Assembly (NCBI RefSeq): GCF_001017655.1 | Contig: NZ_CP010904.1 | Location: 1,380,001-1,412,000, forward strand | Length of the DNA stretch: 32,000 nt | Origin: Kiritimatiella glycovorans | GTDB taxonomy: Bacteria; Verrucomicrobiota; Kiritimatiellia; Kiritimatiellales; Kiritimatiellaceae | Reading direction: 5' to 3' | Shown: in pieces, positions 1 to 32,000 of the stretch | Layout of the letters: each line of letters starts with the position of its first letter | How positions within the stretch are numbered: position 1 is the first letter of the stretch | Position numbers and translations under genes: made by a program | The notes under the pieces: generated by a model | What the model was told of the DNA's origin: nothing | Database searches by the model: none | The model's input: only the letters and a program-made list of their open reading frames with translations

Positions 1-1008
1 CGAGTAATTGAGCAGCTGCAGGTAATCGACCACGATCATCTGCACGTCGTACCGCTGTTTCATGCGCCGGGCGCGGGCGCGGAGTTCGAGCGCCTCCAGC
101 CCGGCCGAATCGTCGATGTAGATCTCCGCTTTCTGGAGCCGGTCCGCCGCGTTCATCAGCTTCCGGTGGTTCTCGCGCGTGATGTTCCCCTCCATCATCG
201 ACTGCATCCGCACGCGGGCGTTCGAGAAGAGCATGCGCCGGACCAGCTGCTCGCGCGACATTTCGAGGCTGAACACCCCGATCGGACGCGGACTGTGATC
301 GCGTTTCCCGAGCGCCACATGTTCCGCGATGTTCATCGCCAGCGAGGTCTTACCCATGGACGGACGGGCGGCGAGGATGATCACATCGGTGTTATGAAGC
401 CCGTACAGCAGCTTGTCGATGTCCTGAAAGCCCGACGAGATGCCGGTGATCGGCTTGCCTTCCGCGTGAATTTTTTCGATCTTTTTCACCGCCTCGCGCA
501 CGGCCTCGGGCCAGCTCACGATATCGGAGGATTTTTCGGCGCCGAGTTCGAAGAAGGACTGCTCCACCTCGCTCAGTACTTCCGTCGCGTCCTTCTCGGA
601 ATCGTAACTGGACTCCACCGCCGCGCGGGCGCGGTCGATCATCTCCCGGCGGAGGAACTGCTCCTGCAGGATTTCGATATAGAATTCTGCGTGCGCGGAG
701 GTCGGGGTGCTGTCGATGAGTTCGACCAGGTAATCCTGGCCGCCGAGCCGGTCCAGTTTCCCGTTCCGGGTGAGGCGGTCCACCACCGTCAGCAGATCGA
801 CCGCGTTCTCCTCCTCGCCCATCTGCAGGAGTTCCTCGTACAGGTCCCGGTGCTGTCGCGTATAGAACGATTCCGGTCTGACCTGCCGCTCCTGGCAGAG
901 GGAGATGACGCGCTCCGCGTCGCTCAGAACACAGCCCAGCACCCCCCGTTCCGCTTCCGCGCTGTGCGGTGGCACGCGACGTGAGGCGGTGGAGGAGGTC
1001 TCCGTCAT
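1..1008 (-). CDS. dnaB: Replicative DNA helicase DnaB, N-terminal 336 codons; the C-terminus lies beyond the left edge of the window
   Basis: Hand translation of the minus strand from ATG 1008-1006 gives MTETSSTASRRVPPHSAEAERGVLGCVL...ILAARPSMGKTSLAMNIAEHVA...IVVDYLQLLNYS. This contains the DnaB N-domain, the Walker A motif GKT and the DYLQL motif. The frame is open to base 1. The gene is absent from the ORF track because it has no stop in the window. Its ATG overlaps the rplI stop (ATGA at 1005-1008). Confidence 0.9.
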   Translation of the reverse strand, partial: MTETSSTASRRVPPHSAEAERGVLGCVLSDAERVISLCQERQVRPESFYTRQHRDLYEELLQMGEEENAVDLLTVVDRLTRNGKLDRLGGQDYLVELIDSTPTSAHAEFYIEILQEQFLRREMIDRARAAVESSYDSEKDATEVLSEVEQSFFELGAEKSSDIVSWPEAVREAVKKIEKIHAEGKPITGISSGFQDIDKLLYGLHNTDVIILAARPSMGKTSLAMNIAEHVALGKRDHSPRPIGVFSLEMSREQLVRRMLFSNARVRMQSMMEGNITRENHRKLMNAADRLQKAEIYIDDSAGLEALELRARARRMKQRYDVQMIVVDYLQLLNYS

Positions 1009-1457
1009 TCCTCGACCACCCACACCTTGAGCTTAGGCTGCACTTCGGGGTGAAGGTCGACCGCGACATCGAAGACCCCGAGTTCGCGGATCGGATCCTC
1101 GAGCACGATCTGTTTGCGGTCCAGTTCGATGCCTTTTTCTTCCCGCACCTTGTCGGCGATCAGCTGGGCGTTCACCGAGCCGAACAGCTGACCCTGGTCG
1201 CCCGTCTTCACGAGCACCGTGCAGTCCATGCCGTCGATCTTTTCCGCGAGTTCCCTGGCCGCCTCGAGTTCCTCCCGCATCTGCCGGAGCCGTTCGCGGC
1301 GCTTGTTCTCGATCTGTCGTCTGCGGCCTTCCGTGACCGGAGCGGCCAGTCCGCGGGGCACCAGGTAATTGCGCGCATATCCGTCCGCCACGCGGACGAC
1401 GTCGCCCTCAATCCCGAGGTTCTCGACCCGCTCGAGTAAAATGACTTCTTTCGCCAT
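1005..1457 (-). CDS. rplI: 50S ribosomal protein L9
   Basis: MAKEVILLERVENLGIEGDVVRVADGYARNYLVPRGLA is a typical L9 N-terminus. The ATG was verified at 1455-1457. The context rpsF-ssb-rpsR-rplI-dnaB is conserved. Confidence 0.95.
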   Translation of the reverse strand: MAKEVILLERVENLGIEGDVVRVADGYARNYLVPRGLAAPVTEGRRRQIENKRRERLRQMREELEAARELAEKIDGMDCTVLVKTGDQGQLFGSVNAQLIADKVREEKGIELDRKQIVLEDPIRELGVFDVAVDLHPEVQPKLKVWVVEE

Positions 1458-1483
1458 CAGAGCATTCCTTTCTCAACTCATCT

Positions 1484-1684
1484 TCAGGGCACGAGCCCCA
1501 TGTTCCGCGCACGGCGGATGGCACGCTTCAGCTGGCGCTGCTGCGCCGCCGTCGCTCCGGTGATTCTGCGGGGCGTGATCTTGCCCTCCTCCGTCATGAA
1601 CTTCCGGAGCAGCTCCGCGTCCTTGTAATCGATTTCTTCCACGTTACGCAATTCCTGCGCCATGGCACGTCGTTTAACTGGCAA
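1484..1684 (-). CDS. rpsR: 30S ribosomal protein S18
   Basis: The S18 core ...[51 protein letters not shown] is present. The start is TTG at 1684, preceded by AGGAGG with a 6-nt spacer. An in-frame ATG at 1663 is the alternative start. Confidence 0.93.
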
Positions 1685-1715
1685 TGGTGACCTCCTGGAT
1701 TAACCCGCCCTGCCC

Positions 1716-2150
1716 TCAGAACGGAATATCGTCGTCTTCTTCCTGCTGCTGCGCCTGCGGGTTTTCACCCCGCGACTGCCGTCCGCCGTCCTGGGGGGCA
1801 TCTTCGTAACGGGCGTTTCGCGGTCTTCCGAGAAACTGCACCCGATCCGCCCGCACCTTGAGCTTGCTCCGCTTCTCGCCCTGCCGGTTTTCCCACTGAT
1901 CGAGCTGCAGACGGCCCTCGATCAGCACCGGCGATCCCTTGGACAGGTATTCGCCCGACGTTTCCGCCTGGCGCCCCCACACGGTGATATCTACAAAGAC
2001 CGTGCGCTCCTCGGTCTCGCCGCTGCGCGTGCGGTACTGCTCGTTGACGGCCAGGCCGAGATCCGAGACCGCCGTCCCCGACGGCGTATAGCGCACTTCG
2101 GGATCGCGGGTAAGGTTCCCCGCCAGAAAAACACGATTCATATCCGCCAT
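1716..2150 (-). CDS. ssb: Single-stranded DNA-binding protein
   Basis: The OB-fold N-terminus MNRVFLAGNLTRDPEVRYTPSG is followed by a Gly/Gln-rich linker and the canonical acidic tip DDDIPF. Confidence 0.95.
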   Translation of the reverse strand: MADMNRVFLAGNLTRDPEVRYTPSGTAVSDLGLAVNEQYRTRSGETEERTVFVDITVWGRQAETSGEYLSKGSPVLIEGRLQLDQWENRQGEKRSKLKVRADRVQFLGRPRNARYEDAPQDGGRQSRGENPQAQQQEEDDDIPF

Positions 2151-2151
2151 T

Positions 2152-2463
2152 TCAGGCCTCCCGGCCGGCTGCGGCCCGGTCTTCGACTCTGGTGAACTGG
2201 GAGCGAAGGACCTCTGTACCGAGTTTGATCCGTTTTTTCAAGTCATCCATCCGCTGCTCGTCGAGTTTGAGATTCATGATCACGTAGTGGCCGGCCGTAT
2301 GCTTGCCCTGCGGACGGGCGAACGGGCGACGGCCCATGCGGGCGGTATTCTCCACCTCGCCGCCGACGCGGCCCACCTCGCTTTTGACCTTTTCGACGGC
2401 CTCGTTCAGCTCATCCTCGCCGAGCGATTCGGGAAATATAAATAAACCTTCGTATACTCTCAC
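2152..2463 (-). CDS. rpsF: 30S ribosomal protein S6
   Basis: (M)RVYEGLFIFPESL...HYVIMNL is S6-like. The start is GTG at 2463 with GGGAGGA upstream. There is a 1-nt gap to ssb. Confidence 0.95.
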   Translation of the reverse strand: MRVYEGLFIFPESLGEDELNEAVEKVKSEVGRVGGEVENTARMGRRPFARPQGKHTAGHYVIMNLKLDEQRMDDLKKRIKLGTEVLRSQFTRVEDRAAAGREA

Positions 2464-2479
2464 GTTGTCCTCCCGTCCT

Positions 2480-3049
2480 TCATTCCCTTCCGTTGTGCGC
2501 GTTCATCGCCGCTTCAACCCCGTCGCGCAGCACCGCCTCCACGGCGTCCGCGGCGCGGCCCCGCACCTCGTTCATCACCTCGCGCTCATCCGGCGTGAAC
2601 CGCCCCAGCACGTAGGCCACCTGATCCGCCCCCGGCGGTCGCGGGCCGACCCCGATCCGGAGCCGCGGCACGTCCTGCGCGCCCAGGGCCGCCGCGACCG
2701 AGCGAACCCCGTTGTGCCCCCCGGCCGAGCCTCCCGGCCGCACCCGGATCCGGCCCAGGTCCAGCGCGAGGTCGTCGTAGACCAGAAGCAGATCCTGCAT
2801 CTCCGCCGGACTCCTGCGCAGGACCGCCGTCGCGGCCTCTCCGCTGCGGTTCATCAGCGTGCGCGGCTTCACCAGCCACACCGGCTGGTCGAATCCGGGC
2901 GCTTCGGCCAGGTCGGATTTCAACCGCCACTTCCGCCGGAAGGCGACCCCTAATCGTTGCGCCAGCTCATCGAGCACTTCGAACCCGGCATTATGCCGCG
3001 TGCCCGAGTAGCGCGGTCCGGGATTTCCCAGTCCGATCACGGCCTTCAT
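2480..3049 (-). CDS. pth: Peptidyl-tRNA hydrolase
   Basis: MKAVIGLGNPGPRYSGTRHNAGF...GGHNGVRS are Pth signature motifs. ATG at 3047-3049 has GGAGG upstream. Confidence 0.95.
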   Translation of the reverse strand: MKAVIGLGNPGPRYSGTRHNAGFEVLDELAQRLGVAFRRKWRLKSDLAEAPGFDQPVWLVKPRTLMNRSGEAATAVLRRSPAEMQDLLLVYDDLALDLGRIRVRPGGSAGGHNGVRSVAAALGAQDVPRLRIGVGPRPPGADQVAYVLGRFTPDEREVMNEVRGRAADAVEAVLRDGVEAAMNAHNGRE

Positions 3050-3081
3050 CCGACCTCCGGCACACCGGCCCCCTGACCTCT

Positions 3082-3759
3082 TCAGCCCTCAGAGGGCTCT
3101 TCGCCCTCCCCGGCTTCGCCTTCGGCGCCTTCCTCGCCCGCTTCGCCTTCTTCGCCCTCAAGGGCCTCTTCCTCTTCAGCCATCTCTTCTTCTTCCGTCC
3201 GCGGGGCACTGACGTGGGCGATGGCGATCTCGGGATCGTCCAGCAGATCGTATTTGCTCTTATCCATCGGGACATCCGCGATTGAAAGCGAATCGCCGAT
3301 GTTCAGGGCGCTTACATCGACCTCGAACATATCCACAATATCCGCGGGCAGACATTCGACCTCGATCTGTCCGTGCAGATGCTCGAGCACCCCGCCTTCC
3401 ACGGCCCCGGCGGGCTCGCCGGTGAGGTGCACGGGAATGGCGACGCGAAGTTTCTGATTGGCCGAAATCTCCTGCAGATCGACATGAACCAGCCCCTCCC
3501 CGAGCGGCTCGTGCTGCACATCCTTCAGAAAGGCCTGGATCGGCCCGGACTCGTCGATGCTGAGCTGCAGCACCATGTTCTCACTGGCGTGGCTCCGGAG
3601 CATGCGCTGAACCGCCCGTTCCTGGAGCGCCAGGCTCTGGCTCTCACCGCTTTCCCGGTAGCACACGGCCGGCAGCTGCCCCGAGCGCCGCATCCGGCGG
3701 CACGGTCGCGTTCCCGTCTCCGTTCGGGTCACTGCCTGAAGCAGTATCTCTTCCGTCAT
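3082..3759 (-). CDS. rplY: 50S ribosomal protein L25 / general stress protein Ctc, with a long acidic C-terminal tail
   Basis: MTEEILLQAVTRTETGTRPCRRMRRSGQLPAVCY...VQHEPLGEGLVHVDLQEI is Ctc/L25-like. The internal ATG at 3759 was chosen over the track start at 3819, which adds 20 Arg/Cys-rich residues. The prs-ctc-pth order is conserved. Confidence 0.88.
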   Translation of the reverse strand: MTEEILLQAVTRTETGTRPCRRMRRSGQLPAVCYRESGESQSLALQERAVQRMLRSHASENMVLQLSIDESGPIQAFLKDVQHEPLGEGLVHVDLQEISANQKLRVAIPVHLTGEPAGAVEGGVLEHLHGQIEVECLPADIVDMFEVDVSALNIGDSLSIADVPMDKSKYDLLDDPEIAIAHVSAPRTEEEEMAEEEEALEGEEGEAGEEGAEGEAGEGEEPSEG

Positions 3760-3808
3760 GACGTATCTTCTCCTTGTATGGCACGTTGAGCGGCGCCGGC
3801 CGCTGCAT

Positions 3809-4747
3809 CTATTCCTCAACGCGGAACAGGCAGGACACGGACTGCTGCTTGTGAATCCTGCAGATCGCCTCGGCCAGCAGTTCGGACAGCGACAGGATGG
3901 TCAGGTCGAATCCGTCGTTCTGTATCCGTTGCGGGACGCTGTCGGTCGTGATCAATTCCTCGATCGCCGACGCGCGAATTCGCTCCACACCCTTCTCGCA
4001 GAGGAGCGAGTGCGTGACCGCCGCCCGGATGCTGCGGGCGCCCGAATCCTTCAGCAGCTGCGCCGCCCCGCTCAGGGTGCCCGCGGTGCTCACGATGTCG
4101 TCCACGATCAACGTATCGCAGTCCTGGACTTCGCCGACGAGATAGGCCGACTCGACGTCGCTCGAACTCTTGCGCTGTTTGCCGATCAGCGCCAGTCCGG
4201 CCTCGAGCTGGCGGGCATAGCCGTAGGCCATCTTCAGCCCGCCGGGATCGGGCGAAACCACGACCAGGTTCTTCAAATTGCGCTTCGCCCGCAGGTGGCG
4301 CACGATGATCGGCGAGGCGTACAGATGATCCACGGGTATATCGAAGAACCCCTGGATCTGCTGCGCGTGAAGATCGACCGTCAGCAACCGGTTTGCGCCC
4401 GCGGCCACCAGCAGATTGGCGACCAGCTTGGCCGTGATCGGCACCCGGGGCTGGTCCTTGCGGTCCTGCCGCGCATAGCCGTAGAACGGAAGGACTGCGG
4501 TGATCCGATTGGCCGACGCGCGCTTGGCGGCGTCGATCATGATCAGCAGCTCCATCAGGCTCTCGTTCGGCGGATAACTCAGCGGCTGGATGATAAACAG
4601 GTCGGCGCCGCGGACGTTGTCCTTGATCTTGACAAAGACCTCGCCGTCCGGAAAGCGGCTGATCTCCACATGACCCAGCTCCGCGCCCGCATCGCCCGCG
4701 ATGCGTTCCGCCAGATCTCTGTGCGCCGTACCCGCCAGTATCTTCAT
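3809..4747 (-). CDS. prs: Ribose-phosphate pyrophosphokinase (PRPP synthetase)
   Basis: MKILAGTAHRDLAERIA...RFPDGEVFVKI...FYGYARQDRK...DLHAQQIQGFFDIPVDHL...VVSPDPGG...IVDDIVSTAGTL are all Prs motifs. The ATG at 4747 has GGAGGA upstream. The track start at 4786 would run into the tRNA. Confidence 0.95.
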   Translation of the reverse strand: MKILAGTAHRDLAERIAGDAGAELGHVEISRFPDGEVFVKIKDNVRGADLFIIQPLSYPPNESLMELLIMIDAAKRASANRITAVLPFYGYARQDRKDQPRVPITAKLVANLLVAAGANRLLTVDLHAQQIQGFFDIPVDHLYASPIIVRHLRAKRNLKNLVVVSPDPGGLKMAYGYARQLEAGLALIGKQRKSSSDVESAYLVGEVQDCDTLIVDDIVSTAGTLSGAAQLLKDSGARSIRAAVTHSLLCEKGVERIRASAIEELITTDSVPQRIQNDGFDLTILSLSELLAEAICRIHKQQSVSCLFRVEE

Positions 4748-4786
4748 GCCGTTGCCGTCCTCCGGTCTCCGCCTGCCGCACTGCAT

Positions 4787-4861
4787 GGTTGCCCGACCAG
4801 GACTTGAACCTGGACCCTGGCCTCCAAAGGGCCGTGTGCTGCCATTACACCATCGGGCAAC
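4787..4861 (-). tRNA. tRNA-Gln (anticodon UUG)
   Basis: The reverse complement is GTTGCCCGATGGTGTAATGGCAGCACACGGCCCTTTGGAGGCCAGGGTCCAGGTTCAAGTCCTGGTCGGGCAACC. It has a 7-bp acceptor stem GTTGCCC/GGGCAAC and a T-arm CCAGG-TTCAAGT-CCTGG. The anticodon loop is CTTTGGA, giving anticodon TTG. The 3' CCA is not fully encoded. End coordinates are +/-2 nt. Confidence 0.85.
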
Positions 4862-5028
4862 ACAAAGGCCTTTTTCTCAATGCGTTACCTTGTGTCCCGT
4901 CCTTTACCCCGCCGTGCGGTGAAAAGCGAATGAATGTAGCCGCGAACGGGAGCGGCGTCAAGATTCTTGGACCCGACCTCACGTTTTTTCGGGGCCGCCC
5001 GGCCGAAACTCCCGCGCAGGGCGGCGGG

Positions 5029-5562
5029 TCAGCTGCTGCCAGGGCTCCGGCCCCCCAGCCTTCGAATCCGTTCCGCATGCGCCGGAAATCGCGCGGCCAG
5101 CGACTCGGGGTCGGCCAGCTCGAAATCCGCGTATTCGAATCCCGGGGTGACCGTGCAGCTCACGAGCGCACAGGACGAGGGCTCGAGGCACTCGGCGGCC
5201 ATCCAGGTGCCGGGGGGAACCACGGCCTGGCGTTCGCTTCCGCTTTCCGGGCCGGACCCGAGCCGGACCGGGGCGTAGACGCCGTCGGCATCGATCCGGT
5301 GCAGACACAGCGCCCCTCCGGCCCGGTGCTGCCATAGCTCTTCCCCGCGCAGCCGGTGAAACGCCGAATAGTCCCCCGGTCCCAGAAGGTAATAGATCGA
5401 CGAGGCCGCCGGCCGTCCGCCCTCGAACCCTTCAGGCAGCGCCGACTCATCGATCCGTATGCACGATTCATAGGTGCGCACGAACCAGCCGCCCTCCGGG
5501 TGGCGTTCCATGCCGAGTTCCCGGATCCAGAATGACGCGTCACGGTCCACGCGCCTCATCAT
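5029..5562 (-). CDS. Cupin-fold protein, DUF985 family
   Basis: HPEGGWFVRTYES...SSIYYLLGPGDYSAFHRLRGEELW...VVPPGTWMAAE matches the conserved DUF985/cupin_5 pattern. Start is ATG at 5560-5562. Confidence 0.8.
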   Translation of the reverse strand: MMRRVDRDASFWIRELGMERHPEGGWFVRTYESCIRIDESALPEGFEGGRPAASSIYYLLGPGDYSAFHRLRGEELWQHRAGGALCLHRIDADGVYAPVRLGSGPESGSERQAVVPPGTWMAAECLEPSSCALVSCTVTPGFEYADFELADPESLAARFPAHAERIRRLGGRSPGSS

Positions 5563-5732
5563 TCAGGATTCGTACACCGGGTTCAATGTCTGGGATCCAC
5601 ATAAAAATCCGCGAATAACCGAAAACAGAGACGGCCAGCCAGCCGACGGAGGGTGTCGGCATAGACATTCCGCCCCGGACGTGTTACCTGTCAGTGGAAC
5701 CCGAAAGAGAAGCCTGAGGCCACCGGAAACCC

Positions 5733-6671
5733 GTGATCGACTACGAACAACTGGAGCGGCGGATCGGCAGGGTCCACCTGGAACGGCGCCTCAACCGCCA
5801 GAGCCTGCATGTCTCGGAAGTCTTTGGTCCCGGACGCACCCGGTTCCATCTCGAACGGATGCGACGCCTGCACGCCGTAATTCGCGGAACGCTCAAGGCC
5901 GCCGGGATGTATCGACGCGGCCTGCGCAATACCCTGGATGTCCGGGTCCGCCGGCAACGGGTCCTCCTGCCCTCCCTGCCCGAAGCGTTCGACGGCTTCA
6001 CCGTTCTTCATCTCAGCGATCTGCATCTCGATGCACACCCTCCCGTGACCGACGTGCTGATCGGGAAGATCCGCGCACTCGACTACGATCACGCCGTGGT
6101 GACGGGGGACTTCCGGGAGAGCACCTTCGAATCGTTCGACCGCGCCGTCGAACTCACGCTGCGCCTGAAATCCGCGCTGCCGGGGCCGGTGCACGCCGTG
6201 CTCGGCAATCATGACTTTATCGAGATGACCGATCCTCTTGAAGAAGCGGGGCTGCGGTTCCTGATCAACGAGGGCGTCTCCATCCGGCGCGGCGACGACA
6301 TGATCTACCTGGCGGGTGTCGACGATCCCCATTTCTACGAGACCGAAAACCTCGACAAGGCGCTCTCCGGGGGCATCGACGCGCCCGTGCGCATCCTCCT
6401 CGCACATTCGCCCGAACTCTACCGCAAAGCGGCCGCCGGGAACGTGGATCTCTACCTCTGCGGACACACCCACGGAGGCCAGATCTGTCTCCCCGGCGGC
6501 GTGGCCGTCGCCGGCAACGTCCGCTGTCCGCGCGCATTCCGCCACGGACTCTGGCGCTTCGACGAAATGCAGGGCTACACCTCCGTCGGCGCCGGCGCCT
6601 CGTCCGTACCCGTGCGCTATAACTGCCCTCCGGAGATCACGCTGATCCGGCTGGAACGAGGACAACTCTGA
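5733..6671 (+). CDS. Calcineurin-like metallophosphoesterase (YkuE/YaeI-like)
   Basis: Phosphoesterase motifs are present: LHLSDLHLD, VVTGDF, LGNHDF, LLAHSP, GHTHGGQ. The track start is GTG at 5733. About 88 residues precede the first motif, so the true start is uncertain. Confidence 0.85.
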   Translation: MIDYEQLERRIGRVHLERRLNRQSLHVSEVFGPGRTRFHLERMRRLHAVIRGTLKAAGMYRRGLRNTLDVRVRRQRVLLPSLPEAFDGFTVLHLSDLHLDAHPPVTDVLIGKIRALDYDHAVVTGDFRESTFESFDRAVELTLRLKSALPGPVHAVLGNHDFIEMTDPLEEAGLRFLINEGVSIRRGDDMIYLAGVDDPHFYETENLDKALSGGIDAPVRILLAHSPELYRKAAAGNVDLYLCGHTHGGQICLPGGVAVAGNVRCPRAFRHGLWRFDEMQGYTSVGAGASSVPVRYNCPPEITLIRLERGQL

Positions 6672-6680
6672 CTCTCTTAC

Positions 6681-6738
6681 TCAGGTTTCAGGTCTCAGGT
6701 TTCTCACTCCCTCTCACTCTGACTCTGATTCTGATTCT
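6681..6738. repeat. Short tandem-repeat / strand-asymmetric pyrimidine-rich tract between convergent genes
   Basis: (TCAGGTY)x3 lies at about 6681-6701 and (GAYTCT)x3 at about 6721-6738, separated by CTCACTCCCTCTCACTCT. The plus strand is strongly C/T-rich from 6672 into the ruvC 3' end. Confidence 0.55.
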
Positions 6739-6743
6739 CCCCC

Positions 6744-7256
6744 TCACACCCTCCCCTTTCCCCTCAGCGCCTCCGGACCGGTGGCGGAGGCGAGGTGGCA
6801 CCAGGCGATCGCGAGGGCGTCGGCGGCGTCGGAGGGGAGTTTTTCCTGGATCCCCGTGAGCCGGCGAATCATGAGTTCGATCTGTTCCTTGCGCGCGCTG
6901 CCGTTGCCGACGACGGCCTCCTTGACACGCCGGGGTGCGTATTCGAAGACCTCGACGTCGCGCTGCGCGCATGTGGTGAGTACCGCGCCCCGGGCCTCTC
7001 CCAGGATGAGCGACGTGCGCGCATTGCGGCAGAAGAAAACCCCTTCGATCGCCGTCTCCAGGGGCAGGTATTCGTCCAGGCACGCCCCGATCCCGGAGGC
7101 CAGGTGCGCCAAGCAGCGGGTGCGGCTGCAATCGCGGCGGTTGCGGATCACGCCCCAGGTCAAGGCGCGGGCACGGCTGCGCGTGCCCTCCAGTACTCCG
7201 TATCCCGTCGACCGGAGCGAGGTGTCCACGCCCAGCACTCTGACGGCGTCACGCAT
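6744..7256 (-). CDS. ruvC: Crossover junction endodeoxyribonuclease RuvC
   Basis: VLGVDTSLRSTGYGVL...IEGVFF..N..TSLILGEARGA...YAPRRVKEAVVGNGSARKEQI...DAADALAIAWCH carries the RuvC catalytic D/E/D/D architecture. ATG at 7254-7256. Confidence 0.9.
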   Translation of the reverse strand: MRDAVRVLGVDTSLRSTGYGVLEGTRSRARALTWGVIRNRRDCSRTRCLAHLASGIGACLDEYLPLETAIEGVFFCRNARTSLILGEARGAVLTTCAQRDVEVFEYAPRRVKEAVVGNGSARKEQIELMIRRLTGIQEKLPSDAADALAIAWCHLASATGPEALRGKGRV

Positions 7257-8010
7257 CCTGTTCGCTCAGCGCTTCGAGCACGTCGTCGTCGATGTCGAAG
7301 GCCCCGTACACGTTCTGGACGTCGTCCAGATCTTCCAGTTCCTCGACAAAGCGGATCAGTCCGGCGGCCTGTTCCCTGTCGTCGATCTTCAGCGGCACGT
7401 CCGGGAGCATGGTCACGGAGGCGGTGTCCGGGCGGACCCCCTGCTGTTCGAGCGCTTCGCAGACGGTGCTGAAGTCGACGGGATCGGTGATGATCTCGAA
7501 CTGGTCGCCTTCGCGTTTCATATCCTCGGCCCCCGCCTCGAGCACGATATTCATGAGGCGGTCCTCCTCGACGTCCCCGCCGTCGACCAAAATCTGTCCC
7601 TTGCGCTGGAACATGTGGCTTACGGCGCCCGATTCGGCCAGATTGCCGCCATTGCGCGTGAAGGTGCTGCGGACTTCGGAGGCGGAACGGTTGCGATTAT
7701 CCGTCAGCACGTGCACCAGCAGGCCCACCCCGCCCTGCGCGTAGCCTTCGTACAGGGTCTCTTCCAGGGCTGCCCCGCCGAGTTCCCCGGTACCCTTCTT
7801 CACGGCGCGATCGATGTTGTCCGCCGGCATATTCGCCTCGCGCGCCTTCTGGATACAGGTGCGCAGCGTAATATTCATATCGGCATCGCCGCCGCCTTCG
7901 CGCGCGGCCACGGTAATATCCTTTGCCAGTTTGCTGAACAGTTTTCCACGGGCGGCGTCGGCGCGCCCCTTCTTATGCTTGATATTCGCCCATTTACTGT
8001 GTCCGGCCAT
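7249..8010 (-). CDS. yebC: YebC/PmpR-family DNA-binding transcriptional regulator
   Basis: MAGHSKWANIKHKKGRADAARGKLFSKLAKDITVAAREGGGD is the near-invariant YebC N-terminus. There is an 8-nt overlap with ruvC, and the yebC-ruvC order is as in many bacteria. Confidence 0.95.
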   Translation of the reverse strand: MAGHSKWANIKHKKGRADAARGKLFSKLAKDITVAAREGGGDADMNITLRTCIQKAREANMPADNIDRAVKKGTGELGGAALEETLYEGYAQGGVGLLVHVLTDNRNRSASEVRSTFTRNGGNLAESGAVSHMFQRKGQILVDGGDVEEDRLMNIVLEAGAEDMKREGDQFEIITDPVDFSTVCEALEQQGVRPDTASVTMLPDVPLKIDDREQAAGLIRFVEELEDLDDVQNVYGAFDIDDDVLEALSEQDA

Positions 8011-8173
8011 AGTGGAGATCCTCTCGCTGAATGGAATACCCGCAAACGGTACAAATGCGCTAACTCCGTGTCACGAACAATTGAGCGCTTCCGCCCGCGC
8101 CTCATCTTCATTGACCCCCGAACCCCGTGCGGCTAGCGTATACCGTTTTCCCGGCAAAGGGGATGCTGCACTG

Positions 8174-9109
8174 ATGAATGGGTTAAGGCAACGAACTGAA
8201 TACCTGGGGGTCCGGGCGACCCTGAACCTCGTGGCCCTGATGCCGGAACCGCTCACGCGCGTGCTGTTCAGGGGTCTCGCGCTGGGCTACTTTCTGGTCG
8301 GCCGACGCCGGCGCCGGCTGACGCTGACGAACCTGCGCGCCGCCCTTCCCGAGCTTCCCGCCCGCCGGAGGCTGCGGCTGGCGCTGGGCACATATCTTCA
8401 CGTCAGCGAAGTGGCGCTGCACAGCGCGCGGATGCTCTGCCGCCTCTGGACGGAGGCGGAGCTTGACGCGCAGGTGGACGACGACGCGGCGCAGCGGCTG
8501 CTCGCGCTCGAAGCGGAGCATGAAAAGGGGCTGATGATTGTCAGCGCGCATCTCGGCGACTGGGAGTTCATGGGCCGTTGCCTTGCGCGTACTCTGCGGC
8601 GCCCGAAGCATCTCGTCGCGCGCAGGAGCGATAACCGTCTGATCGAGGAAGACGTCGTGCGCCGTTTGCGCGGGGTATTCAACACCGGCATCATCTATAA
8701 GAAAGGCGCCGGGACGGCCATGGTCCGGGCCCTGCTCCGCGGCGAGCATGTCGGCATCCTGATCGACCAGAAACTCAGCCGCAAACAGGGCGGCATCGAG
8801 ACCGATTTTTTCGGCCGCCCGGCCCTGGCGGTCAGCGCGCCGGCGGCGCTCGCCCTCCGGTACGACATTCCCGTCGTCCCGGTCTTCCTCTTCCGTACCG
8901 GCCGCAACCGCTACAGGCTCGAGGTCGACGGTCCGGTCGACCCGCCCGCCGAAGGACAACCCGAACGCGAACGCATCGCCGATTTGACACAACGCCTGCA
9001 AAAGATTATCGAAGAGAAGGTTAGAGAGCATCCCGAACAGTGGTTCTGGATGCATGACCGCTGGCGGCCGTCGAAGAAAACAAAGAGGGCGCAAGAGAAT
9101 GTCGGATGA
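8174..9109 (+). CDS. LpxL/HtrB-family lipid A late (lauroyl/myristoyl) acyltransferase
   Basis: A bacterial lipid A biosynthesis acyltransferase pattern is present. It has an N-terminal hydrophobic anchor, the catalytic SAHLGDWE motif (HX4E), ILIDQK, and EHPEQWFWMHDRWR at the C-terminus. The ATG at 8174 was chosen. The track ORF from 7814 is an antisense extension over yebC. Confidence 0.85.
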   Translation: MNGLRQRTEYLGVRATLNLVALMPEPLTRVLFRGLALGYFLVGRRRRRLTLTNLRAALPELPARRRLRLALGTYLHVSEVALHSARMLCRLWTEAELDAQVDDDAAQRLLALEAEHEKGLMIVSAHLGDWEFMGRCLARTLRRPKHLVARRSDNRLIEEDVVRRLRGVFNTGIIYKKGAGTAMVRALLRGEHVGILIDQKLSRKQGGIETDFFGRPALAVSAPAALALRYDIPVVPVFLFRTGRNRYRLEVDGPVDPPAEGQPERERIADLTQRLQKIIEEKVREHPEQWFWMHDRWRPSKKTKRAQENVG

Positions 9110-9198
9110 AGACAGGATGCGCGCGGAAGCGGCAGGACGATTCGGAGATCCGTCCCTACCCCTGGGTACCGTCACGGACATCGCCACACGGGTTTCTC

Positions 9199-10182
9199 AT
9201 GCAGGCTAAGGCACTGGTGATCAGCGACGGCAAGCCGGGACATGTGAACCAGGCGCATGCCCTCTGCCGTCACCTCGAACTCCAGCCCGACACCATAGAG
9301 GTCGCCCACCGTCATCGGTTCGCGCGCGCTGCCACGTATGTGCTGGATCGTCTCGGCGTCAAATCGACCCTCCCCTTCACGATGCAGGCTGACGGACGGC
9401 GGTTTGATCTCCTGCAGTTGCGGCAGCGACGACATGAAACGGCGCTCGTCGTCTCCGCCGGCTCCGCGACCTACTACCCGAACAAGGTGATTGCCGCGGC
9501 CAGCCGGCGTCCGAACGTGGCCATCCTGAATCCCGGGGGGTACCGGCTCGATTTCGACCGCGTGCTCGTTCCCGAATATGACCGGCAGCCCGCGGCCGGG
9601 CCTGTCGTCCCCCTGCCCATCAACCTCTGCGACACCGACCCCGCCTATTACCGCGACCGGCGCGAGGAATTCCTTGAACGCCATCTGCCGCGGAAACGCG
9701 GAGTGGGCCTCATTATCGGGGGACCCAACCACGCCTTTGACATGAACCCCGCCGATATCAGGAGCTACGTGGAACGGATCTTCGACCTCACCCCGGAGCA
9801 CGAGCACTGGGTCACCACCTCGCGCCGCACCCCTCCGGAGGTCGAGGCGGTGATCGACCGGTTTTCCTTTGACTTCAAACTCATCTACAGCCGCGAACCC
9901 TACAACCCCATTCCGGCCTTCATCGCCCTCTGCGACACGTTATGCGTGACCGATGACTCGGCGTCCATGCTGAGCGAGTGCGCCTCGTTCGGGGATGCAC
10001 GGCTCGAGATACTCCCCAACCGTCCACTCAAAAGTCCCAACAAGTTCGAGCGGCTGGTCGAAGGGCTTCGCCGCCGCCGCGCGGCCCACGTATTCGACGG
10101 TTCGCTGGGCGACGAGCGTGAAAAAATTGATCTGGGACCGATCCTGCGGGAAGCGATCAATCCGATATTGAAGAAGTGGTAA
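9199..10182 (+). CDS. ELM1/GtrOC1-like (DUF1022, Mito_fiss_Elm1-type) putative glycosyltransferase-fold protein
   Basis: KALVISDGKPGHVNQAHALCRHL resembles the family N-terminus ..SDG..GH.NQ. A C-terminal VTDDSASMLSE block is present. An alternative start is ATG 9106, which forms an ATGA overlap with the acyltransferase stop but adds 31 non-conserved-looking residues. Confidence 0.6.
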   Translation: MQAKALVISDGKPGHVNQAHALCRHLELQPDTIEVAHRHRFARAATYVLDRLGVKSTLPFTMQADGRRFDLLQLRQRRHETALVVSAGSATYYPNKVIAAASRRPNVAILNPGGYRLDFDRVLVPEYDRQPAAGPVVPLPINLCDTDPAYYRDRREEFLERHLPRKRGVGLIIGGPNHAFDMNPADIRSYVERIFDLTPEHEHWVTTSRRTPPEVEAVIDRFSFDFKLIYSREPYNPIPAFIALCDTLCVTDDSASMLSECASFGDARLEILPNRPLKSPNKFERLVEGLRRRRAAHVFDGSLGDEREKIDLGPILREAINPILKKW

Positions 10183-10186
10183 TCCG

Positions 10187-11287
10187 ATGCATGTGGTCCA
10201 ACTCGTACCCGAACTCAACCAGGGCGGTGTCGAACGCGGGGTGGTCGAATTCAGCCGCGAACTGGTCAAACTCGGCCACCGCTCCACGGTACTGTCGGCG
10301 GGGGGGCGGCTGGTCACGCAACTCAACGCCGAGGGCGGCGAACACTACCCGGCCCCGGTCTGCAGCAAAAACCCGCTCACGGCACCCTGGCGTGTACAAA
10401 CCCTCCGCCGCCTATTCCGAAGTCTCGACCCCGACATCCTGCACGCCCGCAGCCGCGTGCCCGCCTGGCTGACGTATTGGGCCAACAAGCCCCTGGGGAT
10501 TCCGTGGGTGACCACGGTGCACGGGTTCAACAGCATCAGCGCCTACAGCCGGATCATGACGCGCGGCGACCGCGTGATCTGCGTCAGCCATCCGGTTCGC
10601 GAGCACATACTCCAACACTACGATGTATCCGAAGACCGCATCTCCGTGGTGCACCGCGGGGTTGATCCCCGCGTGTTCGACCCCGCCGCAATCGACCGGG
10701 AGTGGATCGACGCGTGGCTGGAGGAGCACGGCATACGAAATCGGCCGATCCTCAGCATGGTGGGACGCATTTCCGAACGCAAGGGATGCGGGACGCTGAT
10801 CCGGGCGATGAACCGGCTGCGCGACGCCCATCCTCAACTGCGTGCGCTGATTGTCGGGGACGCCCATCCCTCGAACCACGCCTGCCTCAGAACACTGCAG
10901 GCCCGGGTGCGCGAACTGGGGCTCGTGGAACGCGTCATCTTTACCGGCGGGATCGATCGGGTCCCCGAGGTCTACGCCCTCAGCCGGGCGGTACTCTCAT
11001 GCTCCCTGAAGCCGGAGAGCTTCGGTCGTTCGCTCACCGAGGCGCTGGCCATGAATACGCCTGTGATCGCTCCCCGGCACGGCGGCGCGCTCGACATTGT
11101 CCGGGACGGGGTGCAGGGATATCTCTTCGAGCCGGACGACGACGAGCAGCTCGCGGCGGCCATCGTCCGGGTGCTCGAACGGGAGTGGACGGGGCTGCGC
11201 GACCATGTGCTGCGCAACTTCACGCTCGACCGGATGACCGCGCAGGTGCTGGAGGTCTACGATTCGCTGACGGCGACGACCCGGTAG
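10187..11287 (+). CDS. GT4-family glycosyltransferase (RfaG/WaaG-like)
   Basis: The N-terminus is MHVVQLVPELNQGGVERGVVEFSRELVKLGH. The C-terminal GT-B half carries the EX7E motif ESFGRSLTE followed by ALAMNTPVIA. ATG verified at 10187. Confidence 0.85.
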   Translation: MHVVQLVPELNQGGVERGVVEFSRELVKLGHRSTVLSAGGRLVTQLNAEGGEHYPAPVCSKNPLTAPWRVQTLRRLFRSLDPDILHARSRVPAWLTYWANKPLGIPWVTTVHGFNSISAYSRIMTRGDRVICVSHPVREHILQHYDVSEDRISVVHRGVDPRVFDPAAIDREWIDAWLEEHGIRNRPILSMVGRISERKGCGTLIRAMNRLRDAHPQLRALIVGDAHPSNHACLRTLQARVRELGLVERVIFTGGIDRVPEVYALSRAVLSCSLKPESFGRSLTEALAMNTPVIAPRHGGALDIVRDGVQGYLFEPDDDEQLAAAIVRVLEREWTGLRDHVLRNFTLDRMTAQVLEVYDSLTATTR

Positions 11288-12303
11288 AGCGCTTCGATCT
11301 GCGGGATCACGGCTTCTTCACAGTACCTGCGGCGGTACCATTCGAGCGCGCATTGCGCCCGGCGCACGGCGTCTCCGGGGTTCTCCAGCGCGGTACGCAT
11401 CGCTTCGAGAAGCGAATCCGCCGAATCGACAGAGGCGAAAAAGGCCGAATCGTCCGCAAGCACCTCGGACGGGCCGCGCGTCTTCGTAGTCACAATCGGT
11501 ATTCCGCGCGCCATGGCCTCGAGCATGACGATCCCGAACGGTTCGTCGCGCGAGGGCAGCACGAAGAGATCGGCTTGATCGAGCGCGGATGAGACATCGT
11601 CGATCCAGACGCCGAGGCGCACACGGTCCGAGACTCCGAGTTTCCGCGCGAGGGAGGAAAGCGCGTCCTGTTCAGGTCCCCCGCCACCGAGGGTAAGCTG
11701 CAGGTCCCTGCCCTCCTCCACCAGCGCCGCAAACGCACGGAGAAGCAGGTCGAATCCCTTTTTCGGCACGTAGCGGCCGTAGGAGAGCAGCCGGCGCGCG
11801 GTCCGCGCTTCCCGGACGCGGGCCTCTTCCACGGCGGGAACCCGCGAAAAATTGGGAATGAGCCGCAGCCGATCCTCCGGCCAGTCGTGCTCGCGCGCGT
11901 AGTCGACCTGGTGCCGGGTGGTTCCGATCAGCACATCGACGTCGCGGTAACAGGAGAGATCCGCGTAATTGTGAAGTTTGGCCACCACGGGGACGCCGGC
12001 CCCCGCTGCGGCCCTGCCCCCCAGCTTCGCCGCCCGGCGCAGCTGCGTGTGTACCGCCGAGGGCCGGAAGGCCTTAAGTTTTGCGCGGATGCGGCGCACC
12101 GCCAGCCGGTCCCAGTCTCCGAGTACGCGAACCGGGGCGACGCGCACTCCACGGATGCCTTCCAGCTTTTCTTTCCCCTTGAACGCCGGATGGCAGACGG
12201 CCTGCACCTCGTGCCCGCGCGCCGACATCGCCAGCGCGGTATCCACGAAAGACCGTTCCGCACCGCCGAATCCTTTACTCAACATGATGTGCGTCATGCG
12301 CAT
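11257..12303 (-). CDS. GT4-family glycosyltransferase
   Basis: The N-terminus is IMLSKGFGGAERSFVDTALAMSARGHEV. The EX7E motif is EPFGIVMLE, followed by AMARGIPIV. ATG at 12301-12303. The 3' end overlaps the convergent GT4 gene by 31 nt. Confidence 0.85.
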   Translation of the reverse strand: MRMTHIMLSKGFGGAERSFVDTALAMSARGHEVQAVCHPAFKGKEKLEGIRGVRVAPVRVLGDWDRLAVRRIRAKLKAFRPSAVHTQLRRAAKLGGRAAAGAGVPVVAKLHNYADLSCYRDVDVLIGTTRHQVDYAREHDWPEDRLRLIPNFSRVPAVEEARVREARTARRLLSYGRYVPKKGFDLLLRAFAALVEEGRDLQLTLGGGGPEQDALSSLARKLGVSDRVRLGVWIDDVSSALDQADLFVLPSRDEPFGIVMLEAMARGIPIVTTKTRGPSEVLADDSAFFASVDSADSLLEAMRTALENPGDAVRRAQCALEWYRRRYCEEAVIPQIEALYRVVAVSES

Positions 12304-12518
12304 GATCGAACCCTACGCTCCAGTGGCGCGGCGCTCAACTGCGAAGGATCGTTTCAACGCTCAAACTCTCACCCTCCCGCCTTTTCTTTACGCACGGGGT
12401 CAGATAGGATTTCGTCACAAGGTCTCCGGAACACATGGAAGGCGGGAAGCAGGAGGTAGGTCGTGATCGGTGTCGAGCCCGAGGTCAGTATTCAGCCCCT
12501 GTCGTCCCGATCGTAATC

Positions 12519-13541
12519 ATGCGCATCGTACACGTCGACAATCTGCAGATCCGCCGCTACGGGCGCGCGAAGGTTTCGACCGGCCGCAAGCTGATGTACG
12601 GCATGGTCCGCAACAACTACAAGGTCTGTGAGTTCAGCGAACGCGACATCGCGCGCTTCGAAGCGCCGCTGAAGATCAAACCGCTCGGCGTGCGTATCGC
12701 CAACCGCCGCCTGATCGAGACCTGCGACAACTTCCATCCCGACCTGGTGCTCATGGGGCACTGCGATCTGATCGAAAACGGTACGCTTCGGGAGATCCGG
12801 CGCCTGCTGCCCTCCGTCAGGATCGCCTACCGGAACGTCGATCCGCCCTGGGAGGAGCGGAACATCGAACGTGTGCGGCGAAGGATGGAGGCGGCGGATG
12901 CGATTTTCATGACGACGGGCGGGGATTTTCTGCGGCAGTTCTGCACCGGAAAGAACAGGGTCGCCTGGATGCCGAACCCCTGCGACCCCGCCGTAGAGGA
13001 TCAGAATAATGCGGAGAAGACCGCCTTTGATCGGGATCTGGTGTTCTGCGGCGTGGGCCAGCCGACGGATGAGCGCTATCCTTTCATCGAACAACTTCAT
13101 GATGAACTCAAAGGCCGGCTGAAATTCGAGAGCTTCGGCATGCACGGCCACCCCGCCGTATGGGGACGCGACTACGACGACGTCATTGCGGGCAGCCGGA
13201 TGGGACTGAATCTCGACCGGTTTCGCGGCCACGAACTCTATTCCTCCGCCCGCATCTCGCAATTGATGGGCAACGGTCTGCTTACCGTCCTGTGGGAGCG
13301 CACGGATCTGAAGCGCTTCATCGACGACGGGATGGCGCTTTACTTTCGCGACATGGACGACCTCGTCGCGAAGCTGAACCACTATCGAAAACATGATGAA
13401 GAGCGCCGCGCCGTCGCCGCCCGCGGACGCGATTTCTATCAGCGCGCCTTCTCCGGCCGGGCCGTCAGCCGGTTTATGGTTGAAACCACGCTCACCGGCG
13501 AGGCAGGCGACGCGCCCTGGGCCGATCAGATCTACCCATGA
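12519..13541 (+). CDS. CgeB-like glycosyltransferase (DUF3880 + Glyco_trans_1_2-type C-terminal domain)
   Basis: The C-terminal block GLNLDRF....LYSSARISQLMGNGLLTV...FIDDGMALYFRDMDDLVAKLNHYRKHDEERRAVAARGRDFYQRAFS follows the Glyco_trans_1_2 pattern. ATG at 12519 (MRIVHVDN) was chosen over the track start at 12435. Confidence 0.7.
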   Translation: MRIVHVDNLQIRRYGRAKVSTGRKLMYGMVRNNYKVCEFSERDIARFEAPLKIKPLGVRIANRRLIETCDNFHPDLVLMGHCDLIENGTLREIRRLLPSVRIAYRNVDPPWEERNIERVRRRMEAADAIFMTTGGDFLRQFCTGKNRVAWMPNPCDPAVEDQNNAEKTAFDRDLVFCGVGQPTDERYPFIEQLHDELKGRLKFESFGMHGHPAVWGRDYDDVIAGSRMGLNLDRFRGHELYSSARISQLMGNGLLTVLWERTDLKRFIDDGMALYFRDMDDLVAKLNHYRKHDEERRAVAARGRDFYQRAFSGRAVSRFMVETTLTGEAGDAPWADQIYP

Positions 13542-13556
13542 ACGGAGCTGCAACGG

Positions 13557-14471
13557 ATGAAGACCCTTCTCCACGTCGGATACCCCAAGTGCGCCAGCAC
13601 CTACCTGCAGAAGATCGTGTTCCCGAAGGCGGGCGCGTACTCGAACATCGCCTTTGCTCCGGCAGATGAAAAAGGAGAACCCCTCAGGCGCGATTTCGAT
13701 CCGGACCGTTTTCGAAGCCTCGTACACCGGCATCGCGTCGACGATCTCAGCGAACCCGAACGGCTGGTGGTTTCCTGCGAAGACTGGTGCGATCATCTGA
13801 CCGCGCCGTTTGTGGACAATTTCTTCGCCTACAACGGACTCGACCGCGCCCGCTTCGAGTTTTCCAACCAGCGCATCGCGAATAACCTCAAGACCGCTTT
13901 TCCGGACGCCTCCGTGATCGTCGTGCTGCGTGATCCGATCGAGTGGTGCCGCTCGCGCTACAAGTCGCTGTTCCGCGGCGGGCGGGTGGATGCTCCGTTC
14001 GAACGATACCTTCATCCGCTGACCGAGACCTACGACACCGCCGTCGAACGCTGGCGGTCGCTGTTCGGCGCGGAGCGCGTCCTCGTGATTCCGTACGAGC
14101 TCATCCGGGCCGACCGACAGGCTTTCGTCGACCGCATCACGGAGTTCATCCGTCCGGGACTGCGGGTGGACGCCCCGGATCGACGGGTCAACGCCGCCCC
14201 CGACCTGGCCCGCGAGGTCTTTTTTGAGCGCAAAACCAAACGCCTGCGACGCGCGCTCCGCAGCCGCCGGATGGGGTGGCTCTACGCTCCGGCCCGGGCC
14301 GCGCTGACCGTCGCCGCCAGACCTGCCCTGCGCCGCACCTGGGGCGACGCGCCCTTCGAGGTTCCCTTCGATCCGGCCAGGGTGCCGGAGACGATGAAGG
14401 CCTTCGCCGAGGCCGACCGGAAAGTGGAACGGATGACGGGGCTGGATCTCAAGGCGCTCGGGTATCCCTGA
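13557..14471 (+). CDS. Predicted PAPS-dependent sulfotransferase, atypical family A (paralogue 1 of 4)
   Basis: A 5'-PSB-like loop HVGYPKCASTYLQ sits at residues 6-18. A 3'-PB-like strand-helix VIVVLRDPIEWCRSRY is present. It shares SCEDW, RVLVIPYE and the C-terminal TGLDLKALGY with the three minus-strand paralogues. Confidence 0.75.
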   Translation: MKTLLHVGYPKCASTYLQKIVFPKAGAYSNIAFAPADEKGEPLRRDFDPDRFRSLVHRHRVDDLSEPERLVVSCEDWCDHLTAPFVDNFFAYNGLDRARFEFSNQRIANNLKTAFPDASVIVVLRDPIEWCRSRYKSLFRGGRVDAPFERYLHPLTETYDTAVERWRSLFGAERVLVIPYELIRADRQAFVDRITEFIRPGLRVDAPDRRVNAAPDLAREVFFERKTKRLRRALRSRRMGWLYAPARAALTVAARPALRRTWGDAPFEVPFDPARVPETMKAFAEADRKVERMTGLDLKALGYP

Positions 14472-14597
14472 GGGGAGCGGGAGACGGGAGAGCGTGTGAG
14501 TGAGAAACCAAATGCCTGAGCAGGATGCAGGGGTTATCTACGAAGAGTTCCATACAGCTATTTTCCAAGACCACGAACACCCCCGGGAACCCGTGAC

Positions 14598-15404
14598 ATG
14601 GGCCTGACGAGCAAATTCATGAGGACGGAAAAGCCGGTGCGGAGTGCACGGGAGTACCTCCGCAATCGGAGCCGGGGGCTCCGATGTGACCGGCCGCCGG
14701 TATTTATCGTGGGCTGCGGACACAGCGGCACCTCGCTGATGCTGCGCATCGTCGACATGCACTCCTCGATTTACGGCGTTCCTTTTGAGAGCCGCGTGCT
14801 CTTGCGGTCACGATTTAAAATCCGGATGGCGGAGGCGCTCTGGCGCAAAAACGCCGTCGCCGCCGCCAAGCGCCGCTGGGCGGAAAAAACGCCCGCGCAT
14901 GTCTACTGCATCGACCGAATCTTCCGAATATGGCCGCAAGCCCGGGTGATCCTCATGCGGCGCGACGGGCGCGACGTGGCGGTATCGCTGCGTGAGCGGT
15001 GGGGGGACTTCGACCGCGCGGTCCATCGCTGGATCGAAGATAATCGCGCGGGCGATGCGTGGTGCGGCGACCCGCGTGTGTTTGAGCTCCGGTACGAGGA
15101 TCTCGTCCGGGACTTCGAGCCGCGGATGCGGGAGGTGATGACCTTCCTGGGAGAGCGGTTCGAAGAAGGACTGGCAGACTTTCACACCCAGACGACGGTT
15201 TACGGGGGAGAGTCCGCGGGGATCCGGAAACAACCCGACCTGCCCCCGAACCGCGCCCTCCGGAAAGCGCAGCTCAGGAACCCCCTTTACGACGGATCGG
15301 GACGCTGGCGCGACGAGATGAGTGCAGACGAGAAGTGCCGGTTCAAAGAACGGGCCGGCGATCTGCTGATCGACCTGGGGTACGCCGGGGATCTCAACTG
15401 GTGA
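14598..15404 (+). CDS. Sulfotransferase (Sulfotransfer_3-like, P-loop type)
   Basis: The 5'-PSB motif is FIVGCGHSGTSLMLRIV, the 3'-PB motif is VILMRRDGRDVAVSL, and LRYEDLVRDFEPRMREVMTFLG is typical of bacterial sulfotransferases. ATG at 14598; an alternative ATG lies at 14619. Confidence 0.8.
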   Translation: MGLTSKFMRTEKPVRSAREYLRNRSRGLRCDRPPVFIVGCGHSGTSLMLRIVDMHSSIYGVPFESRVLLRSRFKIRMAEALWRKNAVAAAKRRWAEKTPAHVYCIDRIFRIWPQARVILMRRDGRDVAVSLRERWGDFDRAVHRWIEDNRAGDAWCGDPRVFELRYEDLVRDFEPRMREVMTFLGERFEEGLADFHTQTTVYGGESAGIRKQPDLPPNRALRKAQLRNPLYDGSGRWRDEMSADEKCRFKERAGDLLIDLGYAGDLNW

Positions 15405-15414
15405 AGCCTATGCT

Positions 15415-16371
15415 TCAACCCCCGTATCCCAGGGCCGCGAAGTCGATATCCGTCATCTCAGAAAGACGGCGGCTGCATGCCTCCAGCACGGGGCGGAGTT
15501 CCTTGCGCGAGGACTCGGGGACCACGACCCGGTCGCGCCGGTTTCCGTACTGCAGCGCGTAGCGCGCACGGTGCACCGTCTTGACCCAGAAGCGCGCCGC
15601 TTCATAGCGCGCCTTTTCCGCCAGGGTGGCGCGCGCGCCCGTGGGACGCAGGGTCTGTTTCAGGTGCGCCTTATCGCGCATCACCGCCACCTCCCGGCGG
15701 TAGAGCGCGCCCTGATTGCTGGGCGTGTGCGGGGCGCGGACCGTCGCGCCCGGGGCAATCAGTTTTGCCGCCGCCTCGGCGAAACGCTGCGGATCCTCAA
15801 GGATCCACTCGAAAGGCACCACCCGCACACGATCCGCGCCGAAGGCCTCGCGGAAACGGGCCACGGTGCCGTCGTATCCCTCCAGTTCCGGGACGAGCAA
15901 CTCTTCGATCGGCGCGGACGTCTGATGGTGCCTGTAGTGCATGCGGTACTTCGAGATCGCCCAGGCGAGCGGTTCGCGGACGACGATCAGTACTTTGGCT
16001 CCCGGCCAGGTGCGCGCGAGATTCTCCACGATGCGCGCATTCCGGGGCTCATACGGAGTGGGATCGAGTCCGTTCAGCTCCGCGGCCCGGAGGAGCAGGT
16101 CTTCGATCCCGCGAAACCAGAGCTCCACCCAGTCCTCGCAGGAAACAATATGGCGCCGGCCGGGTTCCGGTCCGGGCACACGGCAGGCCCCGGCGCGTTC
16201 GCGAAGCACCTCCGGGTCCATGTCCGCCAGGAAGGGCAGCATTTTCGTTTCGCGCGATTCCGGCGCGAGATTCGACTGATCGCCGAGCTGCGGAAAGATA
16301 CACTGCTGCAGGTAGGTGCTCGCGCTTTTGGGATAGCCCACATGAAGGATCACTTCTTCGCCGCCGCTCAT
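15415..16371 (-). CDS. Predicted sulfotransferase, atypical family A (paralogue 2)
   Basis: Shared family motifs are present: HVGYPKSASTYLQ, VSCEDW, VLIVVREPLAWAISKY, RVRVVPFE, and the C-terminal TDIDFAALGY. The ATG at 16371 overlaps the upstream stop (ATGA), with GGAGGAGG upstream. Confidence 0.75.
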   Translation of the reverse strand: MSGGEEVILHVGYPKSASTYLQQCIFPQLGDQSNLAPESRETKMLPFLADMDPEVLRERAGACRVPGPEPGRRHIVSCEDWVELWFRGIEDLLLRAAELNGLDPTPYEPRNARIVENLARTWPGAKVLIVVREPLAWAISKYRMHYRHHQTSAPIEELLVPELEGYDGTVARFREAFGADRVRVVPFEWILEDPQRFAEAAAKLIAPGATVRAPHTPSNQGALYRREVAVMRDKAHLKQTLRPTGARATLAEKARYEAARFWVKTVHRARYALQYGNRRDRVVVPESSRKELRPVLEACSRRLSEMTDIDFAALGYGG

Positions 16372-17369
16372 GGCCTCCTCCCCTCCCGCCGCGGCCCGGT
16401 CCGGTAGCCGTACCGCTCCAGATCCAGACCGGTGCGCTCGCAGAGCCTGCGCAGACCGGGGGCGAACGCATCCCGTATCCGCGCCGCGCAGGCCTCATCC
16501 ACTTCGATATCGAAAGGCTGATCCCCATACCGCAGAAAGTTCTTGAAGCGGACCTGCGTGGAGACCTTCCAGCGGGCGAGACGGTGCCTCAGCCGGGCCC
16601 GCAGGCTGCGGCACTTGCACGGCTCCCACTCCGCCTTGACCCTCGCCTTCTCCCGTCCCGTCTCGACGGTTCGCCGCAGCGGCGGGGCGGCATTTAATTT
16701 CCTCTGCGGCGCGGCGAGCTCGATGCCGGGGGCGATGAACGAGGTCACCTGATCGACGAAAGCGGAGGCGTCCTCCCGCAGCAGCTCGAACGGGATCACA
16801 CGAACCTGCGGGGGGCCGAAAAGTTCTCTGTAGCGCTGCTCCATCCCATCGTAATCCTCCAGCGGTTCGCGCGTGAATTCCGCGAAGGTCGAAGAGGTCT
16901 GTCCCGCCCGGTAGTGCATCTTGTAGCGCGAAAGGGCCCACTGCACCGGTTCCCGTATCACGATGAGGATCCGGGCGCCGGGGTGTTCCGCTTTAAGGCG
17001 CGCCGCGATATCCGCATTGTCCCGCAGACATCGATCCGGATCGACTCCGTGCCGGCGAAGATTGCGGGCGAAATGGTCCTCGAATCCCCGGAACAGGAAT
17101 TGCACGAAGGCCTCGCACGATATGATGGAGTGCGGTCGATCGCTCCGCACGCAGGTCCGCCGGTTTTCGATGAGGCGGCGATAGCGCTGCGGGTTCATAT
17201 CGCTCATCAGTAGATAGCATTTTTCATCCCACGGCGCGGCGGACAGGTTCGTAACGTTGCCGAGTTCCGGAAAGATGAGCTGCTGGAGATAGGTACTCGC
17301 GCATTTCGGGTACCCGATATGGAGCACCGGAGGATGGGCCTCGGTGATATGGGACGATTCCGTGTTCAT
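16368..17369 (-). CDS. Predicted sulfotransferase, atypical family A (paralogue 3)
   Basis: Shared family motifs are present: HIGYPKCASTYLQ, ISCEAF, ILIVIREPVQWALSRY, VRVIPFE, TGLDLERYGY. The ATG at 17369 (MNTESS...) was chosen because it forms an ATGA overlap with the upstream stop and has GGAGGG upstream. The 148-codon N-terminal extension in the track overlaps the neighbouring gene in another frame. Confidence 0.75.
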   Translation of the reverse strand: MNTESSHITEAHPPVLHIGYPKCASTYLQQLIFPELGNVTNLSAAPWDEKCYLLMSDMNPQRYRRLIENRRTCVRSDRPHSIISCEAFVQFLFRGFEDHFARNLRRHGVDPDRCLRDNADIAARLKAEHPGARILIVIREPVQWALSRYKMHYRAGQTSSTFAEFTREPLEDYDGMEQRYRELFGPPQVRVIPFELLREDASAFVDQVTSFIAPGIELAAPQRKLNAAPPLRRTVETGREKARVKAEWEPCKCRSLRARLRHRLARWKVSTQVRFKNFLRYGDQPFDIEVDEACAARIRDAFAPGLRRLCERTGLDLERYGYRTGPRREGRRP

Positions 17370-18325
17370 ACCCCCCTGCCCTCCACGGGATAACCCCAGC
17401 GGGCGAGATCGATGCCCGTCTCCTGCTGCAGTCTCGAGCAGGACGCCGCGAGTCCCGGCCGCAGCCGCCGTACCGCTTCCGGCGACACGGCACTGCGGTA
17501 AATCTTGTTCCCGTAGCGGAGCCGGAAGAACGGACGGGTGCAGGGAAGCAGTGCGCGAGCCACACGCCGCAGCGGTCTCCCCGAGCCTTGATGTCCGCCG
17601 CGGTGCTTGAGACGGTAGCCCGCCCGGCGGTATTCCACTTCCGCGCGGCTCGAGGGGGCGGCATTCATCGGCAGGGAAGGCACCTCCGGCCTCAGGTCCG
17701 GGTCCGCGAACGACACCGCTTCGCGCACGAATCCCTCGGGGTCGGCGCGCAGCCTCTCGTAAGGGATCACGCGCACATGCTCGCGCCCGAACCACCCGGC
17801 GTAAAGCCGCCACACCTCATCGTATCCTCCGCCCGGTTCATCCAGACAGGAATCCAGCGGCTCGTCGACCAGATCCCGTCGATACCAGTGATCGTAACGC
17901 GAAACGGCCCAGTCCAGCGGGTTTCTTATCACGATCAGAATGAAGGCGTCCGGCCACGTGCGTGCCAGGTTGCGGGCGATGACTTCGTTACGGTGATCGT
18001 AAGGAGCGGGATCAATGCCCCGGCGCAACGCCACGCGTCCGAAGTTGCGCTCGAACCCGCGGAAGGGAAGTTCGACGTAACTCTCGCAGGACAGGATCCG
18101 GAACGGGATCGTGTCGTCCCGCCTGCGCATATGACGCGCCACCATGATCCGGTATGCCTCAGGTGTCATCCCGCGGTGGTACAGCAGCGCCTTGTCTTCA
18201 TAGGGCGCGTCCGAGAGATCCGCAAAATTGGGGAGCTGGGGAAAGATGAGGCGCTGCAGGTACGTGCTGGCACATTTCGGGTAGCCGATGTGCACCACGG
18301 TGCGGGTGGGCTCCTCCTGCTTCAT
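17366..18325 (-). CDS. Predicted sulfotransferase, atypical family A (paralogue 4)
   Basis: Shared family motifs are present: HIGYPKCASTYLQ, LSCESY, ILIVIRNPLDWAVSRY, VRVIPYE, TGIDLARWGY. The ATG at 18325 (MKQEEP...) forms an ATGA overlap with the upstream stop, with GGGAGG upstream. Confidence 0.75.
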   Translation of the reverse strand: MKQEEPTRTVVHIGYPKCASTYLQRLIFPQLPNFADLSDAPYEDKALLYHRGMTPEAYRIMVARHMRRRDDTIPFRILSCESYVELPFRGFERNFGRVALRRGIDPAPYDHRNEVIARNLARTWPDAFILIVIRNPLDWAVSRYDHWYRRDLVDEPLDSCLDEPGGGYDEVWRLYAGWFGREHVRVIPYERLRADPEGFVREAVSFADPDLRPEVPSLPMNAAPSSRAEVEYRRAGYRLKHRGGHQGSGRPLRRVARALLPCTRPFFRLRYGNKIYRSAVSPEAVRRLRPGLAASCSRLQQETGIDLARWGYPVEGRGV

Positions 18326-19287
18326 CGGCACCGCACCTCCCGGACGCCGCTGCCATCCGCCAGCTCCATCGTGTTCCGCTCGATCTCGTCCATCCCGGGG
18401 CGCCACAGCGGCGCGGCAATATAGCGCACGGGGACCCTGAAGGGGTTCCAGTAGTATTCATACTTGGCGCGGTTAAAGCCCGCGCCGCTCCAGACCACGT
18501 GCGGAAGCCTGCAGAGCGCGGCGAGGTGGATCGGACCGGAACTCGGGCCTGCGAGGACACGACTGCTGCGCATGAGATTAAACAGTTGATCGAGCGGGAT
18601 TCCGCGGTAATCGTCGCATCCTTCGACCGCGAGCGCTGCGGCGGACGTGCCGACGCATGCGACCGTAAGGCCTTTCGAGCGCAAACGGCCTGCAAACCGG
18701 GCCCAGCCCTCCGCATCCCAGCCGTTCCGGTCGCCGCTGTGGTTCTTCTTCGTGGAACGCGCGTGGAGAAGCACGTCGAAGGCAAGTCCCGGATCCTGCC
18801 GACCGTAGGCCACGAACGTCTGGTCCAGAAAAAGCCGTGAGCTCAAATAGGGCCGGCGCTGATTGTAGCCGATGATTGATTGCCCCGTGATGTGCCTCGT
18901 GTATTCGCGGCCGACCGCCACCGCGTCCGCTCCGCTGGACCCGTCTTCACACCGGTACCCCGAGATCCCTTCCCCGCCCGGGCGATACGCCACGAACTCT
19001 CCGCAGAAATCACGGTAGAGGGGCTCCATCTCCGGACGAGAAGCCACGATGACCTGATCGTACCTGCGGGCCTCCCGGCGAAGCATCCCCTGCCAGCAGA
19101 AGAGTTCCCATCCGAATTCGCCGATCCAGGGGCCCGCCAGCAGGATCTTTTCGCCGTGGACCGTATGGCCTTTCCTGATCTCGAGCCGCGGGCGGCGGCG
19201 ACGCAGATTCCGCACCCAGCGAAAGGGGCGCCCCGGTGATCCGTGCGATTTCCGGGCCCCGGGGCCGGGTGGTGCGGAGGAACTCAT
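18322..19287 (-). CDS. Divergent GT9-like (heptosyltransferase-fold) glycosyltransferase
   Basis: The C-terminal motif VLAGPSSGPIHLAALCRLPHVVW resembles the GT9 G.DSGP.HLAAA.G.P motif. The N-terminus ILLAGPWIGEFGWELFCWQG sits in place of the GT9 ..SALGD.. loop. The ATG at 19287 forms an ATGA overlap with the upstream stop and has GGAGG upstream. Confidence 0.55.
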   Translation of the reverse strand: MSSSAPPGPGARKSHGSPGRPFRWVRNLRRRRPRLEIRKGHTVHGEKILLAGPWIGEFGWELFCWQGMLRREARRYDQVIVASRPEMEPLYRDFCGEFVAYRPGGEGISGYRCEDGSSGADAVAVGREYTRHITGQSIIGYNQRRPYLSSRLFLDQTFVAYGRQDPGLAFDVLLHARSTKKNHSGDRNGWDAEGWARFAGRLRSKGLTVACVGTSAAALAVEGCDDYRGIPLDQLFNLMRSSRVLAGPSSGPIHLAALCRLPHVVWSGAGFNRAKYEYYWNPFRVPVRYIAAPLWRPGMDEIERNTMELADGSGVREVRCR

Positions 19288-20114
19288 CCCGGCACCTCCA
19301 TGTGCAATCCGTACCCGGCGTCCCAGTCCAGCAGTTCCCGGCAGACCGCGTTCCACCACTTCCGATCCTGCTCCGTGAACCACTCCATGGGGTCGCGTCG
19401 ATCATTCCGAATCACCTGTTCCCGGTTGCGCGGTCTGCTTCGCTCCGCCATCTCCGATTTGGTGGAGCGATGCACGGCGGCGCTTACGACCTCTTCGCCG
19501 GCCGGAATACCGAAGTATTCGCAGGCGGCCTTCAACGCCGCCTCCGGGTCCCGCTTCATGTTTTCATATTTAAGAGTCATCGTCGTGAAAAACGGATCGC
19601 ACACGACGCGGCCCCACCCGTTCAGAAACTCGAGCTGACGCCATATATCATTGAAATAGAGCTTGTCGCGCACATCACCGCGCAGGAAGCTGGAAAAATC
19701 CACGCCGTAGCGCGCCTTCCATTTTTCGTAGTGCGACACCAGCGCGTGCTGCGGGTCGCGGACCAGGATCAAATATCTCGGAAATTCAAGCCGGTCCCGG
19801 ACGGGGCGCATAAACATGAGACCGTGCGGCAGCGAATGGGAACTCACGATCCGCGGAAGGCCGGAATACTTGGGGGGCTGTTTCGGGCGCCCGATAAAAT
19901 CCATATCCTGGATGGTCTCCGGTGCGGGCTTTTCGTAGACCTCGGCCATGCAGAGGCTGAGCATGTAACGGAGCCAGTGCGTGCCCGACTGCTGCATGCT
20001 CAGGATGTGACCGTCGAATTTCCGCCGCCGCACCATCGTCGTATTGAACCAGCGATGGTTCAGGCATCGCATCCGGAACGCACGTTTTATGCCGCTGCTG
20101 AGGACGTCATTCAT
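19284..20114 (-). CDS. Sulfotransferase (Sulfotransfer_1-like)
   Basis: The 5'-PSB-like motif is ILSMQQSGTHWLRYML (compare PKSGTTW). The 3'-PB-like motif is RYLILVRDPQHALVSHY, and LKYENMKRDPEAALKAACEYFGIP is also present. The ATG at 20114 overlaps the upstream GT9 stop by 8 nt. Confidence 0.75.
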   Translation of the reverse strand: MNDVLSSGIKRAFRMRCLNHRWFNTTMVRRRKFDGHILSMQQSGTHWLRYMLSLCMAEVYEKPAPETIQDMDFIGRPKQPPKYSGLPRIVSSHSLPHGLMFMRPVRDRLEFPRYLILVRDPQHALVSHYEKWKARYGVDFSSFLRGDVRDKLYFNDIWRQLEFLNGWGRVVCDPFFTTMTLKYENMKRDPEAALKAACEYFGIPAGEEVVSAAVHRSTKSEMAERSRPRNREQVIRNDRRDPMEWFTEQDRKWWNAVCRELLDWDAGYGLHMEVPG

Positions 20115-21021
20115 AATCGCTGCCGCTTTCGTTCAGATACGGGGCAAGCCGATCGAGCGCCGCCCCGATGTCGATGTTTTCATAATACGGTCCCACTTCT
20201 TCCATGCTCCGGACCGGCGGTCTGCCGTCCGCATAATATACACGATCGTAAACGACCGTCGACCAGGGACCGAACGGCGCGCTCCGCACCCAGCTCGTCG
20301 CGCCGAAGATGCCGATCGTCGGGGTCTTCATCGCCGCCGCCAGGTGCATCGGCGCGGAGTCGGTCGAGACCACCAGGTACGCCTCCGCAAGCAGCCTTTT
20401 CAGCCCCTGCAGATCGAGCGTACCCGCCGTGCAGCTCGCCTCGACCGGAAGCGAGGCCGTAAGACGCTCCGCGTAGTCGGCCTCGTCGGGGCCGCCGCTG
20501 ACCATAAGCGGCAATCCGTAACGCTCCCGGAGCAGGACCGCGATCTGCGTCCATTTCCGGTCCGGGAGCCGTTTTGAACGCCACCGTGCGCTGGAGCCCG
20601 GATGGAGCACGATGTAATCGCGCGGTTTGGACTCGAAAGACTCGTCCAGAGGCCCGAGCAGGCCGGAGGGTTCCAGAATGCGGCGGAAATTATCGCAGGC
20701 GGGAACGCCACGGGGCATGCCCCGGTTGCTGTACACCGTCTTCGCTCCGCACAGCGCGGCTATCAGCTTCGACCGATCGTTGTTCTGGAGGTCGAGCATA
20801 ACCTCGAACCGGGCACGCCGCAATTGCATGACCAGGCCGGCGACCGACCGCAACCGTTTATCCGGGAGTACGATCGACGCCGGAAATTCATCGCGCAGGA
20901 GTTCGCGTCCGGCCGGCGACGTGACCATTGCGGGTCGCACCTTCAGCGCGCGCAGAAAAGGAAGCGCGGCGGCGATATCGCCCAGCGCACTGAACCGCAT
21001 CGCCGCCGCGCGTTCACTCAA
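20107..21021 (-). CDS. GT9-family glycosyltransferase (LPS heptosyltransferase-like)
   Basis: RFSALGDIAAALPFLRAL is the GT9 N-terminal motif, and STDSAPMHLAAAMKTPTIGIFG is the GT9 C-terminal motif. I prefer the TTG start at 21021, which is preceded by AGGAGG with a 7-nt spacer and overlaps the lpxK stop by 8 nt. The track ATG at 21054 and the ATG at 21000 are alternatives. Confidence 0.8.
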   Translation of the reverse strand: MSERAAAMRFSALGDIAAALPFLRALKVRPAMVTSPAGRELLRDEFPASIVLPDKRLRSVAGLVMQLRRARFEVMLDLQNNDRSKLIAALCGAKTVYSNRGMPRGVPACDNFRRILEPSGLLGPLDESFESKPRDYIVLHPGSSARWRSKRLPDRKWTQIAVLLRERYGLPLMVSGGPDEADYAERLTASLPVEASCTAGTLDLQGLKRLLAEAYLVVSTDSAPMHLAAAMKTPTIGIFGATSWVRSAPFGPWSTVVYDRVYYADGRPPVRSMEEVGPYYENIDIGAALDRLAPYLNESGSDYE

Positions 21022-22171
21022 AACAGATCCTCCTGATCCAGTCGCGAAACGCATCGTCGCCGCTCAGCATCTCGATCTCGACGCGCAGAAACAGGATCGG
21101 GACGTCGCGCCGCTCGAGAAACGGCATCCGTACCGCATCCTTCTCCGTGGTCAGGATCGCCTCGGCCCCGGCGGCGATACTGCGGTTGACGAATTCGATG
21201 ACCTCCTGCTGCGAGTAGCGGTGGTGGTCGGCGCGACGTCCGGTATGGACGAGCTCCGCCCCGAGCCGGCTCAGTTCCGACTCGAAACTCTCGGGTACGG
21301 CAATCGCGGACAGGGCCGCGACCCGGCGGCCCCGCAGCCACTCCAGCCCGTAGCGCTCCTGCCGGAAGACGTCCTGCACGTACTTGGAGCGGTGACAGCA
21401 CTCGGAGATTTCGGCGTGCGGGTTGAGTTCCCGCAGCTTCCGCCGGAGTTCGGGCGCGCCGCCGGGACCGCACTTGGTGATGAAGATGAAACCCGCCCGC
21501 TTGATGTTCCGCATCGGCTCGCGCAGCAGGCCGCGGGGCAGCATGCGCTCGTACCCGAACGGCTGCCGGGCGTCCACCAGCACGATGTCCAGCCGATGCC
21601 GCAGCGAGAGATACTGAAAGCCGTCGTCGAGAATCAGGGTGTCGCAGCCCTGCCTGCGGATCGCATACTTTCCGGACTTCACGCGGTCCTTGTCGACCAG
21701 CACGGTGACCTCCGGCAGATTCGAGGCGAGCATGTACGGCTCGTCGCCGCTCATCGCCGAATCGAGCAGGAGACGCCGCCCGTCGGACACCACACGGGGC
21801 GGCGAGCCCTCGCGGAGGTTGAGCTTCTGCGCCAGGCGGTCGTGGACGGGCGGTTTGACGCTGCGGTAGCCGCGGCTGAGGATGGCCACCCTGCGCCCCG
21901 CCTGCTCCAGGGCGCGGGCGAATACCTCCACCACCGGCGTCTTTCCGGTGCCGCCGACGGTCATGTTGCCGATGCTGATCACCTGGCATCCGAGATCGTT
22001 CGGGCGGATGAGTCCGGCGCGGTACAGCGCGAGACGCAGCTGGACCGCGCCGCCGTAGAGCCAGGACAGCGCGCGCAGCGCACCCCTCCCCGCCGCGGCG
22101 CGGCGTCCGGTGATCCGCCCCTCGATCAGGCCGAGTACGTATTCTTCCAGTTTTTCCTGCCAGCGCTGCAT
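21014..22171 (-). CDS. lpxK: Tetraacyldisaccharide 4'-kinase (lipid A biosynthesis)
   Basis: [20 protein letters not shown]...[19 protein letters not shown]...ILSRGY shows the LpxK P-loop architecture. The C-terminus has DHH.Y.......[13 protein letters not shown] at 22169-22171. Confidence 0.9.
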
Positions 22172-22225
22172 TAAAATCTACCCGCCCGAAAACGATCTTG
22201 CCTGGAACCGTTGCTCCCGATAAGC

Positions 22226-22831
22226 ATGCCGGTCGTGTGCGACCCGTCTACATCTTTGCGCATCCATCCCGGGAACTGGCTCGGACCGCTGGAGCTGGAT
22301 CGGCACTTTGCCAATCCCGGCCGCCCGCTCGACCTCGACCTCGGCTGCGGTAAGGGCCGGTTTCTCGTCGCCCGCGCCGCCGCACACCCGGAAACCCGCT
22401 TTCTCGGCCTCGACCGCATGCTCGAACGCATCCGCAAGGTCGACCGGAAGCTCGTGCGCCGCCAACTCCACAACGTCCGGCTGCTTCGGGTCGAAGGGTA
22501 CTACGCCGTCACCTACCTGCTGCCCGCGGCGTCCGTACGCACCTGCTTCTGCCTCTTCCCCGATCCCTGGCCGAAAAAAAGACACCATCATCACCGACTG
22601 TTCAGCCCCCCGTTCGTCGACGCCCTCCACCGCACCCTCCAGCCCGGCGGCGTGCTGCACCTCGCCACGGATCACCAGCCCTACTTCGAAGAGATCTATG
22701 CCCTTCTCTCCTCGGATCCGCGTTTCGCGCCGGAGCCGGTTTTCATTCCGCGGCCCGCGGAGCGCACCGACTTCGAACTGCTCTACCTCGGCCGCAAGCC
22801 GATCGGACGCTGCTCCTTCCGTAAACGCTGA
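22226..22831 (+). CDS. trmB: tRNA (guanine46-N7)-methyltransferase
   Basis: LDLGCGKGRF is the SAM motif I. FPDPWPKKRHHHHRL is the TrmB signature and HLATDHQPYFEE is also present. The ATG at 22226 is preferred to the track's TTG at 22211. Confidence 0.9.
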   Translation: MPVVCDPSTSLRIHPGNWLGPLELDRHFANPGRPLDLDLGCGKGRFLVARAAAHPETRFLGLDRMLERIRKVDRKLVRRQLHNVRLLRVEGYYAVTYLLPAASVRTCFCLFPDPWPKKRHHHHRLFSPPFVDALHRTLQPGGVLHLATDHQPYFEEIYALLSSDPRFAPEPVFIPRPAERTDFELLYLGRKPIGRCSFRKR

Positions 22832-22866
22832 CCCGCCCGGCTGCACCCTCCTATCCTTTGCGCTGC

Positions 22867-23052
22867 CTAAAACATCTTCAGCAGCTCGGCAGCCGTTTCG
22901 CGCACAAAAGCGTCCACCCTCTCGAACCCGAACGCCGACAGGGATATCAGATAGGCCGCTTCGGCGATCAGAACCAGTAGAACCAGCGCCCATACGAAGC
23001 GCGAAAACATGCTGCTGCGGATCTTCATCGGAGCGACCTTACCGCAAAACAT
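22867..23052 (-). CDS. Hypothetical small single-pass membrane protein
   Basis: This is a 61-aa ORF (ATG 23052; an internal ATG would give MKIRSS...). It has one hydrophobic helix, FVWALVLLVLIAEAAYLISLSAF, and third-codon positions are mostly G/C, like the real genes here. I recognise no homology. Confidence 0.35.
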   Translation of the reverse strand: MFCGKVAPMKIRSSMFSRFVWALVLLVLIAEAAYLISLSAFGFERVDAFVRETAAELLKMF

Positions 23053-23184
23053 GAGTGCGGGCCAAAGTGTTCACGGGGAAAATATCCGTTTTGATTCGAT
23101 CCCCGCGCTTGAACAGGGTATGAATCCCCATGAAGGGGCTTCAGTACACTTCCGGAACGCAACCGCAAGGAAAGGGATACGAAC

Positions 23185-23772
23185 ATGATACCGACTCTGA
23201 TCGTCCTCGCCGTGATCATCCTGCTGGCGATCTTCGCCGCCGGCATCTACAACAAACTCGTCCAGCTGCGCAACAGGTTCAGGAACGCCTTCGCGCAGAT
23301 AGACGTACAGCTCAAGCGCCGCTACGACCTGATCCCGAACCTGGTGGAAACGGCGAAGGGGTACATGGAGCACGAACGTGAAACGCTGGAGGCGGTCACG
23401 CAGGCGCGCAACCAGGCCGCGGCCGCCAACCAGCAGGCGGCGGCCCATCCCGGCGATCCGAACGCCATGCAGAACCTGACGGGCGCCGAAAACACCCTCG
23501 GCGGCGCGCTCGGGCGTCTGCTGATGACGGTGGAGAGCTATCCCGACCTCAAGGCCAACCAGAACATGTCGCAGCTGATGGAAGAGCTGACGACGACGGA
23601 AAACAAGGTGGCCTTTGCGCGCCAGGCGTACAACGACGCCGTGATGACCTACAACACCGCACGCGAGACCTTTCCCAACGTACTGGTTTCCGGCCCGCTC
23701 GGATTCGGCAAGGCGGAACTCTTCGAGATCGAGAACGAGCAGGAGCGCGAGGCGCCTGAAGTCAAGTTCTGA
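23185..23772 (+). CDS. lemA: LemA-family membrane protein
   Basis: An N-terminal TM helix is followed by YNKLVQLRNRFRNAFAQIDVQLKRRYDLIPNLVETAKGYMEHERETLEAVTQAR and SYPDLKANQNMSQLMEELTTTENKVAFARQAYNDAV. This is a canonical LemA pattern. Confidence 0.9.
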   Translation: MIPTLIVLAVIILLAIFAAGIYNKLVQLRNRFRNAFAQIDVQLKRRYDLIPNLVETAKGYMEHERETLEAVTQARNQAAAANQQAAAHPGDPNAMQNLTGAENTLGGALGRLLMTVESYPDLKANQNMSQLMEELTTTENKVAFARQAYNDAVMTYNTARETFPNVLVSGPLGFGKAELFEIENEQEREAPEVKF

Positions 23773-23774
23773 CG

Positions 23775-25724
23775 ATGGACTTCTTTCAGTTCCAGGAGGA
23801 TGCGCGTCGCCGAAGCGGGCTGCTGGTAGGCTGCTACCTGGCGGCGATGGCGCTGATCATCACCGCCGTTTACGCGGCGTTCACGCTGGTCCTGTATTTC
23901 GCGCTCAGCGGCGAACAGGATCACGCGAGCACGGTGCGCTGGACCTGGTGGAATCCTGAACTCTTCCTCGGGGTCACGGGGATTACCCTGCTGATCGTGC
24001 TGGCCGGCACGGCGTATAAGATCGTCCAGCTCTCGCGCGGCGGCGCAGCCGTGGCGACGATGCTCGGAGGACGCGAGGTGCGCCCGGACACGAACGACCC
24101 GAACGAACGCAAACTGCGCCATGTCGTCGAGGAAATGGCGATCGCTTCCGGCACCCCCGTTCCGGAGATCTATGTGCTCGACCAGGAGCCGGGCATCAAC
24201 GCCTTCGCGGCCGGATTCAAGACGGGCGACGCCGTGGTGGCGGTGACGAGAGGCGCCATCACGCATCTCGACCGCGGCGAACTGCAGGGCGTGATCGGCC
24301 ACGAGTTCAGTCATATCCTGAACGGCGACATGCGGCTGAACCTGCGCCTGACCGGGGTGCTCCACGGCATCCTGGTGATCGGTCTCATCGGCGTCTTCAT
24401 CCTGCGCTCGCTGGTCTTCGCCCGGGGGCGATCGCGAAAAGACGCGCGCGTGATCATGGCCGCGGCGGTGGCGGGGGCCACGCTGGCGGCGATCGGATTT
24501 ATCGGCGTGTTCTTCGGGCGCATCATCAAAAGCGCCATCTCCAGACAGCGAGAGCATCTCGCCGATTCCTCGGCGATCCAGTTCACGCGCAATCCCGACG
24601 GACTGGCCGGCGCACTCAAAAAGATCGGCGGGGCCTCGTACGGCTCCCGGGTCGACCACGCACATGCGGAGGAGGCGAGTCACTTCTTTTTCGCCAACGG
24701 TCTCTCCTCCCGGATGGCGGGGCTGCTCTCGACCCACCCTCCCCTGGCGGAGCGCATCAGGAAAATCGATCCCTCGTTCGACGGCGTCTTCCCGGAAGTA
24801 CAGGTTGAATCGGCCCCGTCCTACGTGGAGGGGGTGTCCGGCCTGGCCGGCGAAATCGCGCAGGAAAAGCAGCGCGCGAAGCTGGCGGTCGCCCCGGCGG
24901 CGATGGTCTACGGCGTCGGCACGCCCCGGCCGGAACACGTGGAGTATGCCCGCGAGCTGATCGCCTCGCTGCCCGAGTCGCTGTCCGCGGCGGCCCGCGA
25001 ACCGTTCGGCGCCCGCGCGGTGCTGTACGCCCTTCTGCTCAACGACGAATCCGGCGCCCGGGACAAGCAGATGGACCGCCTGGCCCGGCACGCCGATCCC
25101 GCCGTTTTCGAGGAGACGCGCCGTCTCGCCGACGCGGCGGCGAGCCTCGAAGCCGAACATCGTCTGCCGCTGGCGGACCTCGCCATCGCCTCCCTGAAAG
25201 AACTGTCCCCGGCGCAGTTCCGCGACTTCCGGGATAACATCCGGCATCTCATCCACGCCGACGAGGCGGTCGATCTGTTTGAATACACGCTTTCGCGCAT
25301 GATCCTGCGCCACCTCAAGCCGAAGTTCGAAAAGGTCGAAAAACGGACGGTCAAGTGGCACGGAATCCGGCCGCTGCTCCCGGATATCGCCGCCCTGCTC
25401 TCCTGCCTCGCCTGCTGGGGGGCCGACTCCCGGGAAGACGCGGAGGCGGCCTTTGAAACCGCGGCGGGGCAGTTGAAAGAAGACGGGCTGGACATGGCCG
25501 CCCCCGATCAATGCGGCCTGGACCCGCTCGACCGCGCCCTCGACCGGCTGCGCCTCGCCGCGCCCCCAATCAAGAAACGCGTACTCGCCGCCTGTATCGC
25601 CTGTGTCGCCGCCGACGGCACCGTGACGCACGAAGAGGCGGAACTGCTGCGCGCGGTCGCCGACTCGCTCGAATGTCCCGTTCCGCCGCTGCTTCCGGGA
25701 GAATCGCTGAACGGGGCGGGCTGA
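23775..25724 (+). CDS. Membrane M48-family zinc metallopeptidase (HtpX/Ste24-like) with a long C-terminal extension ending in a TerB-like module
   Basis: There are four predicted TM helices. The HExxH motif is HEFSH at 24300-24314, and the downstream third-ligand block is SRQREHLADSSA. A ~300-aa soluble tail ends in KKRVLAACIACVAADGTVTHEEAELLRAVADSL, which is TerB-like. There is a 2-nt gap after lemA. Confidence 0.85.
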   Translation: MDFFQFQEDARRRSGLLVGCYLAAMALIITAVYAAFTLVLYFALSGEQDHASTVRWTWWNPELFLGVTGITLLIVLAGTAYKIVQLSRGGAAVATMLGGREVRPDTNDPNERKLRHVVEEMAIASGTPVPEIYVLDQEPGINAFAAGFKTGDAVVAVTRGAITHLDRGELQGVIGHEFSHILNGDMRLNLRLTGVLHGILVIGLIGVFILRSLVFARGRSRKDARVIMAAAVAGATLAAIGFIGVFFGRIIKSAISRQREHLADSSAIQFTRNPDGLAGALKKIGGASYGSRVDHAHAEEASHFFFANGLSSRMAGLLSTHPPLAERIRKIDPSFDGVFPEVQVESAPSYVEGVSGLAGEIAQEKQRAKLAVAPAAMVYGVGTPRPEHVEYARELIASLPESLSAAAREPFGARAVLYALLLNDESGARDKQMDRLARHADPAVFEETRRLADAAASLEAEHRLPLADLAIASLKELSPAQFRDFRDNIRHLIHADEAVDLFEYTLSRMILRHLKPKFEKVEKRTVKWHGIRPLLPDIAALLSCLACWGADSREDAEAAFETAAGQLKEDGLDMAAPDQCGLDPLDRALDRLRLAAPPIKKRVLAACIACVAADGTVTHEEAELLRAVADSLECPVPPLLPGESLNGAG

Positions 25725-25819
25725 TCCGCATCATACAGTCCCCCTCCCCGCGGATGGCCGATGAGCGTGTGGCCGACTCCCGACTTCCTGAGTTCCACAT
25801 GGGGACCCCCGGGGGAATA

Positions 25820-25860
25820 TCGTACGCGTACTCAGCGAAGCGGTACTCGTACGCGTACTC
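25820..25860. repeat. Two copies of TCGTACGCGTACTC (27-bp period), each containing the 10-bp perfect palindrome GTACGCGTAC
   Basis: The copies are at 25820-25833 and 25847-25860, with palindromes at 25822-25831 and 25849-25858. An extra GTACTC lies at 25843-25848. The repeat sits in the intergenic space between the convergent M48 and yoeB genes. Confidence 0.6.
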
Positions 25861-26069
25861 GGCCCCTGCCTTTTCTACTCCTGAGAGGGAACATTATCGG
25901 AGCAAGGCCCGCCATCCACTAAACATCCTGTAGATCCACTTTTTCCCGCCGGGACCCCCTGATTCAAAACTCACTTCAATGTTCACCGGAGGGTTCGATC
26001 GCGTTTTCGGGCCATGCAGAACTCAGGAAACGGGGTCCGCCCGGATTCAAAACCGTTTTATCCCAAGCC

Positions 26070-26333
26070 TTACTCGTAGTGGGTCCACATCCGGATGACC
26101 TTGACCGTGTTGATATCACTTAGAACTTGATACACGAGACGATGCTGAATGTTAATGCGTCGCGAGCACGCGCCAGCGAAGTCGCCAACGAGTCTCTCGA
26201 ATGGTGGAGGAGACTGAAATGGGTCTTCCTCCAAGATCTCGAGAAGTTGCTTTGCTTTATCTTTCAATCCGGAGGATGCAAGCTTGCGAGCATCCTTTTT
26301 GGCTTGCCTGGTGTAAATGAGTTTCCAGCTCAC
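26070..26333 (-). CDS. yoeB: YoeB/Txe-family type II toxin (RelE superfamily mRNA interferase)
   Basis: WKLIYTRQAKKDARKL...SRRINIQHRLVYQV...VIRMWTHYE resembles E. coli YoeB (...SRRITEEHRLVY.V...HY). There is an ATGA overlap with the antitoxin gene. G+C is lower than in the flanks. Confidence 0.85.
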   Translation of the reverse strand: MSWKLIYTRQAKKDARKLASSGLKDKAKQLLEILEEDPFQSPPPFERLVGDFAGACSRRINIQHRLVYQVLSDINTVKVIRMWTHYE

Positions 26334-26572
26334 CAGTCGAGGTCCTCTTCACACTGCTCAACAGACGTCTTCATGCCATCCACTATAGAATCTCTCATTC
26401 CCGGGATGGAATCCAGGTGAAGCGTCTCCTGTATGGCTCGCCAATCATCTTCGGCAACGAGGACTGCAGAATGCCGCTTGCCTGCGATCTGGATCGGATC
26501 GTGGGACTGCGAAACGTCATCAAGTAGCGTGTAAAGTTGCTTTCTGGCTTCTGTTGCGGTCAGCGTAGTCAT
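26330..26572 (-). CDS. yefM: Phd/YefM-family type II antitoxin
   Basis: MTTLTATEARKQLYTLLDDVSQSHDPIQIAGKRHSAVLVAEDDWRAIQETLHL is a Phd/YefM N-domain. The ATG at 26572 has a perfect AAGGAGG with a 6-nt spacer. The track start at 26605 lies inside the operator. Confidence 0.85.
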   Translation of the reverse strand: MTTLTATEARKQLYTLLDDVSQSHDPIQIAGKRHSAVLVAEDDWRAIQETLHLDSIPGMRDSIVDGMKTSVEQCEEDLDW

Positions 26573-26593
26573 CTGTCCCCTCCTTTTGATCAC

Positions 26594-26622
26594 AACGTAC
26601 GACATAGCGTACGCTTTATCAA
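26594..26622 (-). promoter_or_regulatory. Putative yefM-yoeB promoter/operator: paired long and short palindromes between -35-like and -10-like hexamers
   Basis: The minus strand reads TTGATA-a-AGCGTACGCT-atgt-CGTACG-tt. The 10-bp perfect palindrome is at 26606-26615 and the 6-bp palindrome at 26596-26601, with centres exactly 12 bp apart. The TTGATA hexamer (26617-26622) is followed by a 17-nt spacer and then TACGTT (26594-26599). Confidence 0.45.
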
Positions 26623-26648
26623 CTCTACATTTTCAGATCTGCAGGATT

Positions 26649-27674
26649 TCAGGTCTCATCGACGACCTCCCGGAACGCGCGCATATTCTCTTCCGGCGTA
26701 TCGGCGGGGAGCGCACAACCGCTGTTGAGCACAAAGCGCGGCGTGTCTGAGAACAGATCCATGAGCCTGCGCGCCTCGCAGCGGACGCGCTCCGGAGTTC
26801 CGCGTGCCAGTACACCGCTGGGATCTACGTTGCCCCAGAAAGCCACCGACGTGCCGCTCAAAGTGTCGTGGATACGCTGCACGTCCGTCTGGTAGTCCAG
26901 TTCGACGGCATCGATCGGTCGCCCCGCGAACTGGTCGAGAATCGCTCCCGTATCCCCGCAGATATGCAGCAGGTACGGCATCCCCTGCTCGTGAGCGTGT
27001 TCGGCGGCGAGGTCCTCGTAAGGGCGTGCGAATTCCCCGTACATTTCCGGGGAAATCATGGCCGGGCCGGCGGGACTGTCGCCGCTCGAAACCATGTGCG
27101 CGCCGGCCCCGGCCATCAAATCGATGAATCGGCAGGTGGCGCGGGTACAGATTTCCAGCAGTCGATGCACCGCCTCGTGGTTCTCCTCATCGACCAGATC
27201 CATCATCCACGCCTGCGGCGAACGCAGCATGCTGGCGGCCGAGAACGGGGCCTGGTCGATGTTGCCGCGCAGATACTTCTCATCGCCGAAGTGTTCCTTG
27301 AGCCGCCGCATCGTCTCGAGCCACACTTGGAGGTGTTCGTTTTCGCCGATCCGCTCCGGCTCAAGGCGCTCAAGATCATCAAGCGTCCGCAGCAGTCCGT
27401 GTTCGCATCGCGCCGGCTCGTGTTCGGGGAAATCGATCGGTACGCCCAGGGCTCCTGCCGTCGTGGCGGTGTCGATGTCCATCAGCACGCCGTCGAGATC
27501 GTATTTCTCCGTAATGCGAATAAAGGCGTCGGCGGCCTTGCGCGGGTCCGTACCAAACTCGCGCATGGTGTATCCGGCTTCGCGCGCGGCCGCCATGAAA
27601 TTGTGCAGAAAGACCGGCACCCGGTCCGTGGGTTCGCCGCGCTGAGCGGCACGAACACGTTCATACCCGTTCAC
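26649..27674 (-). CDS. URO-D superfamily protein of the MtaA/CmuA-like (zinc-dependent methyltransferase-like) type; not a bona fide HemE
   Basis: The fold pattern is uroporphyrinogen-decarboxylase-like: RVPVF...DLDGV...FWGNVDP. It lacks the HemE RQAGRY motif. It carries LLHICGD plus a downstream NSGCALP, an H-x-C...C arrangement with 81 residues between the two Cys. Confidence 0.75.
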   Translation of the reverse strand: MNGYERVRAAQRGEPTDRVPVFLHNFMAAAREAGYTMREFGTDPRKAADAFIRITEKYDLDGVLMDIDTATTAGALGVPIDFPEHEPARCEHGLLRTLDDLERLEPERIGENEHLQVWLETMRRLKEHFGDEKYLRGNIDQAPFSAASMLRSPQAWMMDLVDEENHEAVHRLLEICTRATCRFIDLMAGAGAHMVSSGDSPAGPAMISPEMYGEFARPYEDLAAEHAHEQGMPYLLHICGDTGAILDQFAGRPIDAVELDYQTDVQRIHDTLSGTSVAFWGNVDPSGVLARGTPERVRCEARRLMDLFSDTPRFVLNSGCALPADTPEENMRAFREVVDET

Positions 27675-27678
27675 AGGA

Positions 27679-29292
27679 TCACCCCACTCCCCACGATGAA
27701 AACACCACCCAGATCGCGAGCACCGTCACCAGCAGAAGCACGCTGGCCGCGATTACCAGCGGACTCGCCTTTTCCCTGACCTCGCCCTCGACGCCCGTCG
27801 CCAGCGTAAGCCCCCGCAACCGTTCGCGATCCGGGGCCGGGGTGAGGAGACTCACCAGCACCAGGACGACCGAACAGAAGGCGAACAGCACGCCCGCGAA
27901 ATGCAGAAAGTTCATCTCTACCAGCGAGCGCAGCGGGCCCGGGCCGAGCGCACCTGCGTTCAGTTCGAGCACGAGCCGAGCCGTTCCCAGGACAAAGCCG
28001 GTCAGCAGCGCCGCCAGGGCGCCGCGGCCGTTCACGCGCGGCGAGAAGAGTCCAACCAGAAACACCGCGGTAATCGGGGGGGATATATAGGCCTGAACAC
28101 TCTGAAGGTATTTGTAGAGTTCGCCTGAGACGAGCTTCATCAACGGGATCCAGGCGAGGCCGCAGAGGATCAGAAAACCGGTCGCTACCCGCCCCACCCG
28201 GACCAGGCTTCGTTCCGTGGCATCCGGCTTGAGCTTCTTGTAGATATCGAAGGTGATCAGGGTCGAGCAGGAATTAAAGACGGAGGCGAGCGAGCTGGTC
28301 AGTGCTGCCAGAAGTCCGGCCACCACGAGCCCCCGGAATCCCACCGGGAGGAGCGCCGCCACCATCGTCGGCAGTGCGGCATCGGCATCCTCCAGTTCCA
28401 GCATGCCTTTCTGCGCCAAGGCATGGGCGATGATACCCGGGATGACGAACAGGAAGAGGGGGAGTATTTTCAGAAATCCCCCGAATACGGTGCCGCCGCG
28501 CGCGTGATGAAAGTTTCGCGCGGAGAGGACGCGCTGCACGATAAACTGGTCGGTGCACCAGTACCACACGCCGAGAATCGGCACGCCGATCACGAGACCG
28601 GTCCAGGGAAAATCTGGATTGGTCCACATATTAAAGAAGGATCGTCCCGCCGTGGCGTGGACCTCACTCCATCCGCCGGCCTTATCGAGACCGAACAGGG
28701 TGACCGTCAGCGATCCGGCGATAATCACAAAGATCTGGATGAAGTCGGTATAGAGGACCGCACGCAACCCGCCCAGCAGGGTGTAGATCCCCGTGATCGC
28801 CACCACGGCCACCGCTCCGGCCCAGAAATTGATCCCCATGATCGCTTCGAAGACGATCCCGCCGGCCGCGATGGTAACGGAGATCTTGGTCAGGACATAG
28901 GCGATGATCGAAATGATCGAAAGGTACCACCGGGATCCGGCCGAGTAGCGGCGCTCAAGGAACTCGGGCATCGTGAACACCCCGTTGCGGAGATAGAACG
29001 GCACGAAGAGCCAGCCGAGCAGCAGTAGAATCAGTGAAGCGGCGATCTCGAACTGCCCCACCGCGACCCCCGAGGCCGCCCCGGTCCCGGCGAGCCCGAC
29101 GAGATGTTCCGATCCGATATTCGCCGCGAAGAGCGAAGCCCCGATGACCCACCATCCCGCATCGCGTCCGGAGAGAAAAAACGAGGCCGAATCCATCGCC
29201 TGTTTCCGCCGCGCCCGCATACTGATCCACGTCGCGAATCCCAGGATGAACGCAAAGTATCCGGTCACCAGAACCCAGTCGATCCAGTGCAT
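27679..29292 (-). CDS. Sodium:solute symporter (SSS/SGLT family)
   Basis: This 537-aa protein is polytopic. FFLSGRDAGWWVIGASLFAANIGSEHLVGLAGTGAASG is the typical SSS N-terminal signature, and about 13-14 hydrophobic segments are visible. Confidence 0.9.
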   Translation of the reverse strand: MHWIDWVLVTGYFAFILGFATWISMRARRKQAMDSASFFLSGRDAGWWVIGASLFAANIGSEHLVGLAGTGAASGVAVGQFEIAASLILLLLGWLFVPFYLRNGVFTMPEFLERRYSAGSRWYLSIISIIAYVLTKISVTIAAGGIVFEAIMGINFWAGAVAVVAITGIYTLLGGLRAVLYTDFIQIFVIIAGSLTVTLFGLDKAGGWSEVHATAGRSFFNMWTNPDFPWTGLVIGVPILGVWYWCTDQFIVQRVLSARNFHHARGGTVFGGFLKILPLFLFVIPGIIAHALAQKGMLELEDADAALPTMVAALLPVGFRGLVVAGLLAALTSSLASVFNSCSTLITFDIYKKLKPDATERSLVRVGRVATGFLILCGLAWIPLMKLVSGELYKYLQSVQAYISPPITAVFLVGLFSPRVNGRGALAALLTGFVLGTARLVLELNAGALGPGPLRSLVEMNFLHFAGVLFAFCSVVLVLVSLLTPAPDRERLRGLTLATGVEGEVREKASPLVIAASVLLLVTVLAIWVVFSSWGVG

Positions 29293-29306
29293 GAAACCAC
29301 TTCCTT

Positions 29307-32000
29307 CTATTGCTCGTTAAGCTGTCCCACCGGCAGGGTCGTCCGGCGCAAGACTGTACTCCCCATCGGAACGAGCGTCACCTCATCGTGTACATGGCCG
29401 AACCCGACCAGCAGTTTCCCGCGCAAGCGAACCGGAACGGATGTCCAGGGATCGTTCAGATCCGCCGCCTCGTCTCTCTCCACCTCGAACCCGAACGCCG
29501 GGCCCAGATTGCGATCAAAACAATATCCGTTCCATCGGTGGTGGAAATACGCCGGTTCAAAGTGATAATCGTGCAGCCCGCTCTCGCCCCACGTTTTAAC
29601 CGGGATCGCCTTTTCCGGGATCTTAAAGGCGTAGACGAGTGCGCCATGTGCGAGGGCCGTAAGACCGTCGACGCTCTCCACCGCCCGGATCGGCATCTCG
29701 AATTTCAGGGCAACTTCATCTCCGGGCATCCATTTCCGGTGAAGCCGGTAATAGCCATCGATCAGTTCCACCTCGGCGTCCGTATCGAAACGGATCTCCG
29801 GACACCATCCGGGTTTTCTTAACCACAGGTCGAAGGAGTGCGGCCGTTCCGGCGTCACGCGAATCAGCGCACGATTCGTGAAGGGGTAGCCGGTCTCCTC
29901 TTCGATCTCGACGTGCACTCCGTCGATCTCGGTCGCCAGACGGCTTGGGCCATAGGCCACGGCGGCCACCCCCGGTTTGTTTTCCGTCGCCATCCACATG
30001 TGCTGCACGTAGTAGGGTGCGATGCGAAACAGCATCAGCGTGCAGCACGGCGGGAAGTGACTCGGCGAATACTTGTATTTGTCGTGGGTGTGGTGCGGCA
30101 CGGTATTGATCGAGAGGCGGTTATCCGGGGTCAGATAACTGTGCGCCGTGCCGTCGGGCAGGCGGGCACCATGGGCGGCATTGAAAAACGCCGTCTCGGC
30201 GCGGTCGGCGTATGCCGGATCACCGGTCTTTTCGGCTGCGTAGAGCAGAGAAATCATAAGCTCGGTCGTGGTGCAGAACTCATACGCGAAGTCGGATCGC
30301 GCGTGGCGCCCGCCGATATCCTCATCGCCGCAGAGGCTGCCGCTGACCGAGCCATGGCGCTCCAGTTTGCGCAACGCGGCGTCGAAGGCGTCGCGGTAGA
30401 CGGGATCGCCGGTCCAGTACCACGCCCAGAGAGGGAAACGGAGATGCTCGGCGGTATGCACGCCGTGTCCCTGAAAGTCGAGATCCTCGTCGAGCAGATG
30501 ATGGACCTGCATATCGGTCCCGACCAACTGGGCGTTCGTCAGCGTATTGTAATCGTCGTAATAGAAGTGGCCGTAGTTGCGGTACACCTCCTCGCCCGTC
30601 GCCTTCCAGAGCAGCTCCATGATTTCGCCGTAGAGCAGGCCGTGAGTAATCCCGGCGCGCCGTCCGTATTTCGGTATGGGCGAATAATAGCGATGTTCCG
30701 GCGTGTAGGAGCGCATGGTGAGATTCGCCTCGCGCTCCACGGCACCGAGTACGTCCTCACGCCCGGTGGCCTGTGCGTAGGCGATCAGGCCCATGTTCAT
30801 CCAGGCCTTGGTCGGCATTTCGCCGGAAAGGGCTCGCGCATACCTGCGACCCGGCGGATAGATGCCGAGATATCCGTCCTCGTCCTGCGTCTCAAGGATG
30901 TGTTCGACCCACCGGTCGGCCTTGGCCCGCGCCGCCGTGTTATCGGAGAGATAAGCCATGCGGACCCGTGCATCGGTCCAGTATCCCTCGTGCGCGCCGT
31001 CCCAGTAGACCCCGTAGTGGCCCTGCTTTTCCGGGTTATCCCCGCGCGTGCCGAAAGCGTCGTTCTGTACCGTCCAGCTCAATTGATCAAACCAGGCGAA
31101 CGCCCCCTGCTCCACATCGCGATTGATCTGGGCTCTCAGCCAGCCGGAGGGCTGTACAGCGCCGAAGGGCAGCGCCCGAAAACGGGGCTCGGGCGGCGGG
31201 GTTTGTGGCGCGTAGGCCTCGTAGACCTGGAGATCGAACTCCGCGGGCGCGGACGACTTCGCCGAAGCTGTCGCGCGAAACGTGGCTTCCTCATCCTGAG
31301 GCTCACCCTCCATCAGGTTGAACTGATCACGCACGCCGTTGGACCAGCGCACTTCGTCTATCGCACCATTGAACGCACCGATGTTGGCAAAGCCGCCGAT
31401 GCCGATCTGACCCCGCCCGTCTGCATGGAGTCCCCGAATGCGCGGCGCGCGCACGGGGGAGCCGAGCGGCGAACCGGCGCGGGAGGGGATGTAGTCACGG
31501 CGCCGGGCGGGATCGGCGAAGAAGCGCACCTCGCCCTCGTGGTACGTCACGGCCAGGTGGACCCATCCCTGCCCGGCCAGGTCCAGGTGCGGCGAACGCA
31601 CCACGTGGTATACCCCTTCAGGCTCTTTCATGAACCCCAGTTGAAGCTCGCCCTCCCGGCCGTTGTAGATGAACTGTACCAGCGAGTCCCGGATCTCGTT
31701 CGGGCCGCCACCGTCGTCGATCCGCACCAGGCCCTGCAATCCCGGTCTCGGCCGATCAAGCCGTACCCAGGCTTCGATCGTGAACGAGGTGGTATCGAAT
31801 TCTTTGAGATTCGCCGTTTCGCCGCCGCGCTCAATCCTGCGGTCTCCTCCCGTGATGAGTGCGGAACCCAGGCCCGGAGGTCCTTCGGTCAAAATATCTC
31901 CGCCTTCGGGTATCAGAAGGTGGTTGGCCGCCGGGGAGCTATCCTGCAGTTCGCGACCCTCTACGGCATCGAAGTGGTACAGCGCCGCGGTCCTCTCATC
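29307..32000 (-). CDS. LamG/concanavalin-like domain fused to a GH127/GH146-like (DUF1680, beta-L-arabinofuranosidase-type) glycoside hydrolase; the 5' end lies beyond the right edge of the window
   Basis: The frame stays open upstream of the track's TTG at 31892 to base 32000 (hand translation DERTAALYHFDAVEGRELQDSSPAANHLLIPEGGDI-LTEGPPGLG...). The LamG pattern is FTIEAWVRL...WVHLAVTY. GH127-like Cys motifs are YEFCTTTELM (compare E-T-C) and FPPCCTLMLFR (compare CCP.N). Confidence 0.72.
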   Translation of the reverse strand, partial: DERTAALYHFDAVEGRELQDSSPAANHLLIPEGGDILTEGPPGLGSALITGGDRRIERGGETANLKEFDTTSFTIEAWVRLDRPRPGLQGLVRIDDGGGPNEIRDSLVQFIYNGREGELQLGFMKEPEGVYHVVRSPHLDLAGQGWVHLAVTYHEGEVRFFADPARRRDYIPSRAGSPLGSPVRAPRIRGLHADGRGQIGIGGFANIGAFNGAIDEVRWSNGVRDQFNLMEGEPQDEEATFRATASAKSSAPAEFDLQVYEAYAPQTPPPEPRFRALPFGAVQPSGWLRAQINRDVEQGAFAWFDQLSWTVQNDAFGTRGDNPEKQGHYGVYWDGAHEGYWTDARVRMAYLSDNTAARAKADRWVEHILETQDEDGYLGIYPPGRRYARALSGEMPTKAWMNMGLIAYAQATGREDVLGAVEREANLTMRSYTPEHRYYSPIPKYGRRAGITHGLLYGEIMELLWKATGEEVYRNYGHFYYDDYNTLTNAQLVGTDMQVHHLLDEDLDFQGHGVHTAEHLRFPLWAWYWTGDPVYRDAFDAALRKLERHGSVSGSLCGDEDIGGRHARSDFAYEFCTTTELMISLLYAAEKTGDPAYADRAETAFFNAAHGARLPDGTAHSYLTPDNRLSINTVPHHTHDKYKYSPSHFPPCCTLMLFRIAPYYVQHMWMATENKPGVAAVAYGPSRLATEIDGVHVEIEEETGYPFTNRALIRVTPERPHSFDLWLRKPGWCPEIRFDTDAEVELIDGYYRLHRKWMPGDEVALKFEMPIRAVESVDGLTALAHGALVYAFKIPEKAIPVKTWGESGLHDYHFEPAYFHHRWNGYCFDRNLGPAFGFEVERDEAADLNDPWTSVPVRLRGKLLVGFGHVHDEVTLVPMGSTVLRRTTLPVGQLNEQ

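Follow-up and report, generated by a model that had tools for sequence, protein, structure and literature searches.

Gene content and organization of the locus

Positions 8174-22171 of the analysed stretch of the Kiritimatiella glycovorans genome (32,000 nucleotides, hereafter the window) are occupied wall-to-wall by 14 genes (Table 1), encoding LpxL and LpxK, six glycosyltransferases (GT9, a divergent GT9-fold protein designated GT9x, two GT4 proteins, one ELM1-like and one Glyco_trans_1_2 protein) and six sulfotransferases, all of them predicted soluble enzymes. An earlier note had described this block as lipid A genes combined with core-type glycosyltransferases and six sulfotransferases, and the Pfam and NCBIfam profiles bear these identities out.

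Table 1. Genes at positions 8174-22171 of the window
Gene	Product	Coordinates	Strand	Profile match or remark
lpxL	LpxL-family late (secondary) lipid A acyltransferase	8174..9109	+	Pfam Lip_A_acyltrans 7e-43
ELM1-like	predicted GT-B glycosyltransferase (PF06258)	9106..10182	+	Pfam Mito_fiss_Elm1 2e-40
GT4a	GT4 glycosyltransferase	10187..11287	+	Pfam Glycos_transf_1 2e-33, Glyco_transf_4 1e-31
GT4b	GT4 glycosyltransferase	11257..12303	-	Pfam Glycos_transf_1 1e-36
GT1_2	Glyco_trans_1_2 (PF13524) glycosyltransferase	12435..13541	+	Pfam 1.5e-16
ST-A1	sulfotransferase	13557..14471	+	Sulfotransfer_3 1.4e-12, Sulfotransfer_1 5e-6; 48.8 bits
ST-B	sulfotransferase, TPST/Stf-like lineage	14598..15404	+	Sulfotransfer_3 3.4e-22, 80.2 bits
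ST-A2	sulfotransferase	15415..16371	-	Sulfotransfer_3 4.5e-9, 37.3 bits; last gene of the lpxK operon
ST-A3	sulfotransferase	16368..17369	-	Sulfotransfer_3 6.6e-9, 36.8 bits
ST-A4	sulfotransferase	17366..18325	-	Sulfotransfer_3 34.2 bits, Sulfotransfer_1 28.5 bits
GT9x	divergent GT9-fold glycosyltransferase	18322..19287	-	GT9/WaaC/WaaF/TibC-like predicted fold
ST-C	sulfotransferase, cytosolic-SULT-like lineage	19284..20114	-	Sulfotransfer_1 1.1e-14, 54.9 bits
GT9	GT9 glycosyltransferase (heptosyltransferase family)	20107..21054	-	Pfam Glyco_transf_9 5.9e-27, 95 bits
lpxK	tetraacyldisaccharide-1-P 4'-kinase	21014..22171	-	Pfam LpxK 5e-79; first gene of the operon

LpxK scores 180.7 bits against TIGR00682 (cut-off 91.95) and carries the GGTGKTP P-loop at residue 73, while LpxL, with the SAHLGDWE motif at residue 124, matches the NCBIfam lauroyl acyltransferase models at up to 1.5e-41, under the equivalog cut-offs. 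The lpxK gene is divergent from trmB, as in relatives, and opens a seven-gene minus-strand operon in the order lpxK, GT9, ST-C, GT9x, ST-A4, ST-A3, ST-A2. Its junctions, described in the note as overlapping, are overlaps of 4-8 nt all the way to ST-A2, except for lpxK/GT9, where the spacing is 13 or -41 nt (the GT9 gene may start at 21000 instead of 21054). The start of GT9x overlaps the stop of ST-C as ATGA, and ST-A3 has 4-nt overlaps at both ends, one of them with ST-A2. Such 4-nt overlaps imply co-translation, that is, a predicted translational coupling of four sulfotransferases to lpxK. The plus strand carries two units, lpxL-ELM1-GT4a (with a 4-nt overlap between the first two genes) and GT1_2-ST-A1-ST-B, and GT4b is the lone gene of its own minus-strand unit.

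Sulfotransferases

All six sulfotransferase ORFs score above the Pfam gathering threshold for Sulfotransfer_3 and/or Sulfotransfer_1, and every motif string quoted for them beforehand is present. The mutual identity of ST-A1 to ST-A4 is 34-40%, and ST-B and ST-C are unrelated to these paralogs by BLAST; hence, three sulfotransferase lineages, one of them in four copies, can be distinguished, as previously proposed. ST-A1, identical to the NCBI protein P0002 ('sulfotransferase [Kiritimatiella glycovorans]'), possesses a canonical PKCAST 5'-PSB loop and the RDPxxWxxSxY 3'-PB motif; in ST-A2 the loop reads PKSAST. In the PDB, the AlphaFold model of ST-A4 (pLDDT 93.3) finds its best fold matches in the bacterial sulfotransferase 3rnl and in PAP(S)-bound structures of NDST and heparan-sulfate 3-O-sulfotransferases; its closest superpositions are with carbohydrate O- and N-sulfotransferases in complex with PAP(S). 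ST-A1 has an ortholog in the related locus L169 (45%), and orthologs of ST-A4 (51-55%) always adjoin GT9x. These separate orthologs argue for distinct specificities of the two enzymes, and the ST-A paralogs, with their mutual identity of 34-40%, are old.

Among PDB sequences, the best matches of ST-B are TPST1 (weak, 4e-5) and TPST2, and it is weakly similar to the mycobacterial Stf-type proteins 2zq5 and 2z6v. Its EKTP and RDGRDVAVS motifs are invariant, its PSB loop (GHSGT) contains neither Lys nor Arg, and its orthologs (43-46%) occur in every related module. As for ST-C, its PDB sequence matches (5e-8 to 3e-6) include SULT2B1 and amine sulfotransferase, and it conserves the 3'-PB motif (R119/S127); its PSB loop, QQSGTHW, is devoid of Lys, yet is conserved among orthologs. 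The lack of a basic residue in the 5'-PSB loops of ST-B and ST-C speaks against the lipid A-core interpretation developed below.

Glycosyltransferases

GT9-family enzymes are known from the LPS inner core and from autotransporter heptosylation. The canonical GT9 protein matches the NCBIfam heptosyltransferase I/II/III models at 3e-17 to 4e-13, with every score below the cut-off, and its position immediately after lpxK is common in relatives (tblastn match in 67 of 80 loci). The divergence of the second GT9-like gene, noticed earlier, was confirmed: GT9x has no Pfam match, yet its structure model (pLDDT 87) has a GT9-type fold, with GT9 protein 3tov, TibC, WaaF and WaaC as the best matches (1e-7 to 1e-5), and shares the PSSGPxHLAA motif with GT9. 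Its start was corrected from 19383, that of the longest ORF, to the ATG at 19287, giving 321 aa in agreement with the NCBI protein P0059, labelled GT9 family protein. The sole NCBIfam match of GT9x is the TibC/Aah heptosyltransferase, a weak one (1.2e-3). Considering this match and the tyrosylprotein sulfotransferases retrieved with ST-B, one could imagine glycosylation and sulfation of a protein, with GT9x in the role of a TibC/Aah-type autotransporter heptosyltransferase and ST-B in that of a tyrosylprotein sulfotransferase or RaxST. We consider this very improbable, as the matches are weak, WaaC, WaaF and an uncharacterised GT9 protein fit GT9x equally well, neither the window nor the related loci encode an autotransporter or a candidate substrate protein, and the ST-A model resembles carbohydrate sulfotransferases.

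Both GT4 proteins carry the EX7E motif (residue 277 in GT4a, 254 in GT4b) and have orthologs in the related locus L167 (37 and 42%, respectively). The ELM1-like gene adjoins GT4 in related sulfotransferase clusters and, in one case, lpxL as well. The glycosyltransferase initially called CgeB-like proved to be a Glyco_trans_1_2 protein; in L081 and L169, its orthologs (60-61%) are neighbours of the sulfotransferase module. The families of these two proteins are those of GtrOC1 (ELM1-like, PF06258) and GtrOC2 (Glyco_trans_1_2), predicted outer-core transferases of the Acinetobacter baumannii LOS locus (PMC4172580).

Recurrence of the module

The lpxK neighbourhood survey that had been suggested as a check gave a divided answer. 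In a control HMM scan covering the lpxK loci of relatives (80 loci, 1.08 Mb), no sulfotransferases were found (0/80), against six ORFs here, which indicates that their clustering is not due to chance and that the sulfotransferase linkage to lpxK is lineage-restricted. On the other hand, a module of GT9x and multiple sulfotransferases recurs in several uncultured lineages, where its partners are either lpxK, the entire ADP-heptose pathway and a lipid A flippase of the MsbA type, or lpxL, ELM1, GT4 and GT9. GT9x serves as a single-copy marker of the module; its wider family (28-41% identity) also turns up in surroundings with no obvious LPS connection.

In L168, whose LpxK is 66% identical to that of K. 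glycovorans, a single strand carries lpxK, gmhB, hldE-II, hldD, hldE-I, gmhA and an msbA-like gene, followed by ST-C (59%), Sulfotransfer_2, GT9x (48%), ST-A4 (55%), ST-D and ST-B (46%). The MsbA-like protein matches TIGR02203 at 1.5e-133, but with 446 bits against the equivalog cut-off of 602; in both L168 and L169, the msbA-like gene is followed immediately by the ST-C ortholog (59%). An ENA contig begins with lpxL, ELM1, two GT4 genes, GT9, GT1_2, ST-A and an unknown 269-aa protein, continues with three adjoining Sulfotransfer-domain genes (266, 312 and 316 aa) and GT9x, and further on carries a Sulfotransfer_1 gene, an MsbA-like ABC gene and ADP-heptose genes; a CysQ-type Inositol_P gene stands beside its lpxL. 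L167 and L171 each combine 6-7 sulfotransferases with GT9 (two copies in L167, one in L171), GT4, GT9x and ELM1, and L082 carries APS kinase. This survey of orthologous modules provides the strongest new support for the lipid A-core interpretation.

The lpxK linkage could represent an insertion at a permissive site. It is most unlikely, however, that the sulfotransferases are merely an unrelated or partly decayed insertion with some pseudo-enzymes and no poly-sulfated product. Their absence from all 80 lpxK loci of relatives, the noncanonical PSB loops of ST-B and ST-C, and a truncated ST-A1-like fragment in L081 would fit such an origin, whereas the six ORFs here are intact with typical GC3 (0.72-0.80), the cofactor motifs are kept in orthologs at 33-59% identity, the order GT9x-ST-A4-...-ST-B is preserved in lineages whose GC content ranges between 42% and 64%, and the 4-nt overlaps imply co-translation with lpxK.

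A candidate pathway for a poly-sulfated lipo-oligosaccharide

The main rival to the lipid A-core interpretation is a sulfated O-antigen, capsule or exopolysaccharide assembled on undecaprenyl phosphate and exported through a Wzx/Wzy or ABC-2 (Wzm/Wzt) system whose genes lie elsewhere, in which case the adjacency of lpxK and lpxL would reflect only the usual clustering of envelope-glycan genes. K. glycovorans forms aggregates bound by exopolymer (PMC5148204), and its Pontiella relatives have a sulfated glycosaminoglycan-like EPS and a sulfotransferase-containing glycosyltransferase cluster (PMC7356697). Wzm/Wzt-type ABC-2 genes (ABC2_membrane, ABC_tran) directly follow the module in L081, and L082 contains UDP-sugar dehydrogenases and a nucleotidyltransferase (NTP_transferase), typical of polysaccharide loci. 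Moreover, GT4 and Glyco_trans_1_2 are generic polysaccharide glycosyltransferase families, whose best NCBIfam matches here are EPS or PEP-CTERM glycosyltransferases, below cut-off. However, no exporter, polymerase, priming phosphoglycosyl transferase, flippase, PCP/OPX or ABC-2 genes were found in the window and no TM-like segment in any of the 14 proteins, so that the block lacks not only the exporter and polymerase, as had been claimed, but membrane proteins of any kind. The only transporter found repeatedly within related clusters is of the MsbA type, between the ADP-heptose genes and ST-C. To our knowledge, GT9-family enzymes, two of which are encoded here, do not occur among those building polymer repeat units. 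Together with the coupling of four sulfotransferases to lpxK, predicted from the overlaps, these observations make the polymer rather unlikely.

Less likely still is another small sulfated glycoconjugate not attached to lipid A, a glycolipid or an oligosaccharide osmolyte, comparable to the Stf0/sulfolipid case of mycobacteria or to the sulfotrehalose of archaea. The moderately halophilic K. glycovorans produces sugar osmolytes (sucrose; PMC5148204), all the enzymes are soluble, ST-B bears the above-mentioned similarity to Stf-type proteins, and the clusters L169 and L172 hint at an acylated product by including acyl-carrier, AMP-ligase and thioesterase genes. Six glycosyltransferases, however, are many for an osmolyte, and the recurrent linkage to lpxK, lpxL, GT9, ADP-heptose genes and the MsbA-type flippase would be left unexplained.

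We therefore favour, with a probability of about 0.55, a locus for lipid A/core-oligosaccharide assembly with a built-in module of GT9x and several sulfotransferases. In this reading, PAPS-dependent sulfation would take place in the cytoplasm, at several sites of the lipid A-core oligosaccharide, before the MsbA flip. LpxK and LpxL would complete lipid A, and Kdo would be transferred by an enzyme encoded outside the locus (waaA, msbA, ADP-heptose and PAPS-synthesis genes are all absent from the window). GT9, GT9x, GT4a, GT4b and the ELM1-like and Glyco_trans_1_2 proteins would extend the core oligosaccharide at the cytoplasmic face of the inner membrane, and ST-A1 to ST-A4, ST-B and ST-C would move sulfate from PAPS onto its different positions. 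An MsbA-type flippase and then the Lpt pathway would export the product, a poly-sulfated lipo-oligosaccharide. What we infer here is the acceptor, how many sulfates it receives and where, and the PAPS supply. The multi-site sulfation put forward in the earlier note gains from the gene identities, the lpxK operon and the related modules, and loses from the 80 sulfotransferase-free lpxK loci, the ABC exporter at L081 and the sub-cut-off scores of GT9 and of the MsbA-like protein in L168.

Where LPS is known to be sulfated, a single enzyme such as LpsS normally suffices, and no published description of a locus like this one was found in the literature searched, in line with the note's own impression. 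Six sulfotransferases amid lipid A/core genes, four of them in the lpxK operon, suggest that the surface glycolipid of K. glycovorans, a halophilic anaerobe, is probably heavily sulfated. If so, its negative charge would be provided by sulfate esters, in contrast to the core phosphates of enterobacteria, and might keep the surface hydrated and anionic in a mat that is hypersaline, rich in sulfate and possibly poor in phosphate.

Organization and gene content of the locus

The region of the window from lpxL to lpxK, both included, is tiled by 14 ORFs (Table) with coding-type codon bias (GC3 0.72-0.88), the window as a whole being about 64% G+C. On the minus strand the order is lpxK, GT9 (a heptosyltransferase-family gene directly downstream of it), ST-C, GT9x (encoding a divergent protein of GT9 fold), ST-A4, ST-A3 and ST-A2, with successive overlaps from GT9 to ST-A2 of 8, 4, 4, 4 and 4 nt, which bears out the statement of the earlier note that four sulfotransferase genes are chained to lpxK and two GT9-like genes; lpxK and GT9 either overlap by 41 nt or are 13 nt apart, according to which GT9 start is chosen. 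As to the plus strand, lpxL and the ELM1-like gene overlap by 4 nt, the latter and GT4a are 4 nt apart, and the spacers between the GT1_2 and ST-A1 genes and between ST-A1 and ST-B are 15 and 126 nt long. Scans for sigma-70 promoters and terminators (window positions 7900-22400) gave the same counts as shuffled sequences, so the operon structure is read solely from the gene overlaps.

Table. Genes of the lpxL-lpxK block (positions in the window)
Gene or product	Position	Strand	Assignment and features
LpxL	8174-9109	+	Pfam, 147 bits, HX4E in SAHLGDWE; under NCBIfam equivalog cut-offs
ELM1-like, PF06258	9106-10182	+	Pfam
GT4a	10187-11287	+	Pfam
GT4b	11257-12303	-	Pfam
Glyco_trans_1_2 (GT1_2)	12435-13541	+	Pfam
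ST-A1	13557-14471	+	Pfam
ST-B	14598-15404	+	Pfam
ST-A2	15415-16371	-	Pfam
ST-A3	16368-17369	-	Pfam
ST-A4	17366-18325	-	Pfam
GT9x	18322-19287	-	GT9-type fold, start ATG 19287, 321 aa
ST-C	19284-20114	-	Pfam
GT9	20107-21054	-	Pfam, 95 bits
LpxK	21014-22171	-	TIGR00682, 180.7 vs cut-off 91.95; GGTGKTP P-loop

Both flanks of the block consist of housekeeping genes (rplI, ssb, rpsF, pth, rplY, prs, tRNA-Gln, cupin, metallophosphoesterase, ruvC and yebC on the left; trmB, lemA, M48 protease, hemE, solute symporter and GH127 on the right), which places it on the chromosome, within the core genome. None of the 14 block proteins contains a TM-like hydrophobic window; they are soluble or peripheral cytoplasmic enzymes, which fits the use of PAPS and nucleotide sugars. 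The lack of exporter and polymer genes, as claimed before, was likewise confirmed by the Pfam search, in which no block gene matched a priming polyprenyl-phosphate transferase, flippase/polymerase, ABC-2 exporter or PCP/OPX family. Within the window there are no genes for the Kdo transferase WaaA, for WaaL or for a WaaP/WaaY-like kinase, and none for ADP-heptose synthesis or MsbA.

Sulfotransferases

All six ORFs that had been regarded as sulfotransferases on the basis of their motifs score above the Pfam gathering threshold for Sulfotransfer_3 and/or Sulfotransfer_1, and every motif quoted for them and for the lipid A and glycosyltransferase genes is present. ST-A1 to ST-A4 are 34-40% identical to each other, and no BLAST similarity of ST-A to ST-B or ST-C was detectable, so that the proposed division into three lineages, one of them with four copies, holds. 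Searching with a profile built from the ST-A paralogs, we obtained two NCBI entries named 'sulfotransferase [Kiritimatiella glycovorans]' that match proteins of the window at 100%, and the window is accordingly attributed to K. glycovorans L21-Fru-AB. The ST-A family is rare: of 1.84 billion protein cluster representatives, 15 match it at E<=1e-30. ST-A1 to ST-A4 possess the canonical 5'-PSB loop GYPK[CS]AST, the K of which is nearly invariant among 43 sequences of the family, and a canonical 3'-PB motif, with R134 and S142 invariant in 43 sequences; the residues H, G, R, S and E do not vary among the 43 members.

The AlphaFold model of ST-A4 (pLDDT 93.3, pTM 0.90) has a sulfotransferase fold: the best 50 matches of a fold search against the PDB all belong to it (49 sulfotransferases and the SULT-family retinol dehydratase 1x8k). 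The closest solved fold is that of the bacterial sulfotransferase 3rnl, followed by heparan-sulfate 3-O-sulfotransferases and NDST, PAPS enzymes that act on glycans. ST-A4 has the 5'-PSB loop and the 3'-PB Arg/Ser in common with these nearest matches but is just 10-16% identical to them, and ST-A proteins have in addition a helical C-terminal region of about 90 residues.

ST-B is weakly similar in sequence to TPST and Stf-type proteins and has invariant EKTP and RDGRDVAVS motifs, while ST-C resembles cytosolic SULTs; the 3'-PB residues of both (R122/S130 and R119/S127, respectively) are invariant among orthologs. Their 5'-PSB loops, GHSGT in ST-B and QQSGTHW in ST-C, are devoid of Lys/Arg. As these variants are kept in orthologs at 33-59% identity, they suggest a variant cofactor-binding or catalytic arrangement and not decay. 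The six proteins are very probably active glycan sulfotransferases acting on the product of the neighbouring glycosyltransferases; that the genes are a non-functional insertion is highly improbable.

The divergent GT9-fold protein

The GT9x protein, named 'glycosyltransferase family 9 protein [Kiritimatiella glycovorans]' at NCBI, matches no Pfam family at E<=0.01, PF01075 included; some of its homologs have precomputed PF01075 matches. Since a PDB sequence search gave sub-significant matches only, all to GT9 proteins, a fold search was needed, in which the best Foldseek matches of the model (pLDDT 87) were 3tov (GT9), TibC, WaaF (1psw) and WaaC, at 1e-7 to 9e-6. In an alignment with the neighbouring GT9, its PSSGPxHLAA motif corresponds to DSAPMHLAAA. 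A Kdo transferase was considered and rejected, there being no Glycos_transf_N signal and the fold matches being GT9. Heptosylation and sulfation of proteins, as another possible use of such enzymes, seems to us very improbable. For the ELM1-like protein, the PDB sequence search gave no match.

Environmental contigs (L087-L166; e.g., L088 9998-15068 and L090 8362-14720) often encode members of a wider GT9x-like family (28-41% identity, WIGEFGWE motif). Its genes sit among GT2, GT-D, Glyco_trans_1_2 and Sulfotransfer_1/_2 genes, also by dUTPase and HD-domain genes, and the hosts could be viral.

Distribution of the sulfotransferase module

A scan of one genome per species yielded 80 lpxK loci with LpxK 56-67% identical to that of K. 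glycovorans (tblastn), all of them in MAGs, nearly all labelled Kiritimatiellia, Lentisphaerae, Victivallales, Verrucomicrobiota or PVC group and a few labelled unclassified or other. Commonly, trmB is divergent from lpxK and a GT9 gene follows the latter; downstream of this GT9 lie unrelated genes, e.g., GT2 or MurJ. Homologs of the sulfotransferases, GT9x, ELM1 and GT1_2 were found by tblastn at none of the 80 loci, and an HMM scan detected no sulfotransferase there versus six in the window. Conservation of the expansion at lpxK, which the earlier note had envisaged as a check, was not observed at these 80 loci, and the sulfotransferase extension is therefore not ancestral in the class.

Close homologs of ST-A and GT9x (45-61% identity) were found on metagenomic contigs. 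One of these (L168, GC 54%) is inferred to come from a Kiritimatiellia relative, as its LpxK is 66% identical to that of the window. A single strand of this contig carries lpxK, gmhB, the hldE adenylyltransferase gene, hldD, the hldE kinase gene, gmhA and an MsbA-like ABC gene (best NCBIfam model MsbA_lipidA, 1.5e-133, under cut-off), followed by ST-C (59% identity), a Sulfotransfer_2 gene, GT9x (48%), ST-A4 (55%), ST-D and ST-B (46%). On another contig, from ENA, lpxL, adjoined by an Inositol_P (CysQ-type) gene, is accompanied by ELM1, two GT4 genes, GT9, GT1_2, ST-A, a gene of a 269-aa unknown protein, three adjacent Sulfotransfer-domain genes (266, 312 and 316 aa) and GT9x, and, further along, by a carbamoyltransferase gene, a Sulfotransfer_1 gene, an MsbA-like gene and ADP-heptose genes. 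L169 and L170 have, on the same strand, gmhA, an msbA-like gene, ST-C, an acyl-carrier/AMP-ligase insert, GT9x, ST-A4, ST-D and ST-B and then, on the opposite strand, the 269-aa unknown and ST-A1, as well as GT1_2 in L169. L167 and L171, two contigs of different GC, encode six or seven sulfotransferases, which belong to four Pfam families, together with GT4, GT9x, ELM1 and GT9 (two copies in L167, one in L171). In L082 and L083 (GC 43%) an APS kinase and UDP-sugar dehydrogenases are added, and in L081 Wzm/Wzt-type ABC-2 genes adjoin the module. Judged by these neighbourhoods, there is a portable cassette of GT9x and several sulfotransferases, optionally with GT1_2, that recurs, with exceptions, amid runs of genes for lipid A, the inner core and a flippase.

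The module GC of 42-43% in L082/L086, as well as the L082 APS kinase (4770-5393), with 79% identity to a protein whose name derives from a Bacteroidales MAG, indicate that the module may occur outside Kiritimatiellia, possibly by horizontal transfer; the matches listed for this APS kinase as a query comprised unrelated close homologs and no K. glycovorans entry. L169 (4646-8425) and L172 (5275-8031) carry carrier-protein/thioesterase and AMP-ligase genes or an Acyl_transf_3-SGNH O-acyltransferase, and the ENA contig encodes a GDSL protein besides the carbamoyltransferase. With such acyl, carrier and carbamoyltransferase genes inside the modules, these organisms may add acyl or carbamoyl groups to the sulfated glycan as well. 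In relatives the module comes with two conserved unknowns (L168 13622-14431 and 14527-15117; L081 3001-4496); the 269-aa unknown has an LDLD (DXD-like) motif and a 196-aa one a GPSCSGKT P-loop, and neither matches a Pfam or NCBIfam model. Searched with tblastn, these two, ST-D, Sulfotransfer_2 and MsbA of the related modules gave no match in the window.

Proposed pathway and its alternatives

The reading that we prefer, with a probability of roughly 0.55, has a core oligosaccharide assembled on Kdo-lipid A by the glycosyltransferases of the block; the six sulfotransferases would then sulfate it at several positions in the cytoplasm, prior to MsbA-type flipping. It is favoured by the translational coupling to lpxK, the two GT9-fold enzymes of the block, the presence of ELM1-like and Glyco_trans_1_2 proteins, i.e., of families predicted for the outer core of Acinetobacter baumannii LOS, the absence of polymer-export machinery from the block, and the lpxK/ADP-heptose/msbA/sulfotransferase strings in relatives. 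The claim of multi-site sulfation of a lipid A-anchored core, made in the earlier note, finds partial support in the enzyme families, the coupling to lpxK and the lipid A-linked strings; the 80 lpxK loci devoid of sulfotransferases count against its generality.

In the enterobacterial waa (rfa) system, WaaC, WaaF and WaaQ belong to GT9, Kdo-lipid A is elongated by these and other soluble glycosyltransferases on the cytoplasmic side, and the core receives anionic groups from the kinases WaaP and WaaY before MsbA flips it. The block likewise contains a GT9 and other soluble glycosyltransferases, and L168 has the ADP-heptose pathway and an MsbA-type gene in the same string; in contrast to waa, the proposed anionic group is sulfate from PAPS and not phosphate from ATP, and GT9 of the block scores under the NCBIfam heptosyltransferase equivalog cut-offs. 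Read in this way, the locus would be one of LPS core assembly and anionic decoration, by a different chemistry and with an unusual enzyme expansion. Sulfate would take the place of the phosphates installed by WaaP/WaaY in enterobacterial cores and would render the surface hydrated and strongly anionic, which would suit life in a sulfate-rich hypersaline mat. In the LOS outer-core locus (OCL) of A. baumannii, GtrOC1 is a Mito_fiss_Elm1 and GtrOC2 a Glyco_trans_1_2 protein, the glycosyltransferase roles being mostly predictions (PMC4172580). The block is similar to it in combining two unusual GT-B families, PF06258 and PF13524, with GT4 in the absence of O-antigen machinery, the OCL product being a lipid A-anchored oligosaccharide; unlike the block, the OCL has no sulfotransferases.

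The cyanobacterial Xss/synechan cluster is a sulfated exopolysaccharide cluster. Pontiella sulfatireligans F21, of the same class Kiritimatiellae, has a putative GAG-like cluster (PMC7356697), and the CPS cluster of Vibrio sp. KMM 8419 is one of a sulfated capsular polysaccharide (PMC11641403). Glycosyltransferases are interleaved with sulfotransferases (one to few) in these clusters, as in the block; however, they contain flippase, polymerase, exporter or undecaprenyl-phosphate transferase genes and no lipid A genes, whereas in the window the reverse is the case. A sulfated O-antigen, capsule or EPS with export genes elsewhere would agree with the exopolymer phenotype of K. glycovorans, the Pontiella precedent (PMC7356697) and the ABC-2 genes in L081, but is unlikely in view of the lipid A genes present in the block, the polymer-export machinery absent from it and the lipid A/MsbA strings in relatives. 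A sulfated glycolipid other than LPS, or an osmolyte, we consider quite improbable as the product.

LpsS of Sinorhizobium meliloti, a cytoplasmic, PAPS-dependent LPS sulfotransferase, is a precedent for bacterial LPS sulfation, and to our knowledge its gene is not embedded in any lipid A/core operon. Compared by description only, LpsS is a single enzyme, while the block encodes six sulfotransferases from three lineages, and four of these share an operon with lpxK. LpsS is mentioned in passages of PMC12445080 and PMC7816849.

Returning to the lipid A-anchored core, we put forward, as a tentative and rather doubtful extension, that K. glycovorans and a few uncultured lineages might possess a lipid A-anchored oligosaccharide with up to about six sulfate esters, added at the cytoplasmic face by the portable GT9x and multi-sulfotransferase cassette plugged into the lpxK/ADP-heptose/msbA pathway; in this case the chief anionic group bridging cations in the outer membrane would be sulfate instead of core phosphate.

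Novelty and implications

The charge of LPS cores is attributed to phosphate, Kdo and uronic acids. A core with six dedicated sulfotransferases, if confirmed, would be a new outer-membrane chemistry, bearing on cation binding, hydration, resistance to phages and antimicrobial peptides, and innate-immune recognition. Under the more doubtful extension above, it would represent a sulfate-for-phosphate substitution in LPS, by analogy with the substitution of sulfolipids for phospholipids. The locus would be the first gene set for a poly-sulfated lipo-oligosaccharide. The three bacterial carbohydrate-sulfotransferase lineages that it would add could serve enzymatic sulfation.

Axinelloside A is reportedly not built on a lipid A backbone, and we know of no biosynthetic genes for it. 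This 'highly sulfated lipopolysaccharide' of the sponge Axinella infundibula (Warabi et al., 2005, as cited in a passage of PMC4052302) is probably of microbial origin. Being a natural poly-sulfated lipo-oligosaccharide, it is chemical proof of such molecules, with no genetic tie to the K. glycovorans locus; the latter, if the doubtful extension above is right, would offer a genetic route to axinelloside-like poly-sulfated lipoglycans.

The halophilic anaerobe K. glycovorans L21-Fru-AB, which originates from a hypersaline mat, was described in pure culture in 2016 and is the first cultured representative of Kiritimatiellae; the species paper reports that LPS genes exist and exopolymers are produced, and sulfotransferases are unmentioned in it (PMC5148204). 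The literature searched, with most subscription journals outside it, contained LpsS-type LPS sulfation, sulfated capsule and EPS clusters and axinelloside A; a lipid A/core locus with several sulfotransferases is described there neither for K. glycovorans nor for any other organism. As the organism is in pure culture, the prediction is directly testable by LPS mass spectrometry and 35S labelling.

Other features of the window

LpxG is the Chlamydia-type UDP-2,3-diacylglucosamine hydrolase. The metallophosphoesterase gene located 1.5 kb upstream of lpxL (5733-6671, plus strand) has sub-threshold NCBIfam matches to YaeI (4e-24) and LpxG (1.6e-17; 63.8 bits vs cut-off 350), and its product may be an LpxH substitute in K. 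glycovorans, a PVC bacterium. The sole RNA gene detected in the window, tRNA-Gln(TTG), lies at 4786-4859 (minus strand) between prs and the cupin gene. A GC dip (about 55% vs 64%) at 26070-26605 (minus strand) coincides with a pair of genes overlapping by 4 nt, whose translations read like a YefM/Phd antitoxin (26330-26605, 91 aa) and a YoeB/RelE-type toxin (26070-26333, 87 aa).

Follow-up and report, generated by a model that had tools for sequence, protein, structure and literature searches.

The window analysed here, a 32,000-nucleotide (32-kb) stretch of DNA from Kiritimatiella glycovorans, contains four paralogous sulfotransferase genes, designated S1 to S4. S1 (13557..14471, 304 aa) is encoded on the plus strand, and S2 (15415..16371, 318 aa), S3 (16368..17369, 333 aa) and S4 (17366..18325, 319 aa) are encoded on the minus strand, where the stop of S4 overlaps the start of S3, and the stop of S3 the start of S2, by 4 bp in each case. 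All four products were exact matches to proteins deposited in GenBank for K. glycovorans (CP010904), each named 'sulfotransferase' (S2, AKJ64449.1; S3, AKJ64450.1; S4, AKJ64451.1), S1 being 100% identical to 'sulfotransferase [K. glycovorans]' (P0002). The initial annotation of this DNA had proposed four collinear ORFs with shared motif blocks, and their coordinates were confirmed, with small deviations from the motif patterns. The four proteins were collinear over their whole length, and 57 columns of an alignment of the four were invariant. Identity to S1 was 34-40% by MAFFT, and a separate alignment gave pairwise values of 34-39%; the range guessed by eye at the outset (35-50%) was slightly high. 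Pairwise BLASTP returned E values of 1e-53 to 1e-65 across ~310 residues, far beyond chance.

Comparison of the four genes at the DNA level gave matches in short stretches only, indicating that the duplications are old and have not been followed by recent gene conversion. Each paralogue lineage had orthologues in other organisms, in support of old and maintained duplications: P0010 and P0013 for S1 (46-48% identity), P0003 for S2 (52% identity, bootstrap 100), L021:449-1396 for S3 (48% identity) and seven proteins for S4 (51-57% identity, bootstrap 100). Between the S4 and S1 clades, 22 sites were conserved within each clade and different between them, and these were concentrated at residues 40-59, 80-99 and 140-159, in favour of subfunctionalisation. 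The description of the family as atypical was overstated, since GenBank carries all four proteins under the name sulfotransferase and each passed the Sulfotransfer_3 gathering score. S1-S4 represent an ordinary bacterial sulfotransferase in four old, diverged copies, and what is new here is their gene context.

The Sulfotransfer_3 Pfam scores were 48.8 (S1), 37.3 (S2), 36.8 (S3) and 34.2 bits (S4), against a cutoff of 27, and two of the four paralogues also passed the Sulfotransfer_1 threshold (S4 scored 28.5 bits). A kinship with Sulfotransfer_2, suggested earlier, was not supported: PF03567 gave no match to S1-S4 at E<=1, and no HS2ST- or CHST-type structure was present in the Foldseek top 50. 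When a profile of the family was searched against the PDB, the solved bacterial sulfotransferase 3rnl was recovered with an E value of 1e-24, followed by SULTs, NDST and 3-OSTs, while a sequence search of the PDB with the N-terminal 112 residues alone gave no match. AlphaFold2 models of S4 and S3 had pLDDT values of 93.3 and 93.5, respectively, and for each model all 50 PDB matches listed by Foldseek, which take in every match with E<=1e-3, had the PAP(S)-binding sulfotransferase fold. The best matches were 3rnl, 3-OST-1/3/5 and NDST1 (target TM about 0.6-0.68), with 3rnl, 3-OST-5 and NDST1 leading for the S3 model. One Foldseek match was retinol dehydratase, and 3rnl, the closest solved structure, bears only the generic name 'Sulfotransferase'. 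Alignment by hhalign of the 55-sequence family profile with human 3-OST-1, using a sequence checked to be identical to 1zrh, gave a probability of 93.6%. The similarity to PAPS-dependent enzymes on which the original call depended was therefore found by Pfam, hhalign and Foldseek alike, and on these profile and modelling grounds S1-S4 are assigned to the Sulfotransfer_3/Sulfotransfer_1 fold class as PAPS-type sulfotransferases. Predictions of transmembrane segments and of a signal peptide were negative.

The candidate active-site motifs lie in the same order in each protein. In S1, the predicted 5'-phosphosulfate-binding (5'-PSB) loop HVGYPKCAST is encoded at 13572-13601, the SCE motif at 13773-13781, the 3'-phosphate-binding (3'-PB) motif RDPIEWCRS at 13929-13955 and the C-terminal tail TGLDLKALGY at 14436-14465. 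The corresponding positions on the minus strand are 16315-16344 (PKSAST), 16135-16143, 15952-15978 and 15424-15453 for S2; 17292-17321, 17112-17120, 16929-16955 and 16404-16433 for S3; and 18263-18292, 18083-18091, 17900-17926 and 17390-17419 for S4. The deviations from the earlier patterns were VIVVLRDPIEWCRSRY in S1, [QH]VRVIP[FY]E in S3 and S4 in place of RV.V, and a tail reading ...ARWGY in S4. In S4 numbering, H12, G14, R134 and S142 were invariant in 55 of 55 homologues, and K17, S20, T21, S79, E81, Y144, E190 and Y312 were conserved in >=90% of them. In the alignment with 3-OST-1, K17 fell on the PSB lysine, R134 and S142 on RDPSERVLS, and the family's C-terminal helix and tail on ...NKKFFELVGRTFDW. 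By sequence, K17, R134 and S142 thus form canonical 5'-PSB and 3'-PB motifs, which supports the PAPS-type assignment. The H-x-G-Y-P-K-[CS]-A-S-T strand-loop-helix would serve as the 5'-phosphosulfate-binding loop, with Lys17 as the catalytic lysine, and R134-x7-S142 as the 3'-phosphate-binding motif. The Glu of S-C-E, previously put forward as a catalytic base, is well conserved, but although hhalign sets the E81 strand against the part of 3-OST-1 around Glu90, the two residues are shifted by 7 positions from each other and this part of the alignment is of low confidence. E81 is the best candidate for the general base that would deprotonate the acceptor hydroxyl.

We also considered whether at least one copy might be catalytically dead, acting as a scaffold or regulator, or whether the family might rely on a donor different from PAPS or on a reaction other than sulfotransfer. 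In S1-S4 the PSB loop is PK[CS]AST and not the classic PKSGTT, no member of the family is known to have been characterised, the nearest solved structure (3rnl) has only a generic name, and retinol dehydratase provides an example of other chemistry on a sulfotransferase fold. However, H12, G14, K17, S20, T21, S79, E81, R134 and S142, all conserved across the homologues, were kept in all four paralogues, and genes of sulfate activation were adjacent in four related loci, namely an APS kinase gene in L001, L019 and L020 and CysC, CysD and CysN alongside a remote homologue in Leeuwenhoekiella. It is thus very improbable that any copy is inactive or that the chemistry differs.

S1-S4 are located between an LpxL-like gene and lpxK, among GT9, GT4 and CgeB-like glycosyltransferase genes. 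The left arm of the cluster (7814..12303) comprises genes assigned by Pfam/NCBIfam to an LpxL-like lipid A acyltransferase (7814-9109, plus strand, its real start probably later), an Elm1-like GT-B protein (9106-10182, plus) and two GT4 enzymes (10187-11287, plus; 11257-12303, minus). A CgeB-like glycosyltransferase gene (Glyco_trans_1_2; 12435..13541, plus; PF13524, 61.1 bits) lies directly upstream of S1, and downstream of S1 is a second type of sulfotransferase, W268 (14598..15404, plus, 268 aa; P-loop GCGHSGTS; Sulfotransfer_3, 80.2 bits), which by BLASTP had no similarity to S1-S4 outside the 3'-PB region and whose orthologues (44-45% identity) adjoin family members in L019 and L021. On the minus strand, a string of genes is headed by that for LpxK, the lipid A tetraacyldisaccharide 4'-kinase (21014..22171; PF02606, 266 bits; TIGR00682, 180.7 bits, cutoff 92), followed by a GT9 heptosyltransferase-family glycosyltransferase (20107..21054; PF01075, 95 bits) that matched heptosyltransferase I, II and III models below their thresholds, a third sulfotransferase type, W276 (19284..20114, 276 aa; Sulfotransfer_1, 54.9 bits; AKJ64453.1), a putative glycosyltransferase weakly resembling GT9/TibC (18322..19383), and S4, S3 and S2, with 4-bp overlaps at the last three junctions. 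The GT9-like ORF, directly upstream of S4, had weak matches only (Glyco_transf_9, E 0.08; TIGR04414, E 0.0012; TibC in the PDB, E 0.005), and its true start is probably internal to the ORF.

Similar arrangements recur on other contigs. The P0007 contig carries LpxL-like, Elm1-like, GT4, GT4, GT9, CgeB-like and S1-type genes in the same order as the window; it also has GmhA-, HldE- and HldD-like genes, as well as an MsbA-like ABC transporter gene that adjoins a 272-aa Sulfotransfer_1 gene; P0007 itself is preceded by a 287-aa gene. The CgeB-like gene adjoins the S1-type gene on this contig and in L001 and L018, and lies near a family member in L019/L020, so that the modular unit of S1 and the CgeB-like enzyme proposed earlier recurs in four other loci. 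The pairing of GT9-like and S4-type genes is likewise conserved, the protein beside the S4 orthologue in L019 having an N-terminal motif near-identical, by eye and unscored, to that of the GT9-like ORF (LLAGPWIGEFGWELFCWQG, 287 aa).

A lipid-linked acceptor, as first suggested, fits the LpxK/GT9/LpxL context. We consider it somewhat probable that S1-S4 are all active and work in the cytoplasm as PAPS-dependent carbohydrate O-sulfotransferases. As their acceptor, the most likely molecule is the lipid A-core oligosaccharide while it is still being extended on the inner face of the cytoplasmic membrane, ahead of its transfer across by MsbA. Their most likely role would be to sulfate the LPS core regiospecifically; each paralogue would probably modify a sugar or position of its own and act in partnership with the glycosyltransferase of the neighbouring gene, the CgeB-like enzyme in the case of S1 and the GT9-like protein in that of S4. 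With the two unrelated sulfotransferases of the cluster, S1-S4 would yield a multiply sulfated LPS/LOS core, and the presence of all six genes in a lipid A/LPS-core cluster suggests, without proving, that this core is heavily sulfated. There is no report of sulfated LPS in K. glycovorans in the literature, and sulfotransferases are not mentioned by Spring et al. 2016 (PMC5148204).

The same enzymes could instead act on an O-antigen-like chain, a capsule or a secreted exopolysaccharide, assembled on undecaprenyl or another lipid, with export through an ABC-2 or Wzx/Wzy system, the lipid A/core neighbours then reflecting a general clustering of envelope-glycan genes. ABC2_membrane and ABC_tran (Wzm/Wzt-like) genes adjoin the module in L018, two UDP-sugar dehydrogenases and an epimerase are encoded in L019 and L020, and the Leeuwenhoekiella homologue sits between Wzx and GT/Wzy genes, which makes an O-chain or a capsule a possible acceptor in place of the core. 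In addition, Pontiella, of the same order (Kiritimatiellales), secretes sulfated GAG-like exopolymers (PMC7356697). In contrast, no Wzx, Wzy, Wza, ABC-2 or polymerase family was matched among the scanned ORFs of >=200 aa in the window, S4, S3 and S2 appear to be translationally coupled in a string headed by LpxK and GT9, the P0007 contig has ADP-heptose-pathway-like genes and an MsbA-like transporter, and the Pontiella candidate cluster differs from that of S1-S4. A polymeric acceptor is thus possible but rather unlikely, and the lipid A-core remains our preferred acceptor.

Each paralogue contains an Arg/Lys-rich segment of 49-55 residues (14208-14354 in S1, 15535-15699 in S2, 16515-16676 in S3 and 17501-17647 in S4) with a net charge of +11 to +12. 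Its existence and basic character had been recognised at the outset, when it was suggested as a possible in-plane membrane or anionic-lipid anchor. If it were primarily an amphipathic anchor to anionic lipids, outside the catalytic and acceptor site, its positive charge (+4 to +14 across the family, and kept in remote relatives) would persist at low identity, as it does between paralogues (29%), and membrane-bound substrates are expected; moreover, S4 has a cationic helix of high amphipathicity at residues 252-269 (muH 0.59, +5). No helix of the segment was, however, among the most amphipathic windows of S1-S3, leaving a signal that is inconsistent across the paralogues and stands out in S4 only. 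Free membrane anchors usually come out at low confidence in models, whereas in the S4 and S3 models the segment is a helix-loop-helix within the fold, with pLDDT mostly 84-98. The family-invariant R234 and G272 fall inside it, and its identity is 51% within the S4 clade versus 29% between paralogues, which suggests a specificity element. A primary role as membrane anchor is thus doubtful, weakened by the modelled hairpin, its place inside the fold and its position relative to 3-OST, although its conserved charge would still permit it to touch a membrane or an anionic substrate.

The basic segment aligns with the solved bacterial sulfotransferase 3rnl and with the stretch of 3-OST-1 holding the 3'-phosphate-binding KGR loop, where S1-S4 have an inserted helical hairpin instead. 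The proposed site of insertion is the loop that, in heparan-sulfate 3-OSTs, bears the K-G-R and borders the acceptor cleft; the end of the hairpin (R-Y-G272) probably helps to bind PAPS, and its conserved positive surface probably docks an anionic acceptor at the membrane surface.

Four open reading frames, S1 (13557-14471, +; 304 aa), S2 (15415-16371, -; 318 aa), S3 (16368-17369, -; 333 aa) and S4 (17366-18325, -; 319 aa), were all found exactly where the initial annotation had placed a family of four paralogues. S1 is 100% identical to a database copy (P0002) from the 2.95-Mb genome of K. glycovorans, and the K. glycovorans GenBank records AKJ64449.1, AKJ64450.1 and AKJ64451.1 have the same sequences as S2, S3 and S4, respectively. 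The four proteins are collinear over their full length, with 57 invariant columns in an alignment of the four; identity to S1 was 34-40% (MAFFT), pairwise identity among S1-S4 in a separate alignment was 34-39%, and pairwise BLASTP comparisons gave E-values of 1e-53 to 1e-65. At the nucleotide level, similarity was reduced to short matching stretches. The protein alignment, the BLASTP E-values and the confinement of DNA matches to short stretches thus establish the family as real and old. Recent duplication or gene conversion was rejected on the same short DNA matches and because each lineage has its own orthologues. The shared motif blocks described for the family were likewise all recovered, with minor departures from the proposed patterns: VIVVLR...WCRS in S1, [QH]VRVIP in S3 and S4, and a terminal WGY in the tail of S4. 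The label of sulfotransferase is also right and is already carried by the public annotation; what merits testing is the prediction, at the level of the system, of a multiply sulfated lipopolysaccharide (LPS) core.

All four proteins passed the gathering cutoff of 27 bits for Pfam Sulfotransfer_3 (PF13469; S1 48.8, S2 37.3, S3 36.8 and S4 34.2 bits), and S1 and S4 also passed that of Sulfotransfer_1 (PF00685). No NCBIfam model matched S1-S4, and Stf0-type families were absent from their Pfam matches at E<=1. When a profile of 55 homologues was compared with the PDB, the Alicyclobacillus structure 3rnl ranked first (E 1e-24), followed by cytosolic SULTs, NDST1 and the heparan-sulfate 3-OSTs. AlphaFold2 models were predicted with pLDDT values of 93.5 for S3 and 93.3 for S4, and the 50 Foldseek matches listed for each model against the PDB, which take in every match with E<=1e-3, all had the PAP(S)-binding sulfotransferase fold (50/50), the best being 3rnl, 3-OST-1/3/5 and NDST1. 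The initial annotation had drawn a comparison with the Sulfotransfer_2 enzymes (HS2ST, CHST), which presumably carry a PKTAST-type 5'-phosphosulfate-binding (PSB) loop that locally resembles the PK-x-A-S-T of S1-S4. Kinship with these enzymes was not borne out, as Sulfotransfer_2 (PF03567) gave no match at E<=1 for any of S1-S4 in the Pfam scan and no HS2ST/CHST-type structure was present among the best 50 Foldseek matches of either model. A profile search identified about 10 representatives among 1.84 billion that form a tight clade with S1-S4 at E<1e-80, and beyond them roughly 3,000 remote relatives (about 3,159 cluster representatives at E<=1e-10), many of which were matched only over the half that runs from the 3'-phosphate-binding (3'-PB) motif to the tail.

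Across the 55 homologues, H12, G14, R134 and S142 (S4 numbering) are invariant, and conservation reaches 90% or more at K17, S20, T21, S79, E81, Y144, E190 and Y312. All four paralogues carry the PSB loop H-x-G-Y-P-K-[CS]-A-S-T, and HMMER pairs the K17 loop with YPKSGTHW of a SULT; R134 and S142 form an R-x7-S motif at a strand-helix junction, the counterpart of which in SULTs is IRNPRDVLVS. The family profile was also aligned by hhalign with human 3-OST-1 (a sequence identical to PDB 1zrh) with a probability of 93.6%. This alignment matched K17 with the lysine of the 3-OST-1 PSB loop (GVRKGGTR), R134/S142 with LRDPSERVLS, the VRVIPYE strand of the family with IHIVDGD, and the C-terminal helix and TG[LI]DL..GY tail with the 3-OST-1 segment ...NKKFFELVGRTFDW. 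The conserved tail, being aligned with 3-OST-1 in this way, is thus an ancestral element of the fold, and it was likewise aligned in the profile match to 3rnl. Relative to 3-OST-1 the family has two insertions, one of ~35 residues after helix 1 and the other being the basic segment. The strand ending in S-C-E81 faces the Glu90 region of 3-OST-1 with an offset of 7 residues, in a low-confidence stretch, and a profile restricted to the first 112 residues, aimed at placing the SCE motif on a known base, gave 0 PDB matches at E<=10. Judged by its conservation, E81 is the best candidate for the catalytic base, as had been suggested for the Glu of SCE, with the invariant H12 as an alternative candidate. 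Conserved differences specific to individual clades are concentrated at residues 40-59, 80-99 and 140-159, which is compatible with diverged acceptor sites.

The Arg/Lys-rich stretch near the C-terminus is present as described, and every paralogue has 49-55 such residues with a net charge between +11 and +12. In the models it forms a helix-loop-helix, at residues 227-241 and 250-271 in S4 and at 232-251 and 256-281 in S3, with pLDDT values for this hairpin mostly of 84-98. By hhalign it takes the place of the short 3-OST-1 loop that bears the 3'-phosphate-binding K-G-R, and the family-invariant R-Y-G272 is located in the loop aligned to that K-G-R loop. Identity over the segment was 29% between paralogues versus 51% within the S4 orthologue clade, and its charge ranged from +4 to +14 across the close family and from +5 to +12 in remote relatives. 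A hydrophobic-moment scan picked out a cationic amphipathic helix in S4 only and not in S1-S3, and thus lends no general support to an in-plane anchor. The proposal that the segment serves as an in-plane membrane anchor is therefore weakened by the restriction of the amphipathic signal to S4 and by the confidently modelled hairpin, although the positive charge on which it drew is kept. We interpret the segment not as a detachable in-plane anchor but as a lid of the PAPS/acceptor site or a specificity element in it, its basic surface serving an anionic, membrane-bound acceptor; partial contact with the membrane may occur.

S4, S3 and S2 are consecutive, with 4-bp overlaps, and close a minus-strand gene string which also contains LpxK (TIGR00682, 180.7 bits, cutoff 92), followed by a GT9 heptosyltransferase-family gene, together with W276, a Sulfotransfer_1 gene (19284-20114, -), and a gene with weak similarity to GT9/TibC (18322-19383, -). 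The ORF of the latter encodes 353 aa from a GTG start and shares 100 bp with the end of W276. Its exact sequence had no match in the protein collection, and a later start is suggested by a 287-aa protein on contig L019, the N-terminal motif of which is near-identical. On the other arm, the plus strand encodes an LpxL-like acyltransferase, an Elm1-like GT-B protein and a GT4, followed by a convergent minus-strand GT4; a CgeB-like GT and S1 then precede W268 (14598-15404, +), an unrelated sulfotransferase. The LpxL-like ORF (7814-9109) shows its domain from residue 128 only and a TM-like stretch at ~49-75, from which its true start is probably downstream of 7814. The Elm1-like (PF06258) GT-B-type protein (9106-10182, +) directly follows the acyltransferase both here and on the P0007 contig, and the two GT4 genes (10187-11287, + and 11257-12303, -) overlap at their 3' ends by 31 bp (11257-11287). 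The long ORFs at 6781-8136 (+) and 22178-22993 (-), being Arg/Ala-rich and free of family matches, are probably non-coding frames.

The likeness of W268 and W276 to S1-S4 is confined to the 3'-PB region, and the cluster thus holds six sulfotransferases of three lineages. The PSB loops of both are unusual: that of W276 (...SMQQSGTHWL) has Gln at the position of the SULT catalytic Lys (PKSGTTW), and that of W268 (GCGHSGTS) has His at the Lys/Arg position. No transmembrane segments or signal peptides were found in the six cluster sulfotransferases, and no GAG synthase was found among the family matches in the window. Promoter and terminator scans over 12000-23500 gave counts not clearly above the shuffled expectation, and recent horizontal acquisition was discounted for lack of any compositional sign (GC 0.643 for the cluster, 0.637 for the window). 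At 5733-6668 (+) lies a calcineurin-like metallophosphoesterase with sub-threshold likeness to LpxG (NF033458, 63.8 bits vs a cutoff of 350), which NCBIfam defines as a UDP-2,3-diacylglucosamine diphosphatase; this protein may be the LpxH/LpxI substitute of K. glycovorans. Two further proteins, an HtpX-like M48 peptidase with a weak TerB-like C-terminal region (23775-25724, +) and a GH127-like protein with an N-terminal Laminin_G_3 domain (29307-31892, -), are unrelated to the sulfotransferase cluster.

Family members were found in similar company on other contigs. The P0007 contig encodes, in this order, LpxL-like, Elm1-like, GT4, GT4, GT9, CgeB-like GT and S1-type proteins, then other sulfotransferases and an S4 orthologue, and it also encodes GmhA-, HldE- and HldD-like proteins and an MsbA-like ABC transporter. 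L019 and L020 carry an APS kinase, a CgeB-like GT, a family member, orthologues of S4 and W268, and a protein that is likely orthologous to the GT9-like one; on L021, orthologues of S3 (48% identity) and S2 (52%) are followed by one of W268, and on L001 a family member adjoins a CgeB-like GT and an APS kinase. At L018:3906-5218 (-) a CgeB-like GT has as its neighbour a fragmented S1 orthologue, one piece of which has 144 aa (53% identity to S1) and the other 80 aa (40%), and which represents either a pseudogene or an assembly frameshift; a 196-aa ORF with no match adjoins it. In a neighbour-joining tree S4 (bootstrap 100), S2 (100) and S1 (82) formed separate clades with good support, which, with the orthologues found elsewhere, indicates that the duplications are older than the divergence of the carrier organisms, the GC contents of which range from 42% to 64%. 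A remote member (23% identity) in the cultured flavobacterium Leeuwenhoekiella palythoae DSM 19859 lies in a Wzx/GT/Wzy-like cluster (L008:4954-16427), directly downstream of an anion transporter, cysC, cysD and cysN, and this locus is a candidate for sulfated-polysaccharide synthesis. Its position beside cysC-cysD-cysN, Wzx and Wzy/GT genes consistently ties the wider family to PAPS supply and glycan assembly, and APS kinase or CysCDN genes stand beside homologues at L001, L019, L020 and L008. K. glycovorans was absent from the best 120 matches to the L019 APS kinase, a query for which thousands of closer relatives exist.

The initial annotation had suggested for each paralogue a different target on a shared, possibly lipid-linked acceptor. 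Such subfunctionalisation and a lipid-linked acceptor are plausible, and the lpx and GT context leads us to reframe the latter as a putative LPS core. We put it at slightly better than even that S1-S4 are regiospecific PAPS-dependent O-sulfotransferases which would sulfate the lipid A-core oligosaccharide on the cytoplasmic side, prior to its flipping by MsbA, the partner of S1 being the CgeB-like GT and that of S4 the GT9-like protein. The main rival, and a rather unlikely one, is that the acceptor is an O-chain, capsule or exopolymer. It draws on ABC-2 transporter or dehydrogenase genes in some related loci and on the secretion of sulfated polymers by Pontiella, a member of the same order as Kiritimatiella; however, the Pontiella cluster proposed for these polymers differs from the present one (PMC7356697). 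Sulfotransferases go unmentioned in the species description of K. glycovorans (PMC5148204). Few bacterial carbohydrate sulfotransferases have known acceptors. According to a recent paper, knowledge of those that modify sugar residues of polysaccharides is scant (PMC11641403).

With the LPS core as acceptor, the recurrence of a module with five or six sulfotransferases among lipid A/core genes predicts that a cultured PVC bacterium has an outer-membrane glycolipid that is heavily sulfated. The negative charge and divalent-cation cross-bridging of the LPS core are normally supplied by core phosphates and acidic sugars. A more doubtful extension is that Kiritimatiella and the other carriers of the module build a poly-sulfated LPS/LOS core, to which three sulfotransferase lineages, each with a dedicated glycosyltransferase, would add up to six sulfate esters at the cytoplasmic face. 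On this view the esters would replace or supplement those phosphates and acidic sugars, as an adaptation to hypersaline or marine habitats that are rich in sulfate and possibly poor in phosphate, and the four paralogues would write a fixed, position-specific pattern. The multiply sulfated core is the system-level part of the prediction that is worth testing. If it is true, S1-S4 would offer four related enzymes, probably of different regiospecificities, for studying how specificity evolves in the sulfotransferase fold, and might be useful in enzymatic glycan sulfation; if the LPS is not sulfated, the finding shrinks to four correctly annotated sulfotransferase paralogues.

Among known structures, S1-S4 most resemble 3rnl of Alicyclobacillus acidocaldarius, deposited as 'Sulfotransferase', which is both the best profile match (E 1e-24), aligned from the 3'-PB motif through the C-terminal ...DL..W tail, and the best fold match (Foldseek E 3e-7, target TM 0.63). 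They share their length (about 300-320 aa) and C-terminal architecture with 3rnl and the bacterial Sulfotransfer_3 group, but identity to 3rnl is only 16-17%, and their N-terminal half (HxGYPKCAST, the ~35-residue insert and SCE) is undetectable by sequence in any PDB entry. The 3-OST-1/3/5 enzymes and the sulfotransferase domain of NDST1 share the fold (target TM 0.6-0.68) as remote homologues, with 11-16% identity and HMMER E-values of 1e-6 to 1e-5. These carbohydrate O/N-sulfotransferases use a Glu base (Glu90 in 3-OST-1 and Glu642 in NST), and the candidate Glu of S1-S4 is out of register with that of 3-OST-1. Unlike 3-OST-1, the family has the extra ~35 residues after helix 1 and a basic hairpin ~25 residues longer than the short KGR loop it replaces, and in contrast to the Golgi-lumenal 3-OST/NDST enzymes S1-S4 are cytoplasmic and bacterial, with no context of GAG synthesis.

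To our knowledge, LpsS of Sinorhizobium meliloti is the only genetically defined LPS sulfotransferase, and only there has LPS sulfation been linked to a gene. Its genetic definition reportedly goes back to Cronan and Keating in 2004, a study cited in PMC12445080. The function in common with S1-S4, as proposed here, would be PAPS-dependent sulfation of lipopolysaccharide, the acceptor of S1-S4 being deduced from gene context. LpsS is annotated as an Stf0-family sulfotransferase (PMC12445080), whereas S1-S4 belong to Sulfotransfer_3 without an Stf0-type match, and in contrast to the single gene of LpsS, K. glycovorans has six sulfotransferases of three lineages among its lipid A/core genes.
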